Source of the DNA: an uncultured Bacilli bacterium
Lineage (GTDB): Bacteria; Bacillota_I; Bacilli_A; RF39; UBA660
DNA length: 64,000 bases
Direction of reading: 5' to 3'
Assembly: GCA_947629375.1 (NCBI GenBank)
Contig: CANRDN010000002.1
Span: 3,425-67,424 of the forward strand
The number at the start of each line of letters is the position of its first letter. Position 1 is the first letter of the stretch. The notes below the pieces were generated by a model. The model searched no databases. It worked only from the letters and a program-made list of their open reading frames with translations, and had not been told where the DNA came from. Position numbers and translations under genes: made by a program. Below, piece after piece: positions 1 through 64,000 of the stretch.

Positions 1-743
1 TAAAATCAATGGGGCAAGAATATTCCACTAAAGATTATTTAGTACAAATTCTAATCTTTTCAGGATTTGCCTTTGGTATTTCTTATATATACTTCTATAA
101 TATTGTAATTTCCATAATATATATGGTTGTAGTTGTAAGTATAATACCTTACTTAACATATTTAAGATGTAAAAGAATATTCTCAGAATTCTTATTTGAA
201 CAAATACAGGTATATACTACCAATACTATAATGGAATTCCAAACAACTCAAAACTTTGTAAAAGCTATCGAAGGTGTTTACAACTCAGGAGTTTTAGAGT
301 CACCTGTACTAGAAGATGTTAAATTTATGATAGATTTAGCTTATCGAAATGGTGATATCATCGAATCTCTTGATTTTATGAATCAAAAATATGATTACAA
401 TATGACTAGAAATATGCATCAGTTATTTTTACAGATAACAAGAGAAGGTGCAAGAGAATCTAATGAAGTTCTAGAAAATATGTTACAAGATATCGATGTT
501 TTGGTAGAAGGAGTTTATCGTGATAGAATTGATAGACAAAACTTCCATAAACAATTTATTCAATATGGACTTTTGCTTTATGCGATGGTTGCTCTTGTTC
601 AATACTTACTTGGAATGGAAAACTACCTAAAAATGCTTGAGGATCCAATAGTATTCTTTGCACTACACGCAATAGTTTTATTTAACAGTTATTTTCTTCT
701 GAATGGAGAAAAATATTATAACGAGAATGTAGGTGCTGAATAA
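1..743 (+). CDS. Tad pilus assembly membrane platform protein, TadB-like (5'-truncated by window)
   Basis: Frame is open to the window edge. Two N-terminal TM helices, a soluble T2SSF-like helical region and C-terminal TMs; the stop overlaps the start of a TadC-like gene and a pilin follows. Confidence 0.7.
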   Translation, partial: KSMGQEYSTKDYLVQILIFSGFAFGISYIYFYNIVISIIYMVVVVSIIPYLTYLRCKRIFSEFLFEQIQVYTTNTIMEFQTTQNFVKAIEGVYNSGVLESPVLEDVKFMIDLAYRNGDIIESLDFMNQKYDYNMTRNMHQLFLQITREGARESNEVLENMLQDIDVLVEGVYRDRIDRQNFHKQFIQYGLLLYAMVALVQYLLGMENYLKMLEDPIVFFALHAIVLFNSYFLLNGEKYYNENVGAE

Positions 744-1540
744 TGGTCGAGACAATTATTATATTACTTTTACTTGCTATTGGTTTGTTTTACACAGATA
801 CCGTAAGTACAAAAAAGTTTTTTAACACTGAAGATGGATATTTTCTTTCATTGAAAGAAAAAGATTATGACTTTCTTTTAAAGACAAAATATGGGGATAA
901 AGTTGAAGGAAAAACAAATTTAATATTTATGTCTAGAGTAAAAAATGCTTTCTATTCTTTTTTGATATTCTTAGCATTGATGATTGTTTCAGGAAGTTTA
1001 TCTTTCTTAAATGTAGTTCTACTTTTAGTTGTAGCATATTTCATCTTTAAGTCAGGATATACTAATTTAAAAGCATATTATAAGAAACACTTAGCTCAAA
1101 TAGACTTATTATTACCATACTACCTAAAGAACTTGGAAATTCTATGTCAGAACTATACAGTTCCAGTAGCTCTTGCAAGATCTATTGAATCTGCTCCTGA
1201 TGTATTCAAGTCAGGACTAAGAGAAATGGTTGCTAAAATAGATGCAGGTGATTCTACTATACAGCCATATATGGATTTTGCTTTACAGTATCCAGTTCGT
1301 GATTCAATGAGAATGATGAGATTACTTTACAGGTTAGGTCTTGGTGCTCAAGAAAATAAATATAAACAATTGTTAATCTTTTCAAAATCAGTTTCATCCT
1401 TACAAAATAAGGCTCGTGAAGTAAAATATAAACAGAGACTTGATATAATGGAAAAGAAGACAATGATAATGCTTGTTGTTACTGGTGGAGGTACAATGGT
1501 TATCTTATTATTGTCAATGTTGATGATGTTTGGAATATAA
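743..1540 (+). CDS. Tad pilus assembly protein, TadC-like (T2SSF domain)
   Basis: TM helices, then IDLLLPYYLKNLEIL...VPVALARS (TadC-like LP..L..L...G.....AL pattern) and a C-terminal TM; paired with the TadB-like gene. Confidence 0.7.
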   Translation: MVETIIILLLLAIGLFYTDTVSTKKFFNTEDGYFLSLKEKDYDFLLKTKYGDKVEGKTNLIFMSRVKNAFYSFLIFLALMIVSGSLSFLNVVLLLVVAYFIFKSGYTNLKAYYKKHLAQIDLLLPYYLKNLEILCQNYTVPVALARSIESAPDVFKSGLREMVAKIDAGDSTIQPYMDFALQYPVRDSMRMMRLLYRLGLGAQENKYKQLLIFSKSVSSLQNKAREVKYKQRLDIMEKKTMIMLVVTGGGTMVILLLSMLMMFGI

Positions 1541-1544
1541 AATA

Positions 1545-1573
1545 TTGATATTCGCATAAAAAATGTTTATAAT
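1545..1573 (+). promoter_or_regulatory. sigma-A type promoter for the pilin
   Basis: TTGATA (1545-1550), 17 bp spacer, TATAAT (1568-1573); RBS GAAAGGAG downstream. Confidence 0.65.
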
Positions 1574-1608
1574 AATTATATAAACTAGAAAGGAGAAATG
1601 ATTATAAT

Positions 1609-1797
1609 ATGAAAGAGGCAACAGGAGAATTAAATATGACACTTGTTACTATCATAGCAATTGCTGCAGTATTAGGCTTCGTAACATTTTTCTTACCTAA
1701 TATCTTAAATACAGTTGGAAATAAATACAACGATTCAGCAGATACAAATTGTGTTACTGGCCCAGATGGTAAAACAACATGTACAACAAACAAATAA
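1609..1797 (+). CDS. Small Flp/type IV-like major pilin candidate
   Basis: 62 aa with a short leader, one hydrophobic helix and a C-terminal Cys pair (CVTGPDGKTTC); strong RBS; directly after tadB/tadC-like genes. Confidence 0.65.
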   Translation: MKEATGELNMTLVTIIAIAAVLGFVTFFLPNILNTVGNKYNDSADTNCVTGPDGKTTCTTNK

Positions 1798-1834
1798 ACA
1801 GATAGATGATGTCATAGAAGGAGTGTGATAATAA

Positions 1835-2263
1835 ATGCGTGAGTCAATTGGTGGAACAATGTTATTCTGGATAGTATTGTTCTTTATGAGCATATTCATA
1901 GCTTTTATGGCATTTGTTATCAACTACGCAAGAGTATTTAAAATAAAGAATTCAATGATTAACTACATTGAACGAAGAGAGGGAGTAGAAAGCCAAGCAC
2001 AGTTCGAACAAGAACTTGCAACTCTTGGCTATCCAAGAACTGATAGTTATAGAGTATGCCGTCACGATTCTGATTCACCACACGGTGGATATTATTCGGT
2101 AGAACTTTACTTGACACTTGGATTTCCCATATTAAGTGGTGTTAAGCCAATTAACATAAAAATAAAAGGTGAAACACGAAATATTGAAACTGGAACGACA
2201 ATAAAAGACAAAGATACATCTTGGCAGTGCCTGACTACAGGCGATGGATGTTGTTCAAGGTAA
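1835..2263 (+). CDS. TadE/TadG-like pseudopilin candidate
   Basis: Short leader MRESIGG, then a hydrophobic helix and a small globular domain with Cys residues; Tad context. Confidence 0.55.
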   Translation: MRESIGGTMLFWIVLFFMSIFIAFMAFVINYARVFKIKNSMINYIERREGVESQAQFEQELATLGYPRTDSYRVCRHDSDSPHGGYYSVELYLTLGFPILSGVKPINIKIKGETRNIETGTTIKDKDTSWQCLTTGDGCCSR

Positions 2264-2307
2264 AAAAAGAATAAGGATAAAAGGAAATAAAAAGGTAGGT
2301 TAGTGAT

Positions 2308-3291
2308 ATGAATGTATTGATTGTTAATCAACAAGAGAATTTATTATCCTCTTTAAACATTGAAGTTATTAAAACCTTAAGAGGAACATTTGATCCTGAC
2401 GAAATTATTTCAACATTTTCTAACTTCTTTTTTGCTCGTATGATAATTGATATTACAGCATTAAACAATTGCGAAGATGTTATAACATATCAAAAATTGT
2501 CTATTGGGTTACCAATTGATAAGATAATATTACTTATACCTGCTAATTCACAGGTAGCAAATAACTTTTTCTTATCGAAACTTATATCGATGGGATACTA
2601 TAACTTCACGACTAATAGTGATGGTATAATGTATCTTTTGGAACATCCAAACACATATAAGGAAGTAGCACATTTACATCAAGCAGGAATGAGTGTTGGA
2701 GCTCCAATGGCTCCACAACCTAGTAATGGTATTAGTCCAGTTGATAATAATTTGCCGTCTGTTAGAGTTTCCGTTGGTGGAGGAGTTAGAACACTAGGAA
2801 TAAAAAATGTTACAGACAATGCAGGAGCAAGTTCATTGATTTATATGATGAAGAAAGAACTTGAAGAAACTCACAATCTTTCAGTTTTAGCTATTGAAAT
2901 TGATAAAAGAGACTTTATCTTCTTTAGAGAGGATAATATGGTTTCTACTGATAAGAACTCTTTAGCTAATGAACTGATGAGATCAAAAGATTTTGATCGA
3001 GTACTTGTTGATTTAAATGAATATGACGATACAATATGTGATGATGTTATTTATTTATTAGAACCATCAGTAATTAAGTTAAATAGATTGATGTTAAGAG
3101 ATAAGAATATCTTTTCTAAACTTAAAGGAAGAAAAGTTATAATAAATAAATCGACACTTAGTGAATCAGATGTTAGAGAATTTTCAATGGAGGCAGGTAT
3201 TAACATATTCTATGTTTTACCACCATTAAACGATAGAGAAAGATCAAGTGTAGTAAGTGATTTATTGAAATATTTAAATATGGTTCAGTAA
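2308..3291 (+). CDS. TadZ/CpaE-like protein (pseudo-receiver + degenerate MinD/ParA domain)
   Basis: N-terminal receiver-like alpha/beta region, Pro-rich linker, then a MinD-like order of motifs (GIKNVTDNAGASS degenerate P-loop, VLAIEID, VLVDL, CDDVIYL, VIINK). Confidence 0.6.
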   Translation: MNVLIVNQQENLLSSLNIEVIKTLRGTFDPDEIISTFSNFFFARMIIDITALNNCEDVITYQKLSIGLPIDKIILLIPANSQVANNFFLSKLISMGYYNFTTNSDGIMYLLEHPNTYKEVAHLHQAGMSVGAPMAPQPSNGISPVDNNLPSVRVSVGGGVRTLGIKNVTDNAGASSLIYMMKKELEETHNLSVLAIEIDKRDFIFFREDNMVSTDKNSLANELMRSKDFDRVLVDLNEYDDTICDDVIYLLEPSVIKLNRLMLRDKNIFSKLKGRKVIINKSTLSESDVREFSMEAGINIFYVLPPLNDRERSSVVSDLLKYLNMVQ

Positions 3292-3302
3292 AAATAGAAA
3301 TG

Positions 3303-3331
3303 TTGACAAAATGAAAAGGTTATAGTAATAT
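3303..3331 (+). promoter_or_regulatory. Near-consensus sigma-A promoter
   Basis: TTGACA (3303-3308), 17 bp, TAATAT (3326-3331); RBS GGAGG at 3346-3350. Confidence 0.75.
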
Positions 3332-3359
3332 AACATTATGGATTTGGAGGAGTGTTTAT

Positions 3360-3677
3360 ATGGATATTTTTCTTATAGCAGATTCTTGTGGTGGTCTAGG
3401 ACCAATCGTAACAGTTGTAAAAGGTTTATTTAATATAATTAAAATTTTTATACCTATAGCTTTATTGATTATGGGTGTTATAGATCTTTCAAAAGCTGTA
3501 CTAGCAAGTGATGATAAAGAGATTAAAGCTGCACAAGGTAAGTTCGTTAAGCGTGCAATTGCTGCAGTAGCTGTTTTCTTTGCATTTACTTTAGTAGATG
3601 CTGTTATGGGACTAGTTGGTCAAGGTGATGATTCTGGCGATACAACAAGTTGGTCTCAATGTTGGGAGTCAAGCTAA
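3360..3677 (+). CDS. VirB2/TrbC-like T4SS pilin
   Basis: 105 aa; two hydrophobic helices separated by a short charged loop (ASDDKEIKAAQGKFVKR), the topology of T4SS pilins; upstream of virB6/virB3/virB4-like genes. Confidence 0.65.
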   Translation: MDIFLIADSCGGLGPIVTVVKGLFNIIKIFIPIALLIMGVIDLSKAVLASDDKEIKAAQGKFVKRAIAAVAVFFAFTLVDAVMGLVGQGDDSGDTTSWSQCWESS

Positions 3678-3689
3678 TATAAAGTCAAT

Positions 3690-3715
3690 GAAAGGTTAAA
3701 TCCTTTCTTTTTTTT
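3690..3715 (+). terminator. Rho-independent terminator
   Basis: GAAAGG-ttaaat-CCTTTC followed by a T run. Confidence 0.7.
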
Positions 3716-3764
3716 CTTGTAATTTTTGCTTACTTTGATAAAATATAGATAGAGGTGACTAAGT

Positions 3765-4958
3765 ATGGATAAACAAATGATGAAATATGTTGGCATACTT
3801 GTTGGTTTAGTAGTGCTAGTAGTAATCGTTTTGTTATTGATGAATGGTGGCGGAGGAAATAAAAATTTGTCCTTTGATGAAATAGAAGATAAGATGGTTT
3901 CAGCTGCTAAAAAGTATGTAAAAGATAAAGGAGAAGATATTCTACCTAGTGTAAAAGGGGATTCCTTTACTCTTGATGTTGCTAATTTAGTTAATGGTGA
4001 TTATCTTGATGAACTTTCTAGTTATACAAAAGATAATGTTTCTTGTACAGGAGCTGTTGTAATTTACAATGCTGGCAATGGAAATTACGATTATGTTCCA
4101 GAACTTTCTTGTGGGTCAAACTACGAGACAAAGAAACTTTCTACGACACTAATTGGAGAAAATGGTAGCAATATAGTTGTTGAAGGCTCTGGTTTATATC
4201 AAAGACTAGATGGTAAATTTGTAACAGCTTATGAAGATTTGTATGGTAGTGGAATGGAAAATTTGGAGTATGTTTATCGTGGAGATGAAGTAAACAACTA
4301 TGTAAAGATAGATGACAACCTTTGGAGAGTAGTTGCAATTGATTCTAACCAAAATATGCTTATGATTTTAGCAAATCATTCTAAAAAAACATATGCTTGG
4401 GATGATAAATTTAACGAAGAAGTAAATAAAAGTCACGGTATAAATACTTATGAACATAACGGACTTGAAAGCAATGCATATAAAACTGTACAACAATTTT
4501 ATGATGGTGAAATCCCACTTATGGATAAAGAAGAATACAGTACAAAAACAAAATATTTAATTACTCCAATGGATTTGTGTATTGGTAAAAGAAGTCCAGA
4601 AGACAGTGATACTAGTGGAGCAATAGAATGTCAAGAAGTGTTAAATGATCAAGTTATGGGACTTTTACCTGCATATTACTTTATGAGTGCTTCTCTTGAT
4701 GAAAATTGTACATCAATAACTTCTAAGAGTTGTGGAAATTACAATTATTTAGCATCTTTCGATGATTTCTGGTGGCTTTTAACTGGAAATAGTGATGATA
4801 CATACGAAGCTTATTCAGTGTCAAAGAAATATGTTGATGTTAGTTTGTGTAAATACAAAGCTGATATAAGACCAATTATTAAAATTGGTTCTCGTGCTGT
4901 CTATAGCAAAGGTGATGGCACAAAAGATAATCCTTATACAATTAAATTTTACGGATAG
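3765..4958 (+). CDS. Membrane-anchored Cys-containing surface protein (DUF6273-like C-terminal region)
   Basis: N-terminal TM. Motifs YVYRG..NNYVKI...WRVV, WWLLT and IRPIIKI...GDGTKDNPY resemble a surface-protein family common in gut Bacilli. Confidence 0.5.
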   Translation: MDKQMMKYVGILVGLVVLVVIVLLLMNGGGGNKNLSFDEIEDKMVSAAKKYVKDKGEDILPSVKGDSFTLDVANLVNGDYLDELSSYTKDNVSCTGAVVIYNAGNGNYDYVPELSCGSNYETKKLSTTLIGENGSNIVVEGSGLYQRLDGKFVTAYEDLYGSGMENLEYVYRGDEVNNYVKIDDNLWRVVAIDSNQNMLMILANHSKKTYAWDDKFNEEVNKSHGINTYEHNGLESNAYKTVQQFYDGEIPLMDKEEYSTKTKYLITPMDLCIGKRSPEDSDTSGAIECQEVLNDQVMGLLPAYYFMSASLDENCTSITSKSCGNYNYLASFDDFWWLLTGNSDDTYEAYSVSKKYVDVSLCKYKADIRPIIKIGSRAVYSKGDGTKDNPYTIKFYG

Positions 4959-5003
4959 TAATTAATAAAAATAATAATACTTGTTTATTATTATTTTTTT
5001 TCG

Positions 5004-5012
5004 TGTTATAAT
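5004..5012 (+). promoter_or_regulatory. Extended -10 promoter
   Basis: TGtTATAAT upstream of the virB6-like gene. Confidence 0.55.
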
Positions 5013-5044
5013 TAATGTGATTATATTAAGAAATGGGTGATTTT

Positions 5045-7054
5045 ATGGCTCCTCAAGGACATTCGTGGTTTATGAATATTATAAGATCTATTTTTTGCTT
5101 TCTTGATGGACTTGTATACCGTTTAATTAGATGGATACTTTATGGTGTTTTTGATATATCGAGTATAACTACTAATTCTGATGTTTTTAGTGGGATTGCA
5201 GAAAGAGTTTATGTTGTTTTAGGAATTTTTATGGCGTTTAAACTATCTTTTTCGTTCTTTCAATATATAATTGATCCTGAATCGATGACAAAGAGTGAAA
5301 AAGGTGTTTCAAAACTTTTCTTGCGTGTATTTTTGATGCTTTTTGCTTTAATACTTTTACCAACATTACTATTTGGTCAAGGAACTTCTAAAGGAATGCT
5401 TTCAAGAGCTCAAGATGCTTTTTTACCAGTTTTACCAAAACTTATTTTGGGTACTCAAAATTCAAGTAATAGTGGTAATATTGATCAAACCCTCGATGAA
5501 ACCGCGGATGAAATAACCGTGACCACCCTGGGAGGATTCTTTACTCCGTCAAAAGAGATAGATGAAAAATGTGGAGAAGGAACATATGAAAATACTCCTC
5601 CAATTGAATCTTTGGAAGATTTTGAAAATAACATTAACTTAACTTGTGATGTTAAAGGTACAGGTGTACTTGGAATAGGAGCAACTAAATATTATAAATA
5701 TAGCTATATGCCTTTTGTATCTACGGTAGTAGGAGTTTTAATAGCTGGACTATTTCTTGCAATTACTCTTGATTTGGCAAAACGTTTATTTAAACTTATA
5801 ATTCTTGAAGTTATTGCACCAATACCAATAATGTCTTTGATTGACCCGAAAGGTTCTAAAGATGGAGCATTCGGTCATTGGGTTAAGAATTTAACTTCAA
5901 CATTCTTAGATATATTTATAAAACTTGGAATTGTATATATTGTTATTGTTTTAATTCATATGGTTGTAAGTGCTAATGCTGAAGGTGGCTTGTTTGTAGA
6001 TTATCCAACATTCAAAGAAAGTGGATTTAGGTCTGTTTATTTAACGATATTCTTAATTTTAGGTTTAATATTCTTTGCTAAAGAAGCACCTAAATTTATA
6101 AAAGATTCGCTTGGATTAAAGTCTGATAGTGGTGGATTATTCGATGATTTAAAAGATATTGGAAGAGCTGCCGGTATCGTTGGAGGTGCTGCAGTAGCAA
6201 TACCTGGAGTTATCGGTTCTGGTATTGCAAGTGGAAGAGCAAGTTATTTAGCTGATGATACAAATGGAAAAAGCCACAACCCACTTCGTGTTGCAAAGAA
6301 TATTGGTGCTGGTTTACTTGGTGCTGGTGCTGGAGCAGCAACTGCTGTTAGACAATTAGGTGGAAAGAAACCTGGTATTCAGTCGGTAATGAAAGCAATG
6401 TCTGAAAGAAATGCTAATGCTATGGCCGCTGGAGCTGCTGGTTCTACATTCTTTGGTAGAAAAGGAAGCGAAATATCGAGTGTGTTTACTGGACAAACTG
6501 CAGCTACAAGAATAGGAATGCAAATTGCTGGTAATCAACAGAAACAATCTTTGATTAAATCTATTACTGATAGAGCATCATCAGAAATGGTTAAGACTAC
6601 AAAAACTAGTGGTACTTTTGGAAGTGCTTCTAGAATTACAGGAAGATTTAACTATAAGACGGTAAATGCTCAATATGAAGCTGCTAAGAGTGCAGGTTTA
6701 TCTTCATTTAGTATTAAAGATATAAATGGAGCATCTCATACAATTTCAATGGAAGATTACGAATTATATAAAGGTAACTTATTAACAGAAAACGAAGCAT
6801 ACTATATTAAATATGCTAACTCAGGTGCTACAGTAGATGAATATGGTCACGCCCTTACTGGTGATGACGCAATCCAAGACAATGTTATTGCTGGATTTAT
6901 GCAAGATGCTGATTCTGCTGGAATTGAAGAAGCTATCTATAGGGATAGAAAGAAACTTAAAGGTAAGAACGACGAGTTAACAACTGAAATTGCTCACCAA
7001 AAACAGCGTCAATCAAGAGCACAAGCTAACGATAGATATAGTGCAAAGAAATAG
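5045..7054 (+). CDS. VirB6/TrbL-like polytopic T4SS membrane protein with long Gly/Ala-rich C-terminal extension
   Basis: Multiple TMs with the VirB6-like pattern KRLFKLIILEVIAPIPIMS...FGHWVK, followed by a GA-rich tail; upstream of virB3/virB4-like genes. Start placed at the ATG after GGGTGA. Confidence 0.7.
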   Translation: MAPQGHSWFMNIIRSIFCFLDGLVYRLIRWILYGVFDISSITTNSDVFSGIAERVYVVLGIFMAFKLSFSFFQYIIDPESMTKSEKGVSKLFLRVFLMLFALILLPTLLFGQGTSKGMLSRAQDAFLPVLPKLILGTQNSSNSGNIDQTLDETADEITVTTLGGFFTPSKEIDEKCGEGTYENTPPIESLEDFENNINLTCDVKGTGVLGIGATKYYKYSYMPFVSTVVGVLIAGLFLAITLDLAKRLFKLIILEVIAPIPIMSLIDPKGSKDGAFGHWVKNLTSTFLDIFIKLGIVYIVIVLIHMVVSANAEGGLFVDYPTFKESGFRSVYLTIFLILGLIFFAKEAPKFIKDSLGLKSDSGGLFDDLKDIGRAAGIVGGAAVAIPGVIGSGIASGRASYLADDTNGKSHNPLRVAKNIGAGLLGAGAGAATAVRQLGGKKPGIQSVMKAMSERNANAMAAGAAGSTFFGRKGSEISSVFTGQTAATRIGMQIAGNQQKQSLIKSITDRASSEMVKTTKTSGTFGSASRITGRFNYKTVNAQYEAAKSAGLSSFSIKDINGASHTISMEDYELYKGNLLTENEAYYIKYANSGATVDEYGHALTGDDAIQDNVIAGFMQDADSAGIEEAIYRDRKKLKGKNDELTTEIAHQKQRQSRAQANDRYSAKK

Positions 7055-7072
7055 AAGGGAAAGTGATAAAAA

Positions 7073-7405
7073 GTGGATGGAAATTATTTGATACCAGCAA
7101 ATGCCAATAGAGGAAAATTATATTTTGGATATTTCCGTGGAATAGACTTAGCTATTTTCTCAATTGGAGTTTTAATTACACTTATAATGCTATTTGTTTT
7201 TCAAAATGAGATGCAAAACACTTGGCTAGCTGTTTCAACATTAATTCCCGCAGGTATTGCAGGACTTCTAGTGTGCCCAATACCTTATCAACACAACATA
7301 TTAGTGTTACTTCAAGAAATTTATAGATACTATTTTGTAAATAGACAAACTTATATTTGGAAAGGTTGGTGTGGTAGTTATGGCGACGAAATCAGGAAGA
7401 AGTAA
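7073..7405 (+). CDS. VirB3/PrgI-like small membrane protein
   Basis: 110 aa; YLIPAN N-terminus, two TMs and a short cytoplasmic tail; immediately before the VirB4 genes. Confidence 0.6.
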   Translation: MDGNYLIPANANRGKLYFGYFRGIDLAIFSIGVLITLIMLFVFQNEMQNTWLAVSTLIPAGIAGLLVCPIPYQHNILVLLQEIYRYYFVNRQTYIWKGWCGSYGDEIRKK

Positions 7406-7937
7406 ATATACAGAAGATTGGGTTCCAGTAAGGGGAATAAGCAGTGGAACAATAATTTTAAACAATCAAGATAAAGTATCTGGAGTTAAAATTGCTCCAA
7501 GAAATATCTTTATCTTGGATTATGAATCTCAACAATCAGTTTTAATGAATTTAAGAAATATGTACAATCAATTAGATTTTGAATTTTGGCTAGTTGTTGC
7601 TGATCGACCTGTTGATATTTCTGTATATATGTCACAGCTTCAATTGTTGTACAATCAAGAACAATCTCCTGCTATTAGAAAACTTATTGCTGAAGATATT
7701 AACAAAGGAAATTCATTTATTAACAATAATGTTGTTGATACGGAATACTACATATTGTTTAAAGAAAGAGATCCTGATAAATTACAAAAGAAAATTCGTA
7801 CTCTTGTAAATTCTTTAGCAACAGCAGGACTTTCTGCACAACAGACATCAAATGAAGACTTAAGAGTTATACTTGATAACTTCTTAAATGGTGGAAAAGC
7901 AACTAAATTTGGAACGGTGGTGGCTCAAAGTGAGTAG
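7380..7937 (+). CDS. Stand-alone VirB4 N-terminal-like domain protein (TraC/TrsD-like)
   Basis: Pattern TEDWVPVRGI..GTIIL....VSGVKIAPRNIFILD...Q.......NQLDFEFW....RPVDI, typical of the protein preceding VirB4 in monoderm T4SS; overlaps both neighbours. Confidence 0.6.
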   Translation: MATKSGRSKYTEDWVPVRGISSGTIILNNQDKVSGVKIAPRNIFILDYESQQSVLMNLRNMYNQLDFEFWLVVADRPVDISVYMSQLQLLYNQEQSPAIRKLIAEDINKGNSFINNNVVDTEYYILFKERDPDKLQKKIRTLVNSLATAGLSAQQTSNEDLRVILDNFLNGGKATKFGTVVAQSE

Positions 7938-9717
7938 TTTTAAATCAGAAATAGCTCCTAAAGGATTACAATTTTATCCAAGTGATTTCTTTATAAGTGA
8001 CAAGTATGCTACTATTTTAACTGTCGTATCTTATCCAAAGTTTATTTCACCGGGTTATTTGTCAAATTTAACAAGTATGCCAGGCATTAAAATAGTTATT
8101 AAACATATACCAGTGTCATTCTCAGTAGTTTCTAAAATGCTTAATAAACAAATTGCTGAATTAAAGCAAAAATATGCTGATGAAAGAGATAGAACTATGC
8201 AAGAAAAAATTAGAATGGACTATGAATCTCTTGAATCATTTGTTACTATGATTGCAGCAAATCAAGCTAAAATATTCGATTTTCAAATGCATATTATGAT
8301 AACTGCTGATACAAAGGAAGAATTGGAACTTAAGAAAACAAATGTTAAAAGTTATTTGGAAGCAATGGAAATGAGAGGAGTAGCTTTAAGATTTGAACAA
8401 GAAAAAGCCTTAAAGTCTATGGTGCCAATATTTCCTAAACAGGATATTGAAGATCGTGTGGGAACACCAATCCCATCAGTTACAATTGCAGCTATGTATC
8501 CATTTATCTTCGATAGCGTTAAAGATCCAGGATTAAGTACTCTTCTTGGAGTAGATTTCTCTGGAGGAGTAATCCTATTTAACCAATTTTTATATAAAAT
8601 TAGAAAAGAAAACAATAGAAATAATGCTAACCTGATTCTATTAGGAACTTCAGGTAGTGGTAAATCAACAACTGCTAAATTACTTCTTCGTAATCATATA
8701 AGAAATGGTTGTCAGATTGTAGCGATCGACCCAGAAAATGAACTTGAAGAGATGACTAAAAACTTTGGTGGAGATACAATCGATTTAGGTAGAGGTGGAG
8801 AATTCGGTATGATTAACCCTTTACAGATTGTTATAGATGCTGATGAAGATGAAATTAAACAAGGTTTAGGTTATACAATACTTCCAAGAACTTTACAATT
8901 TTTAAAAGCTTTTATGAAGTATTATGATCCATCTATTGAAGAAGATGTATTAACATTATTCAGCGAAGTAGTTCAAGATACATATCGTCGTTTTGGAATA
9001 GATTTTGATAAAGATTTTTATAACTTTACAGCAGAAGATTATCCAACATTTTCCGATGTTTATGAAACAATAAAAGCAATACTTTTATCAATGACAGATC
9101 ATACTCAAGAGCGTGATATAATGGAGCGTCTTGAATTAAAAATAAGACCTCTTACAAAAGATTTAAAATATTATTTTGATGGTCATACGACAATTACTCA
9201 CGATAGTGATTTTATAGTATTTAACATCAAAGAGTTAATGAATGCAGATGAAAATATTAAAAATGCTTTATTCTTCAATATTTTAAAATATGCTTGGGGA
9301 CTTTGTCTTGATAAAGAAGTTGACACAGTTCTAATGGTTGATGAAGCTCACGTTTTGCTTGGAGACAACAATGCTCTTGGAGCAGATTTCTTAGCTCAAG
9401 TACAGCGTCGTGCTAGAAAATACAATACCGGTACAATTATAATTACGCAACAACCAAGTGACTTTGCTGCACCTGGTGTATTGATGCAAGGAAAAGCAAT
9501 ATTTGACAATGCATCTTACTATATCGTAATGGGACTTAAGAAGCAGGCAACTGAAGATTTAGGATTACTAATTGACTTAAATGATAATGAAAAAGAAAGC
9601 ATTAAGCAGTACAATCAAGGAGAAGCTTTGTTTGTCTGTGGAAATAGAAGAATGAGAATAAATGTTGTAGTTACTCCAGAAGAGTTATCTTCTTTTGGAA
9701 GTGGTGGAGGACTATAA
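7930..9717 (+). CDS. virB4: VirB4 family T4SS ATPase
   Basis: NRNNANLILLGTSGSGKS (Walker A), AIDPENE, LMVDEAH (Walker B), RRARKYN, ITQQPSDF. Probable GTG start at 7930. Confidence 0.9.
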   Translation: MSSFKSEIAPKGLQFYPSDFFISDKYATILTVVSYPKFISPGYLSNLTSMPGIKIVIKHIPVSFSVVSKMLNKQIAELKQKYADERDRTMQEKIRMDYESLESFVTMIAANQAKIFDFQMHIMITADTKEELELKKTNVKSYLEAMEMRGVALRFEQEKALKSMVPIFPKQDIEDRVGTPIPSVTIAAMYPFIFDSVKDPGLSTLLGVDFSGGVILFNQFLYKIRKENNRNNANLILLGTSGSGKSTTAKLLLRNHIRNGCQIVAIDPENELEEMTKNFGGDTIDLGRGGEFGMINPLQIVIDADEDEIKQGLGYTILPRTLQFLKAFMKYYDPSIEEDVLTLFSEVVQDTYRRFGIDFDKDFYNFTAEDYPTFSDVYETIKAILLSMTDHTQERDIMERLELKIRPLTKDLKYYFDGHTTITHDSDFIVFNIKELMNADENIKNALFFNILKYAWGLCLDKEVDTVLMVDEAHVLLGDNNALGADFLAQVQRRARKYNTGTIIITQQPSDFAAPGVLMQGKAIFDNASYYIVMGLKKQATEDLGLLIDLNDNEKESIKQYNQGEALFVCGNRRMRINVVVTPEELSSFGSGGGL

Positions 9718-9721
9718 TTAG

Positions 9722-9744
9722 AGACCAAATATTTGGTCTTTTTT
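9722..9744 (+). terminator. Rho-independent terminator
   Basis: Inverted repeat AGACCAAATATTTGGTCT followed by a T run after virB4. Confidence 0.7.
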
Positions 9745-9787
9745 CTTTAAAAAATTATTAGTATTTATAGGAATAAAAATGATAAAG

Positions 9788-9796
9788 TGTTATAAT
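9788..9796 (+). promoter_or_regulatory. Extended -10 promoter
   Basis: TGtTATAAT upstream of the SpoIID-domain gene. Confidence 0.55.
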
Positions 9797-9833
9797 TAGA
9801 ATAGATTATTAGACATTTTAAGGAAGTGATAAT

Positions 9834-12086
9834 GTGGCATATCAAGCAAGTAATCATAGAAATAACAATAATGGAAACAAACCTGTTAATAATAATCAAC
9901 AGATGAATAGAGGGGGAAACACTTCTAAAGATAATAGCCTTGTAAATAGAAAAGGTTATAATGGTAATGGTTATAAGAATGTTAATAACTATAATAGTAA
10001 GAATACAAATGATTCCCAAATACAAAACACTTTACAAAAAGTAAAAGAAAAACAAAAGAAAACGGCAGCTAAAAAAGCTATTGTCGAGGGAATGAATGCT
10101 TTGGCTCCTGGTGTTGGTGGTGCAGCAGCAGAAGCAGCACTAAAAACTAAACAGGGTGACGAAATCTTAGATGCTTATGCTAAAGGAGATACTCCAGCTG
10201 AAGGAATAAAAAATGTAAAACAAGTATTAGATAGAAAAAAAAGAATAATAAAACTTATTGGACTTGTGCTTTCTTTATTACTTCCTATATTAATATTAGT
10301 TATTTTAGTTTCTGTTATTTTTAAAAATGCCGATAGTCAGATATTTAGTAATGAAAATGGTGGTACTGTCGAATCAGATGATTATGGTTATGATAATCCT
10401 GATACTAATATTTTTGCTAACTATCCTGGGCTTTATGAAAAAATTGAAAGAATTTCTCAAGATGTCAGTGAAGAATATAAATTAGAGATAGATAAATTTT
10501 TAATTGCTGCTACCTTGGTTGCTCCAATAGAAAATGGTCTAATTATACCTGTAAATGATGGCTCTTGTGGTGAAGAAGAGTGCTACTACTTTAATGATGA
10601 ATCACTAACTTGGGATGAATTTTTGGATTCTTGGGGTGATCAATCTGAATTACTTGCTAAAATGCAAATTATGACTTATGTAAACCCTGCATCTAAAATC
10701 AAGGTTTCTTGTGGAGACGAACAGACAATGGAACAATATGCTCAAAACGATTTGGAGATTAACACATTCCCGTGGTATGGATGGTTAAACCCTCTTAACT
10801 GGTTTAGAGGATTTACCGATGCAGTTAAAGCCGAAGTTAACGCAAAATGTATCGATGTACCTAGTGGAAAGTATAAAGTTCCAACCGTATATACTATATC
10901 GACAGAACAAGGAGAATATTACTTAACAAACGATGCAAGTGGTAATTATGATTATGTAAAAGATCCAAATAGTGGAGGAGTATATTTTTGGAATTTAATT
11001 AATAAAAATGGTTTTATCCACGAATACTTAAAGGACTATTTGAGTGCTGAATACAAAGATGATCCAGATAAAAACTACGAAATAAATAAAAAGACAATCG
11101 TTGAAACTGTAAACTATATTTACTCATATTATGAATCAATAAGAAAAGATTGTCTTGGAAATAAAATACTTGAAAGTGAAATTGAAAATATAAATATATA
11201 TAATCCACCTGAAAAACAAAGTAGATATGGTATTCCTGAAAATCAATCAATCAATTTTGAAGATCAATATATTGGTGGAGTTATGCTTGCAGAGTACAAT
11301 ATGGGTGATTTAGAGTCAATGAAGGCTTTTGCCATACTTGCAAGAACAGAAGCTGTTGCAATAGTAGGGTTGGACGGTTCTGGTACTATCGAAAATAGTT
11401 CTAATGATCAAAACTATAGTCCGGATTATTCTCCTGAAAAATATCCAAAAATTGCCGAAGCTGTCGAAGCTACAAGGGGGATGGTCTTATCTAAATTCCA
11501 AGATCCAAAAGTTTGGCATACAGAATACGATGCCTTTTGCCCAATAAAGAACACTCTTGAAGGTGGCTTCTATTACCTTGATGATGATCAACAAAATTTA
11601 CCGATTAATCCTTCTGCTTATGAAGCAATAACAGGAAAAGAATTTATAAGTCCAAATAGTAGATGGTTAGATTGTCCTTGTTTCCAAAATAGTCATTCAA
11701 GACCTCACGACGAGGAAGCTGATGATGAAAACACAAGATATCATACATCAAGCAGTAGTCCTCCAACATATCCTGGTGGAACTCCATCTCAAACAACGAA
11801 AGATGTTTGTTGGACTTATAAAGGACCTGTGACAACAGATGACGGACTTAATAAATTTGCTTGGAAATACAAACCATCGGGTGGTCACGGTCGTGGTGCT
11901 AGTCAATATGGACTTAAATATTTTGAAGCCTTTGGTTATGATCGTGATGCATTACTTAGAATGTTCTTTGAAGGTGGAGTTGTAAGAGTTTTATCAAGTT
12001 CTTTACCTGAAAGAAAATGTGCTGATATTCCTTACTATACTGGTGAGAAAAAAGTCGGTGGCACAGGAACAAGTGGGTCTACCTAA
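9834..12086 (+). CDS. Membrane-anchored SpoIID/LytB-domain peptidoglycan lytic enzyme
   Basis: Asn-rich N-terminus and one TM. SpoIID motifs EDQYIGGVMLAE...ESMKAFAILART, DQNY, AVEATRGMVL and GGHGRGASQYG....GYD...LL..FF. Confidence 0.75.
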   Translation: MAYQASNHRNNNNGNKPVNNNQQMNRGGNTSKDNSLVNRKGYNGNGYKNVNNYNSKNTNDSQIQNTLQKVKEKQKKTAAKKAIVEGMNALAPGVGGAAAEAALKTKQGDEILDAYAKGDTPAEGIKNVKQVLDRKKRIIKLIGLVLSLLLPILILVILVSVIFKNADSQIFSNENGGTVESDDYGYDNPDTNIFANYPGLYEKIERISQDVSEEYKLEIDKFLIAATLVAPIENGLIIPVNDGSCGEEECYYFNDESLTWDEFLDSWGDQSELLAKMQIMTYVNPASKIKVSCGDEQTMEQYAQNDLEINTFPWYGWLNPLNWFRGFTDAVKAEVNAKCIDVPSGKYKVPTVYTISTEQGEYYLTNDASGNYDYVKDPNSGGVYFWNLINKNGFIHEYLKDYLSAEYKDDPDKNYEINKKTIVETVNYIYSYYESIRKDCLGNKILESEIENINIYNPPEKQSRYGIPENQSINFEDQYIGGVMLAEYNMGDLESMKAFAILARTEAVAIVGLDGSGTIENSSNDQNYSPDYSPEKYPKIAEAVEATRGMVLSKFQDPKVWHTEYDAFCPIKNTLEGGFYYLDDDQQNLPINPSAYEAITGKEFISPNSRWLDCPCFQNSHSRPHDEEADDENTRYHTSSSSPPTYPGGTPSQTTKDVCWTYKGPVTTDDGLNKFAWKYKPSGGHGRGASQYGLKYFEAFGYDRDALLRMFFEGGVVRVLSSSLPERKCADIPYYTGEKKVGGTGTSGST

Positions 12087-12861
12087 CACAGATAGTTATA
12101 CGGATGTTGTCGGTGGAACAGCATTAAATAAACCTTTAACTGAAGCATTAGCAGATAATGGATACACTGTTAGTGACCTTAACAATTGTATTGGCTCACG
12201 AGTTAATAGTGCTGGTTATGGTACTAGAAATGGTGTTGTGCAAGCTGGTGTTGGGTTACTAGAATGCACGATGGATATGACTGGAGGTTACACTTATCCA
12301 TATGACCACCGTGGCGGTTATGTTGGTGGTAACTATAACCCCGATATTCAAGGAAAACTTGGTGTAAATAGCAAATGGGGAGAATATGCAAGTTATGCTA
12401 CCGGATGCTCTAGTAGTAACTGTCGTCTTGGACTTAATTGTGCTAACTTTGTTAGATGGTCTATGTGTAATGGTGGAATGGATTTATGCAGTAAAGGAAG
12501 TACCTTTGCTACAGGAATGGCTGGATATAATTCCAGTGAAGATTACTTTCCTGGAGCAACGCGTGTTAAATTAACCCCATCATTCAGTGTTTTAAGTGGT
12601 TCTATAAGAGTATCATCGAAGGAGGAAGCAATAGATATGATTCAACCTGGAGATGTACTATATTCCGACCATAATGGTGGAGGCAACCACGTAATGTTAA
12701 TAGTGGGTGTAGATAATAATTCCATTACAATTGCTGAAAACGGAAGAAAAACAAGAAAAATATCAAAGAGTGATTTATCATCAAATTCAATGACTTATGT
12801 AGTATTACTTTTAGATGATTATTATGCTAATAGTGCAAATGTAAATTCACTTAGTTGGTAG
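12019..12861 (+). CDS. NlpC/P60- or CHAP-like cysteine peptidase domain; probably the frameshifted C-terminal part of the upstream gene
   Basis: GLNCANFVRW (catalytic Cys), IQPGDVL...NHVMLI (catalytic His), IAE. No RBS or signal peptide at the called start; overlaps the upstream ORF in the +1 frame. Confidence 0.65.
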   Translation: MLIFLTILVRKKSVAQEQVGLPNTDSYTDVVGGTALNKPLTEALADNGYTVSDLNNCIGSRVNSAGYGTRNGVVQAGVGLLECTMDMTGGYTYPYDHRGGYVGGNYNPDIQGKLGVNSKWGEYASYATGCSSSNCRLGLNCANFVRWSMCNGGMDLCSKGSTFATGMAGYNSSEDYFPGATRVKLTPSFSVLSGSIRVSSKEEAIDMIQPGDVLYSDHNGGGNHVMLIVGVDNNSITIAENGRKTRKISKSDLSSNSMTYVVLLLDDYYANSANVNSLSW

Positions 12862-12871
12862 GGGAGATAAA

Positions 12872-13597
12872 ATGATTAAAAAAATAATTTTTGGATTATT
12901 TCCTGTGATTTTTTTGACAGGGTTTACGATAACATATGATGTAGAAATTGAAGATGGTAAAGTAAACGAAAAGCTTACTGTTATTGAAGAAGATGTAAAT
13001 CTTGCTAAAGAAGAAAATGAAGTTGGAGAAAGTTTTGAAGATATATCTAAAATGTATGGTTCTTCTTATGATTTATACACTAGTTTCTATAACTTATATG
13101 CCGATAATCCTGATATTTCAGAATGTATAAGTAACTGTTCTATTTATGATAAAGAATACATTGATGATGGTAATAGAGTTGGATTTATATTAAGTCATAC
13201 TTTTTCTTTTAAAGATTATGGGGATTCATCTCTTGCCAATGAAATAATACCTGGTTTTCAGACAATTTTAGATGATAAAACATTACAAATTAAGAGTGGA
13301 TCTTCGTGGAATTTTGTCAATGGTTATGACAACTTAGAAAAATTAGAAATAAACCTTAAAACAACATATGAAGTTGACAAAGTAAATGGTAAAAAGAAAA
13401 GCAACAAGTATACTTGGACAATTAATAGAGATAGTACTCAAAATATAATTCCATTATCTATTGTTTTAAATATAAAAAATGAGGATAATAAAGAAAGCAA
13501 TGTTCCTCTTTGGCTTATAATTTTACTCTTGGTTTTAGTTTTGGGAATTATAATATATTATTTCTTCCAAAAGAGAAAACAAGAAAATAGTATATAG
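12872..13597 (+). CDS. Exported protein with C-terminal membrane anchor (LppM/DUF3153-like layout)
   Basis: Signal-like N-terminus ending LTGF, beta-rich body, YTW motif, C-terminal TM plus basic tail. Confidence 0.45.
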   Translation: MIKKIIFGLFPVIFLTGFTITYDVEIEDGKVNEKLTVIEEDVNLAKEENEVGESFEDISKMYGSSYDLYTSFYNLYADNPDISECISNCSIYDKEYIDDGNRVGFILSHTFSFKDYGDSSLANEIIPGFQTILDDKTLQIKSGSSWNFVNGYDNLEKLEINLKTTYEVDKVNGKKKSNKYTWTINRDSTQNIIPLSIVLNIKNEDNKESNVPLWLIILLLVLVLGIIIYYFFQKRKQENSI

Positions 13598-13607
13598 TCC
13601 ATATTTA

Positions 13608-13636
13608 TTGAAAAATATAGACTTTTATGTTATTAT
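13608..13636 (+). promoter_or_regulatory. sigma-A promoter of the virD4-holA transcription unit
   Basis: TTGAAA (13608-13613), 17 bp, TGt-TATTAT (13631-13636). Confidence 0.6.
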
Positions 13637-13664
13637 TTAAATTGATTTAAGGATGTGACTTTTT

Positions 13665-16088
13665 ATGAAATTAAAATTTGTAGCATCAACAAGAGATGTA
13701 GTTATATTTCTTATTTTTGCTTTGTTTTTGTTATATGTTGTAGCATTAGGAGTTCTTAATATTCCAACTTTAGCAAGCAATGGAACTTTTTATGGACTTT
13801 CACCATTTGAAGCATTCACCCCAAGATATCTTCATTATACAATTATATTTTATATAATTGCTCTTGGTGGTTTGATTTTAAGTGTACATTCTTATTTCTT
13901 TGAATTTGGAGAAGGTATAGGAATTAAAATTGGAGATAAATCAGGTGGTGGTTACAGTGATTGGGCAAAAGCAAAAGATATTAAAAACGATCCTGATGTA
14001 AAAATGGTTTCAGCATCTGCTATGAAGTCAGACTATGCAGGAGTTCCTTTAATTAGTAATGGTAGAGAATTATGGGTAGACAATGGAGAATATCATACAT
14101 TGGTTATCGGAGCTACTGGTTCAGGTAAAACTCAAGATACAATTTTACCAACAATTAAAATACTAGCTAAAAAAGGTGAATCAGTTGTTGTTACTGACCC
14201 AAAAGGTGAGATTTATGAGAAAGCCGGAGGGCTATTAAAGAAAAGAGGATACAATATTATTGTATTAAACTTCCGTAATCCTCAAAATGGTAACTCTTGG
14301 AACCCACTAGAACTTCCATATAGATTATACAAAAATGGTAATCAAGATAAAGCAATAGAGTTACTTGATGACCTTGCATTAAATATCCTATATGATGAAA
14401 CAAACGCTAATAGTGATCCGTTCTGGGAAAAAACAGCAGCAGACTATTTTTCAGGTATTGCTCTTGCAATGTTTGAAGATACTACAGAAGATAAAATCAA
14501 CATTAACAGTATAAATATGACTGCCACTGTTGGAGAAGATAAAATAGGTGGATCAACATATATAAAAGAATATTTTAGTTTCAAAGATCCAGCAAGTGCT
14601 GCTTATGTTAACGCAAGTGGTACAGTTATGGCACCTAGTGATACTAAAGGTGGTATTATATCTGTATTTAAACAAAAAGTTAAATTATTCGCATCTCGTG
14701 AAAACTTATCAGAAATGTTAAGTTATAGTGATTTCAAACTTGATTCAATTGGAAAACAACCAACAGCAGTATTTATAATCATTCACGATGAAAAGAAAAC
14801 ATATCACTCACTTGCGACAATACTTATTAAACAAATTTATGAAACTTTAATCGATGTTGCTCAAGAAAATGGTGGAAAATTACCAATAAGAACAAATTTC
14901 TTACTTGATGAGTTTGCCAATATGCCACCACTTAAGGATGTAACAACGATGATTACAGCAGCTCGTTCAAGACAGATAAGATTTACAATGATTATTCAGA
15001 ACTTTGCTCAGTTAAATAAAGTATATGGTAAAGATGATGCCGAAACAATTAAAGGTAACTGTGGAAACATAATTTATTTGATTTCTAAAGAGTTAGCAGC
15101 CCTTGAAGAAATAAGTAAACTTTGTGGAGAAAAGAAGTCTAAAAAAGATGATAAGACAGCTTCCACACCACTTGTTACAGTAAGTGATTTGCAAGTTATG
15201 AAACAATTCGATCATATCCTATTAAGAATGAGAAAAAGACCATTTAAAACATCCTTTACACCAGATTTCAAAACTGATTGGGGTGAAGCAGGAGCAAATA
15301 CAAAAATTGATTATCCTGTAAGAGAAAAAAGACCTGTTGCTATTTTTGATATCAGGGAAATGGTTAAAGCTAAAGTAGAAGAGAGAAAAAATAAAAAAAT
15401 AAACGAAATGATGGCATCAATCGATAATGGAAATCCTATGTCTAGTTCTAGTCCAATGGGTGGAGGAGCAGGCTTCCCACCAATGTTTGGAGGACCAAAA
15501 CCACAGCAAGCTCCAAGTGTTCAACCTAAGAAAGATGACAATCAAATAAATGGTATCTTAAAGATGATTGATGAAAAACTTGCTGAAATAGAAAAAGAAG
15601 AAAAAGAGGCAAAACAAGAAAAAGCACCAAAAACAAAAGAGCCAGTTTATAATAACATCACAGTAAATAATTATGAAAGCAATAAAGCCCCTGAAAAACC
15701 TAAAAATGATATTGAACTATTAGATGATGACTTTTTAATAGATAACTCTGAAATTGAAAGAAAAGTTAATGAAAAATTATCAAATACTGCAATTGAGTCA
15801 CAACAGGAAAAGGAAGAGACTAAAAATTATCAAGAAGTTATTAAACCTAAAGAAGAAGTTAAAGAAAGTAACCCATCTACTCCAAAAGATAGTGATGTCG
15901 AATTATTAAATTTCTTTGATAATGACGATGATGAAGAAGTTTTAGATATGATAGAGAAGGGAATGCCTGAACTTAAAGAAACACAGAAACCTGAAGAGAA
16001 AGTCGGTAATTTCAAACCAACTCCTACAATTAAACTTGATGATGTAGCAGATGATGATAAATTCTTTGATGATTTCTTTGATGATTAA
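13665..16088 (+). CDS. virD4: VirD4/TraG type IV coupling protein with long acidic C-terminal tail
   Basis: Two N-terminal TMs, HTLVIGATGSGKT, VVTDPKGE, SWNPL, DPFW, FLLDEFAN, RSR...IIQN..QL...YG...AETI..NC. Confidence 0.9.
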   Translation: MKLKFVASTRDVVIFLIFALFLLYVVALGVLNIPTLASNGTFYGLSPFEAFTPRYLHYTIIFYIIALGGLILSVHSYFFEFGEGIGIKIGDKSGGGYSDWAKAKDIKNDPDVKMVSASAMKSDYAGVPLISNGRELWVDNGEYHTLVIGATGSGKTQDTILPTIKILAKKGESVVVTDPKGEIYEKAGGLLKKRGYNIIVLNFRNPQNGNSWNPLELPYRLYKNGNQDKAIELLDDLALNILYDETNANSDPFWEKTAADYFSGIALAMFEDTTEDKININSINMTATVGEDKIGGSTYIKEYFSFKDPASAAYVNASGTVMAPSDTKGGIISVFKQKVKLFASRENLSEMLSYSDFKLDSIGKQPTAVFIIIHDEKKTYHSLATILIKQIYETLIDVAQENGGKLPIRTNFLLDEFANMPPLKDVTTMITAARSRQIRFTMIIQNFAQLNKVYGKDDAETIKGNCGNIIYLISKELAALEEISKLCGEKKSKKDDKTASTPLVTVSDLQVMKQFDHILLRMRKRPFKTSFTPDFKTDWGEAGANTKIDYPVREKRPVAIFDIREMVKAKVEERKNKKINEMMASIDNGNPMSSSSPMGGGAGFPPMFGGPKPQQAPSVQPKKDDNQINGILKMIDEKLAEIEKEEKEAKQEKAPKTKEPVYNNITVNNYESNKAPEKPKNDIELLDDDFLIDNSEIERKVNEKLSNTAIESQQEKEETKNYQEVIKPKEEVKESNPSTPKDSDVELLNFFDNDDDEEVLDMIEKGMPELKETQKPEEKVGNFKPTPTIKLDDVADDDKFFDDFFDD

Positions 16089-16113
16089 TATTGTTAGGAA
16101 AGAGGAATGATAT

Positions 16114-16737
16114 ATGAAAAAAACAATAATTATATTAGCAATGTTATCAGTTCTTTTACCTATAAGAATAAATGCTCTTGAATCTTCTGAAATTACAAGT
16201 GATACAGTAACTTTAAGTAAATGTGTAGATGGTAATTCGGCAAGATTTATGTTAGGACTTTCCGAGATTAAAGTTAAATTTTTAGGTATTGATGTCGAAG
16301 AAAAAATAAAATACAAAAGTACTGGACAAATTGATGAAAACTACATAAGTAATTATGTATGTGAAGCTTTAACGAGTGCTAAAAAAATTACAATTGAATA
16401 CGAACCAGGAATTGAAAAAGAAGATAAATATGGTAGAATTCAAGCTTGGGTAATCATCGATGATGAACTTTTACAAGAAGACTTATTAAAAAATGGTTAT
16501 GCTAAAGTAATGTACTTAAATGATGAATATACTTACAAAGATGAAATAAAAGAGGCTCAAGATTATGCTCAAGAAAACAGATTAGGTATTTGGGAAGATG
16601 AGCAAGTAGAAAAGGAAAATAAAGAAACTAAAGAGAAAAATTCAAAAGGATTTTTTGAAACAATATTTGACTTTATTGGAGATTTATTTCAAAAAATATT
16701 AGATTTTATAGATGATTTAATCAGTGATATTTTTTAG
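16114..16737 (+). CDS. Secreted thermonuclease (SNase) family protein with substituted catalytic residues
   Basis: Signal peptide; CVDGNS, KVKFLGIDVEE, DKYGRIQAWV, LL..GYA, AQ..A....LGIW; amphipathic C-terminal helix. Confidence 0.8.
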   Translation: MKKTIIILAMLSVLLPIRINALESSEITSDTVTLSKCVDGNSARFMLGLSEIKVKFLGIDVEEKIKYKSTGQIDENYISNYVCEALTSAKKITIEYEPGIEKEDKYGRIQAWVIIDDELLQEDLLKNGYAKVMYLNDEYTYKDEIKEAQDYAQENRLGIWEDEQVEKENKETKEKNSKGFFETIFDFIGDLFQKILDFIDDLISDIF

Positions 16738-16753
16738 ATTAGGAGGTAGTTAA

Positions 16754-17191
16754 ATGGACCTATTAAAAGAATTAAAAAAATTCAAAAAAAGACACCCTTT
16801 AACTATTGCGTGGAGATTAAAAAGTAATGTTGGAATTGTTGAAAAACATCTCAACGACGATGAAAAAGTAGAATACATTTTTGCTGGTCAAAAAACTAAT
16901 CTTTCATATGATTTCTTTTCCACAGCAGTTGTTGCTATAACAAATAAAAGAATTTTGGTAGGTAGAAAAAGAGTGTTCTTTGGGTATGCTCTCGATTCTA
17001 TTATGCCATATATGTACAATGACTTAAATATAAGAGCAGGAATCTTTTGGGGAAAAGTAGTAATTGATACTGCCAAAGAAGTAGTGATAATTAGTAAAAT
17101 TGATAAATCTGCTTTAGATGAGATAGAAACAGCAATAAGTAAAACAATGATAAAATTAAAAAAGGAATATAGTAGTGAATCAAAAAAATAA
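16754..17191 (+). CDS. Bacterial PH-domain protein
   Basis: LNDDEKVEY...VVAITNKRIL..RKRVFFG...GIFWGKVVI, a YokE/bPH-like pattern. Confidence 0.7.
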   Translation: MDLLKELKKFKKRHPLTIAWRLKSNVGIVEKHLNDDEKVEYIFAGQKTNLSYDFFSTAVVAITNKRILVGRKRVFFGYALDSIMPYMYNDLNIRAGIFWGKVVIDTAKEVVIISKIDKSALDEIETAISKTMIKLKKEYSSESKK

Positions 17192-18104
17192 TTATTTAAT
17201 CCTTTCTACCGATAAAATTTCTATTGATTCTAAAATAAAAAGTATCATTGATAAAATTGATAATAAAGATATAGATATCATAAAATATACCTATCCTGAT
17301 AATGATATCGCAACAGTATTAGAAGATTTAAATACTTATAATTTCTTATCTAATTTAAAAGTAATAATTTATAATAATTGTTCATTTTTATCTAAAGATC
17401 AAGATAAGGATATTAAAAAAATAAAAACTTACTTAGAAAATCCTAGTGATAATTATCTAATTATGATTAGTGATTCCTTAAGTGAAAGAAAAGAATGTAA
17501 AGAAGTTTCAAATCTATTAGATGTAACTGATAACAACATATCATCTGAAACATTAATAAAAGATAATTTAGATGATTTAAAAATGGATTATAAAACAATA
17601 AAATACTTTTCTAGTTATTGCTTAAATAACAATGAGAAGATTATCAATGAATTAAACAAATTGAAATGTTATAAATATAGTGAAAATGATAAAAATATTA
17701 GTATAGATGATATTAATAATATTGTTATGCGTGACTATGATGAGGATATTTTTGATTTGGTTAATGCTATTGTCGAAAAGAATAAAACAAGGGCTTTTGA
17801 TTTGTACTACCGTATTTCAAAAAAAGAAAAGGATGCAGTAAACATTGTAGCAAGTGTTGCAGGTGGTATTAGAAATCTTTATAGTGTTAAAATATTATTA
17901 GAAAAAAATTATCGACAGAATGATATTTCAAATATTTTAGGAATAAAGCCCTATGCAGTTTCTATAGCATCACAAAATTGTGGAAATTACAGTACTAAAA
18001 AACTATTAGGTTTACTAGATATGCTATCAGAAATTGATTATAAAACAAAAAGTGGTAAAGGTCACAGTAATACATTGTTTGAAATGTTTTTACTTAGCCT
18101 ATAA
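17175..18104 (+). CDS. holA: DNA polymerase III delta subunit
   Basis: 309 aa; LNTYNFLSNLKVII, NELNKL, DIFDLVNAI, LGIKPYAV, EIDYKTKSG...LFEMFLL. Confidence 0.85.
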   Translation: MNQKNNYLILSTDKISIDSKIKSIIDKIDNKDIDIIKYTYPDNDIATVLEDLNTYNFLSNLKVIIYNNCSFLSKDQDKDIKKIKTYLENPSDNYLIMISDSLSERKECKEVSNLLDVTDNNISSETLIKDNLDDLKMDYKTIKYFSSYCLNNNEKIINELNKLKCYKYSENDKNISIDDINNIVMRDYDEDIFDLVNAIVEKNKTRAFDLYYRISKKEKDAVNIVASVAGGIRNLYSVKILLEKNYRQNDISNILGIKPYAVSIASQNCGNYSTKKLLGLLDMLSEIDYKTKSGKGHSNTLFEMFLLSL

Positions 18105-18120
18105 GAAGGTGTTGGTTAAG

Positions 18121-19347
18121 ATGTTAAAAAAGGCAATTACATTTTCATTTATTATGCTATTGATGCTTTTATTGTATCAAGTAGGAGTTAATTATATAAA
18201 AATAAATCATTCAATAACTTATACAATAAAGAAAGACCATGTTTATACGATAAAAGAAGATTATCAAAAAAATGATGATTTAGACCATTATTTCTTGAAA
18301 ATAACTCGTAATGATGACAAAGTCTTTCTATTTGATATTGATAATGTATTTAATAAACAAGAAGAAATCGTATCTGATATATTAGAATATAGTAAAGATG
18401 ACTTTGAATGTATAACATTAATTTATAAAAGTAAGGGTGGATACTCTGAACCATTGTGTTCAAAAGATGGAGTAGTGTATTCATACCAAGCTGCTAAAGA
18501 TTTGGTTGATCTAAGTGAGTATACAAGCAAAATAAAAAAATTTGAATTGGATAAATTTGGTGATAAAAGTAAAATAGAAGTTACAAATAATATTAACTAT
18601 AATGTAGATTATTTTGAAGATAATGAAGTTTTAGTTATGTACGATTACAAGGTAGTAAATTATATTGATAAAAAGTTTTCAAGATCAATGTCATTTTCTA
18701 ATGTCGATAATTACAAAAATACTTTAGGAACAATTGTAGGAAAGTATTATATGATGCCAAGATTTTCTACTTCGACAAGTTTTAATACATACATTAAATT
18801 TAATTTAGAAGAGGGAATAAAGAACGAAATACATATGACTTATAGAATTTCAAAGCAAGCTTATATAAATGGAGTTCACGATAAGAAACTATATGTTTTT
18901 GATCCTATAGAAAATAAACAATATGAAATAGATCCATATACAGATGAAGCCAAGATTGTTGGAGACGAAAATAACGATGGTATCATTTATGTAAATGGTA
19001 AAAAGAAAAGTATATCAGTATATGATTTACAAAAAGAACAAGTTAAATTTAGTGAAGATGAGGAAAGATTTAAAAATATAGATTATGATAGAATATACAT
19101 TGGTGAAATGAAGACGATTTATCAAAAAGATGGAAGTTTTTATAAGATATACAATGATTATCCAGAATATCCAATATATTTATTTACAGACAAAGATGCT
19201 GAAAGGGTAATAGTACGAAATGAAAATGTTTACTATTTAAAAGATGATTCTATATATAGATATGATAAATATGGTAATGTATTACTAGCTCAAAAGAATG
19301 AATTAAAATATAACAAGGACAATACATTTGACATTTATTTAAAATAG
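18121..19347 (+). CDS. Membrane-anchored extracellular protein of unknown function (beta-rich)
   Basis: ATG at 18121 after AAGGTG; single N-terminal TM and a Tyr-rich beta-type body. Confidence 0.6.
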   Translation: MLKKAITFSFIMLLMLLLYQVGVNYIKINHSITYTIKKDHVYTIKEDYQKNDDLDHYFLKITRNDDKVFLFDIDNVFNKQEEIVSDILEYSKDDFECITLIYKSKGGYSEPLCSKDGVVYSYQAAKDLVDLSEYTSKIKKFELDKFGDKSKIEVTNNINYNVDYFEDNEVLVMYDYKVVNYIDKKFSRSMSFSNVDNYKNTLGTIVGKYYMMPRFSTSTSFNTYIKFNLEEGIKNEIHMTYRISKQAYINGVHDKKLYVFDPIENKQYEIDPYTDEAKIVGDENNDGIIYVNGKKKSISVYDLQKEQVKFSEDEERFKNIDYDRIYIGEMKTIYQKDGSFYKIYNDYPEYPIYLFTDKDAERVIVRNENVYYLKDDSIYRYDKYGNVLLAQKNELKYNKDNTFDIYLK

Positions 19348-19370
19348 AAGAGCAAAATCTTCTGTTTTTT
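19346..19370 (+). terminator. Rho-independent terminator
   Basis: AGAAGA-gcaaaa-TCTTCT followed by gTTTTT. Confidence 0.5.
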
Positions 19371-19431
19371 AATTAATTAATCTTTATAACTTAAAAAAAA
19401 TAATGTATACTTATATCATAGGGTGATTGTG

Positions 19432-21126
19432 ATGATACTAAAGAGACCATATGCTTTTTTAGTAAAGCATTTTAGAATTATTCATGCAATACTATTACTA
19501 TGTTTTGGTTTTATTACTATGAAAACATGGGATATAGTTAGTTTCTTTGGAACTTATATTAGAAATGATCAAACGGTTTCAGACATTAAGGAACTTGCTG
19601 ATACTTATGTAACAACATCGATGTATTTTGTAGTTATATTGTCGTTAATTGTATCCTGTATTATCATTTATCTTTTAAGGTATAAGAAGAAACCAATATT
19701 AGTTTATTTATATATGACTATCTTAGATATAATCTTGATAGTTGCTTATTACTATTTATATTCATTTTTATATGATATGCAATTTTCAGCTCCAGATCTG
19801 AGAGTTGTTAATATCATAAGAGATATGTTTAGATTATTAACAGTTGCGCATTTACCATTGTTAGTAATCTGCTTTATAAGAGCAATCGGTTTTGATGTAA
19901 AGAAATTTGATTTCAAAAAAGATATCCTAGATTTAGGAATAGAAACATCAGATAACGAAGAGTATGAATTTGATATAAACATAGATAAAGATGATTTCAA
20001 AGAGAAATTTAATAGAGGTTCAAGATTATTTAAATACTTTTATAAAGAGAATAAATTTATCTTCACTGGTCTTGAAATAATAGTAGGGGTAGCAGTATTA
20101 GTATTTGTCGTTACATTAATTAAAAATAGAGAAATATTTTATAGTGAAAACGATGCTTTTGATGTTGGAAATTTGAGAATACAAGTCCTAGAAAGCTACA
20201 AGACAGATAGAGACGCTATTGGAGTTAAATTCAATTCTAAATATTTTTATATCGTTACAAAAGTAAGATTTACAAACAATGCAGGTTACGATACTACTAT
20301 TAACACTGGTAATATGAAAGTTGAATATTCAGATGGCGCTAGTACAATGGTTATTAAAAATTTAAATGAAAGAATGAGTGAATTCGGTACAAATTATTTT
20401 TCTCAAATATTAAGAGCATCTGAAACAAGAGATTTTGTTTTTATCTTTGAAGTTCCAAATGAATATTATAATGAAGATTTCGTTTTTAAATATTTAAATA
20501 GTTTAACTCTCGAAGAAAATGAATTGAAGTATGAATATTTAAAAGTTAAACTTTCTCCAAAAGAATTCGATGACAAAGTTAAAAAAGTATCAACAAAAGA
20601 AATAGGGGAAAAGTTAACATTTAAAGAAAGCGTACTAGGTAATACAAATATTACAATTAATAGTATGGAATTATCTGACAGTTTCTTATATAAAATTGTA
20701 AGATGTTCAAAAGATACTTGTACTCAAAAAGTAAATCAAATTACACCAGATCAAACCCAAGGTTATGACTTAACAGTTATGAAATTAAATATAGATTTAA
20801 ATTTTGATAGAGATAAACTTGGAAGTAAATATAATGTGACTAATTTTATTACAAAATATGGAAGTATTAGATTTGTAATTAATGGAAAAGAATACAATAA
20901 TAGTAATAAAAATAGTAATAATGAATATCTTTTGAAACTAAATGATATAACTCCTTATATTACAGATAATTATGTATATTTAGAAGTAAGGGATAGATTA
21001 AAAAGTGCAGAAAAAATATATCTTGATTTTACTATAAGAGATAAAGTCTATACTTATGTTTTAAAGGATACTACCAAAGAAGAAGTAAAAGAAGAAACAG
21101 AAACACCAGTAGAAGAAAAAAAATAA
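19432..21126 (+). CDS. Polytopic membrane protein with extracellular Ig-like (DUF4352-like) domains
   Basis: Four N-terminal TMs, an acidic loop and a fifth TM, then YIVTKVRFTN...ETRDFVFIFEVP. Confidence 0.55.
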   Translation: MILKRPYAFLVKHFRIIHAILLLCFGFITMKTWDIVSFFGTYIRNDQTVSDIKELADTYVTTSMYFVVILSLIVSCIIIYLLRYKKKPILVYLYMTILDIILIVAYYYLYSFLYDMQFSAPDLRVVNIIRDMFRLLTVAHLPLLVICFIRAIGFDVKKFDFKKDILDLGIETSDNEEYEFDINIDKDDFKEKFNRGSRLFKYFYKENKFIFTGLEIIVGVAVLVFVVTLIKNREIFYSENDAFDVGNLRIQVLESYKTDRDAIGVKFNSKYFYIVTKVRFTNNAGYDTTINTGNMKVEYSDGASTMVIKNLNERMSEFGTNYFSQILRASETRDFVFIFEVPNEYYNEDFVFKYLNSLTLEENELKYEYLKVKLSPKEFDDKVKKVSTKEIGEKLTFKESVLGNTNITINSMELSDSFLYKIVRCSKDTCTQKVNQITPDQTQGYDLTVMKLNIDLNFDRDKLGSKYNVTNFITKYGSIRFVINGKEYNNSNKNSNNEYLLKLNDITPYITDNYVYLEVRDRLKSAEKIYLDFTIRDKVYTYVLKDTTKEEVKEETETPVEEKK

Positions 21127-21153
21127 ACCTATAAAGAAATTTATAGGTTTTTT
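21125..21153 (+). terminator. Rho-independent terminator
   Basis: AAACCTATAAA-gaaa-TTTATAGGTTT followed by Ts. Confidence 0.75.
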
Positions 21154-21198
21154 CATCTACAAATCAATATAAAGTAATTTAGTTCTAATATTATTCGG

Positions 21199-21227
21199 TT
21201 GACATAGAATAAAATATATTATAAAAT
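21199..21227 (+). promoter_or_regulatory. sigma-A promoter of tRNA-Cys
   Basis: TTGACA (21199-21204), 17 bp, TAAAAT (21222-21227). Confidence 0.8.
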
Positions 21228-21241
21228 ATTCTTGTTGCAAT

Positions 21242-21315
21242 GGGTCTATAGCCAAGTGGTAAGGCATGGGACTGCAACTCCCCGATCGTTGGTTCAAATC
21301 CGACTAGGCCCTCCA
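21242..21315 (+). tRNA. tRNA-Cys (GCA)
   Basis: Acceptor stem GGGTCTA/TAGGCCC, D arm GCC..GGC, anticodon loop CT-GCA-AC (21274-21276), T loop GTTCAAATC, discriminator T, encoded CCA. Confidence 0.95.
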
Positions 21316-21357
21316 ATATTAATTGATACTCGAACTTCTAATTCGAGAGTAATAAAT

Positions 21358-21381
21358 GCTAACAAAAATGTTAGTTTTTTT
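21358..21381 (+). terminator. Terminator after tRNA-Cys
   Basis: GCTAACA-aaaa-TGTTAGT followed by a T run; a second hairpin (CTCGAA/TTCGAG) lies just upstream. Confidence 0.65.
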
Positions 21382-21567
21382 ATTATTTAAGTAAAAATAA
21401 TTAATTAGAGTATACTAATAAACAAAAAAATTAAGGATAAACAAAGGGTTAAAAAAATTTTGAACAATATATTTAAAACCATATTCAATCGAAAATAGTT
21501 AACATTTTTAAAAAAGTGATTTTAATAGATAAAAATTGGAATTATGATTTTTCATAACTCCAATTTC

Positions 21568-21816
21568 CTATTTTCTATCTTTAAAAAATTCCGCCCAATA
21601 TGGATTTTCTTCATCAAATACTTTTTTTTCTACATCTGACAAATTATAGGGATAATCTTTAAATAAATTATATATTTTTTTCTTATCAAATGAAAATAAG
21701 TGTTCTCCAATTTTATCTTTATTTTCTACCCACCAAATAGTATCTGATTCCATTTTTTTATAAAATTCAACATTTGATGTGCCTTTTTCTACATTTTCCT
21801 TACCATATTCTTCCAT
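21568..21816 (-). CDS. Small conserved-looking hypothetical protein (family often phage/MGE-associated)
   Basis: ATG at 21816 after GGAGG; motif WWV....IGEHLFSFDKKKIYNLF.DYP..L...EK..FDEENPYWA.FF.DR. Confidence 0.65.
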   Translation of the reverse strand: MEEYGKENVEKGTSNVEFYKKMESDTIWWVENKDKIGEHLFSFDKKKIYNLFKDYPYNLSDVEKKVFDEENPYWAEFFKDRK

Positions 21817-21934
21817 TTTAAGAACCTCCAAAAACTAAAATAAATATAGCATAATTTTAAACACAGTTCAATTTTAAATGTAAATTTATACAATTTTTAT
21901 TATCAAAAATGTAAAATATGTAATATAATCATAT

Positions 21935-22047
21935 TAGTTAGTAATTTATTACTTCCTTATTATTAAGCACGGAAAGAATTATTTGACTTCTTCTCTATAC
22001 GTTCCATAGAAATAATAAAGGAATTCTGAAATATGAGTTTCTTTTTT
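21935..22047 (+). ncRNA. Candidate structured small RNA
   Basis: TATAAT at 21924-21929. TTCCTTATTATT (21953-21964) can pair with AATAATAAAGGAA (22011-22023). Terminator AAAGGAATTC/GAGTTTCTTT plus T run. No ORF. The 5' end is estimated. Confidence 0.35.
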
Positions 22048-22178
22048 ATTTATATATAAAAAGTTAAATTGTTAGTTCTAAATAAAATCGTTAATAGTTT
22101 TTGATTATCTCACTATGAAATTAATTAAAAATACCCCTCCTTTTGGAAGTGTATTGTTGTGCTTTCATTTAAACTTTT

Positions 22179-23042
22179 TTATTCGAAGTTTTTAAGTGAT
22201 TCTTTCATTGTATCTGTATCGTAATTAACTCTATAACCATTTCTTGCTTGCTGTAGTAACAACTTCTTTTGCAGTTTTAATTTAGAACTATCTTTGCTTA
22301 CAAATAAAATACCATATAAATCATCAAAAGTATTTGAATGAAATAAGTCTGATTCATCCAATTTTTCTGCAATATCAAGTTTAAGCTTTCCAAGTTTAGT
22401 TCTTAAAAGTTTATAAAACTCCTCATCACTTATGTTATTTAAAGGTGAAAGATAAGGATCTCCCCATAATTGGTTCATTGCTTCCCCACAAGATAATATA
22501 GAATCTAAAAGGTTTCCTTCTTCTCGTCCTTGGTCTTTGATTAACTCTTTAAATAATTTTCTTTCTTCAATTCTATTTTCTAACTTTTTCTTAACCTCAA
22601 GTAATAATTCTTTTTGATATTCATAATCACCGTTATTAATTCTTTTATTTATGTTTTTAAGTTCTGCATTACATAACTTTGAGAAAAAATTCTTTCTAAA
22701 AGACCTTTCATCAATCAAATGTTTTTCACTAAATAATAAAGAATCATATTTATCTAAATCATAATTTTTAAGTCTAGATCTATTATAGTACTTGAAATAT
22801 GTTTCCATAAATTGTTGCATATTTACATTGGGAGATATTAAATAATTATCAATATCAAGTCCACGCATCTTTATTACCTTATCATCAAGATGTAATATGT
22901 CATTATAATTATAACTAACATTTTTAAGTCTTGCTTTTAACTCAATTTCTGCATATTGTCTTAGAACATCATCATTTTTATCATTTAAAATAATCAAAAT
23001 TAAATTAGATATACTAAGGTTTTTTAAATTTTCAATTTCCAT
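22179..23042 (-). CDS. Hypothetical helical soluble protein
   Basis: 287 aa ORF with RBS GGAGGG; no recognisable motif. Confidence 0.65.
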   Translation of the reverse strand: MEIENLKNLSISNLILIILNDKNDDVLRQYAEIELKARLKNVSYNYNDILHLDDKVIKMRGLDIDNYLISPNVNMQQFMETYFKYYNRSRLKNYDLDKYDSLLFSEKHLIDERSFRKNFFSKLCNAELKNINKRINNGDYEYQKELLLEVKKKLENRIEERKLFKELIKDQGREEGNLLDSILSCGEAMNQLWGDPYLSPLNNISDEEFYKLLRTKLGKLKLDIAEKLDESDLFHSNTFDDLYGILFVSKDSSKLKLQKKLLLQQARNGYRVNYDTDTMKESLKNFE

Positions 23043-23157
23043 ATAAACCCTCCATAGCTAAATTATATCATAAAGTATTATTTATTTGAAATAATCTATA
23101 TGTATGTTATAATATATCTCGTGTTTAAAAAGAGGGCATTAAAAAGAAGGCTTTAAA

Positions 23158-24285
23158 ATGAAATACGATATAAATGTAGAAAGAGAAAAATTAGACGAAA
23201 TTAACGAAAAATTTGTTGAATATATGAAAAATTACCCAAAGAAGAGTATTTCTTTAACTGCAATAGGTAATTCTATAAGTGATGGTTTTTCATTTTCTGA
23301 ACCAGATAGACCACTACTGGATAGAAATCTTGAATTAATTGAATTAGCAAAAAGAAATGGATTAGTTATTAAGAAAAATCAACTTTCAAGAAGTGAAAAT
23401 AATAATTCTTTAGCAGTAGCAAGTTGGATTAGAAATGGCTGTACAGAGCAGGATTGCTATGATTGGAATAAAGAAGATTATAGAAGAAATGCAAGAGAAG
23501 GAAAGACTTTACTATCAGAAGAAGAAATCGAAAAGTATTTTTCTAATGGTAATAAAGAAAGCATTGAAGATGTGATTTTAAATCCTATGGAAGATGCTAA
23601 TATTGTTATTATTAACTTAGGAACTGGTTCTTTATTAGATGTTTTAGTGAGAAGTGGAAAAATTACTTTTTCGAATATTTCTAATTCAGTACAGAGAGAT
23701 TTGAGAGGTATATCAGAAATATTAGAACTAATTCAAGATAACAATAGACAAAACAATTCCCATACGCAAGTTTATTTATGTGGAGCTCCAAGAGTTATGG
23801 ACACTCAAATAACAGAACTTGTTATGAATAATGCTATGAAAAGATTAGGTAAGGAGTATGCCAATGTTACTTTTGTACCATCTTTTCCAAGAAGGGCTCT
23901 TTATAGGACTGTTTATGGAACAATTTTTCCTGATACTCATTATGATAAAGCTGAGTATTATCACTTGTTAAGTAATATTGAAAAGTCAATCATTGATAAC
24001 TATTTGGGTAAAGAATTATTAATAGAGTTAGATAGAATTCTTTATAAACTTTCTTTAGATAATGATTTAAAAGATGAAAAATATACAACTGAAAAGGCAG
24101 TATTCGAAATACAAAAAATGGCAAAACAGTATAAAGAAAATGGAGGAGATGTAAATACTTTCCTTAACCTTACCAAAGAGTATATGAAGTATAGATATCC
24201 ATTTGATTTTTATAGATTATCTCCAAATGAGAAGTTGGATAAAAGCGTTGGAAGTTTACAAAAGAAATTAATAAAAAATAAGTAA
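23158..24285 (+). CDS. Divergent SGNH/GDSL hydrolase-like protein
   Basis: Block I-like LTAIGNSISDG, block III-like IVIINLGTG, block V-like PDTH; extended -10 TGTTATAAT at about 23105. Confidence 0.55.
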   Translation: MKYDINVEREKLDEINEKFVEYMKNYPKKSISLTAIGNSISDGFSFSEPDRPLLDRNLELIELAKRNGLVIKKNQLSRSENNNSLAVASWIRNGCTEQDCYDWNKEDYRRNAREGKTLLSEEEIEKYFSNGNKESIEDVILNPMEDANIVIINLGTGSLLDVLVRSGKITFSNISNSVQRDLRGISEILELIQDNNRQNNSHTQVYLCGAPRVMDTQITELVMNNAMKRLGKEYANVTFVPSFPRRALYRTVYGTIFPDTHYDKAEYYHLLSNIEKSIIDNYLGKELLIELDRILYKLSLDNDLKDEKYTTEKAVFEIQKMAKQYKENGGDVNTFLNLTKEYMKYRYPFDFYRLSPNEKLDKSVGSLQKKLIKNK

Positions 24286-24306
24286 ACAGAAATTCTGTTT
24301 ACTTTT
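24280..24306. terminator. Bidirectional terminator between convergent genes
   Basis: Inverted repeat AAGTAAACAGA(A/T)TCTGTTTACTT with A and T flanks. Confidence 0.7.
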
Positions 24307-24955
24307 ATAATGTCCATTTATCTTCTTGTTTCTCTTGATTATCGTTTGTTTTTGGCTTTCTTATATAAAATTCTACATTTGTTTCTTCTTTCCCTTTTTT
24401 AAACTTTACTGAATAAGAACCATCACCTTCGTATATAAAATATAAATATTTAGTGTATGACATACCTGATTTTAAATCTTTGGCGTAGTATAGAGATTCA
24501 TCAAAGTATGCAGCTACTTCGTCCATTGGAGAACCAATCTGATTATATAGAGTATAGTAATATAAGTTTAAAGAATAGTCTTTATATGTTAAATTTTTAA
24601 TCTCTACTGGAATCTTAATAACTTCTCTTCCGTTGTAGATAGAGTAAATATTATTAAGTTTTTCAAAAGTGTAATTATGCTTTAAAGTTATTTCTAAATT
24701 ATCAAAAACAAAAGTTTCTTCCATATAATAATTTTTAACATTTATGTTTTCTTCATTACTTGAAATATTTTCTTCTTTAGAATTTGATTCAAGTTCTTTT
24801 TTATCTTTGAAGTACCATAATCCAAAAAATAATGTTAGTGAAATTACTATGAATAGTAAGAAAGTCATAATAGACATACAAGTTGTCAATCTTTTTAAAT
24901 ATATCATTCCACTTTCTAGATAATAATTATTTTCTTCTTTAATATTCTTTTTCAT
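24305..24955 (-). CDS. Membrane-anchored DUF4352-like Ig-fold protein
   Basis: Single TM, then ETFVFDNLEIT...IKIPVEIKN...DLKSG....KYLYF.Y.GDG.Y. Confidence 0.6.
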   Translation of the reverse strand: MKKNIKEENNYYLESGMIYLKRLTTCMSIMTFLLFIVISLTLFFGLWYFKDKKELESNSKEENISSNEENINVKNYYMEETFVFDNLEITLKHNYTFEKLNNIYSIYNGREVIKIPVEIKNLTYKDYSLNLYYYTLYNQIGSPMDEVAAYFDESLYYAKDLKSGMSYTKYLYFIYEGDGSYSVKFKKGKEETNVEFYIRKPKTNDNQEKQEDKWTL

Positions 24956-25077
24956 AATAATACCTCAATCTAAGAACTTACTATAACATAAAGCTTTATC
25001 GTTTTAAAGTAAAAAAATTAAAAAATATTTAGGAAAAATTTTATAGACGAATAATAATCTTATTGAGGAGGTGAGAT

Positions 25078-27168
25078 ATGAAGAAATTTGAATGTGTGAT
25101 TCAAGATGGTCCAAAGGACTGTGGAATTTGTGCTTTACTTACTATTATAAAGACATATAATGGTTCAGTATCAAAAGAATATTTAAGGAATTTAACCAAT
25201 ACGACTAACAATGGTGTAAATGCTTTATCTCTTTTGGAGGCGGGGAAAAAGCTTGGATTTTATACTGAAGGAGTAAAAGGTGATGTTCTTAAAATAGAAG
25301 ATAAATACTTGCCCTGTATTGCCCACGTAATAATTGATAAAAAGTACAAACATTTCGTTGTAATACACAAGATTGATAGAAAGAATAATTATGTGACTAT
25401 TGCAGATCCATCTAGAGGAATTCTAAAAATAGATGTGGATAAATTTAGGTCAATATCGACAAGTAATTATTTATTTTTCATCCCAAATAAAGCAATTCCT
25501 GTAATAAAGGATAATAACCTTATAAAGGATAAATTGCTAAACTTTATAATAAACAATAAAAATACATTGCTAACAATATTAGTGTTTTCAATTTTGTTTA
25601 CAATTATTAATATAATAATATCCTTTGATTTTCAATTTGTCATAGATAGAGCTATAACCTACAATTCAATTAGTAATCTATACACAATAATATTAATTTT
25701 AATTTTTGTATATCTATTAAGAAACATTCTAGAATTTGCAAGAGATAAACTTTTAAATTATATAAGTCACAAACTTAATTATATTGTTATCACAGATTCA
25801 TTAAATCATATCTTGTCACTTCCTCACTTATACTTTAAGAATAGAACTACTGGAGAAACTTTATCAAGAATATCGGATTTATATGAACTGAAAGATATTT
25901 TATGTGATTTCATAGTGACCATTTTTGTTGATTTATTAATCACTATTTGTGCACTATTCACCTTGTTTCACATAAATGCTAAACTGACAATTATTTGTTT
26001 TTTGATTTTAGTAATATATTCTTTAATAACCATTGTCTTTAATAAAATGATATATGGTAATATTAAGGAACTAAAGGAGAAAAACGCAGGGGTTAATTCT
26101 TCAATTATTGAACTTATAGATGGCTCAAATACTATCAAAAGTTTAAATATACTAGAGAAAGTAAAAGAAGAATTTTCACTTTTATACGATGATTATCTAA
26201 ATACAAGTTATAGGTTTTCAAAGAAGATAAGCAATAAGAAATTAATCGATAATCTAGTGAGTAGTATTATTTCATTAATCATATTAGCAATAGGAGGAAA
26301 TTTAGTTATAAATGGAGAAATGAAATTATCGAACTTGATTACGTTTAACTGCATTATCTTATATAACATATCATCACTAAAAAATATCTTAAATTTTGAT
26401 ATTTTATGTAAAAAAACTAAAATAATTATAGAAAGAATAAACGAACTGTTAAATATAAAAGAAGAAAAAATTCATTTTGATTTAAATCCCTTAAAAAATA
26501 TAAATGGTGATATAGTTATTAAAAACTTATCTTATAAATATGGTGATAATCTTGTAATAAGTAATTTCAGTGCGGTTTTTAAAAAAGGTAAAAAGATTCT
26601 AATAACAGGAAATTCAGGATGTGGTAAAAGCACTTTAGCAAAACTCATCTGTGGATTTCAGGAAGTAAAAAGAAACAAAATATTTATTGGAAATAATGAT
26701 ATAAATGATATTAATTTATGGAATTTAAGAGAAGAAGTAACATATGTTTCTCAGGATGAATATTTGTTTAGTAATACTTTATATATGAATATGAATATTA
26801 AAAAGATGCGTGACAAGGATAAAGTATTAGAAATTGCTAAGTGTATGTTATTAGATGAAGTTGTTAATAAAAATAATAGTGGCTACAATTTATTTTTAGA
26901 AGGAAATGCAAGTAATATCAGTGGAGGAGAAAGACAAAGAGTAATTCTTGCAAGAACTTTTTTAAAAAACAGTAGTATCTTCGTTTTGGATGAAACATTT
27001 AGTCAGATTAATGTTGAAAAGGAAAGAATAATCTTAAAAAATATTTTTGAAAAGTTTAGTGATAAGACAATAATAGTTATTTCTCATAGATATGATAATA
27101 ACGATTTGTATGATGAAGTCTTAAATATGGAGGAGTATGGACCTAGAATCGTTTCAAAAGAGTTTTAA
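25078..27168 (+). CDS. Peptidase C39-containing ABC transporter (bacteriocin/peptide maturation and export)
   Basis: Q....DCG (QDGPKDCG), HFVVI and ADP (C39 triad); TM domain; GNSGCGKST, ISGGERQR, FVLDE and SHR. Confidence 0.92.
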   Translation: MKKFECVIQDGPKDCGICALLTIIKTYNGSVSKEYLRNLTNTTNNGVNALSLLEAGKKLGFYTEGVKGDVLKIEDKYLPCIAHVIIDKKYKHFVVIHKIDRKNNYVTIADPSRGILKIDVDKFRSISTSNYLFFIPNKAIPVIKDNNLIKDKLLNFIINNKNTLLTILVFSILFTIINIIISFDFQFVIDRAITYNSISNLYTIILILIFVYLLRNILEFARDKLLNYISHKLNYIVITDSLNHILSLPHLYFKNRTTGETLSRISDLYELKDILCDFIVTIFVDLLITICALFTLFHINAKLTIICFLILVIYSLITIVFNKMIYGNIKELKEKNAGVNSSIIELIDGSNTIKSLNILEKVKEEFSLLYDDYLNTSYRFSKKISNKKLIDNLVSSIISLIILAIGGNLVINGEMKLSNLITFNCIILYNISSLKNILNFDILCKKTKIIIERINELLNIKEEKIHFDLNPLKNINGDIVIKNLSYKYGDNLVISNFSAVFKKGKKILITGNSGCGKSTLAKLICGFQEVKRNKIFIGNNDINDINLWNLREEVTYVSQDEYLFSNTLYMNMNIKKMRDKDKVLEIAKCMLLDEVVNKNNSGYNLFLEGNASNISGGERQRVILARTFLKNSSIFVLDETFSQINVEKERIILKNIFEKFSDKTIIVISHRYDNNDLYDEVLNMEEYGPRIVSKEF

Positions 27169-27562
27169 AAACTATGAGATTGACTTAAGACCTTATCTTA
27201 TAGTAGTTTCTATTTTTATAAGTATTATATTAGTAATTCTTTTATGCAAAAATAACTTAAAAGCTTTTTATGTCACAAAAGGAATAATAAAAAATAGTAA
27301 AACAAATATAGTAGTAAATATTGATGACTTAGATAAAATAACAAATAATAAAAAAATAATGATAGGAAAGAACATATTTACTTATAAAATAACAAAAATA
27401 AATGATCTAGTAATCGATAATATTAACTACAAAGAAGTTATTTTGGACATAAATAAATTAAATAAAAAATATTTAATTGAAAATAATGTTATTGATGCAA
27501 AAATAATTATTAATAATACAACTATCTTTGAATATTTGATTAAAACAATGAAGGGGGAATGA
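27137..27562 (+). CDS. Short transporter accessory protein (reduced HlyD/ComB-like)
   Basis: One N-terminal TM and a beta domain ending AKIIINNTTIFEYLI; overlaps the transporter; RBS GGAGGA. Confidence 0.5.
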   Translation: MDLESFQKSFKNYEIDLRPYLIVVSIFISIILVILLCKNNLKAFYVTKGIIKNSKTNIVVNIDDLDKITNNKKIMIGKNIFTYKITKINDLVIDNINYKEVILDINKLNKKYLIENNVIDAKIIINNTTIFEYLIKTMKGE

Positions 27563-27565
27563 TGT

Positions 27566-27709
27566 ATGAAAGAAGTTAGTAAAGAAGAATTAAAGAAGAT
27601 AAATGGAGGAGGAATATCAATATTAACAGCTATTGGAATATCTGCAACAGTAATTTTTGTTTTAGGAGTAATTGATGGCTATGTTAGACCAAAAAAATGT
27701 GATGAGTAA
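27566..27709 (+). CDS. Double-glycine leader peptide 1 (class II bacteriocin-like); absent from ORF track
   Basis: Hand translation MKEVSKEELKKINGG|GISILTAIGISATVIFVLGVIDGYVRPKKCDE; RBS AAGGGGG. Confidence 0.85.
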   Translation: MKEVSKEELKKINGGGISILTAIGISATVIFVLGVIDGYVRPKKCDE

Positions 27710-27872
27710 AGCAAGTAAAGACGAACTAGAAAAATTAGATGGTGGAACATCTATAACGGGCAGTCTTATTAACGCAGTTACTGATTGTATAAAAACAATC
27801 TTTGATATAGGAAGAAGTTTAGGAAGCTCTTTTAGAAGAGTTGGAGAAAACAAAATGTGCGAAATATCATAG
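27702..27872 (+). CDS. Double-glycine leader peptide 2 (class II bacteriocin-like)
   Basis: MSKASKDELEKLDGG|TSITGSLINAVTDCIKTIFDIGRSLGSSFRRVGENKMCEIS; the start overlaps the stop of peptide 1. Confidence 0.8.
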   Translation: MSKASKDELEKLDGGTSITGSLINAVTDCIKTIFDIGRSLGSSFRRVGENKMCEIS

Positions 27873-28024
27873 AAGCAATAAAAGATAATAAAAAGTTAAT
27901 TATTATGATTGCTGTTGCTCCAATAGTTATGTATACCTTTAATATCCTTATGATTTTCCTATTTAATATGGGAACGGATTTTGGAACATTTTTAAGACAT
28001 TTATATTCTATAGTTGTATGTTAA
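27857..28024 (+). CDS. Small hydrophobic protein, putative immunity factor; absent from ORF track
   Basis: GTG start after GGAG; 55 aa MRNIIEAIKDNKKLIIMIAVAPIVMYTFNILMIFLFNMGTDFGTFLRHLYSIVVC; ends right at the terminator. Confidence 0.55.
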   Translation: MRNIIEAIKDNKKLIIMIAVAPIVMYTFNILMIFLFNMGTDFGTFLRHLYSIVVC

Positions 28025-28046
28025 GAAGAGTAAAACTCTTCTTTTT
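28023..28046 (+). terminator. Terminator of the peptide operon
   Basis: AAGAAGAGT-aaa-ACTCTTCTT followed by Ts. Confidence 0.7.
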
Positions 28047-28130
28047 GTATTGCAGGAATGTGAAAAAAATGTTACAATAAACCTGCAATTCGTGAACAGT
28101 TTAATAATATTATGTAGTGAGGGCCGGAAA

Positions 28131-29564
28131 ATGAAAGCGAAAAAAGACTTAATTTCTTTCAAATTTTTTTTATTGTTTGTAGTTATTATTAATATATTAT
28201 TAATAATCATTGACTTTTTAAATGAAACGGATATAAAATTAAGTCTTTTTATTATGCTCTTTTTAATTTTTATTGTTGGAGTAGTAATTTACTGTTATTT
28301 AAAAGAAAAAAAGTGGAATAAACTTTTTTATGTCGATCCAATTACTGAAGGATTTTCTTACGAAAAATTTAAAGAAGAATACGAAAAAGATAAAGATACA
28401 AAATCTATAATTATTATTGATATAAATAATTTTGATTTAATAAATAAGCATTACGGATATGAACTTATCAATAAAATATTAAAGAAAACTTATAATTGTA
28501 TTACATCATTTCTTAAGGATAGAGGTTTTTGTTCAAGAAAATTAGATAATTGTTTCATTATATCATTAAATACGCATAAGACTTATGAAATTGTTTCATT
28601 TATTGAAAAGGTTGATTCTACTATTAAAAATAGTTTTGATATTGATTTTGGTGTATCAATAAATTGTGGAGTATATAAAGGGGCAAAAACAACACTTGAA
28701 GATGCTGAAATGAAAGCAATGACTGCTTTAAATGATGCTAAAAAGAATCCTAATCAATTTTATGAATTTTATGAAGAAGATAAATTAAATATATTACTAG
28801 AGAATAAGATACTTTTAGATAAGTTAGAAAAGGCATTAAAAGAAGATAAATTAGATATTTACTTTCAAGCAAAATACGATGTTAAGACTAAAAATATTAT
28901 TGGGAGTGAAGCATTACTTCGTTGGAAGGATGATGATGGAAATTTTATACCTCCAAGTCGTTTTATTCCAAGTGCTGAAGCAACAGGCTTAGTTACTAAA
29001 ATTGATAGTTATGTTTTAAATAAAGTATGTGCTATAATAGCAGACTTAAAAAATGAATCGCTTAAGCCAGGAATGGTTTCCATAAATGTTTCAAGAAATA
29101 AACTTGATGAAGAAAATATGGTTGATGAATACACTAATGTTTTTAAAAAGTATAATTTAACAAAAAAAGAAATAGAATTAGAGATAACAGAAGGAACTGT
29201 TCTTTCAGATGATTATATAGTTCACAATGTAATAAAAAAACTAATTCAAAAAAACTTTTGCATTTTGATTGATGACTTTGGAACAGGTTACTCTTCAATA
29301 TCTATGCTTAAAAATCTTCAAATGAAGGGAATAAAAATAGATAGAGCTTTCATTATCGATGAAACTAAAAAAGGAAAAGAAATTTTAAAATATGTTGTTT
29401 CTTTAGCCAAGGGACTTAACTTAGAGACAATAGCAGAAGGAGTAGAGGATGAGGCCCAATACAATTATTTAAAACAACTTGGTTGTGATGAAATACAAGG
29501 CTATTATTTTTCTAAGCCAATGCCATTAGATGAATACAGAGAACTACTAAAAAATCAAAAATGA
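28131..29564 (+). CDS. Membrane-bound c-di-GMP phosphodiesterase (degenerate GGDEF + intact EAL)
   Basis: Two TMs; IDINNF..IN..YG with GGDEF replaced by KLDNC; EALLRW, SINVS, EITE, IDDFGTGYSS, IKID, EGVE, QGY. Confidence 0.88.
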   Translation: MKAKKDLISFKFFLLFVVIINILLIIIDFLNETDIKLSLFIMLFLIFIVGVVIYCYLKEKKWNKLFYVDPITEGFSYEKFKEEYEKDKDTKSIIIIDINNFDLINKHYGYELINKILKKTYNCITSFLKDRGFCSRKLDNCFIISLNTHKTYEIVSFIEKVDSTIKNSFDIDFGVSINCGVYKGAKTTLEDAEMKAMTALNDAKKNPNQFYEFYEEDKLNILLENKILLDKLEKALKEDKLDIYFQAKYDVKTKNIIGSEALLRWKDDDGNFIPPSRFIPSAEATGLVTKIDSYVLNKVCAIIADLKNESLKPGMVSINVSRNKLDEENMVDEYTNVFKKYNLTKKEIELEITEGTVLSDDYIVHNVIKKLIQKNFCILIDDFGTGYSSISMLKNLQMKGIKIDRAFIIDETKKGKEILKYVVSLAKGLNLETIAEGVEDEAQYNYLKQLGCDEIQGYYFSKPMPLDEYRELLKNQK

Positions 29565-29582
29565 TAAAGAAGGTGTAGTGTT

Positions 29583-30278
29583 GTGAATACTGTAATTCGA
29601 AATGAAATCAAATATCTTGTAAATATTCTGGAATATAAAAAAAGTAAAAATTATTTGGAAAAGATTCTTACTAGCGATGAGCATAATGGTATTGATGGTT
29701 ATAAGGTTAGATCTTTGTACTTTGATACTTTGGACGATAGAGATTTTTTAGAAAAAGAAGATGGGGTAGAAATAAGAAGAAAAATAAGACTTCGAGTGTA
29801 TAATCCTGATGATGATTTTGCAATGCTAGAAATGAAACAAAAAGAAGGAAATTATCAAAGAAAAAGATCACTTCGTATAAAAAGAGAAGATGCAATGAAA
29901 CTTATTAAAGGTGACTATACACCTTTGCTCTCGTATGACGAACCGTTTGCTAAAGAGATGTATTCTTATATGAAAATAAATTGCTATCTGCCGAAAGTTG
30001 TTGTAGAATATGACAGAACAGCTTTTGTAGCCAAAGAAAATAATATAAGAATTACATTTGACCACAATGTGGTTTCTACAGAAAGCTCATTTAATATATT
30101 TGATAAAAACTTGCCAATGAACCCGGTTATGAATCCAGCCAATGTAATATTAGAAGTTAAATATAATGGATTTTTGTTGAGCTATATAAAAGATTTGGTA
30201 AAAAACATATCAACAATAAGCTTATCTGTCAGTAAATATTATTTGTCAAGAAATATCTCACATAAAGTTATTTTGTAA
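29583..30278 (+). CDS. VTC / polyphosphate polymerase domain protein (triphosphate tunnel metalloenzyme fold)
   Basis: RNEIKY, SLYFDT, RRKIRLRVY, LEMKQK, YDRTAF, RITFD, ILEVKY, SKY. Confidence 0.85.
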   Translation: MNTVIRNEIKYLVNILEYKKSKNYLEKILTSDEHNGIDGYKVRSLYFDTLDDRDFLEKEDGVEIRRKIRLRVYNPDDDFAMLEMKQKEGNYQRKRSLRIKREDAMKLIKGDYTPLLSYDEPFAKEMYSYMKINCYLPKVVVEYDRTAFVAKENNIRITFDHNVVSTESSFNIFDKNLPMNPVMNPANVILEVKYNGFLLSYIKDLVKNISTISLSVSKYYLSRNISHKVIL

Positions 30279-30293
30279 GGAGTGTGAATTTTT

Positions 30294-30974
30294 ATGAGAG
30301 AAAAATTAATGGACATTTTGGAATTATCATCTAGTAATCTTACATTAGATCAAATTTTTATGCATTTAGTAATTTCATTGGTTTTAGGATTCGCTATATT
30401 TTTATCATATTATTTTTCCCATGAAGGAACAATTTATAGTAAGAAATTTAATGTATCACTAGTTATGCTTACAGTGCTTAGCGCAGTTGTTATGACTGTA
30501 ATTGGTAACAATGTTGCTTTATCATTAGGTATGGTTGGTGCATTATCAATCGTTCGTTTTCGTACTGCTATTAAAGATTCAAGAGACACAACATATATCT
30601 TTTGGGCTATAGTAGTTGGTATATGTTGCGGTGTTGGAGACTATGTTGTTGCAGGTCTTGGAACATTTGTGTTATTTGTTGTTATGCTTCTTTTAGGAAG
30701 AGTATCTAACGATAATCGTATTTTAATAATTATTAAAACAACATTAAGTAATGAAAGAAAAGTAGAAGGAATAGTTTTTGACTATTTTAATAAAAAAGCA
30801 AATTTAAAAGTAAAAAATTCTACTGAAAAATCAATTGAATTTATCTATGAATTACCTAGAAAATATTACAAAAAATCATTATCTAGAGATAAAAGTGTAA
30901 CAGAAGCACTTTATGACCTAAAAAATGTTGAATATGTTAACATTGTGTCACAAAATGATGAAATAAGTGGTTAA
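30294..30974 (+). CDS. DUF4956 family membrane protein
   Basis: IGNNVALSLGMVGALSIVRFRTAIKDSRD...FWAI..G..CG.G; C-terminal ACT-like soluble domain. Confidence 0.88.
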   Translation: MREKLMDILELSSSNLTLDQIFMHLVISLVLGFAIFLSYYFSHEGTIYSKKFNVSLVMLTVLSAVVMTVIGNNVALSLGMVGALSIVRFRTAIKDSRDTTYIFWAIVVGICCGVGDYVVAGLGTFVLFVVMLLLGRVSNDNRILIIIKTTLSNERKVEGIVFDYFNKKANLKVKNSTEKSIEFIYELPRKYYKKSLSRDKSVTEALYDLKNVEYVNIVSQNDEISG

Positions 30975-32442
30975 AATGAATAAGAAATGGATAGTTGTTA
31001 TAATTACTTTCTTAATTTTGGTTTTTACTTTGTTTCTTAATTCATACGAAAATTCACTTTATCATCAAAGATATCACGAACATCTTGAAAAAGGAATAAA
31101 ATATCCAGACTATGACTATTCTAATATAGATTATGATACATATAAAAGTTATGAGATAACGGAAGATGGCTTTACTTCCCATCTTCCAATCATATCTATT
31201 AATACTCATGGACAAGAAATATTAGGTGGAACTGATAAAAGGGTAAAAGATTACATAGAAGTTACTATGTCTTTTTATGATGAAGAAGGAACTAATTCTT
31301 TAAAAGAACCATCTTACAAGAAAAATGCACTAATAAGATATCGTGGAAACTCATCTAGATTCTTTGATAAAAAAGGATTGCGTATTGAACTAATTGATAA
31401 CAATGGGAATCAAGAAGATTATCCTTTGCTTGGATTATCAAGCGATAGTGACTTTGTTTTGCATGGCCCATATTTAGATAAAAGTTTAATTCGTAACTAT
31501 ATGGGGTATAACATAACTGGTGAAGTGATGGATTATTCTCCTAATGTTCGTTTTTGTGAAGTTTTTATAAATGGTGAATATGAAGGGTTATATTTGTTAG
31601 TAGAAACCATAAAAGTATCTAATGACCGTGTCAATGTAACGAAGGTAGAAAAAAATTCAAATGTATCAAGTTATCTAATTGAAAATGATAAAAAATGGCC
31701 GGAAGAAAGTGAAGATAAATATTTAAATAATTTTACTTACTATACAAGGCGTATGAAAACAAGTGCAAGATTTAGACTAGAGTATCCTACTACGGAAAAA
31801 TTAAATTCATCAAATAAAGAATATATAAACACTGATTTAAATGAGTTTGAAAAAATGTTATATTCTTACGATTACGATGATGACGAATATGGTTACTACA
31901 AGTATATAGATGTTAATTCGTTTGTAAATTATGCTGTATTTAATGAATTTTTTTTAAACTATGATGCCGGAAATTATTCAACATATATCTATAAAGATCG
32001 TAATGGGAAATTTAAGCTTGCATTTTGGGATATGAATAATATATTTAATAATAATTTTCGTGATCAGTTAGCAGAGCAAGATTTTAATATGGTAAATCGT
32101 ATGTGGTTTGAGATGCTTATGAAAGATGAATATTTTACTGATTTGATGATAAGTCGTTATCGTGAACTTAGAAAGACTATTTTAAGCGAAGAATACTTAT
32201 ATAAATATATTGATGACACAATTAATTATTTAGGACCAACTATTGAAAGAAACTATGTTAGATGGGGTTATTCTTTCTCAGAAGAGAATGATTTATTAGT
32301 TGATAGATCAATTCTTTCTTACGAAGAATCAATAGATGAATTAAAAAAAGCTATTCATGAAAGAGGAACTTGGCTTGATAAAAACATCGATTCATTAAAA
32401 CAATATAGCCATGAATCTAAAGTAAAAGAAATGAATCCATAA
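30967..32442 (+). CDS. CotH-family kinase, membrane-anchored/exported
   Basis: N-terminal TM; IRYRGNSS...KK, DKSLIRNY, EVFINGEYEGLYLLVE, NYDAGNYSTYIYK, FWDMN, RY.ELR. Confidence 0.85.
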   Translation: MVKMNKKWIVVIITFLILVFTLFLNSYENSLYHQRYHEHLEKGIKYPDYDYSNIDYDTYKSYEITEDGFTSHLPIISINTHGQEILGGTDKRVKDYIEVTMSFYDEEGTNSLKEPSYKKNALIRYRGNSSRFFDKKGLRIELIDNNGNQEDYPLLGLSSDSDFVLHGPYLDKSLIRNYMGYNITGEVMDYSPNVRFCEVFINGEYEGLYLLVETIKVSNDRVNVTKVEKNSNVSSYLIENDKKWPEESEDKYLNNFTYYTRRMKTSARFRLEYPTTEKLNSSNKEYINTDLNEFEKMLYSYDYDDDEYGYYKYIDVNSFVNYAVFNEFFLNYDAGNYSTYIYKDRNGKFKLAFWDMNNIFNNNFRDQLAEQDFNMVNRMWFEMLMKDEYFTDLMISRYRELRKTILSEEYLYKYIDDTINYLGPTIERNYVRWGYSFSEENDLLVDRSILSYEESIDELKKAIHERGTWLDKNIDSLKQYSHESKVKEMNP

Positions 32443-32455
32443 GTGAGGTTTTGAT

Positions 32456-34612
32456 ATGAAGAAATTTTTAGTCATAATATTTCTTTTTATTGGTCTATAT
32501 TTCATTTTTGACGCTGCATATTATCGCTGGGGATTTTATATTCCAAGCAATAGAGAAATAGAAGTTATTAGTTATACTGATGAAAATAGTATCTATATGA
32601 AAGAAAATAATAAATTTAACAAAGTCACTATAAAAGGTGTTAATGTTGGAAGTTTCTTTCCCAACCACTATATTACGGATTATTCAGTAAGTTATGATAC
32701 ATATTACAAATGGCTTGAACAAATTTCGGAAATGGGAGCCAATGTAGTCCGTATTAACACGGTTTATAATGACGATTTTTATAATGCATTTTATGATTAT
32801 AATAAAGAACACAAAGAAAAATTATACTTACTTCAAGGTATTCAACTAGATAGTTATGCTTTAAATGCTAGATTTGATGCTTATAGTGATAAGTTTTATG
32901 GTGAGTTAGTAAATCAAGCAGAAGATGCTGTAGATGTTGTTCACGGAAGAAAAAAATTAACAATGTCTAAATTTGGTGAAGGCACATATAAGAAAGATAT
33001 CTCAAAATATGTTTTAGGATATATTGTAGGTAGTGAGTGGGTAGACGATACAATTGCTTATACAGACGAGATGCGAAAAGATAAAGTAGGGTTTAAAGGC
33101 GATTACTTAAAAACAAGTGAAGATGCAACTGCTTTTGAAACGATGCTTGCTAAAGTAATGGACCATATGATTGGCTATGAAACAAGAAAATATCGTTCTC
33201 AACATGCAATTTCTTTCATCAATACTCCAGAAACTGATCCTGTAACTGTTCAACCTATAATACTAGGATCTAATGTAAGCACAGAACAGCCTGAAGATAA
33301 AGATAACCAAATTGTTGAAGAGACATTAACACCTGATACATTACAATATAGTTACCATAAAATTGTTGACTTATCTATTGAACACATTTTAACGACAGAT
33401 AATTATAAAGGATTATTTGCTTCTTACAATGTATCACCATATTATCCTGATTATTTGTCTTATGAAAAACAAAAATATGAAGATACATATTATTCATATT
33501 TAAAGAAACTAACTGACTACCATAAAATGCCTGTTGTCATTACTGAATTTGCCTATTCAACATCAAGAGGTGTTTCAACACATAGCGGAAATATTTACGG
33601 AGAGTTCGGTGGAATGACTGAAGAAGAACAAGGAAATGCTCTTGTTAAGACTTATCAAACCATCTTAAAATCCGGAAGTGTAGGAGGCATAATATCTTCT
33701 TGGACAGACCAATGGGATAAAAGAAGTTGGAACACAATTGAAAAAGTAACCCTTACTGAAGCAACAAGATGGGGCGATGTTCAAACATCTAATCAAGGTG
33801 TTGGAATTTTAAGCTTTGACCCGGGAGAGAAAAAGTCAGTATGTTATGTTGATGGAGACTCTAAAGAGTGGAAAAAGAAAAATGTTATATACGATGACGA
33901 TAATTATACTCTTTCAATGAAACAAGATGAAAAGTATCTTTACTTCATGATAAAGAATAAGAAAAAGACAAATTCCAAAATTTATATTCCTATCGATGTA
34001 ACACCAAATAGTGGTAGTAAAAAATCAGATATAGATAATCTTACTTTTAATCGTCCAGTAGATTTTTTAGTAACACTTGACGGTAATAAAGGTAAAATTT
34101 ATGTCCAAGAATACTATAATGTTTTAGAAGCTGTAGACGGCTATGAATTAAAAAATCGTAATTCATATGTAAATCCACCTTCAAAAGATTCAAGCAAGTT
34201 TGAAGATATTAATTTACTAATTTCTTCTTATGGTACTAGTAAATTTAGTATGTATTATAAACAATCTGTTACTTATCCAACTGGAATTTTAAGATATGGT
34301 AATGCTAATCCGGATGCTGAAAATTATGATTCTTTGGCAGATTTTTATTCCAATGATAATATAATCGAGCTTCGTCTTCCATGGCAAATTTTAAACTTTT
34401 CTAGTCCAGCAGAGTCAAAAATTCATGATGATTATTACAAAAAATATGGCGTTGAGGACATGGAAATTGACGAAATTTATGTAGGTGTTTCTAGCGATAA
34501 AAACATTAAATTATCAAAGTATGAGTTAGAATCTTGGCAAGATGCTGAGTATCACGAAAGATTGAAGAAATCATATTACATTATAAAAGATTATTGGAAG
34601 GAGGTATCATAA
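32456..34612 (+). CDS. Exported TIM-barrel glycoside hydrolase (clan GH-A-like)
   Basis: N-terminal TM; IKGVN, MGANVVRI.T, GYIVGSEW, YPDY, PVVITEF, SW.DQW.KRSWN. Confidence 0.7.
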   Translation: MKKFLVIIFLFIGLYFIFDAAYYRWGFYIPSNREIEVISYTDENSIYMKENNKFNKVTIKGVNVGSFFPNHYITDYSVSYDTYYKWLEQISEMGANVVRINTVYNDDFYNAFYDYNKEHKEKLYLLQGIQLDSYALNARFDAYSDKFYGELVNQAEDAVDVVHGRKKLTMSKFGEGTYKKDISKYVLGYIVGSEWVDDTIAYTDEMRKDKVGFKGDYLKTSEDATAFETMLAKVMDHMIGYETRKYRSQHAISFINTPETDPVTVQPIILGSNVSTEQPEDKDNQIVEETLTPDTLQYSYHKIVDLSIEHILTTDNYKGLFASYNVSPYYPDYLSYEKQKYEDTYYSYLKKLTDYHKMPVVITEFAYSTSRGVSTHSGNIYGEFGGMTEEEQGNALVKTYQTILKSGSVGGIISSWTDQWDKRSWNTIEKVTLTEATRWGDVQTSNQGVGILSFDPGEKKSVCYVDGDSKEWKKKNVIYDDDNYTLSMKQDEKYLYFMIKNKKKTNSKIYIPIDVTPNSGSKKSDIDNLTFNRPVDFLVTLDGNKGKIYVQEYYNVLEAVDGYELKNRNSYVNPPSKDSSKFEDINLLISSYGTSKFSMYYKQSVTYPTGILRYGNANPDAENYDSLADFYSNDNIIELRLPWQILNFSSPAESKIHDDYYKKYGVEDMEIDEIYVGVSSDKNIKLSKYELESWQDAEYHERLKKSYYIIKDYWKEVS

Positions 34613-35679
34613 TGAACTCCTTAGCTCAAAATGTCTTGTATATTTATCTATTTGTATTTATTGCAATGACCTTTTTTGACGTCGTATGTATCTTCTTTCG
34701 AAGAGCAAACGAAAAAAGATTGGAACATAAAGAGGAAAAAATAAAAAAATTAATAGAAAAAGAGGATATAAACAAATTATCATCTAAACATTTAAAGTAT
34801 TTAAAACGTCATTTAAAGAAAGTAGACACTTTTATTGCCTTTTCTAATGTACTTAAAGATATGAGTGAAGAAGATAGAAAAGTCTATTTGCCTCAATTGA
34901 AACCTATATTTTTAAAAATAGTTTCTTCTTACGAAAAAGCAGATGAAATAAAACAGACTTTTTTCGCGTATGTCTTAGCAGAATATCCATATATTTATTC
35001 TGATAGCCATAATCAAATAATTCACTATTTAATCAGTAGTACAACTTCTTCATCAATCTTTTTAAGAGAGCATGCTTTAACAGCACTTTACGGTGTTGGT
35101 AATGAAACTTACGTAAAAGAAGCACTACAAAAAATGAACTTTCTTCGTATTAAACATCATCCTAAATTGTTGACAGATGGCTTTATGAAATTCACTGGAA
35201 ATCAGGAATCTTTTGTACAAATGCTAGAAGAACTATTCCCATCTTTAGTTGAAAACTATAAAGTTGCTTGTATTAATTATTTCAATTATAAAAAAGTTCC
35301 TTGTAAAGATTTTGTTTATGACTTATTAATTTCTAGTAATGAATCCAAGGAAGTTAGAATTGCATCTATTAGATATTTTGGAAGTGTTAAATTAGAAAAA
35401 GCTAAAGAAAAAATGTATGAATTCTTAAAATCTGATATGAAAAATTGGGAATATGCAGCAATTAGTGCCAGTTCTTTAAAGAATTATCCTGGAAAAGATA
35501 CTCTTAATAGTTTAAGAGAATCAGTTAAAAGTCGTAATTGGTATGTAAGAAGTAATTCAGCAGCTACGATTATAAATATTGCTAATGAAAAAGAATTAGA
35601 AGAGATGTTAAAAATAGATGATCGTTATGCTCGTGATTCTTTGCACTACCAATTAAATTTAAAGGAAAAGAGGAGTTAA
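34612..35679 (+). CDS. Membrane-anchored HEAT-repeat protein
   Basis: ATG at 34612 after GGAGGT; N-terminal TM; repeats LRE.AL.AL, EVRIASIRYFG, NWYVRSNSA. Confidence 0.75.
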   Translation: MNSLAQNVLYIYLFVFIAMTFFDVVCIFFRRANEKRLEHKEEKIKKLIEKEDINKLSSKHLKYLKRHLKKVDTFIAFSNVLKDMSEEDRKVYLPQLKPIFLKIVSSYEKADEIKQTFFAYVLAEYPYIYSDSHNQIIHYLISSTTSSSIFLREHALTALYGVGNETYVKEALQKMNFLRIKHHPKLLTDGFMKFTGNQESFVQMLEELFPSLVENYKVACINYFNYKKVPCKDFVYDLLISSNESKEVRIASIRYFGSVKLEKAKEKMYEFLKSDMKNWEYAAISASSLKNYPGKDTLNSLRESVKSRNWYVRSNSAATIINIANEKELEEMLKIDDRYARDSLHYQLNLKEKRS

Positions 35680-35681
35680 AC

Positions 35682-37088
35682 ATGATAGAGGTAGTAAAAG
35701 AATTATTAAAATATGTTAGTTACTTTTTTATCTTTTATATGTTATTCTATTCAACTTTTCTTTTCATATCTGCTTTAATAGGGTCAATTAGGTTGTTCAA
35801 AAATAGATATCGTGATCGTATGCATAATACGATTAAACACGATTATTACAATCCAGTGTCTATTATTGTACCAGCATATAATGAGGAGAAGGTTATTGTT
35901 TCCAACATTAATTCCTTATTAAATTTGAATTATCGTCTATATGAAATAATTATTGTCAATGATGGAAGTAGCGATGATACTATTAAAACGATACTTGAAA
36001 ATTTTGATTTAACAAGGGTTGATAAACCATATAACTACCAAATAAAAACTAAACCCGTAAAAGCTATTTATGAAGGAATAGTAAATAATGTTACAATAAC
36101 TCTCGTCGATAAAGAAAATGGTGGAAAATCAGACTCTTTAAATACAGGAATAAATATTTCTAGATTTCCTTATTTTCTTGCTATGGATGCAGATTCTATA
36201 CTACAAAAAGATTCACTAGAAAAAATGATTCAACCAGTACTAGAGTATGAAAATGTAATCGCTTGTGGAGGTTTTGTTAGATTAAGTAATGGAGTTTCGT
36301 TCGACGAAAATGGAGACATAGTTCAGACTTCGCTTCCAAGAAACCTTTTAGCATGTATGCAAGTACTTGAATATGACCGTTCATTTTTAGCATCGAGAAT
36401 ATTACTCGATGAATATAATGGAAACCTTATTATATCTGGTGCATTTGGTTTGTTTCAAAAAGACATGGTAATTGCCTGTGGTGGTTATGATGTTGGAACA
36501 GTAGGTGAAGACTTTGAACTAGTTGTAAAACTACATGTGTTCTCACATCAAAATGATGTACCATATCGAATTTGTTACGTACCAGAAGCAGTATGTTGGA
36601 CACAGGCACCATCTAATTTAATAGATTTGTTAAAGCAAAGAAAAAGATGGTATTCCGGGCTAATTCAAGTTATGTGGAAATATCGTACTTTATTTTTCAA
36701 TTATCACTATGGGTTCTTAAGCTATGTATCTTATTTCTATTATTTGTTCTTTGAGTTATTATCTCCAATAATTGAAGTGTTTGGTATTTTTGTAACAATA
36801 ATTTCAATGTGCTTTGGACTGTTGAATGTTCCATTTATGATAATTTTCTTAATACTTTATACTTTGTTTGGATGTATATTGTCATTAACGACTTTCTTTG
36901 CAAGAGTACACCTTGTAAATAATAAAATAAGTTTTTTAGATATTGTAAAAGCCTTTTTAGTATGTATCTTTGAAATAACTTTTTTGAGATTTATTTTGAT
37001 GGTAGGAAGATTATTTACTTTAATTACATATAATACCAGTAAAATGAGATGGGATAAGCTAAATAGGTCAAGGATTGGTGACGAATGA
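35682..37088 (+). CDS. Processive GT2 glycosyltransferase (PgaC/IcaA/cellulose synthase-like)
   Basis: SIIVPAYNE, NDGS.D, NGGKS, MDAD, GED and QRKRW motifs with flanking TMs. Confidence 0.9.
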   Translation: MIEVVKELLKYVSYFFIFYMLFYSTFLFISALIGSIRLFKNRYRDRMHNTIKHDYYNPVSIIVPAYNEEKVIVSNINSLLNLNYRLYEIIIVNDGSSDDTIKTILENFDLTRVDKPYNYQIKTKPVKAIYEGIVNNVTITLVDKENGGKSDSLNTGINISRFPYFLAMDADSILQKDSLEKMIQPVLEYENVIACGGFVRLSNGVSFDENGDIVQTSLPRNLLACMQVLEYDRSFLASRILLDEYNGNLIISGAFGLFQKDMVIACGGYDVGTVGEDFELVVKLHVFSHQNDVPYRICYVPEAVCWTQAPSNLIDLLKQRKRWYSGLIQVMWKYRTLFFNYHYGFLSYVSYFYYLFFELLSPIIEVFGIFVTIISMCFGLLNVPFMIIFLILYTLFGCILSLTTFFARVHLVNNKISFLDIVKAFLVCIFEITFLRFILMVGRLFTLITYNTSKMRWDKLNRSRIGDE

Positions 37089-37909
37089 AAAAAGTAATTA
37101 TTATGCTTGTAGTAGTTTTACTGTTTTTTGCTGTTTTACTTTTTATACCAGAAACTAATATTGACAAAGATGAAGAAAAAGTGAATGATGTAATAATGTA
37201 TTCGTGGAACATAGATACTATTATGTCAAATCAGAAGGAATTTGAAAGAATAAAAGAAGAATACAATTTAAATATAATTTATCAAGATTTTGATTCCAGT
37301 TTCTTTTTAGAAGAAGACAATAGTTTTATGAAATATATGGATTCTTTATCACTAGAAGTCTTTCAACTAGCAGGTGATCCTTCTTGGGGAAAAACCGATG
37401 GATTTTTAAAAATTAAAAAACAAATAGATAGAGTATATGAGTATAATAAAAAACACAAATATAAAATAAAAGGGGTTATCTTCGATATTGAACCTTATGC
37501 AAATGAAAAAGAAGAAAATTTTTCTAATCCAGATTTTCTTATATATGTAAACGAAATTAAAAAAGCTTATCAATATTCTAAAGAGAAAGAATTAGAAATG
37601 AGACTTTCAATTCCTTATTGGTTAGATCACATTGATTATGATTTATTAGAGCAATTAATAGAAAATACCGATGGAATTTCAGTTATGAATTACAGTATTG
37701 ATAAAACAAAGATATCAATTAAAGAAGAGTATGAACTTGCTATGAAATATAATAAAGAGATTGATACAGTTTATGAAATTAACTATGGCAAGAAAAATTA
37801 TTTTGCCTCTTTAGATGATATATTAAACGATTTTGATAAATTGCAAGAAGCGTATCCTAACTTAGCAGTTTCTTATCATCATTTAAAGTCAATCATGAAT
37901 AAAAATTAA
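37085..37909 (+). CDS. Exported TIM-barrel glycosidase-like protein
   Basis: N-terminal TM; LAGDPSW, GVIFDIEPY, IPYW, DGISVMNY. Confidence 0.55.
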   Translation: MKKVIIMLVVVLLFFAVLLFIPETNIDKDEEKVNDVIMYSWNIDTIMSNQKEFERIKEEYNLNIIYQDFDSSFFLEEDNSFMKYMDSLSLEVFQLAGDPSWGKTDGFLKIKKQIDRVYEYNKKHKYKIKGVIFDIEPYANEKEENFSNPDFLIYVNEIKKAYQYSKEKELEMRLSIPYWLDHIDYDLLEQLIENTDGISVMNYSIDKTKISIKEEYELAMKYNKEIDTVYEINYGKKNYFASLDDILNDFDKLQEAYPNLAVSYHHLKSIMNKN

Positions 37910-37932
37910 GAAGAGATAAATCTTCTTTTTTT
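37908..37932 (+). terminator. Terminator of the polysaccharide operon
   Basis: AAGAAGA-gataaa-TCTTCTT followed by a T run. Confidence 0.6.
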
Positions 37933-38016
37933 CTTATAATATCAATTGAGAAAACAATTATTCTTGTTTTTCTTTTTGTATACTAGTATAATTAATTTAG
38001 GATAGTAGGTGTTAAT

Positions 38017-39267
38017 ATGAGGAATATATATACAGGTATTGACCTTGGTAGTGATAACATTAAAATAGTTGTTGCAGAGCTAGTTAAAGACAAATTTCAT
38101 GTATTAGCATCAACGTCTGTTAGATCTGTAGGGATAAGAAACGGATTAGTTGTAGATCATGATATGGCACTAAAGTCATTAAACTTAGCTGTTGATGAAA
38201 TAAGAAAGGTACTAGGAATAACAATTGATAGAGCCATAATAACAGTGCCTTCAAATAATAGAATGTTAAAAGTTGTATCCGGTACTATAGATACAAATGG
38301 AGTAGTAAATGGCAAAGATATTGTTTCTGTTTTACAAATGGCTGCAACAGGACAAATAGATGAAGGCTACGAACTAGTATCAATAATTCCAATAATGTTC
38401 AACACAGAGGACAATAAATATACTAAAGAGCCAATTGGTCTTACAATGGATAAATTAACGGTTAAAGCACTTCTTGCAACGGCTCCTAAAGAGCAAATAT
38501 ACGATTATTTACAGGTATTTAGACACGCAGGAATCGATGTTGAAGATTTGACTTTCAACTGTATTGGTGACTATTATGAAGCAAGAAGTAAAGAAACTGA
38601 CGAAGAACTTGGTGCAATAATTAATATTGGACAAGACAAGACGGATGTTTCTATCTTTAATAAAGGTATTTTGATAAAGAATAGTGTATTTAACTTAGGA
38701 AGTAGATTTATCGATAGTGACATTTCCTATATTTATGGAACAGACTCGAATACTTCAAGAGAATTAAAAGATAAATTCTCTTTAGCAAGTAGAAGATATG
38801 CTGATATAAATGAAGTTTTAGAGTTCGATAATGAAGATGGAGAAAAGAAATCAATCAATCAATATGAGATAACAGAAGTTGTCGAAGCAAGAATTGTTGA
38901 ACTTTTAAAACTAGCCAAAAAAGAAATAAATGACTTAACAAAAAGAAAAATAAGTTATATAATTATTACAGGTGGCATAACGGAATTAATGGGATTTAGT
39001 TATGTGGCAGAAAATATTTTAGGAATGAATGTAACAACTCTTAATATAACGACAATGGGAATAAGAAGTAATAAGTTCTCAAGTGCCATTGGTATAATTA
39101 AATACTTTCATAGCAAGATGAAGTTAAGAGAAAAAAATGTTACATTAATAGATGATGAAAAAATTCGTGAAATAGAACAAAACAAACAGAGTATGTTAGA
39201 TTTAACTGAAGATACATTTATTAGTAAAATATTTGGATATTTTGCTGATAATCAAGGAGGGAAATAA
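38017..39267 (+). CDS. ftsA: Cell division protein FtsA
   Basis: GIDLGS, GIRNGLVVD, IITGG; directly upstream of ftsZ. Confidence 0.9.
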   Translation: MRNIYTGIDLGSDNIKIVVAELVKDKFHVLASTSVRSVGIRNGLVVDHDMALKSLNLAVDEIRKVLGITIDRAIITVPSNNRMLKVVSGTIDTNGVVNGKDIVSVLQMAATGQIDEGYELVSIIPIMFNTEDNKYTKEPIGLTMDKLTVKALLATAPKEQIYDYLQVFRHAGIDVEDLTFNCIGDYYEARSKETDEELGAIINIGQDKTDVSIFNKGILIKNSVFNLGSRFIDSDISYIYGTDSNTSRELKDKFSLASRRYADINEVLEFDNEDGEKKSINQYEITEVVEARIVELLKLAKKEINDLTKRKISYIIITGGITELMGFSYVAENILGMNVTTLNITTMGIRSNKFSSAIGIIKYFHSKMKLREKNVTLIDDEKIREIEQNKQSMLDLTEDTFISKIFGYFADNQGGK

Positions 39268-40410
39268 ATGTTTGGTGGATTAGAAATGGATCAATTAGCC
39301 AAGATAAAGGTTATCGGAATTGGTGGTGGTGGAGGAAACGCCATCAATAGTATGGTCGAAACTGGAGTCAAAGGTGTAGAATTTATCGCAGCAAATACGG
39401 ATTTACAAGTTTTAAATACATCCAAAGCTGATGTTAAAATTCAACTTGGAAAGACAGGATTAGGTGCTGGAGCAAAACCTGAAATAGGTAAAGAAGCTGC
39501 TCTTGAAGCAAAAAAAGAAATTGAAGATGCCCTAAAAGATGCCGATATGGTATTTATTACTTGTGGTATGGGCGGAGGAACAGGATCAGGCGCTGCCCCA
39601 ATAGTTGCAGAGATTGCCCAAGGACTTGGAGCTTTAACTGTAGCAATCGTAACAAAACCATTCACTTTTGAAGGAAGAAAAAGAATGGAAAATGCCTTAG
39701 TGGCAATCGAAGAACTTAAAAAACACGTTGATACTTTAATTGTTATTCCAAATGATAGATTAAGAGAAATCATCGACAAGACAACTCCAATGCTTGAAGC
39801 ATTTAAAGAGGTTGATAATGTATTGCGTCGTGGTGTTCAATCAATTACTGATTTAATTGCAGTTGTTGGACTTGTAAACCTAGACTTTGCCGATGTTAAG
39901 GCGGTTATGGAAAAGAGTGGAAATGCAATTATCGGTATTGGTATCGGTATGGGAGAGGAAAGAGCTATCGAAGCAGCTAAACAAGCAGTATCATCTCCAC
40001 TTCTTGAAACATCAATTTCAGGAGCAACAGATGCTATTATCAATATAACTGGTGGTATGAATTTAACTTTATTTGAAGCTGAACAAGCAGCAGAAGTTGT
40101 AAGAGCAGCGGCAAATACAGATATCAATACAATATTTGGTTCAGTTATCAATGAAAACTTAACAGATGAAGTAATCGTTACTGTTATAGCAACAGGATTC
40201 GATAAGAATAAAGATAAGGATAAGGAAGCAAGTCATAAACCAGTTCCAACAAGTCATTCTCAATCAGAATTACAACAACCGGCTATTAGAAGAACAAGAC
40301 CAGAAATGTTAGAACCCGAACCACAAAAAGTGGAAAAATTAGATGATAAAGATGATGATAATGATGACAACAAGTATGATATTCCACCATTCTTAAGACC
40401 TAATTATTAA
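39268..40410 (+). CDS. ftsZ: Cell division protein FtsZ
   Basis: [24 protein letters not shown] and the C-terminal DIPPFLR. Confidence 0.98.
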
Positions 40411-40434
40411 GAAATCGAAAGATTTCTTTTTTTT
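40409..40434 (+). terminator. Rho-independent terminator
   Basis: AAGAAATC-gaaa-GATTTCTT followed by a T run. Confidence 0.75.
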
Positions 40435-40518
40435 ACTTTTACCTGTAAAGTTAAGAGTAAAATTGTGAATATTAGAAATAGTTGTGTTATAATTAAATTG
40501 TAGACTGGAGTGAGATTT

Positions 40519-42831
40519 ATGGCAAAAAGTAAAAGCAAAAAGAAAAAAGAGACAAAGTTAGAGGTAAGACCAGAAGTTTATGCTATAGTATTAATTCTTT
40601 TAGCTATACTTGCGTTTGGACCAGGTAAACCCCTTGGATTTATCGGACAAATGGCTAGATGTTTTGCAGTATTTTTGTTTGGAGCACTCGATTGGTTATT
40701 TATTGCAACTATTTTCTTTGTAGGATTATTTATATTATTTAAAGGTGAAGTACCATCTATATGGTCTACTAAATCGATTGGACTTCTTATGGTTACTATA
40801 GGTGTGCTTGTCTTTGCTCATATAGGTTATATTACTGAAATAAAAGGAGCAAGTGCTATCTATAATGAAACACTTGACGATTTAGTATCGACATTTGACT
40901 TAATTAAAGATGGAAAATCTTTTTCTGCCCCAGGTGGTGGAATAATAGGATGTACTTTTGCAGTAGCATTTAACTTGTTATTTGCACTTACTGGTACAAA
41001 AATAGTATCAGGACTTTTAATTGCTCTAGGTGCTTGTTTATTCACAGGATTCTCAATTAGAGATTTCTTAGATAAGGCAAAAGAAAAAGGAAAGTCACTA
41101 ATAGCAAAGAACAAGGAAGCTAAAAATGTAGCTGAAGGAGATGCTGAAGCACTTGAGAAAAAAGATGACCAAGTTGTCGTTATTAATGATAATAACTCTC
41201 CAAAAGAGCAACCTGAACAGCCTGAAGAGGATACTAAACTTGTAATATCAAGTATCGATGAACTTAAAAAGATGGAAAAAGAAGTTAAGGAAGAGAAAGA
41301 AGAAACTATTGAAACACTTTTAACTGACGAGTATGTCGAAGAAAGTAAACCAGTAGTAAGACCTGTTAATTATAAACTTCCAACACTATCAATCCTTAAA
41401 AATATCGATAAAAAGAAAAATCCAAATAGTCAAGTAGAGATTGAAAACAATATTGGAATAATTGAAAAGACTTTGAGAGATTTTGGAATAATGGGTAAAG
41501 TAGTTGAAGTTAATTCAGGACCTGCAGTAACGCAATATGAAATGCAACTACAAACTGGTACTAAATTAAGTAAACTTTTAAGTATCAATAAAGAAATATC
41601 TTTGGCACTTGCTAAAAAAGATGTAAGAATTGAAGCACCTATCCCTGGTAAAAACACAGTAGGTATAGAAGTTCCAAATGAAGCAGTTTCACCAGTATCA
41701 CTTAAAGAAATACTTGAGCAAGTTCCACAAAATAAAGTTAATAGCAAACTTTTAGTAGCACTTGGAAAAAATATAATGGGTAAAGCAAGATTTGCCGAAA
41801 TCGATAAGACACCACACTTATTAGTAGCAGGTTCTACTGGTTCTGGTAAATCTGTATGCATTAACTGTATAATCGCATCTATTCTAATGCGTTGTAAACC
41901 AGATGAAGTAAAACTTGTTTTGGTAGACCCTAAGAAGGTTGAACTTTCAATGTACAATGGTATTCCACATCTATTGATGCCTGTTGTAACTGACGCTAAA
42001 AAAGCAAATGTTGCACTACAAAAAATGGTAGATGAAATGGAAAGGCGTTATGATGAACTTGAAGAGAAGAATGTGAGAAATATTGCTTCTTATAACGAGT
42101 GGGTCGATAAAGAAAATGCCGTTCGTAGTGAAGAAGATAAATTACCTAGAATGCCTTACATAGTTGTAATAGTAGATGAGCTTGCTGACTTAATGATGGT
42201 CGCAGGAAAAGAAGTTGAAGATTCAATTATGAGAATAACACAAAAAGCTCGTGCAGCAGGAATTCACTTAATTGTAGCAACGCAAAGACCATCAACAGAT
42301 GTAATCACTGGTGTTGTTAAAGCAAATATTCCATCTCGTATTTCCTTTGCTGTATCAAGTGGAATAGATTCGCGTACAATTCTTGATGCAGTAGGTGCAG
42401 AAAAACTATTAGGAAAAGGAGATATGTTATTCTTACCGATGGGGGAATCATCACCTGAAAGAATCCAAGGAGCTTATGTATCTGATGAGGAACTAGAAGC
42501 CTTGGTAGATTATTCAGTTAAACAACAAAAAGCTCAATACGATGAAAAGTTTATGAATCTTGAAGCTGCTAAAGAACAAGGAAATGCTGGAGGAGCAGTC
42601 GATAGTCCAGATGAAGAATACGATGATCCACTATACGATGAGATAGTAGAATTTGTAGTTACTACTGGTAAAGCAAGTGCTTCATTACTTCAAAGAAAGT
42701 TTAAACTTGGTTACAATAGAGCAGCAAGAATTGTTGATTTACTTGAAGAAAGAGGAATAATTGGTCCACAAAATGGATCTAAACCAAGAGAAGTTCTAGT
42801 TAAAATGGAACAAACAGAAGATGAAATGTAA
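40519..42831 (+). CDS. ftsK: DNA translocase FtsK/SpoIIIE
   Basis: N-terminal TMs, PHLLVAGSTGSGKS, VDELADLM, ATQRPS and the gamma domain SASLLQRKFKLGYNRAAR. Confidence 0.95.
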   Translation: MAKSKSKKKKETKLEVRPEVYAIVLILLAILAFGPGKPLGFIGQMARCFAVFLFGALDWLFIATIFFVGLFILFKGEVPSIWSTKSIGLLMVTIGVLVFAHIGYITEIKGASAIYNETLDDLVSTFDLIKDGKSFSAPGGGIIGCTFAVAFNLLFALTGTKIVSGLLIALGACLFTGFSIRDFLDKAKEKGKSLIAKNKEAKNVAEGDAEALEKKDDQVVVINDNNSPKEQPEQPEEDTKLVISSIDELKKMEKEVKEEKEETIETLLTDEYVEESKPVVRPVNYKLPTLSILKNIDKKKNPNSQVEIENNIGIIEKTLRDFGIMGKVVEVNSGPAVTQYEMQLQTGTKLSKLLSINKEISLALAKKDVRIEAPIPGKNTVGIEVPNEAVSPVSLKEILEQVPQNKVNSKLLVALGKNIMGKARFAEIDKTPHLLVAGSTGSGKSVCINCIIASILMRCKPDEVKLVLVDPKKVELSMYNGIPHLLMPVVTDAKKANVALQKMVDEMERRYDELEEKNVRNIASYNEWVDKENAVRSEEDKLPRMPYIVVIVDELADLMMVAGKEVEDSIMRITQKARAAGIHLIVATQRPSTDVITGVVKANIPSRISFAVSSGIDSRTILDAVGAEKLLGKGDMLFLPMGESSPERIQGAYVSDEELEALVDYSVKQQKAQYDEKFMNLEAAKEQGNAGGAVDSPDEEYDDPLYDEIVEFVVTTGKASASLLQRKFKLGYNRAARIVDLLEERGIIGPQNGSKPREVLVKMEQTEDEM

Positions 42832-42837
42832 AAAATA

Positions 42838-42865
42838 GAGCTAATTTAATTTCATTAGCTCTTTT
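42838..42865 (+). terminator. Rho-independent terminator
   Basis: GAGCTAAT...ATTAGCTC followed by TTTT. Confidence 0.6.
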
Positions 42866-42885
42866 CTTAAAGGAGGAATTATTAT

Positions 42886-43596
42886 ATGGCTACGCCACAC
42901 ATTGAATCAAAAAAAGAAGATATTGCAAAGGTTGTTCTAATGCCGGGAGACCCACTTAGAGCAAAGTACATTGCTGAGCATTTTTTAGAAAATTATCGAC
43001 AAGTTAACACAGTAAGAAATGCTTTTGGTTACACAGGAACATATAAAGGAAAAGAAGTAACGGTGTTCGCATCAGGAATGGGAATGCCAAGTATTGGTAT
43101 TTATTCTTATGAATTGTTTAAATTCTATGATGTCGATACAATTATAAGAATCGGTTCAGCTGGTTCATATACTGAAAAATTAGGTCTTTATGAAGTTTTA
43201 CTTGTCGAAGGAGCATATTCTGAATCTAGTTTTGCTAAAGTTCAAGGGAATGAAATAAGAAATATTTTATATTCTAACGAGGAAGTAAATAAAAAATTAG
43301 AAGAAACTGCTCAAGAGTTAAATATTAAATTAAATAAAGGAATTGTCCATAGCAGTGATGTTTTCTATAAAGAAAATGATAATTTTAGAGAACTTTATGA
43401 AAAATATGGTTGTCTTGCTTGTGAAATGGAAACTTTTGCCCTTTTCCATAATGCTAATGTCTTAAATAAAAAAGCATCAGCACTCGTAACAATATCTGAT
43501 AACTTAGTAACAAAAGAAGAAACAACTAGTGAAGAAAGACAGAATAGCTTTACTAATATGATGAAAATAGCACTTGATACAGCACTTAAATTATAA
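42886..43596 (+). CDS. deoD: Purine nucleoside phosphorylase
   Basis: MATPHI, VLMPGDPLRAK, GMGMPSIGIY, RIGSAG, EME. Confidence 0.95.
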   Translation: MATPHIESKKEDIAKVVLMPGDPLRAKYIAEHFLENYRQVNTVRNAFGYTGTYKGKEVTVFASGMGMPSIGIYSYELFKFYDVDTIIRIGSAGSYTEKLGLYEVLLVEGAYSESSFAKVQGNEIRNILYSNEEVNKKLEETAQELNIKLNKGIVHSSDVFYKENDNFRELYEKYGCLACEMETFALFHNANVLNKKASALVTISDNLVTKEETTSEERQNSFTNMMKIALDTALKL

Positions 43597-43635
43597 TTAT
43601 TAAGTAAATGACCATAATAAGAAAGAGGTGAAAAA

Positions 43636-44898
43636 ATGGAGTACATCAAGAAAGAAAATGAACATTATAACCTTCATATGATTAAGACCGATAAATTTAA
43701 ATCTACCAGTATAGAGATAATATTCAGTAGAGAAATAAAAAAAGAAGAAATTACTTTAACGAACTTTTTAACTTCTTTAATGACATATACAACGAAGAAA
43801 TATAATACTAAGATTAAATTTGCTCAGGAACTAGAAAATCTTTATGCAGCTCGTGTATTTCCTAGTTGCTATCGATTAGGAAAAAATATGAATGTGGATT
43901 TCAATATGAAAGTTTTAAACGATAAGTATGCTGAAGATGGGCTTCTTGATAAAGCTTTTGAATTCTTAAAAGAAGTAATATTTAATCCAAAAGTCGAAAA
44001 TAATGAGTTTTCTAAAGATGAATTTGAAATTATTAAAAATGAAGAAATATCTCAAATAGAAAGATTTAAAGAAGATACAAGAAAATATGCTATGTTAAGA
44101 CTTATGGAACTAACGGATAGTACTAAACCTTTTTCTTATAATCTAAAGGGATATATGGAAGATCTTAACAAGATAACAAGAGCTAATCTTTATGATTTCT
44201 ATAAAAAATTTATTAATGACAGCACTGTCGATATCTTTATAGTAGGAAATATTGATTTTGATAAAGTTTCAAAGATTGTTTTCGATAAATTTAATTTTTT
44301 AAATAAAAAAATAGAAAAAGATTCCCTTATGATAGAGTGGAATGATTATAATAAAGAAAGAAAAGAAGTTGTTGAAAATGATAATACTAATCAAGCAAAA
44401 CTTGGTATTTCTTGTAGACTCCAGAATATTACTAAATTTGAAAGAGACTATGTTTTAAATATTTACAATACTATTCTTGGAGGAACACCAGACTCCAAAT
44501 TCTTTAAAACGATACGAGAAAAGTTTTCTTTATGCTATTCTGTTTTGTCAGGAGCTAATAAATTGGATAATTTGTTAATTATTACTTCGGGCATTGCTAA
44601 AGAAAATTTCAAGAAAGCAATGATTCTTATCGAAAAAGAAATGGATAATATGAAAAAGGGTGATTTTACTAAGGAAGAAATAGATAGAGCTAAAGTTTGT
44701 TATCTATCTGGTTTAGATGAAATAGAAGACAATCCTCATCAAATTATTGCCCATTATTATGCTATGGATAAACTAGGATCAGATGATTTAGATGTAAAAA
44801 GAAAAATGATTAATAAAGTTACTAAAGAAGATATAATAAAACTATCTAATAAAATATATATAGATACAGTATTTTTGTTAGGTGGTGATAAAAAATGA
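43636..44898 (+). CDS. ymfF: M16 peptidase, non-catalytic subunit (YmfF-like)
   Basis: IKTDKFK, ILGG...SKFF..IREK.SLCY; lacks HxxEH; overlaps the catalytic partner. Confidence 0.8.
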   Translation: MEYIKKENEHYNLHMIKTDKFKSTSIEIIFSREIKKEEITLTNFLTSLMTYTTKKYNTKIKFAQELENLYAARVFPSCYRLGKNMNVDFNMKVLNDKYAEDGLLDKAFEFLKEVIFNPKVENNEFSKDEFEIIKNEEISQIERFKEDTRKYAMLRLMELTDSTKPFSYNLKGYMEDLNKITRANLYDFYKKFINDSTVDIFIVGNIDFDKVSKIVFDKFNFLNKKIEKDSLMIEWNDYNKERKEVVENDNTNQAKLGISCRLQNITKFERDYVLNIYNTILGGTPDSKFFKTIREKFSLCYSVLSGANKLDNLLIITSGIAKENFKKAMILIEKEMDNMKKGDFTKEEIDRAKVCYLSGLDEIEDNPHQIIAHYYAMDKLGSDDLDVKRKMINKVTKEDIIKLSNKIYIDTVFLLGGDKK

Positions 44899-46178
44899 CT
44901 ATAAAAGAATTAAAAGGTTTAGATGTTAAAATATATTGTGAAACACTCGATAACGGATTAAGACTATTTTTAATACCATATAGTAATCGTAACAATTATT
45001 ATATTAATTATGCTACAAATTATGGAGCAGAAGTAGATGAGTTTGTTTCTTGTGTTACAGGTAAAAAGACAAAAAAACCATATGGAGTAGCTCATTTCCT
45101 AGAACATAAAGTCTTTGAACAGGAAGATGGAATAGATCCATTTACTTATTATTCTGAGAGTGGGGCAGATGTAAATGCTTCTACCGGATACAAATTAACA
45201 TCGTATACTGTCGATGGAATCAACAATTTTGAAGATAACCTAAACTATTTATTAGATTTTGTAAACACTCCTTATTTCACAGATGAAAACGTCGAAAAGG
45301 AAAAGGGAATTATCATCGAAGAATTAAATATGTACAAGGATCAACCGGAAAACATTCTTTATGAAGAAAGCAATAAACTTTTATTTCAAAAGCATCCGAT
45401 GAGAATAGATATTGGAGGAACACCCAGCAGTGTAAGAAAAATTACTAAAGAAATATTATACGATTGTTATGATACATTCTATCAACCAAGTAATATGTTC
45501 TTGCTCGTAGCAGGTAACTTTGATGTCGAAAAGGTTTTAAATATTGTTAAAAATAATAAAAAATTAAATTCTAAGAAAATAAAGAAGGAAATCAAAGTAA
45601 CTAAAGTAAAAGAACCAGTTGAAGTTAATATTAAAGAAAAAGAAATAAAAATAGATAATATTATTGTACCTAAATTGTTTTTTAACATTAAATCACCTTT
45701 AAAAGAATTAGAAAAAGAAGAAAAATATAAATATATAATATCTGCTGATATTCTTTCATATATTTTGTTCGGAGAATCGTCAGACTTTAAGGAAGAAATG
45801 CTTAAGAAGAATCTATTTAGTTTGTTTTTCTGTTCTTGTGATGCAGTTGATGACCTTCTAATATATGAATTTATTGCTGAATCTAAAAAACCTTATGAAG
45901 TAAAAGATGAAATTATTAAATGCTTTAAAAATAGAAAAATAACTAAAGAAGATGTAGAAAGAATCAAAAAAGTAAAGATATCTTTGGAAGTTATGGCAAG
46001 TGATAGACCTTATGCTCTTTTAGATGTAGCACTTAATCATCTAATTGATTATGGTGATATCATCTATAACAAAATGGATATTATAAGAAGTATTACTCTT
46101 GAGGACGTAGAAAAAGTAAGAAATGACATCTTAATCGATAATAACTGCTTTATAGTGGGGTATCCCAAAGAAAAATAA
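44895..46178 (+). CDS. ymfH: M16 zinc peptidase (YmfH-like)
   Basis: GVAHFLEHKVF, NAST, EKEKGII.EE. Confidence 0.85.
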   Translation: MTIKELKGLDVKIYCETLDNGLRLFLIPYSNRNNYYINYATNYGAEVDEFVSCVTGKKTKKPYGVAHFLEHKVFEQEDGIDPFTYYSESGADVNASTGYKLTSYTVDGINNFEDNLNYLLDFVNTPYFTDENVEKEKGIIIEELNMYKDQPENILYEESNKLLFQKHPMRIDIGGTPSSVRKITKEILYDCYDTFYQPSNMFLLVAGNFDVEKVLNIVKNNKKLNSKKIKKEIKVTKVKEPVEVNIKEKEIKIDNIIVPKLFFNIKSPLKELEKEEKYKYIISADILSYILFGESSDFKEEMLKKNLFSLFFCSCDAVDDLLIYEFIAESKKPYEVKDEIIKCFKNRKITKEDVERIKKVKISLEVMASDRPYALLDVALNHLIDYGDIIYNKMDIIRSITLEDVEKVRNDILIDNNCFIVGYPKEK

Positions 46179-46204
46179 ATCTATGTAAAAACATAGATTT
46201 TTTT
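46177..46204 (+). terminator. Rho-independent terminator
   Basis: AAATCTATGT-aaaa-ACATAGATTT followed by Ts. Confidence 0.7.
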
Positions 46205-46259
46205 AATTTATAATCTTTTTCTTTTTAAGTATTATGATATAATTATACTAGGTGAGACT

Positions 46260-48044
46260 ATGGTAGGAAGTTTAGGAAAAATAATAGATATTAATGGAAA
46301 TTATGTAATAATAAAAATAGACTTTGATGTTACAACTTATGGAAACCTTATGAATGTACACGTTGTATTTGAAGAAGGTAACAAAAAAATAGTAGGTGAA
46401 ATATTAAAAGTTACTTTGGGAGAAATAACTGTAGGTGTAGTTGGAGAACTTGAAAATAATATTTTCGTTCCAGGAATTGCAGCAAAACCAGCATTCTCTT
46501 CTACAGTAAGAATTATTAATAAGGACGAATTACAACTTGTTTTAGGACCTGAAGAAATAACGGATAATGAACATTTGTATTTAGGAAAATCATCAATATA
46601 TAATGGTTATAAAATCAATGTCGACGTAAATCAATTCTTTAGTAATCACTTTGCCATACTTGGTAACACTGGTAGTGGAAAAAGTTGTACCTTTGCAAGA
46701 ATTGTTCAAAATATATTTACAACATCAAAATATTTACCAGTAAACGCTAATATATTTGTATTCGATGCTTATGGTGAATATAAAAATGCTTTTGCTTTCT
46801 TACATAATTTTAATGATCAGTTAAATTATAAAGCTTATACAACAAATTTACAGAATACAGATCCTGAAAGTGATTTGTTAAGAATACCTTTGTGGCTATT
46901 GGATGTAGATGATATCGCACTTCTTTTAAATGCATCAGAGCCAAACCAATTGCCAATAATTGAAAAAGCTCTTAAACTTGTTCCAATATTAAAAGGAACT
47001 GACGAAGAAGCTATAAAATGTAAAAATGATATCATTGCAAGAGCACTTCTAGATATCTTACAAAGTGGAAAAGATTCAATAAAGATAAGAGACCAGATTA
47101 CGGCAGTTTTAACGACATTCCACACAGATTTATTGAGCCTTGAAAGTGAAATAAGACAGCCAGGATATGTTAGAACTTTAAAACAATGTATCTATGTCGA
47201 CAATTCAGGTAAGATGCAAGAGATGGAACTTGTCGTAAACTTTATTCAGACTTTTGTTATCGATGGATACGAAATACCTAATCCAAAAGGTAATGTAATG
47301 TATGATTTGAGTGATTTAGAAAACGCTTTAGATTTCTCTTTGATTTCTGAAGGAATATTAAAAAGTGATAAAGTATTCGATTATGCCAATATTTTGTCAG
47401 TTAGACTTCATACTCTTGCAAGTGGTGACTATAAAGAATATTTTAAATATCCGAAAATGGTTACTAAGAGTGGATTTATAAGAGATTTAATCACTTCAAG
47501 AAGTGGTGGAAAAGCTCAGTTAATTGGATTCAACATCAACTATATAGATGATAGAACAGCTAAATCAATCACTAAAATAATCTCTAAAATATTATTTGAA
47601 GTTGCTGTTAACAGTGAAAATCGTGGAAAAATACCATTCCATATCATTATCGAAGAAGCTCATAGATATGTTCAAAAAGATATCGACCAAGAATTGCTTG
47701 GTTACAACATCTTCGATAGAATTACTAAAGAGGGAAGAAAATATGGTGTTGTTTTAGGCCTTATTACTCAAAGACCTAGTGAACTTAGTGAAACAAGTAT
47801 TTCCCAGTGTTCTAACTTTATGGTATTAAGAACTCTACACCCAAGAGACTTACAATACATAAAAGAAATGGTACCAAATGTTACAGAAGAAATTCTAGCA
47901 ATTTTAAAAACTTTACAGCCAGGAAGTGCGATTGCCTTTGGAAGTGCATTTAAGGTTCCTGTATCAATAAAGATGGATAAACCAGATCCACAACCATACA
48001 GTTACAATAGTGATGTAGCAAAAATATGGTATGCATTAAATTAA
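46260..48044 (+). CDS. HerA/FtsK-superfamily ATPase (HAS barrel + DUF87/DUF853-type ATPase)
   Basis: HFAILGNTGSGKS, VFDAYGEY, IIEEAHRY, RITKEGRKYG, TQRPSELS. Confidence 0.85.
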   Translation: MVGSLGKIIDINGNYVIIKIDFDVTTYGNLMNVHVVFEEGNKKIVGEILKVTLGEITVGVVGELENNIFVPGIAAKPAFSSTVRIINKDELQLVLGPEEITDNEHLYLGKSSIYNGYKINVDVNQFFSNHFAILGNTGSGKSCTFARIVQNIFTTSKYLPVNANIFVFDAYGEYKNAFAFLHNFNDQLNYKAYTTNLQNTDPESDLLRIPLWLLDVDDIALLLNASEPNQLPIIEKALKLVPILKGTDEEAIKCKNDIIARALLDILQSGKDSIKIRDQITAVLTTFHTDLLSLESEIRQPGYVRTLKQCIYVDNSGKMQEMELVVNFIQTFVIDGYEIPNPKGNVMYDLSDLENALDFSLISEGILKSDKVFDYANILSVRLHTLASGDYKEYFKYPKMVTKSGFIRDLITSRSGGKAQLIGFNINYIDDRTAKSITKIISKILFEVAVNSENRGKIPFHIIIEEAHRYVQKDIDQELLGYNIFDRITKEGRKYGVVLGLITQRPSELSETSISQCSNFMVLRTLHPRDLQYIKEMVPNVTEEILAILKTLQPGSAIAFGSAFKVPVSIKMDKPDPQPYSYNSDVAKIWYALN

Positions 48045-48104
48045 TACTTTAAAAATTAAAATTTATATGATAGAATATCTATATAAGACTATGGAGGATA
48101 GATT

Positions 48105-48554
48105 ATGGCTTTTACAAAATTTATAGGGAAGTTAACTGGAAATGATCAAGATGACCCAGATACAATCGATACAGAAGGTTATGAAGAAGAAAGTTTACCT
48201 GCAAGAAAAGACAATACAATGATTCTTTTAGAACCACGCGCATACTCAGAATCTCAACAAATTGCTGATTATTTAAAAGGTAATTCTTCAGTTGTAGTAA
48301 ATTTAAGAAGAGTAACACCAGATCAAGCAAAAAGAATAGTAGATTTTTTAAGTGGTACTATTTACGCAATCGAAGGAGATCTTCAAAAATTAGGTGGAGG
48401 AATATTTTTGTGTACACCTAAGACTGTTAATGTTGAAGGAAAAATCTCTGATGAAGGATTAAAAGGAAAAGAAACAAAAGGTCAATCTGCTAAATCAAAA
48501 GCAGCAGCTACTGATAACGAAGAAAATAACGATGATGACGAGTTCAATTTCTAA
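48105..48554 (+). CDS. sepF: Cell division protein SepF
   Basis: EPRAYSE..QIADYLK...VVVNL...AKRIVDFLSGTIYA..G.......IFLCTP. Confidence 0.93.
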   Translation: MAFTKFIGKLTGNDQDDPDTIDTEGYEEESLPARKDNTMILLEPRAYSESQQIADYLKGNSSVVVNLRRVTPDQAKRIVDFLSGTIYAIEGDLQKLGGGIFLCTPKTVNVEGKISDEGLKGKETKGQSAKSKAAATDNEENNDDDEFNF

Positions 48555-48589
48555 TATTTAAGTACTCTATATAAAAAGAGGGTGATGTA

Positions 48590-49021
48590 ATGGACAGATT
48601 TACCATAACCGATAGAGGTTATGATGTCTCACAAGTAAATAAGTTTGTTGATAACGTTATAAGTCACACAGAATCAATGCTCGAAAAGATGAAGAAACAA
48701 CAAAGAGAAATGGATGATTTAAAAAGACAAATAGAAACTTATAAGAGAATAGAAAGTGACTTAAGAAGTGCTCTATTTAAAGCTGAACAAGCTAGTAACG
48801 ATATAAAGAAACAAGCTTACGATGAGAAAAATGTTATTATAGAAGAAGCAAGACGTAATGCTTCAAGAATAATAAATGATGCTCTATTAAGAGCAGAAAA
48901 AATCGAACTTAAAACAGATACCCTTGAAAGAAATATGAGAATCTTTAAAAAGAAATTAAAACTTGTTGTCGAACAACAATTAAGTGTCATTGATGAAATA
49001 GAAGAACTAGATTTAAAATAG
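48590..49021 (+). CDS. divIVA: DivIVA family protein
   Basis: F....RGYD...V..F.D followed by a coiled coil; directly after sepF. Confidence 0.88.
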   Translation: MDRFTITDRGYDVSQVNKFVDNVISHTESMLEKMKKQQREMDDLKRQIETYKRIESDLRSALFKAEQASNDIKKQAYDEKNVIIEEARRNASRIINDALLRAEKIELKTDTLERNMRIFKKKLKLVVEQQLSVIDEIEELDLK

Positions 49022-49071
49022 TTCTTTTTTATTGCACAAAAAAACTCGCCATCGACGAGTAATTTTTATTA

Positions 49072-49269
49072 TTAAGCAGCTTCTTCTGTGTTAACTTTAT
49101 CAGCTTTTCTTAAAGTTCTTGCTTCTTTAGCACTAATTCTTACTCTAGTACCGTCTTCAAGTCTTACAACTTGTAAGTTTAATGCTTGAGTACTATTTGT
49201 TGTATTTAATGCGTGAGAACGTAATCTTTTTCTTTTATTTGGTTTTCTACTAGATATATTAATAGCCAT
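49072..49269 (-). CDS. rpmB: 50S ribosomal protein L28 (divergent, Cys-free)
   Basis: RSHALN.T......NLQ......G...RISAK..RTL; RBS GAGGAGG; hairpin ACTCG/CGAGT downstream. Confidence 0.8.
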   Translation of the reverse strand: MAINISSRKPNKRKRLRSHALNTTNSTQALNLQVVRLEDGTRVRISAKEARTLRKADKVNTEEAA

Positions 49270-49386
49270 ATTTAGACCTCCTCTTAAAATAAATCACTTG
49301 CTAGATAACTTTATCATAAATTTTGCCTTAAGTCAAATGTTTTCGGGTTTAATGTGTTATAATACAATTAGAAAGGAAGTGCAATT

Positions 49387-52305
49387 ATGTATATACCACT
49401 ATATGTCAAAAGTAATTATACTTTTTTATCTAGTTTAGTTAAAATTGATGAATTAGTAAAAAAATGCAGTGAATTAAAAATACCAAGTGTTGCATTATGT
49501 GATAATAATATGATTGCTACGATGTATTTCTATAAAGAATGTAAAAAAAATAATATAAAACCAATTATTGGATTAGAAGTTAATATTGAGGGTGATATAC
49601 TTCTATATGCCAAAAATTATCAAGGATATCAAAACTTACTAAAAATAGTATCAGATATAGATGAAGTAAGTATCGATGTTTTAAAAAAGTATAGAAGTGA
49701 TTTGTTATTAATAATCCCTTATAGCAGTAAAGATTTATTTAGTAAACTTTCTAATATTTTTGTGGATACTTATATAGGTGTTTCCAATAAAGAAGAAGTA
49801 GAAAGTGCTAGTAATATAACAGATAAACTTATTTTTATAAATAAAGTCTTATATTTAGAGAAAAAAGAAAGTGAATACTTTAAATATGCTTTAATGATGA
49901 AAGAGAAGAAAAATGTCTTCGATAACATTACATTCGAGGATAATTTTAACTATTTATTAGATTATGATACAGCAGTAAGTCTTACTAACAAAAAGGTAGT
50001 AGATGAGACAGTCAAAGTAAGTGATTTATGTAATGTAGATTTCCCTGAAAGTAAAAATAGAATTCCTCACTACAACAATAATTTAAATATTGCAAGTGAC
50101 GAGTACTTAAGAAAATTAAGTATTCAAGGAATTACTAAAAGACTCAAAGGAAATGTTTCTGAAGACTACAAGAAAAGATTGTTGTACGAATTAGATGTCA
50201 TCAAGAATATGGGGTTTTCTGACTATTTCTTAATTGTCTATGACTATGTAAAATATGCTAAAAAAAGTGGCATATTAGTAGGGCCTGGAAGAGGAAGTGC
50301 AGGGGGAAGTTTAGTCGCATACTCGCTTGGAATAATTGATGTTGATCCTCTTAAATATGGACTTTTATTTGAAAGATTTTTAAATCCTGGAAGAGTAACG
50401 ATGCCCGATATCGATATCGATTTTCCAGATTCCTATCGTGATCAAGTAATCGATTATACAAGAGAAAAGTACGGTGAAAAGAAAGTAGCAGGAATAATTG
50501 CTATTGGTACTTTAAAAGCTAAAGCTGTTTTAGATGATGTTGCAAGAATTTTGAAAGTAGAGCAGAACAAAGTAGATAGATTAAAAAGATTTATCGAACT
50601 TAACTCTAAATTAAAAGATGTCTATGAAAAGAATCCTGAATTTAAAAATATTGTCGATAATGATGATATCTTGCAAAGATTATATAAATTATCCTTATAC
50701 TTTGAAGGATTCCCTAAAAATACGACAGTGCACGCATCGGGTATTGTAATATCAGAGACAGACTTAGATGACATAATACCTCTTGTTAAGCAAGATGGAG
50801 TGTACATAAGTTCCTTTGAAATGGCTTATCTTGAAGAACTTGGCCTTTTAAAGATGGATTTTCTTGGAAATAGAAACTTATCTACTATTATGGAAATACT
50901 TGAAAGTATTAAAAATAAAGAAGAAAAAGAAGTTAATTTTAACGATATTCCTTTAGATGATAAAGATACTTTAAAGCTATTTTACGATGTTGATACCAAT
51001 GGAATTTTCCAATTTGATACCGATACGATGAAAAACTTAATTAAAAGATTAAAGATAACTAAGTTTGACGATATAGTAGCAGCAGATGCTCTTGTAAGAC
51101 CTGGACCTGATACCAATACTTATATCGAAAGAAAAAGTAAAAATATAAAATTGAGTTACCCAAATGACAAATTAAAAGAAATACTAGAACCTACTTATGG
51201 TGTTTTGGTATACCAAGAACAGATAATGCAGATTGCTAATGTTATGGCAGATTTTACGATGTCAGAAGCAGATAATTTAAGAAGAGCTATGTCTAAAAAG
51301 AAAAGAGATCTATTAAAAGTTCAAGAAGAAAAGTTTATCGAGGGGTCTCTAAAAAATGGCTATGACTACCAATTTGCTAAAAAAATGTACGAAGATATTT
51401 TATCTTTTGCTGAATATGGTTTTAATAAATCACACGCCGTTTCCTATTCGATTATCGCATACAAAATGGGATACTTGAAGTGTCACTATCCAAAATACTT
51501 CTATCTTAATATCTTATCGATGATGATAGGAAATGACTCAAAATCTTCAAATGTGGTAAGAGAAGCAAGATCTAAAGGTGTAAAGTTTTATCTTCCAAAT
51601 ATAAATACAAGTACAGAAAAGTTTGAAATAGTGGATGATGGAATCTTATTTCCTCTTTCAAACATAAAAAATATTGGAGTAAATACAGCAATCGAAATAA
51701 GAGAGATAAGAAAAGATGGATTCAAAGACTTATTTCACTGCCTTACTAAATTAAGTGAGATAGGAATAAATAAAAAAGTAATCGAGTCTTTGGTGTTCTC
51801 ATCTTGTTTCAGTGACTTTTCTTACAATAAGAAAACAATAATTGAAAATCTTGATAACTTACTAACTTTTGCTTATATTGCTAAAGGTCTACCTGAAGAT
51901 ATGATTGAACATCCATCTATCGAGGTTAAAGAAGAGTATGATAATGCCTTTCTAATGGAAAAAGAAAAAGAATTGTTTGGATTCTACTTAAGTTATCATC
52001 CGACAACAAAATACAAAGATAAATACCAAGTAATAAATTTAAATGAAATAAAAAATTATGTTGGTAAAATAATTGATACGATTATTCTTGTCGAAAAAGT
52101 TAAAGTTCACAAGGATAAATTTGGTAAAGATATGGCATTTATCACGGGAAGTGATGAGCTTGACTCGATAGAGTATGTGTCTTTTTCCGATGTATTTAAA
52201 GAAATTCGCGAAGTAGAGAAAGGAAATATTCTACTTGTCCAAGGCAAAGTCGATAGAAGAGATAATCTTCAAATAATTATGGAAAAAGCAAAAATAATTG
52301 GTTAA
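49387..52305 (+). CDS. dnaE: DNA polymerase III alpha subunit, DnaE type
   Basis: PHP-like N-terminus, GPGRGSAGGS, LLFERFLNP.R..MPDIDIDF, LLKMDFLG, YGFNKSHA, OB fold. Confidence 0.95.
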   Translation: MYIPLYVKSNYTFLSSLVKIDELVKKCSELKIPSVALCDNNMIATMYFYKECKKNNIKPIIGLEVNIEGDILLYAKNYQGYQNLLKIVSDIDEVSIDVLKKYRSDLLLIIPYSSKDLFSKLSNIFVDTYIGVSNKEEVESASNITDKLIFINKVLYLEKKESEYFKYALMMKEKKNVFDNITFEDNFNYLLDYDTAVSLTNKKVVDETVKVSDLCNVDFPESKNRIPHYNNNLNIASDEYLRKLSIQGITKRLKGNVSEDYKKRLLYELDVIKNMGFSDYFLIVYDYVKYAKKSGILVGPGRGSAGGSLVAYSLGIIDVDPLKYGLLFERFLNPGRVTMPDIDIDFPDSYRDQVIDYTREKYGEKKVAGIIAIGTLKAKAVLDDVARILKVEQNKVDRLKRFIELNSKLKDVYEKNPEFKNIVDNDDILQRLYKLSLYFEGFPKNTTVHASGIVISETDLDDIIPLVKQDGVYISSFEMAYLEELGLLKMDFLGNRNLSTIMEILESIKNKEEKEVNFNDIPLDDKDTLKLFYDVDTNGIFQFDTDTMKNLIKRLKITKFDDIVAADALVRPGPDTNTYIERKSKNIKLSYPNDKLKEILEPTYGVLVYQEQIMQIANVMADFTMSEADNLRRAMSKKKRDLLKVQEEKFIEGSLKNGYDYQFAKKMYEDILSFAEYGFNKSHAVSYSIIAYKMGYLKCHYPKYFYLNILSMMIGNDSKSSNVVREARSKGVKFYLPNINTSTEKFEIVDDGILFPLSNIKNIGVNTAIEIREIRKDGFKDLFHCLTKLSEIGINKKVIESLVFSSCFSDFSYNKKTIIENLDNLLTFAYIAKGLPEDMIEHPSIEVKEEYDNAFLMEKEKELFGFYLSYHPTTKYKDKYQVINLNEIKNYVGKIIDTIILVEKVKVHKDKFGKDMAFITGSDELDSIEYVSFSDVFKEIREVEKGNILLVQGKVDRRDNLQIIMEKAKIIG

Positions 52306-52355
52306 GTAATTATATTTATGTTATATTTATATTATATAAAGAGTGGTGATAATAG

Positions 52356-53192
52356 ATGGATATACAATTTGTTGTTAATGATTATCTTTTAGCGTGGAAT
52401 ATACTCTTTAGACCTTCAATTTCTGAAGACATTCAAAAGCTAAAAGAAAGATTATGGAAAAACTACAAAAAAGAATATATGAAGCTTGAAAAAGAAAATG
52501 TAGAGATATTAAAGTACACGAATGACTTTATACCCGATGATGACACAGTCTACAACTTTGTCTTTGAAAGTGAAGAGTATAAGCTTGTCAAAAAGCAGAC
52601 GGAAAAGTATCGTAGATTCCTTATGAAAATATGGGATCAACATCAAAAAGAAATACAGGCAGCTCTAAAAGATCTTTTAAGATTCAAAGTAGAAAACAAA
52701 TATCAAATACTTGTTATCCATCCTTATTTTGATAATATAGAGTTCTTAAAAAAGAATCCTAAAAAGAATATTGTCTGGGGTAAAAAAGAAGACACTGAAG
52801 ATGGATTAAAAGCCATAATGAGAGTACTTTTTACTGCTGTTAAATATGAACTTGGCGATTACCAAGAGCAAAATAAAGAATTAGTAACAGCTATTTTAGA
52901 TTTACTTGTAACAAATGAAATATACACAAGAGTATCAGGTTACTCAAGATACGATGAAGGAATAAAAAGATTAAAACTACTAAAAAGACAACTTTATCCT
53001 TATTGGTTAATGTATCAAGGAGCAGATAGAGAAGAACTAGTAAGCTTTATGATGCGTGATAAGTTGCCATTCGATATCGATAAATATCCAATCGAGAAGG
53101 GGTTGAGAAAAGTAGATTTAAAAGAATTTATCGATTTCTGTTGTAATAATCAGAGGTATATTATCAGATTGAATGAATTAGATAAAATGTAA
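52356..53192 (+). CDS. Hypothetical soluble protein between dnaE and polC
   Basis: 278 aa ORF with RBS; no recognisable motif. Confidence 0.7.
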   Translation: MDIQFVVNDYLLAWNILFRPSISEDIQKLKERLWKNYKKEYMKLEKENVEILKYTNDFIPDDDTVYNFVFESEEYKLVKKQTEKYRRFLMKIWDQHQKEIQAALKDLLRFKVENKYQILVIHPYFDNIEFLKKNPKKNIVWGKKEDTEDGLKAIMRVLFTAVKYELGDYQEQNKELVTAILDLLVTNEIYTRVSGYSRYDEGIKRLKLLKRQLYPYWLMYQGADREELVSFMMRDKLPFDIDKYPIEKGLRKVDLKEFIDFCCNNQRYIIRLNELDKM

Positions 53193-53207
53193 ATAGAGAG
53201 GTAGAAT

Positions 53208-56200
53208 ATGGACGAGAAACTACGAAAAATATTAAATAAAATCAACTTGGATGAAGCCTATTTCGAACTCTTTTTTAATGCCAAATTACACAAGACAAGT
53301 ATCGATGATTTAGAAAACAAAGTAACAATAGAAATAGAAAATGATGGGGATATTGGTAGTGATATGTATGAAGAATTAAAAAAGAAATTTTCTTCTTATT
53401 TTGATGGCGCTACCATAGTCTTGAGAATAATAAATAATACTGATATAAGTACTAATTTTGATGAGAATTACGAAAGTGTTATAAATCAAAAATATGAAAG
53501 TTTACCTAATATCAATGCCTTTAAAGAAAAGATGGAGATAACTGGTAATTCGGTAAATATAACGGTCGTCAATGAAAGAGAAAAGAAAGACTTAGAGATA
53601 GACTTTAAAAAACTTCAAGAAATGTTAAAAGATTTAGGGACTAAGTTTACTTATTCTATTATTGTAGATGATCAAAAAAGAGTAGATATCGATGAAAAAA
53701 TAACTGATGAATCAACAGAGATAATGAGTAAACCTTATGTCTTTAGGGAAGCAAGTAAAGAGCAATCTAATAACTTTCCACGAAGAAGAAAAAAAGAAGT
53801 CGATGAGAAGACAATCTTTGGCAATTTAATTAAAGAAGATGAAGCAATTACTAAGATTAAATCTATTGTTAGAGAAAATCCTCAAGTAGTAATAGAAGCT
53901 AAGATATTTGGAACAGAAGAATTTGTCCCACAAAGTAAAGCTTTTAAAATACTGACTTTGAAAGTAACTGATTACACAGATAGTATTATCTGTAAAGTTT
54001 TTGTTCGTGATGATGAAGTCTACGATAATCTAGTAAAGAAAACGAGTACAGGCACTTGGGTTAAACTAAGAGGAAGCGTCAAGCAAGATGAGTACTCTAA
54101 TAACGAACTAGTACTTACTGTCTACGATATTTACGAGTCAGATAGAAAAGATAGCAAAATGGTCGATAATGCAGAAGTTAAGCGTGTCGAACTTCACGCT
54201 CATACGATGATGAGTCAGATGGATGGAGTTAGTAAACTTGATCTTGATAAACATACTTGTGAACTTGTAAGTAATTGTATCGATATGGGATATAGAGCAG
54301 TGGCAGTAACGGATCACTCAGGTTGTCAAGCATTCCCAATTGCGTTTGAACTTGTAACAAACTATAACAAAGGACTTATTAAAAAACTTAAAGGTAAAAA
54401 AGAAGAGTTAGAAACAAAACTAAATGAAGAAGAAAATGCTGACCAAAAGAAATTAATAAGTGATGAACTTGATGAAGTTAATAAAGACCTTGCAAACCCT
54501 AAAAAGTTTAAAGTTTTATATGGAACTGAGTTGACACTTGTTGACGATACGGTAAATATTGTAATAAGACCAACTGAACTTGACTTACTAAATACAGAAT
54601 ATGTTGTATTCGATACAGAAACAACTGGATTTAATGCAGCAGGTGGCGACCAGATGATCGAAATAGGTGCTGTTAAAATAAAAAATGGTGAAATAACGGA
54701 CCGTTTTGATGAATTAATTGACCCTCATCGTCCAATTCCTGAAAACATAACAGAACTTACTCACATAACTACCGAGATGGTTCAAGGAAAAGATGATGAG
54801 GAAACTGTTACTAAGAAATTCTTAGAGTGGTCAAAAGACGCCCCAATGGTTGCACATAATGCCAAATTTGATATCTCATTTATCGAAATGTCAATGAGAA
54901 AATATAACCTTGGAGAATTTAAAAACACAGTTATCGATACATTAGAGTTATCTAGAACTTTGGACCAAGGTTATGCAAGGCACTCACTATCCGCTCTTGT
55001 TTCAAGATACAATGTCGACTTTGATGAAGAAGGACACCATAGAGCAGATTACGATGCAGAAGGAACTGCTAAAGTTTTCCACAAGATGGTATTAAAACTT
55101 ATAAATCAAAACTATAAAAAGATAACTGATTTAGATAGATTGATTTCCAAAGATGAAATCCATAAATTTGGTAGAACTTTCCACTTTAATGCCCTTGCTA
55201 TAAATAAAAAAGGAATTAAAAACTTATTTAAAATTATATCTTTAGCAAACACTGTCTACCTATATAAGACACCTAGAATATTAAGAAGTAAACTAGAAGA
55301 GTTAAGAGAAGGTCTTTTAATAGGAAGTGGATGCTATAACTCTGAAGTATTCCTTGAAGCAAGAAGTAAAGAAGGAGAGGAACTAACTAACATTATTAAC
55401 TTCTACGATTATGTTGAAGTACAGCCACCTGAAGTGTATGATCATTTGATTCAAACTAGTGACTTTAAAGATGAAGATGAACTAAAAGACCACATTAAAA
55501 AGGTTATCTCAGCAACGAAAGAAGCCGGTAAAATCATTGTGGCAACAGGTGATGTTCACCACTTTACAAGAGAAGATAAAATTTATCGTGAAGTTATAAT
55601 AAATCAAAAAGTACCAGGTGGAGGAAGACATCCTCTTGCTAAAAAGGAAATAACAGATATTCCTTCCCAACACTTTAGGACGACTAATGAAATGCTTGAA
55701 GATTTTGCCTTTTTAGGAAAAGATTTAGCATATGAAATAGTTGTAGAAAACACTAATAAAGTTGCTGATATGTGTGAAGAAATAGAAGTAATCCCCGATA
55801 CTGGTGGAATTCCATTTTCACCACGAGTTAAAAGTGATGATGGGAAAACTTATCTAGATTGTCCACAGGTTGTTACCGATTTAGTCTTTACAAAAGCTAA
55901 AGAGTGGTATGGAGAAAACTTGCCATATAATATCGAAGAGCGTATTGCTAAAGAACTTTATGGTGATATTGTCTACAATTGTTATAGTTCGATTGTAAAA
56001 AAAGAAAATAAAGATATTAGTGAAGAAGAATTCAATAAAGAAGTATTTAAAAGAGTTCACGAAACAGTTGCCAGTGGTTTTGATAAAGTTAAAGAAGAAA
56101 TATCAAAGTACTTAAAAGACAACTGGAAAGAAGAAGATGGAGAACTAACTGATGAAGCCTTGAACAAAAAGTTGAAAAAAGAACTTGGTGGTATCATCGG

Positions 56201-58163
56201 TGGAGGATTTGACCCAATCTACTTGATTGCCCAAAGACTTGTAAAGCACTCAAATGACGATGGATATCTAGTAGGATCTCGTGGTTCAGTTGGATCTAGT
56301 CTAGTAGCAAGTATGATGGGAATATCAGAAGTAAACCCACTTCCACCTCACTATAGATGTACAAAATGTAAACTAAGTATCTTCGATGACGAAGAAGGTA
56401 AGGCTCTTGGTGCTACTTATAATTCCGGGTTTGATTTACCTGATAAAGAATGTCCAAACTGCCATATACCAATGTTAAAAGATGGACAAGATATCCCATT
56501 TGCCACTTTCTTAGGATTCAATGCCGATAAAGTTCCTGATATCGATTTAAACTTCAGTGATTTAAACCAAGCATCAGCTCACGAATATACAAAAGTTTTG
56601 TTTGGTGTCGATAATGTCTACCGTGCTGGAACAATCGGTACTGTTGCTGATAAGACAGCATATGGATTCGTTTTAGGGTACTTCGAAGATAAAATAATGG
56701 AGCTTATCGGAGAAATTGCTAAAAGTGTCGGTAAAAGTATTGAAGAGATGTTATCGGTAGATAAAAAGGAAAAACCAAACGATGTCGCTAAAAAATTCTT
56801 ACTTTTACAAGAAAATATTAGAGATAATGTTCCACCGGAAATAGATATGAAATACGATGAAATGGTAAGTAAGATAAAAGCCTATTCTAGTGTTAGAAGT
56901 GCTGAAATAGAGCGTATTTCATTAGGCTGTGTCGGAGTAAAAAGAACGACAGGACAGCATCCAGGTGGAATAGTAGTTGTACCAGATTATATGGATGTAT
57001 CAGATTTTACACCATTCCAGTTCCCAGCAGATGACCCAACAAGTGCTTGGAGAACAACGCACTTTTCGTACCACGCCATCGACCAGTGCTTATTAAAACT
57101 AGATATTTTAGGTCACAGTGATCCAACTCAACTTCGTATGATTCAGGATTTAACGAAGACCGATATCTTAAATGTACCTATGGATGATAAAGAGACGATG
57201 AGTATCTTTAGTAGTACAAAAGCTCTTGGCGTTACAACTGAACAGATATTAAATCAAACAGGAACTCTTGGAATACCAGAATTTGGAACACCATTTACTA
57301 TTTCGATGGTTGAAGACACTAAACCCAAAACTTTTGCCGAACTTGTTAAAATATCTGGATTATCTCACGGTACCGATGTATGGCTTGGTAATGCTCAAGA
57401 ACTTATTAAAAAGAATGTCGTACCATTTAGTGAAGTTATCGGATGTCGTGACGACATTATGGTCTACTTGATATATCACGGACTTCCACCAATTAAAGCA
57501 TTCAAAATAATGGAGTTTGTTCGTAAAGGAAAAGCAAGTAAAGACCCTAAGACTTGGAGTGAACATAAAGAGACAATGGAAAAGGCAGGAATAGAATCTT
57601 GGTTTATCGATTCCTGTGAAAAGATCAAGTATATGTTCCCTAAAGCTCACGCTTGTGCCTATGTAACTAGTGCCTTTAGAATTGCTTGGTACAAAGTTCA
57701 TATGCCGGTATACTTCTATGCTTCTTGGTTAACTTCAAAAGCAACTGATGTCGACGTAATATCAATGATAAACGGTTACAATGCTATAAGAGAAAAAGTA
57801 ATTGAAATAGAAACGAAAGGATACGATGCTACTAACAAAGAAAATGGTCAACACGAAAGTCTTAAGGTAGCGCTTGAAGCAACTGCAAGAGGAATCAATT
57901 TCCTTCCAATAAGTTTGCAAGATAGCAGTGCTACGGTATGGGGAGTAAAAGATGATAAAAATATTTATCCACCATTTTCAGCTATCGATGGACTAGGAGA
58001 TACAGTTGCTAAAGCTATAGTCGAAGAAAGAGATAAAAGACCATTTACAAGTATCGAAGACTTACAAAAAAGAGCTAAGATTTCTCAAACTCTTATCGAT
58101 AAATTAAGAAAGATGAACATCTTAGATGGCCTTGATGAATCAGATCAATTATCATTATTTTAG
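53208..58163 (+). CDS. polC: DNA polymerase III PolC
   Basis: RVELHAHT.MS.MDG (PHP), VVFDTETTG (exonuclease), VGSRGSVGSS, KVPDIDLNF, KRTTGQHPGG; C-terminal clamp-binding QLSLF. Confidence 0.97.
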   Translation: MDEKLRKILNKINLDEAYFELFFNAKLHKTSIDDLENKVTIEIENDGDIGSDMYEELKKKFSSYFDGATIVLRIINNTDISTNFDENYESVINQKYESLPNINAFKEKMEITGNSVNITVVNEREKKDLEIDFKKLQEMLKDLGTKFTYSIIVDDQKRVDIDEKITDESTEIMSKPYVFREASKEQSNNFPRRRKKEVDEKTIFGNLIKEDEAITKIKSIVRENPQVVIEAKIFGTEEFVPQSKAFKILTLKVTDYTDSIICKVFVRDDEVYDNLVKKTSTGTWVKLRGSVKQDEYSNNELVLTVYDIYESDRKDSKMVDNAEVKRVELHAHTMMSQMDGVSKLDLDKHTCELVSNCIDMGYRAVAVTDHSGCQAFPIAFELVTNYNKGLIKKLKGKKEELETKLNEEENADQKKLISDELDEVNKDLANPKKFKVLYGTELTLVDDTVNIVIRPTELDLLNTEYVVFDTETTGFNAAGGDQMIEIGAVKIKNGEITDRFDELIDPHRPIPENITELTHITTEMVQGKDDEETVTKKFLEWSKDAPMVAHNAKFDISFIEMSMRKYNLGEFKNTVIDTLELSRTLDQGYARHSLSALVSRYNVDFDEEGHHRADYDAEGTAKVFHKMVLKLINQNYKKITDLDRLISKDEIHKFGRTFHFNALAINKKGIKNLFKIISLANTVYLYKTPRILRSKLEELREGLLIGSGCYNSEVFLEARSKEGEELTNIINFYDYVEVQPPEVYDHLIQTSDFKDEDELKDHIKKVISATKEAGKIIVATGDVHHFTREDKIYREVIINQKVPGGGRHPLAKKEITDIPSQHFRTTNEMLEDFAFLGKDLAYEIVVENTNKVADMCEEIEVIPDTGGIPFSPRVKSDDGKTYLDCPQVVTDLVFTKAKEWYGENLPYNIEERIAKELYGDIVYNCYSSIVKKENKDISEEEFNKEVFKRVHETVASGFDKVKEEISKYLKDNWKEEDGELTDEALNKKLKKELGGIIGGGFDPIYLIAQRLVKHSNDDGYLVGSRGSVGSSLVASMMGISEVNPLPPHYRCTKCKLSIFDDEEGKALGATYNSGFDLPDKECPNCHIPMLKDGQDIPFATFLGFNADKVPDIDLNFSDLNQASAHEYTKVLFGVDNVYRAGTIGTVADKTAYGFVLGYFEDKIMELIGEIAKSVGKSIEEMLSVDKKEKPNDVAKKFLLLQENIRDNVPPEIDMKYDEMVSKIKAYSSVRSAEIERISLGCVGVKRTTGQHPGGIVVVPDYMDVSDFTPFQFPADDPTSAWRTTHFSYHAIDQCLLKLDILGHSDPTQLRMIQDLTKTDILNVPMDDKETMSIFSSTKALGVTTEQILNQTGTLGIPEFGTPFTISMVEDTKPKTFAELVKISGLSHGTDVWLGNAQELIKKNVVPFSEVIGCRDDIMVYLIYHGLPPIKAFKIMEFVRKGKASKDPKTWSEHKETMEKAGIESWFIDSCEKIKYMFPKAHACAYVTSAFRIAWYKVHMPVYFYASWLTSKATDVDVISMINGYNAIREKVIEIETKGYDATNKENGQHESLKVALEATARGINFLPISLQDSSATVWGVKDDKNIYPPFSAIDGLGDTVAKAIVEERDKRPFTSIEDLQKRAKISQTLIDKLRKMNILDGLDESDQLSLF

Positions 58164-58184
58164 AGAACTTCGGTTCTCTTTTTT
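58163..58184 (+). terminator. Rho-independent terminator with UUCG loop
   Basis: GAGAAC-ttcg-GTTCTC followed by a T run. Confidence 0.8.
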
Positions 58185-58466
58185 ACACTTTTCAAAAAGT
58201 GAAAATATTTTTTACAATTATCCCAAAATTATTACACAATTATATTTTACAATTAAAGTATAAAAGGAGATGATAAGTATAAGTTCTAAAAAGTAGACAA
58301 CTAAATATCATAAAATCATAGCAAAAAGCTATTTCGAAATTTATATTATAAATTATATTTTGCTATAGGCAGAATACAAAACTTTGTAAAATACTTTGAA
58401 AGGAATGTGGTTAATTAGAAAAAAAACAAAAAAAATAAAAGGAGAGATTGCTTATAAGGATTTAGG

Positions 58467-58496
58467 GAAAACTGGTTAAATACCGGTTTTCTTTTT
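58467..58496 (+). terminator. Rho-independent terminator upstream of the dnaG promoter
   Basis: GAAAACTGGT-taaat-ACCGGTTTTC followed by TTTTT. Confidence 0.65.
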
Positions 58497-58497
58497 A

Positions 58498-58525
58498 TTG
58501 AAAAAATATCAAATTGAAGTATAAT
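58498..58525 (+). promoter_or_regulatory. sigma-A promoter of dnaG-sigA-trmK
   Basis: TTGAAA, 16 bp, TATAAT; RBS AAGGAGG. Confidence 0.6.
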
Positions 58526-58546
58526 ATTTGTGTATAAGGAGGAGCT

Positions 58547-60277
58547 ATGAATAATCAGAATACTATTAATGAAATTAGAAGTAAAATTAATATTATCGAT
58601 TTAATAAGTGAATATGTTCCTCTAACGAAAAAAGGGCAATATTACTGGGGAATATGTCCTTTTCATAACGATAAAAATCCCTCTATGAGTGTCGATGAAA
58701 AAAAACAGACTTATACTTGTTGGAGTTGTCACAACAGTGGAAATGTTTTTAACTTTTATGAACAAATCGAAAATATTACTTTCCCGGAAGCCCTAAAAAG
58801 ACTTGGGGATAGAGTAGGAATTACTCTAGATGGTTATAAGAGTAGTTTTAATACTAAATACAATAAGTATTATGAAATATATGATTTAACTCAAAAATAT
58901 TATCAATTAATGTTAAATACAGACAAGGGACAAGCAGCAAGAGAATACTTAAAAAAGCGTGGAATAGACAGTGATACGATAAAAGAATTTGGTATAGGAC
59001 TTGCTTTAGATGAAAAAGATAAATTAGTAGGGTATCTAAAAGAAAAAAAGTACGATATTAATACTTTAAATGATTTAGGTCTTGCCAATAACGACATCGA
59101 TACTTTTATAAATCGCATTATTTTTCCACTAGATGATCGAAATGGAAGAGTAGTAGGTTTTTCCGGAAGAATATACGATAACTCTAAAATGAGTAAATAT
59201 ATGAATACCAAAGAGACAGCAATCTTCAAAAAAGGAATGTGTCTATATCATTACAATGCTTCAAAGGATGCGGTTAGACTTAGTAAATATGTAATTGTAA
59301 TGGAAGGATTTATGGATGTTATAAGAGCATCCACTATCGGAATAAAAAATACAGTCGCTCTTATGGGAACAGCATTAACCGATGAACAAATTTCTCTTAT
59401 AAAAAAGCTTTCCTTAAATGTTTACTTGTGTCTAGATGGTGATAATCCAGGACAAGATGCAGATTTACATAATGGTGAACTTCTTGAAAAAGCTGGATTA
59501 AATGTTAAAGTAGTATGCCTAACAGATGATGAAGATCCAGATTCTTACATCTTAAAAAATGGCGAGAAAAAATTTAAAGACTTAGTCGAAAATGCTAAAA
59601 ACTATAGTGATTTTAAGATAGATAAATTAAAGTCAAATGTTAATTTTGAAAGTGATGTAGAGCTTTCTAATTATGTAAATAAAGTAATTAAAGAAGTTTC
59701 TACAATTAAAGATGAAATAAGATGCGAAATAATCCTTAAAAAACTTGCAAAAGAAACAAATTTGAGTTATAATACACTAGAAAAAAAATTAAATGAGTAC
59801 AAGAGCCTTGATGAAGAAGGAAAGAAAAAAGTTGACAATAATCTAATTGAGAGAAAAGATGTAAAGAAAGATAAATATCAAAGAGCATCCATAGAATTTA
59901 TCTATTATATGCTGGTTAATCCAAAAGCGATAAAAGTATATGATAGTAAAAAACTTTATTTTATCGATTCTGCTACAAGAAACTTAGCTGCTGAAATTAG
60001 TTATTACTACCATCAATATGGTAAAATTGAGATTGCAGACTTTTATACTTATTTAAATGATAAGAAAGAATTGTTGGATGTTTTTAGTGAAGTTCAAAGT
60101 CTTAACTTAGATGAAGACATTAATGATGTTACCCTAATGGAATATGCCAAGGTAATAAGTGATTACAATATGAGACAAGAAATAAAGCGTCTTGAAGAGA
60201 AAATGAGGAAAGAACCATTAGAGGAAGAAAAAATTAAGATTTTGGAAAGCATTAGAAAACTGAGAATAGGGGAGTGA
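58547..60277 (+). CDS. dnaG: DNA primase
   Basis: CPFH.DK.PS...C.SC zinc finger, [19 protein letters not shown] (TOPRIM). Confidence 0.96.
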
Positions 60278-60281
60278 ATTT

Positions 60282-61370
60282 ATGATTGGTGAAATAAAAA
60301 CTATCGAAGAAAGAAAGAAAACACTTGTTGAAAAAGGAAAGAAACAAGGTTACATCACATACGAACAACTAGTTGAAGAACTAAAAGGCCTTGATGTAGA
60401 TAGTGATACACTAGATGATTTATATAATACACTTGTAGAAAACAATATCGAAGTAATAAGTGAAACTGCAGATAATGGAACAGATGATGAAGATCCATCT
60501 GGCTTAATCGTAGAAGATTTAACGATGTCTAAGGACATTAAAATAAATGACCCAGTTAGAATGTACTTAAAGGAAATAGGTAGAATAAACCTACTAACTA
60601 CTGATGAAGAATTTGAATATGCTAAACTTGCTGAGCAAGGAGACGAATATGCTAAAAAGATGCTTGCTGAGTCTAACCTAAGACTTGTAGTAAGTATTGC
60701 TAAAAGATATGTAGGTCGTGGAATGTTATTCCTTGATTTAATTCAAGAAGGAAACATCGGACTTATGAAAGCAGTAGATAAGTTTGACCCATCAAAAGGA
60801 TATAAATTCTCAACATATGCAACTTGGTGGATTAGACAAGCTATCACAAGAGCTATCGCTGACCAAGCAAGAACAATAAGAGTACCAGTTCATATGGTTG
60901 AAACAATCAATAAACTAGCTCGTGTTCAAAGACAATTAACTCAAGAATTAAATAGAGAACCAACAGAAGAAGAACTCGCTAAAAAGTTAGGAGTTACTGT
61001 CGATAAGGTTCGTGAAGTATACAAAATATCACAAGATCCAGTATCTTTAGAAACACCAATCGGTGAAGAAGATGACTCTCACTTAGGCGACTTTATAAAA
61101 GATGAAAGAACAATGTCACCTGAAGAATATGCAACTGTCGAAATGTTAAAAGAAGAACTTGCTAATGTTTTGTTAACTTTAACTGATAGAGAAGAAAAAG
61201 TATTGAGACTTAGATTTGGACTTGACGATGGACAATGTAGAACACTTGAAGAAGTTGGACAAATCTTTGGAGTAACTCGTGAAAGAATTCGTCAAATAGA
61301 AGCTAAAGCTTTAAGAAAATTAAGACATCCATCTCGTTCAAGAAAATTAAAGGATTTCTTAATTGATTAA
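60282..61370 (+). CDS. sigA: RNA polymerase primary sigma factor
   Basis: [53 protein letters not shown]. Confidence 0.98.
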
Positions 61371-62031
61371 ACTAAGTAAAAGATTGACAACAGTTGCTTC
61401 CTTCGTTTTAAAAGAAGAGAAAGTAACCCTTATAGATGTTGGGTGTGACCACGCACTACTTGATATTTATTTACTTCAAAATAATGATAAATTAAAGATA
61501 GTCGCATCGGATAATAAAGAAGCACCACTAGAGAATGCTAAAAAGAATATTATTAAATATTCTTTTTTAAATAAGATAGAAATTTGTCTTAAAGATGGTA
61601 TAAAAAATATTGACGAAAATATCGATACTGTAGTAATTGCCGGTATGGGAGCAGAAACGATAATAAGTATCTTAGAAGAAGGACATAACGAATTAAAAAA
61701 TATTAAAAGACTTATAATATCTTCAAATAATAAATATGGTTTAATAAGAAAAGAAATAAATAAAATGGGGTATGCCATAAATGATGAAAAAATTGTCTAT
61801 GAAGATAATAAGTTCTATGTCGTAATGGAGTTTGTTAAGAAAAGACAAAAGTACAGTAAAAAAGAACTTTATTTTGGTCCAATCCTTCTAAAGAATAAAG
61901 ATGATGACTTTTATAGATATTATCACTTTATAAAATCAGAATTAGAAGAAGTATTAAATAAACTTCCTGAAAATCATTTAAAAAGAAATAAAATAGTTAA
62001 AGAATTAGAATTATTAAACGAAGAGTGTTAA
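61363..62031 (+). CDS. trmK: tRNA (adenine-22-N1)-methyltransferase
   Basis: [22 protein letters not shown]; conserved position after sigA. Confidence 0.9.
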
Positions 62032-62093
62032 TAATTCTTTTTTTGTATAAACTAAAAAAATGTACATATATTTTAATAGGAAGGAATGATAAA

Positions 62094-63020
62094 ATGAATG
62101 AAATAGTATCTTTTTCAAAAGAAATAGAATTTAAAACTATGCTTAATAAAATTACTTCAATTTCTTTAGAACATACTTTAAGACCAGATGAGGATTCTAC
62201 TGTTAAGGGTGATTTAATTGTCGCAGGAACTTATAAACAGACGATGGCAAGCCAGATAGAGAATCCATTCTCATACAAAATACCTGTCGATATTGTCGTA
62301 GATGAAAAATATGATTTAACTAATTTGGTAATCGATATTGATGATTTTACTTATGAAGTGTTAGAAGATAACAAATTAAAAGTAAATATTGATTTAATAC
62401 TAGATAATCTTGAACTTAAAAAAGAAGAGGACAAAAGCGATGATGACTTAATCGATATCAATGACTTATTTTTAGAAAGTGATACAGCTAAAAAGTTAGA
62501 AGTACCAAAAAGTGATGTGGAAACTTTAGAGTTTGATGAAGAATTAAATCCTTCTAAAACTTTGGAAGAAACACCCATTGATGAAGAACTAAGAAGTGAT
62601 GAAGATTTCTCTAATTTAGAAGAAAAAGAAGAGCAAGAAACCTGTGATAAGAAAGATGATTCCTTTGAAAAAAGAGAATTAAATAACAATGAACAATCTA
62701 ATAATACTTGTGATGAAGAAAATAAAAACTTCTTTGAGGAAGTTGAATCTATTAAAAAAGAACAAAATAGTAACACTTATGAAGAAGAAAACACTTGTGA
62801 AGAGGAATCTTTAGAAGAATCTCAAAGTGAATCTTTATTTTCTAACTTATCAACTAAGGAAACTTACACAGCTTATAGAATTTACATTATGAGAGAAAAT
62901 GATAACCTTGAAGAAGTAATGAGTAAATACAAAGTATCTAGAGAAAAACTAGAAGAATACAATAACTTAAATGAAGTAAAAGTAGGAACTAAACTTATAA
63001 TTCCAGCAACTAATGAATAG
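62094..63020 (+). CDS. SpoVID-like protein with C-terminal LysM domain
   Basis: SpoVID-N-like region (ISLE, GDLIVAGTY, IPVDI, IDDFTYE), acidic linker, LysM (YIMRENDNL..V..KY.VS...L..YN......G.KLIIP). ATG at 62094 after GGAAGGA. Confidence 0.7.
   Translation: MNEIVSFSKEIEFKTMLNKITSISLEHTLRPDEDSTVKGDLIVAGTYKQTMASQIENPFSYKIPVDIVVDEKYDLTNLVIDIDDFTYEVLEDNKLKVNIDLILDNLELKKEEDKSDDDLIDINDLFLESDTAKKLEVPKSDVETLEFDEELNPSKTLEETPIDEELRSDEDFSNLEEKEEQETCDKKDDSFEKRELNNNEQSNNTCDEENKNFFEEVESIKKEQNSNTYEEENTCEEESLEESQSESLFSNLSTKETYTAYRIYIMRENDNLEEVMSKYKVSREKLEEYNNLNEVKVGTKLIIPATNE
62631..62804 (+). repeat. Imperfect acidic coding repeats in the SpoVID-like linker
   Basis: EQETCDKK / EQSNNTCDEEN / EQNSNTYEEENTCEE. 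Confidence 0.4.
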
Positions 63021-63852
63021 AATAGAAAAAATAGATAACTTAAAAATTATTACAAAGGATGATAAACGATACTGCATCAAAAAATGTAAACAAAATAATA
63101 TACTTGATAAATATAATTATTTAAAGACTAAAGACTTTCATAACTTCATCGACACTAAAATTGTAAATGGTTATGAAATAAGAAGTTATCTTGAAGACAC
63201 CCCTTTATCTTACTCTGATAAACTAAATGAACTTATATATTTAGTAAGCTTACTTCATATAAAAACAACTCATTATAAAAATATGTCTTTAGCTCAAATA
63301 AAAGAAATATATGAAAAAAGTACTGAAGAAATAATAAATACTAAAAAATATTACGAAAAACTCTGTGAAGATAATGATGCCTACATCTTTTTAAAACCCA
63401 GCTTAAATCTTCTCATTAATAATATCTCAGTAATACTAGTATCCCTTGATAACTCCAAGTACTTTTTAGATAAATGGTATAACATAATGAAAGAGAAAAA
63501 AAGAAAAAGAGTAGTTATGAACCACAATAATTTGAAAATATCTAACTTAATAATCAATAACTGTAACTATCTAATTAACTGGGATAACTCGATAATTAAT
63601 TCTCCAGTTTATGATCTTTTATCCTTATTTAAAAATAACTATATAGAACTTGATATGACCGATATATACGATATTTACAGATCAAAATATAATCTCTATG
63701 AAGAGGAAAAATACTTCCTATACTTTAAACTTTTAAATATAAATAAATTAGAACTTGATAAAAGTGAAATACTTAATACAAGAGAAGTAAATAATTTATT
63801 GTACTACTTAAATAAAGTGAATGAATTTTTAAATAACAACATTAAAAATTAG
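63013..63852 (+). CDS. YsxE/CotS-like spore-coat kinase-fold protein (probably inactive)
   Basis: LH.KT, VMNHNNLKISNL, LINWD, PVYDL; overlaps the spoVID-like gene, matching the Bacillus spoVID-ysxE arrangement. Confidence 0.65.
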   Translation: MNRIEKIDNLKIITKDDKRYCIKKCKQNNILDKYNYLKTKDFHNFIDTKIVNGYEIRSYLEDTPLSYSDKLNELIYLVSLLHIKTTHYKNMSLAQIKEIYEKSTEEIINTKKYYEKLCEDNDAYIFLKPSLNLLINNISVILVSLDNSKYFLDKWYNIMKEKKRKRVVMNHNNLKISNLIINNCNYLINWDNSIINSPVYDLLSLFKNNYIELDMTDIYDIYRSKYNLYEEEKYFLYFKLLNINKLELDKSEILNTREVNNLLYYLNKVNEFLNNNIKN

Positions 63853-64000
63853 AAAAGTAAATGCTAAAAGTTCCATAAAAAGAATAATAGCATTTGTTTT
63901 TGTTGTTATAAAGATAAGAAGTAAAGACTGATAAAAAATAATAATAAAAAGAAAGAGAATGAGTAATAAATATAAAATACTTCTTCTTTTTTTAGCTTTG
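63829..64000 (-). CDS. 3' end of a membrane protein running in from beyond the window
   Basis: Open frame KAKKRRSILYLLLILFLFIIIF...FNVVI-stop on the minus strand; two hydrophobic segments. Confidence 0.4.
   Translation of the reverse strand, partial: KAKKRRSILYLLLILFLFIIIFYQSLLLIFITTKTNAIILFMELLAFTFLIFNVVI

What the first reader, a model, noticed from the sequence alone, without database searches (positions are those of the whole stretch)
1..19370. Chromosomally domesticated Tad-pilus + relaxase-free type IV secretion supercluster
Seen: Tad-like genes (tadB, tadC, pilin, pseudopilin, tadZ) run on the same strand straight into a monoderm T4SS set (VirB2-like pilin, VirB6, VirB3, VirB4-N, VirB4, wall hydrolases, VirD4) and then into holA. 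Between the VirB2-like pilin and holA there is no relaxase, integrase, excisionase, repressor, anti-restriction or replication gene. Established: ICE and plasmid T4SS need a relaxase/oriT, and Tad pili mediate adhesion and prey contact (Bdellovibrio, the Myxococcus Kil system). Inference: this is a host-encoded contact machine rather than an ICE. Tad pili could attach to another cell while the T4SS injects proteins or moves DNA/nutrients, a possible epibiotic or predatory apparatus in a gut Bacillus-class lineage. The region upstream of position 1 is not visible.
Basis: partly seen in the sequence, partly recalled or inferred. Interest (0 to 1): 0.85.

Follow-up and report, generated by a model that had tools for sequence, protein, structure and literature searches.

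The report
Chromosomal pilus-plus-secretion machine of gut Bacilli
A conjugation-type secretion machine joined to a pilus-like gene set is a fixed chromosomal feature of a large group of uncultured, small-genome gut bacteria rather than a mobile element, which suggests that these bacteria depend on direct contact with other cells.

Summary
The gene array is real. It starts 3.2 kb before the window, with cpaB-like and tadA-like genes, and runs co-directionally through a Tad-like module and a Gram-positive T4SS to VirD4, then SNase, bPH and holA.

It is not an ICE.
- A single-copy VirB4 ortholog occurs in 77 of 81 genomes of the order and in 40 of 41 genera-representatives of the family.
- The Tad+T4SS order is collinear in three fetched relatives and across 80 species loci.
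- VirB4 diverges at 0.92 times the rate of RpoB. Its tree tracks the RpoB tree (Mantel r 0.87), but an AU test rejects the exact RpoB topology.
- No relaxase or integrase lies in or beside the cluster.
- 19 of 40 carrier genomes match none of five relaxase families. This genome does carry relaxases on other contigs.

The same Tad-like plus T4SS pairing exists on Bacillus conjugative plasmids. The closest chromosomal analogue is the Patescibacteria T4SS. The cargo and the proposed epibiotic role are untested.

This scan found the same system before in at least eight other genomes.

The parts
1..743 (+). TadB-like polytopic membrane protein (299 aa; its first 157 nt lie upstream of the window, at C2:3268). 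The cpaB-like gene (C2:235-1122) and the TadA/CpaF-VirB11-type ATPase (C2:1230-3239, 669 aa with a P/Q/T-rich tail) precede it outside the window.
   Evidence: ORF. No Pfam or PDB sequence hit. hhalign 93% to the pBMB67 305-aa ORF that follows its T2SSE ATPase. Found in 60 of 80 related loci. Upstream genes: RcpC E 6.5e-5, T2SSE E 5.8e-26, TIGR03177 E 2e-9.
743..1540 (+). TadC-like membrane protein (265 aa)
   Evidence: No family hit. hhalign 93% to the pBMB67 244-aa ORF. AF2 model pLDDT 69, all-helical; Foldseek gave no significant hit, with EpsF/OutF cytoplasmic domains only at E 2-3. Found in 61 of 80 loci.
1609..1797 (+). Small pilin-like protein (62 aa) with a short leader, an invariant G-ELN and a hydrophobic helix
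   Evidence: Alignment of 20 orthologs plus the pBMB67 89-aa ORF. Found in 55 of 80 loci. No family hit at a meaningful level.
1835..2263 (+). TadE-like pseudopilin candidate (142 aa, N-terminal hydrophobic helix)
   Evidence: Sequence. Found in 49 of 80 loci. The only Pfam hit is a chance-level YMF19 match to the hydrophobic helix. Named by position only.
2308..3291 (+). TadZ-like two-domain protein (327 aa): receiver-like N-domain plus a MinD/ParA-type domain without a canonical Walker A lysine
   Evidence: AF2 pLDDT 82. Foldseek hits MinD, ParA, HypB and MeaB, plus 3fkq, a two-domain protein of Eubacterium rectale, at E 6e-5. Found in 64 of 80 loci. hhalign to the pBMB67 AAA_31 protein was not significant.
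3360..3677 (+). VirB2-like T4SS pilin (105 aa, two hydrophobic helices, two invariant cysteines); a terminator-like hairpin follows at 3690-3707
   Evidence: PF18895 E 5.4e-5, below cut-off. 9 of 16 orthologs hit it. Invariant C10 and C101. Hairpin. Found in 76 of 80 loci.
3765..4958 (+). Membrane-anchored extracellular protein of unknown family (397 aa)
   Evidence: No Pfam or NCBIfam hit. Found in 60 of 80 loci. Atlas neighbours are unnamed Bacillota clusters, some carrying DUF6273 or N_methyl; these are leads only.
5033..7054 (+). VirB6/TrbL-like polytopic channel protein (673 aa)
   Evidence: TrbL_4 E 3.5e-5, below cut-off. Weak pLS20_p028 hit, E 0.031. Found in 76 of 80 loci.
7073..7405 (+). 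VirB3/PrgI-sized small membrane protein (110 aa)
   Evidence: Position between the VirB6-like and VirB4 genes. Found in 78 of 80 loci. hhalign to the pBMB67 PrgI-family protein gives 68% over 22 columns, sharing a YLIPxN motif. Pairwise BLAST was not significant.
7371..7937 (+). Separate VirB4 N-terminal-domain-like protein (188 aa)
   Evidence: Matches positions 100-276 of NCBIfam NF045975, E 3.3e-16. 27% identity, E 2e-17, to the 227-aa ORF before VirB4 on pBMB67. Found in 79 of 80 loci.
7888..9717 (+). VirB4 ATPase (609 aa); a terminator-like hairpin follows at 9720-9741
   Evidence: AAA_10 E 3.9e-13, P-loop_TraG E 1.2e-10. NF045975 356 bits (cut-off 590) and CD1110 family 180 bits (cut-off 325). 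Single copy in the genome.
9834..12086 (+). Large SpoIID-domain cell-wall protein (750 aa)
   Evidence: SpoIID E 2.3e-8. Found in 25 of 80 loci with this query. Other genera carry a different hydrolase, for example Peptidase_M23 in G023.
12019..12861 (+). NlpC/P60-CHAP-like peptidoglycan peptidase (280 aa)
   Evidence: NLPC_P60 E 7.1e-4 and CHAP E 1.4e-3, both below cut-off.
12872..13597 (+). Membrane protein of unknown family (241 aa)
   Evidence: Only short sub-domain hits: PLDc_N (23.8 bits, just over its 23.3 cut-off, on a 33-residue C-terminal hydrophobic stretch) and Orf78 (below cut-off). Found in 11 of 80 loci with this query.
13665..16088 (+). VirD4-type coupling protein (807 aa) with a long charged tail ending in an acidic run
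   Evidence: T4SS-DNA_transf E 8.7e-61, TraG-D_C E 5.8e-25. NF045973 299 bits, above the 250 cut-off. 31% identity to pBMB67 VirD4. Tail sequence.
16114..16737 (+). Secreted staphylococcal-nuclease-like protein (207 aa). A genus-level neighbour; membership in the machine is not shown.
   Evidence: SNase E 1.5e-14. Thermonuclease NucI model E 5e-21, below cut-off. Found in 7 of 80 loci.
16754..17191 (+). Bacterial PH-domain protein (145 aa); a genus-level neighbour
   Evidence: bPH_3 E 1.2e-9. Found in 10 of 80 loci.
17175..18104 (+). holA (DNA polymerase III delta). A housekeeping flank that marks the end of the cluster; not part of the machine.
   Evidence: DNA_pol3_delta_C E 1.7e-32. Follows the cluster in G002 as well, but in only 4 of 80 loci.

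Best explanation
What it is (about 0.9 likely)
This is a chromosomal, vertically inherited derivative of the conjugation apparatus found on pAW63/pBMB67- and pLS20-type plasmids of Bacillota. It combines two gene sets.
- A monoderm T4SS: VirB2-like pilin, VirB6-like, VirB3-sized protein, a split VirB4, wall hydrolases and a VirD4 coupling protein.
- The Tad-like set that accompanies this T4SS type on those plasmids: CpaB-like, CpaF/VirB11-type ATPase, two membrane proteins, a small pilin, a pseudopilin candidate and a TadZ-like protein.
It has lost the relaxase and all other plasmid or ICE functions. It is kept as a single-copy core locus in nearly every species of a large family of uncultured, genome-reduced gut Bacilli.

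How it works (inferred, about 0.45 likely)
- The ATPase-driven Tad-like set assembles a short pilus or pseudopilus from the small pilin. This pilus reaches through the wall and holds a neighbouring cell.
- The hydrolases open the peptidoglycan.
- VirB3, VirB4 and VirB6, with the VirB2-like pilin, form the channel.
- VirD4 selects cytoplasmic cargo through its long charged tail.
- The conserved job is contact-dependent exchange with another cell that the host bacterium itself needs. This would parallel the chromosomal relaxase-less T4SS that Saccharibacteria require for epibiotic growth. It is not the self-transfer of a mobile element.

Shown: gene content, conservation, synteny, and the lack of mobility genes in the locus.
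Inferred: assembly, contact, the cargo and the benefit.
For: Gene content.

Conservation
- Single-copy VirB4 ortholog in 16 of 16 congeners and 7 of 8 other sampled genera.
- In 40 of 41 genomes drawn one per genus across the family.
- In 77 of 81 genomes of the order.
- At class level in 12 of 121 genomes, confined to this family and two others, with 0 of 107 elsewhere.

Synteny
- The whole cpaB-to-virD4 order is collinear in a closed 1.31-Mb chromosome (G002) and in two other genera.
- In 80 species loci: virB4N 79, virB3 78, virB2 76, virB6 76, virD4 66, tadC 61, tadB 60. The shortfalls come mostly from 10-kb flanks and contig ends.
- Chromosomal neighbours are conserved: rmuC in 35 of 80 loci, and holA in this genus.
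- G002 has no relaxase or integrase among the seven upstream ORFs. G018 and G023 have none in their flanks.

Selection and phylogeny
- VirB4 divergence is 0.92 times RpoB divergence over 20 genomes.
- Patristic distances correlate, r 0.87, with 0 of 9999 permutations as high.
- 9 of 17 splits are shared, including the genus, both of its subclades and a five-step nested series.

Relaxases
- 19 of 40 carrier genomes match none of PF03432, PF01076, PF03389, PF02486 or PF13814.
- Typical ICE-type VirB4 genes (786-847-aa frames) are patchy by contrast, in 6 of 41 genomes. Three of these have a PF03432 hit within 6 kb.

Plasmid ancestry
- pBMB67 carries a MobP3 relaxase, VirD4, TrbL, PrgI, a 227-aa ORF and VirB4, plus a SAF/CpaB-like protein, an AAA ATPase, a T2SSE ATPase, two ORFs, a small ORF and DUF4320.
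- Homology to that plasmid is gene by gene.
- A pLS20-type plasmid has a CpaF/VirB11 gene inside its T4SS operon.

Analogy
Passages of PMC12857230 and PMC12102498 describe the Patescibacteria T4SS as chromosomal, MPF_FATA-related, mostly without a relaxase, carrying VirB2-like pilins, and essential for epibiotic growth.
Against: - The VirB4 alignment rejects the full RpoB topology (AU p 0.00025). One intra-genus grouping is rejected on its own (p 0.044). Some exchange of the locus between close species is therefore possible.
- G037, from another family, has VirB4 closer to this genome's (68.9%) than its RpoB is (61.2%). Only 1 of 3 genomes of that family carry the ortholog. This looks like one horizontal transfer.
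- This genome does hold relaxases: PF03432 on C19, C27 and C67; Mob_Pre on C67, C53, C50 and C55. It also holds a second T4CP beside one of them.
- 21 of 41 family genomes have some relaxase hit, so DNA transfer through this machine is not excluded.
- The retained VirD4 is equally expected for DNA transfer.
- TadB and TadC could not be placed in the T2SSF platform family. The pilin lacks the Flp G/XXXXEY motif. That a pilus is made is therefore unproven.
- MAGs under-sample plasmids and repeats, so 'no relaxase found' is not absence.
- PF13814 had no positive among the 14 control genomes.
- No expression data were obtained.
Confidence: 0.6

Rival explanations
1. The machine is still a DNA-transfer apparatus. 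It would be the lineage's resident conjugation pore, used in trans by small mobilisable elements that carry only a relaxase (with or without a T4CP). It might also move chromosomal DNA between cells, as in Mycoplasma chromosomal transfer.
For: - VirD4 is retained and conserved.
- This genome has 4 Mob_Pre and 2-3 PF03432 relaxase genes and a second T4CP, but only one VirB4.
- 12 of 41 family genomes have a Mob_Pre relaxase and no second VirB4.
- The closed G002 chromosome has two Mob_Pre genes and a second T4CP but one VirB4.
- The best NCBIfam model for VirB4 is the Mycoplasma ICE ATPase.
- The intra-genus conflict between the VirB4 and RpoB trees would fit recombination among close species.
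- The acidic C-terminal tail of VirD4 recalls, from memory, the relaxosome-docking tails of TraD-type coupling proteins.
Against: - 19 of 40 carriers show none of the five relaxase families. Yet they keep the locus about as conserved as RpoB.
- Serving parasitic elements does not explain host-level purifying selection in 0.7-0.9 Mb genomes.
- The relaxase contigs of this genome have 36-43% G+C against about 29% for the genome, so they may be mis-binned.
Confidence: 0.3
2. It is an ICE or an integrated plasmid, active or decaying, whose relaxase, integrase and attachment site lie just beyond the contig start.
For: - The contig starts 234 bp upstream of cpaB.
- Every T4SS gene has plasmid homologs.
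- Relaxases exist elsewhere in the assembly.
Against: - The ortholog is single-copy and near-universal.
- The locus is collinear, with conserved chromosomal flanks, in a closed genome and in other genera. None has mobility genes next to it.
- All frames are intact.
- VirB4 is as conserved as RpoB.
- The probable upstream contig C14 ends in an ABC transporter, a diacylglycerol kinase and an unknown ORF. The adjacency of C14 and C2 is not proven.
Confidence: 0.03
3. It is a DNA-uptake or DNA-release system, of the ComB type or the gonococcal type. It would feed nucleotides to an auxotrophic cell, helped by the adjacent secreted nuclease.
For: - A secreted SNase-like nuclease gene directly follows VirD4.
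- The locus sits before holA, which, as recalled, follows the comE operon in Bacillus.
- The genomes are small.
Against: - ComEC is present in 5 of 5 genomes checked, including two of 0.8 Mb, and a prepilin peptidase in 5 of 5. A standard uptake route therefore exists.
- The nuclease accompanies the locus in only 7 of 80 loci.
- As recalled, the ComB system lacks VirD4, whereas VirD4 is conserved here.
Confidence: 0.05
4. The 'Tad' half is not a separate adhesive pilus. It would be an integral sub-assembly of this T4SS type: a VirB11-like ATPase with its membrane partners and a pseudopilus. The locus would then encode one machine and not two coupled ones.
For: - The ATPase scores best against VirB11 (E 2.6e-31) and against 'TadA family conjugal transfer-associated ATPase' (E 3.4e-28).
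- The same gene set is embedded in or next to the T4SS genes of pBMB67 and pLS20-type plasmids. In pAW63 the ATPase was read as VirB11 (passages of PMC1196294 and PMC9673590).
- TadB and TadC do not match the T2SSF family.
- The pilin motif is not Flp-like.
Against: - CpaB/RcpC-like and TadZ-like proteins and a class-III-type small pilin are hallmarks of Tad systems.
- A few related loci (for example L046, L071, L072, L074) have 10 kb upstream of VirB4 without the Tad genes. The two halves can therefore be separated.
Confidence: 0.35

Closest known systems
Conjugation regions of pAW63/pXO2-family plasmids (here pBMB67, NC_009841.1) and pLS20-family plasmids (here NZ_CP123978.1) of Bacillus
   Same: - The same T4SS subtype and local gene order: VirB6/TrbL, a small PrgI/DUF5592 protein, an ORF of about 200-250 aa, then VirB4, then hydrolase(s), with a CD1115-family VirD4.
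- The same accompanying CpaB-like / T2SSE ATPase / two-ORF / small-ORF set.
- Homology is gene by gene: VirB4 30%, VirD4 31%, VirB4-N 27%, TadB and TadC hhalign 93%.
   Different: - The plasmids carry MobP2 or MobP3 relaxases and replication, partition and toxin-antitoxin genes, and are typed as conjugative or mobilizable. The locus here has none of these and is chromosomal, single-copy and lineage-wide.
- Identities are only about 30%.
- A VirB2-like PF18895 pilin gene is present here. None is annotated in the two plasmid regions examined.
Chromosomal T4SS of Patescibacteria/Saccharibacteria (Southlakia epibionticum; Wang et al. 2023 as cited in PMC12857230; PMC12102498)
   Same: - Monoderm, MPF_FATA-related and chromosomal.
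- Mostly without a relaxase.
- Near-ubiquitous in a genome-reduced lineage.
- Carries VirB2-like pilins (PF18895), VirB3, VirB4, VirB6, a hydrolase and VirD4.
- Co-exists with type IV pilus genes and ComEC.
(Passages read; this locus.)
   Different: - A different phylum.
- Whether the two VirB4 clades are sisters was not tested here.
- Essentiality and an epibiotic lifestyle are shown only for Saccharibacteria.
- The tightly linked Tad-like module and the split VirB4 are features of the plasmid-type operon. They are not mentioned in the passages read.
Mycoplasma ICE conjugation genes (CDS17 VirB4, CDS5 VirD4; NCBIfam NF045975)
   Same: - It is the best-scoring NCBIfam model for VirB4. The 188-aa and 609-aa proteins cover model positions 100-276 and 293-891.
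- It is a relaxase-poor system of genome-reduced relatives within the same class.
   Different: - The score of 356 bits is below the 590 cut-off.
- The Mycoplasma protein is one fused chain on a mobile ICE with its own recombinase.
- Those ICEs lack VirB1-like hydrolases (passage of PMC12857230), which are present here.
Tad/Flp (type IVc) pili of Caulobacter and Aggregatibacter
   Same: - A CpaB/RcpC-like protein, a CpaF/TadA-class ATPase, two membrane proteins after it, a small pilin, a pseudopilin-sized ORF and a TadZ-like two-domain protein.
- The gene order resembles a tad locus.
   Different: - No T2SSF match for TadB or TadC.
- No Flp motif.
- No prepilin peptidase in the locus.
- No secretin, as expected for a monoderm.
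- The ATPase is nearer to VirB11 and conjugal TadA models.

Membership tests
Monoderm conjugation-type T4SS (MPF_FATA-like) | VirB4-family ATPase | tested here: met
   AAA_10 E 3.9e-13, P-loop_TraG E 1.2e-10. VirB4-type NCBIfam models E 2.6e-106 and E 4.8e-53, both below their equivalog cut-offs.
Monoderm conjugation-type T4SS (MPF_FATA-like) | VirD4-type coupling protein | tested here: met
   PF02534 E 8.7e-61. NF045973 CD1115 family 299 bits, above the 250 cut-off.
Monoderm conjugation-type T4SS (MPF_FATA-like) | VirB6-like and VirB3-like membrane components and a wall hydrolase | tested here: inconclusive
   VirB6: TrbL_4 23.7 bits, below the 27 cut-off. VirB3: hhalign only 68% over 22 columns. 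Hydrolases: SpoIID domain over cut-off; NlpC/P60 and CHAP below cut-off.
Self-transmissible conjugative element (ICE or plasmid) | Relaxase (MOB) with the T4SS | tested here: not met
   None among the ORFs from C2:235 to holA. The relaxases of this genome lie on other contigs. 19 of 40 carriers have none of five families.
Self-transmissible conjugative element (ICE or plasmid) | Integrase or excisionase, attachment repeats, and patchy strain-to-strain presence | tested here: not met
   No recombinase family in or beside the locus here or in G002, G018 or G023. Presence in 77 of 81 and 40 of 41 genomes. att repeats could not be searched here because the contig starts at the locus.
Tad/Flp type IVc pilus | TadA/CpaF secretion ATPase | tested here: met
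   T2SSE E 5.8e-26. The closest models are VirB11 and the conjugal TadA family, all below equivalog cut-offs.
Tad/Flp type IVc pilus | TadB/TadC platform proteins of the T2SSF (PF00482) family | tested here: not met
   No Pfam, NCBIfam or PDB profile hit. The fold search was not significant, with EpsF/OutF at E 2-3 only.
Tad/Flp type IVc pilus | Flp pilin with the G/XXXXEY processing motif (motif recalled) and a dedicated prepilin peptidase | tested here: not met
   The pilin has an invariant G-ELN, not XXXXEY. There is no A24 peptidase in the locus. One copy per genome lies elsewhere in 5 of 5 genomes.
Tad/Flp type IVc pilus | CpaB/RcpC and TadZ/CpaE accessory proteins | tested here: inconclusive
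   CpaB: RcpC 23.3 bits (cut-off 28.8) and TIGR03177 37 bits (cut-off 71). TadZ-like: fold match only. That 3fkq is the TadZ structure is recalled, not shown by a call.
Patescibacteria-type chromosomal T4SS | Chromosomal, relaxase-less and lineage-wide, with PF18895 VirB2-like pilin(s) | tested here: met
   The pilin is sub-threshold but consistent, in 9 of 16 orthologs. A second paralog lies at C2:78156-78407.
Patescibacteria-type chromosomal T4SS | VirB4 inside the Patescibacteria clade; required for epibiotic growth | not tested
Growth dependence cannot be tested with these tools.
Mycoplasma ICE VirB4 (NF045975) | Score over the model's cut-off as one chain | tested here: not met
   356 bits against a cut-off of 590. 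The match is split over two genes.

The most novel reading that the evidence does not exclude
These genome-reduced gut Bacilli (RF39-type) would be contact-dependent symbionts of other gut microbes or of host cells. The T4SS with its built-in Tad-like pilus would be their essential attachment-and-exchange organelle. That would make it a second, independently domesticated counterpart of the Saccharibacteria T4SS, derived from a Bacillus-plasmid-type conjugation operon. It would explain why the lineage has resisted cultivation.
Probability: 0.25. Interest if true: 0.9.

Novelty: new variant of a known kind. Interest (0 to 1): 0.66.

Why it matters
A 2025 review of T4SSs (PMC12857230, passages read) describes the Patescibacteria system as unique among monoderms, both for being needed by the bacterium itself and for having VirB2-like pilins. 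Here a whole family of uncultured gut and rumen Bacilli keeps a relaxase-less T4SS with a VirB2-like pilin and a pilus-type module. The family spans more than 100 genus codes in the samples drawn, with genomes of 0.7-1.9 Mb. The VirB4 of this system is about as conserved as RNA polymerase.

If the machine mediates cell contact, three things follow.
- It gives a concrete, testable handle on how these abundant but uncultured organisms live, and a route to growing them in co-culture.
- It shows that conjugation machinery has been taken over for host functions more than once in monoderms.
- It draws attention to a Tad-like module in well-known Bacillus conjugative plasmids. In the pAW63 papers read here, that module was described only as 'VirB11'.

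Three full-text searches combining RF39 with type IV secretion, T4SS, VirB4, VirD4 or related terms listed no paper describing this system.

Tried and rejected
- Expression: no RNA holder was listed for window:3301-13300. Four RNA runs laid on window:1-19400 gave only 31-38 partial, low-complexity (poly-A/T-adjacent) matches in three runs and none in the fourth. This says nothing about expression.
- TadB and TadC as T2SSF proteins: profile searches of PDB sequences found nothing. The AF2 model of TadC (pLDDT 69) gave no Foldseek hit below E 1.5. TadB versus TadC by hhalign gave 26% probability.
- TadZ-like versus the pBMB67 AAA_31 protein: hhalign 4% probability.
- VirB3 versus PrgI: pairwise BLAST E 0.23.
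- Promoter scan: 124 sites against 111.6 +/- 8.8 expected, which is not informative.
- The idea that the T4SS replaced the competence system is rejected, because ComEC is present in 5 of 5 genomes.
- The idea that the 188-aa ORF is a frameshifted VirB4 is rejected by its conservation (79 of 80 loci) and by the plasmid homolog.
- Base composition as a sign of foreign origin is rejected. The cluster has 29-34% G+C and contig C2 has 28.9%.
- PF13814 (Replic_Relax) had no positive among the control genomes, so its zero result is weak.
- Paper PMC13492992 was checked for CpaF, Tad or pilus genes in pELF plasmids and nothing relevant was found. PMC12306168 mentions RF39 only in passing.
- Not used: complex prediction, the search for homologous proteins, the search of protein representatives, and the metagenome and viral scans.

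Full report
Where the window lies and what is in it

The window is G000:C2:3425-67424 of a 1.87-Mb, 72-contig assembly, 95.6% complete and about 29% G+C. From base 1 to 18104 every sizeable ORF is on the + strand.

Pfam and NCBIfam give the following.
- A VirB2-like T4SS_pilin at 3360-3677 (E 5.4e-5, below the cut-off).
- A TrbL_4/VirB6-like protein at 5033-7054 (below the cut-off).
- A 110-aa VirB3-sized ORF.
- A 188-aa protein matching only the N-terminal part of VirB4 models.
- VirB4 at 7888-9717.
- A 750-aa SpoIID-domain protein and an NlpC/P60-CHAP-like peptidase.
- VirD4 at 13665-16088 (E 8.7e-61; NCBIfam CD1115 family, above its cut-off).
- A secreted SNase-like nuclease, a bacterial PH-domain protein and holA.

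None of the 12 ORFs between 3360 and 17191 matches a relaxase, recombinase, repressor, anti-restriction or replication family.

The five ORFs before the pilin gene have no useful family hit. The 3.4 kb of contig upstream of the window holds a CpaB/RcpC-like gene and a 669-aa T2SSE ATPase. The first window ORF starts there. The contig begins 234 bp before the cpaB-like gene.

The Tad-like half

- The ATPase scores best against VirB11 (E 2.6e-31) and against 'TadA family conjugal transfer-associated ATPase' (E 3.4e-28). All scores are below the equivalog cut-offs. Its last 220 or so residues are a P/Q/T-rich low-complexity tail.
- 'TadB' and 'TadC' could not be placed in the T2SSF family. They have no Pfam or NCBIfam hit and no PDB profile hit. 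An AF2 model of TadC (pLDDT 69) gave no significant Foldseek match. EpsF/OutF cytoplasmic domains appear only at E 2-3.
- They are, however, homologous (hhalign 93% each) to the two unannotated ORFs that follow the T2SSE ATPase on plasmid pBMB67.
- The 62-aa ORF has an invariant MKxAxG-ELN leader plus a hydrophobic helix in 20 orthologs. The small pBMB67 ORF shares the TGxLN motif. This is a class-III-type signal but not the Flp motif.
- ORF 2308-3291 folds (pLDDT 82) into a receiver-like domain plus a MinD/ParA/HypB-type domain. It matches the two-domain Eubacterium rectale protein 3fkq at E 6e-5. I recall 3fkq as the TadZ structure.
- One A24 prepilin peptidase per genome lies elsewhere, in 5 of 5 genomes checked.

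So 'Tad-like' is a fair description, but two defining features of Tad pili were tested and not met.

Is it mobile?

The evidence says no.

Distribution of the ortholog
- A VirD4 ortholog (66-84% identity) is in 16 of 16 congeners and, at 51-68%, in 7 of 8 other sampled genera of the family.
- VirB4 orthologs (86-95% within the genus, 72-78% within the family) show the same pattern, one copy per genome.
- With one genome per genus, 40 of 41 family genomes have it.
- 77 of 81 genomes of the order have it.
- In a class-wide sample it is confined to this family (9 of 9 plus G000), one single-genome family and 1 of 3 genomes of another. It is in 0 of 107 genomes elsewhere.
- At least 501 species-level genomes in the public collection encode a relative. 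The 80 best are uncultured gut and rumen 'Bacilli/Tenericutes' MAGs, Clostridium sp. CAG:710 and Candidatus Faecimonas. The assignment to order RF39 comes from memory and from earlier notes of this scan, not from a call.

Synteny and flanks
- The order cpaB-tadA-tadB-tadC-pilin-tadE-tadZ-virB2-...-virB4-...-virD4 is collinear in the closed 1.31-Mb chromosome G002 and in two other genera.
- In the 80 loci, virB4N, virB3, virB2 and virB6 accompany virB4 in 76-79 cases, and the tad genes in 49-64. Most shortfalls are due to the 10-kb flank or contig ends. A few loci (L046, L071, L072, L074) have a full upstream flank without tad genes.
- Flanks are chromosomal. In G002 the upstream genes are an unknown ORF, a 968-aa N-methyl-motif adhesin, an unknown ORF, a glycosyltransferase, a sigma factor and an epimerase.
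- rmuC lies downstream in 35 of 80 loci. holA follows in this genus.
- In G000 the G002 upstream genes are on contig C14. That contig ends with an ABC transporter, a diacylglycerol kinase and an unknown open-ended ORF. C14 probably abuts C2, but this is not proven.

Phylogeny and rate

For the 20 genomes in which both genes were recovered, I built VirB4 and RpoB trees (quick IQ-TREE, LG+G4). Dropped genomes were G006, G013 and G024, which had no RpoB match; G011, G014 and G015, for which one of the two genes was only partial or not fetched as a locus; and G017, which has no VirB4.

- The trees share 9 of 17 internal splits. The shared splits include the genus, its two subclades and the nested series G004, G007, G005, G009, (G002, G010).
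- Patristic distances correlate at r 0.87, with 0 of 9999 permutations as high.
- Against this, the VirB4 alignment rejects the complete RpoB topology (AU p 0.00025).
- Taken singly, four conflicting RpoB clades are not rejected (p 0.13-0.45) and one is (p 0.044). That one lies within a subclade where RpoB support is itself 22-56.
- VirB4 amino-acid divergence is 0.92 times that of RpoB. This is very strong conservation for a 'conjugation' gene.
- G037 is the exception. Its VirB4 is 68.9% identical and its RpoB 61.2%, and presence in its family is patchy, which suggests one lateral acquisition.

Relaxases

This genome is not relaxase-free.
- PF03432 genes lie on C19, C27 and C67. Mob_Pre genes lie on C67, C53, C50 and C55. 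No Rep_trans was found.
- A second T4CP (26% identity) lies on C27 near its relaxase. There is no second VirB4.
- Most of these contigs have 36-43% G+C.

Across the 41 genus representatives the picture is as follows.
- PF03432 hits 9 genomes (4 over the cut-off), Mob_Pre 18, MobA_MobL 0, Rep_trans 0, and Replic_Relax 1 weak hit.
- The union is 21 genomes, so 19 of the 40 carriers have none. These include G051 (98% complete, 5 contigs) and G004 and G058 (10 contigs each).
- G002 has no PF03432 hit, but has two Mob_Pre genes about 200 and 425 kb from the locus.
- Ordinary ICE-type VirB4 genes (786-847-aa frames) are patchy, in 6 of 41 genomes. In three of these a PF03432 hit lies within 6 kb on the same contig. 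That is how a real ICE looks in these genomes.

Caveats: MAGs lose plasmids and repeats, other MOB classes were not searched, and PF13814 had no positive control.

Origin

- The nearest plasmid VirB4 proteins are 30% identical. All 2662 matching records are below 60%.
- pBMB67 (pAW63/pXO2 family) carries a MobP3 relaxase, a CD1115-family VirD4, TrbL, a PrgI-family protein, a 227-aa ORF and VirB4. About 9 kb further on it carries a SAF/RcpC protein, an AAA_31 ATPase, a T2SSE ATPase, two ORFs, a small ORF and DUF4320.
- The 188-aa protein here is homologous to that 227-aa ORF (E 2e-17). The 'split VirB4' is therefore ancestral to this T4SS subtype. The pAW63 gene table shows the same 105/223/645-aa series (passages of PMC1196294).
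- pLS20-type plasmids place a CpaF/VirB11 gene right after VirD4 in the same operon, with a MobP2 relaxase downstream.
- In the pAW63 paper and in a 2022 review, this ATPase is treated simply as VirB11 in the passages I read.
- The supercluster is therefore an inherited plasmid-type architecture that has been stripped of its mobility functions.

What it most likely does

ComEC is present in 5 of 5 genomes, so the locus did not replace the uptake channel. The nuclease neighbour is genus-specific (7 of 80 loci). Retention of VirD4, with a long charged tail that ends in an acidic run, implies selection of cytoplasmic cargo.

Two readings remain.

(a) A host function that needs cell contact. Three observations favour this.
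- The RpoB-like conservation.
- Persistence of the locus in 0.7-0.9-Mb genomes.
- Its presence in many genomes without any detected relaxase.
The Saccharibacteria precedent supports it by analogy. That system is a chromosomal MPF_FATA-related T4SS with VirB2-like pilins, mostly without a relaxase, essential for epibiotic growth and independent of ComEC (passages of PMC12857230 and PMC12102498).

(b) A resident conjugation pore exploited by mobilisable elements, and perhaps used for chromosomal exchange. Two observations favour this.
- 12 of 41 genomes carry a MOBV relaxase but no other VirB4.
- There is intra-genus tree conflict.

I rate (a) at about 0.45 and (b) at about 0.3. They are not mutually exclusive. 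I could obtain no expression evidence.

Novelty

Guglielmini et al. showed that MOB-less T4SSs are common and interpreted them as exaptations. They found no pilins in MPF_FATA (passages of PMC3548315 and PMC4027160). The 2025 review calls the Patescibacteria system unique among monoderms. Three full-text searches combining RF39 with T4SS-related terms listed nothing on this system. Supplements could not be read.

The system is thus a new variant of a known kind and not a new category. This scan has already reported the same system from at least eight other genomes of the lineage, with concordant conclusions. The present window adds the following.
- The rate comparison with RpoB.
- The family-wide relaxase census, set against the ICE-type VirB4 contrast.
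- The AU result.
- The TadZ-like fold.
- The negative T2SSF tests.

Noticed in passing
G000:C14:22927-26172 and C14:33804-40895 (L170:7927-11172, L171:1804-8895): Two giant proteins (1081 and 2363 aa) start with a type IV pilin N-methylation motif. They continue with Listeria-Bacteroides repeats and many cysteine-rich Ephrin_rec_like/NCD3G repeats. Homologs sit directly upstream of the Tad/T4SS cluster in G002 and right after VirD4 in G023. They may be pilus-displayed adhesins working with this machine.
   Followed up: partly
G000:C2:78156-78407 (outside the window); also L024 about 7300-8700 in G018: Extra VirB2-like pilin paralogs lie away from the main locus: one more in this genome (40% identity) and three more in G018. 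This recalls the multi-pilin arrays described for Patescibacteria.
   Followed up: no
G000 contigs C27, C50, C53, C55, C67 (and C19): Relaxase genes (MOBP and MOBV types) sit on short contigs of 36-43% G+C, against about 29% for the genome. C27 also has a T4CP but no VirB4. They are either mobilisable elements that would need a helper T4SS or mis-binned DNA. C19 (26.7% G+C) carries a MOBP relaxase with host-like composition.
   Followed up: partly
window 3690-3707 and 9720-9741: Terminator-like hairpins on the + strand lie directly after the VirB2-like pilin gene and after VirB4. A hairpin after a major pilin gene could raise pilin transcript levels relative to the genes downstream.
   Followed up: no
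L022:2400-3803 (G002): In the closed relative, a 467-aa ORF on the opposite strand is inserted between the TadZ-like gene and the VirB2-like gene. It was not annotated here and may be an insertion sequence.
   Followed up: no
G037:C76:14266-16050: A genome of another family carries a VirB4 ortholog that is more similar to this genome's (68.9%) than its RpoB is (61.2%). Only 1 of 3 genomes of that family have it. This is a likely lateral transfer of the otherwise vertical locus.
   Followed up: partly
C2:1230-3239 (upstream of the window) and window 15250-16088: The TadA-type ATPase carries a P/Q/T/V-rich tail of about 220 aa that is absent from relatives (354-436 aa there). VirD4 carries a lysine/glutamate-rich tail of about 230 aa ending in DDDKFFDDFFDD. 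Both tails vary between species.
   Followed up: no
G062:C61, G066:C37, G137:C11, G095:C6: A second VirB4 type (786-795-aa frames, about 345-370 bits to the family profile) occurs sporadically. In G066 a relaxase-like gene lies 2 kb away. It could be the still-mobile cousin of the domesticated system.
   Followed up: no
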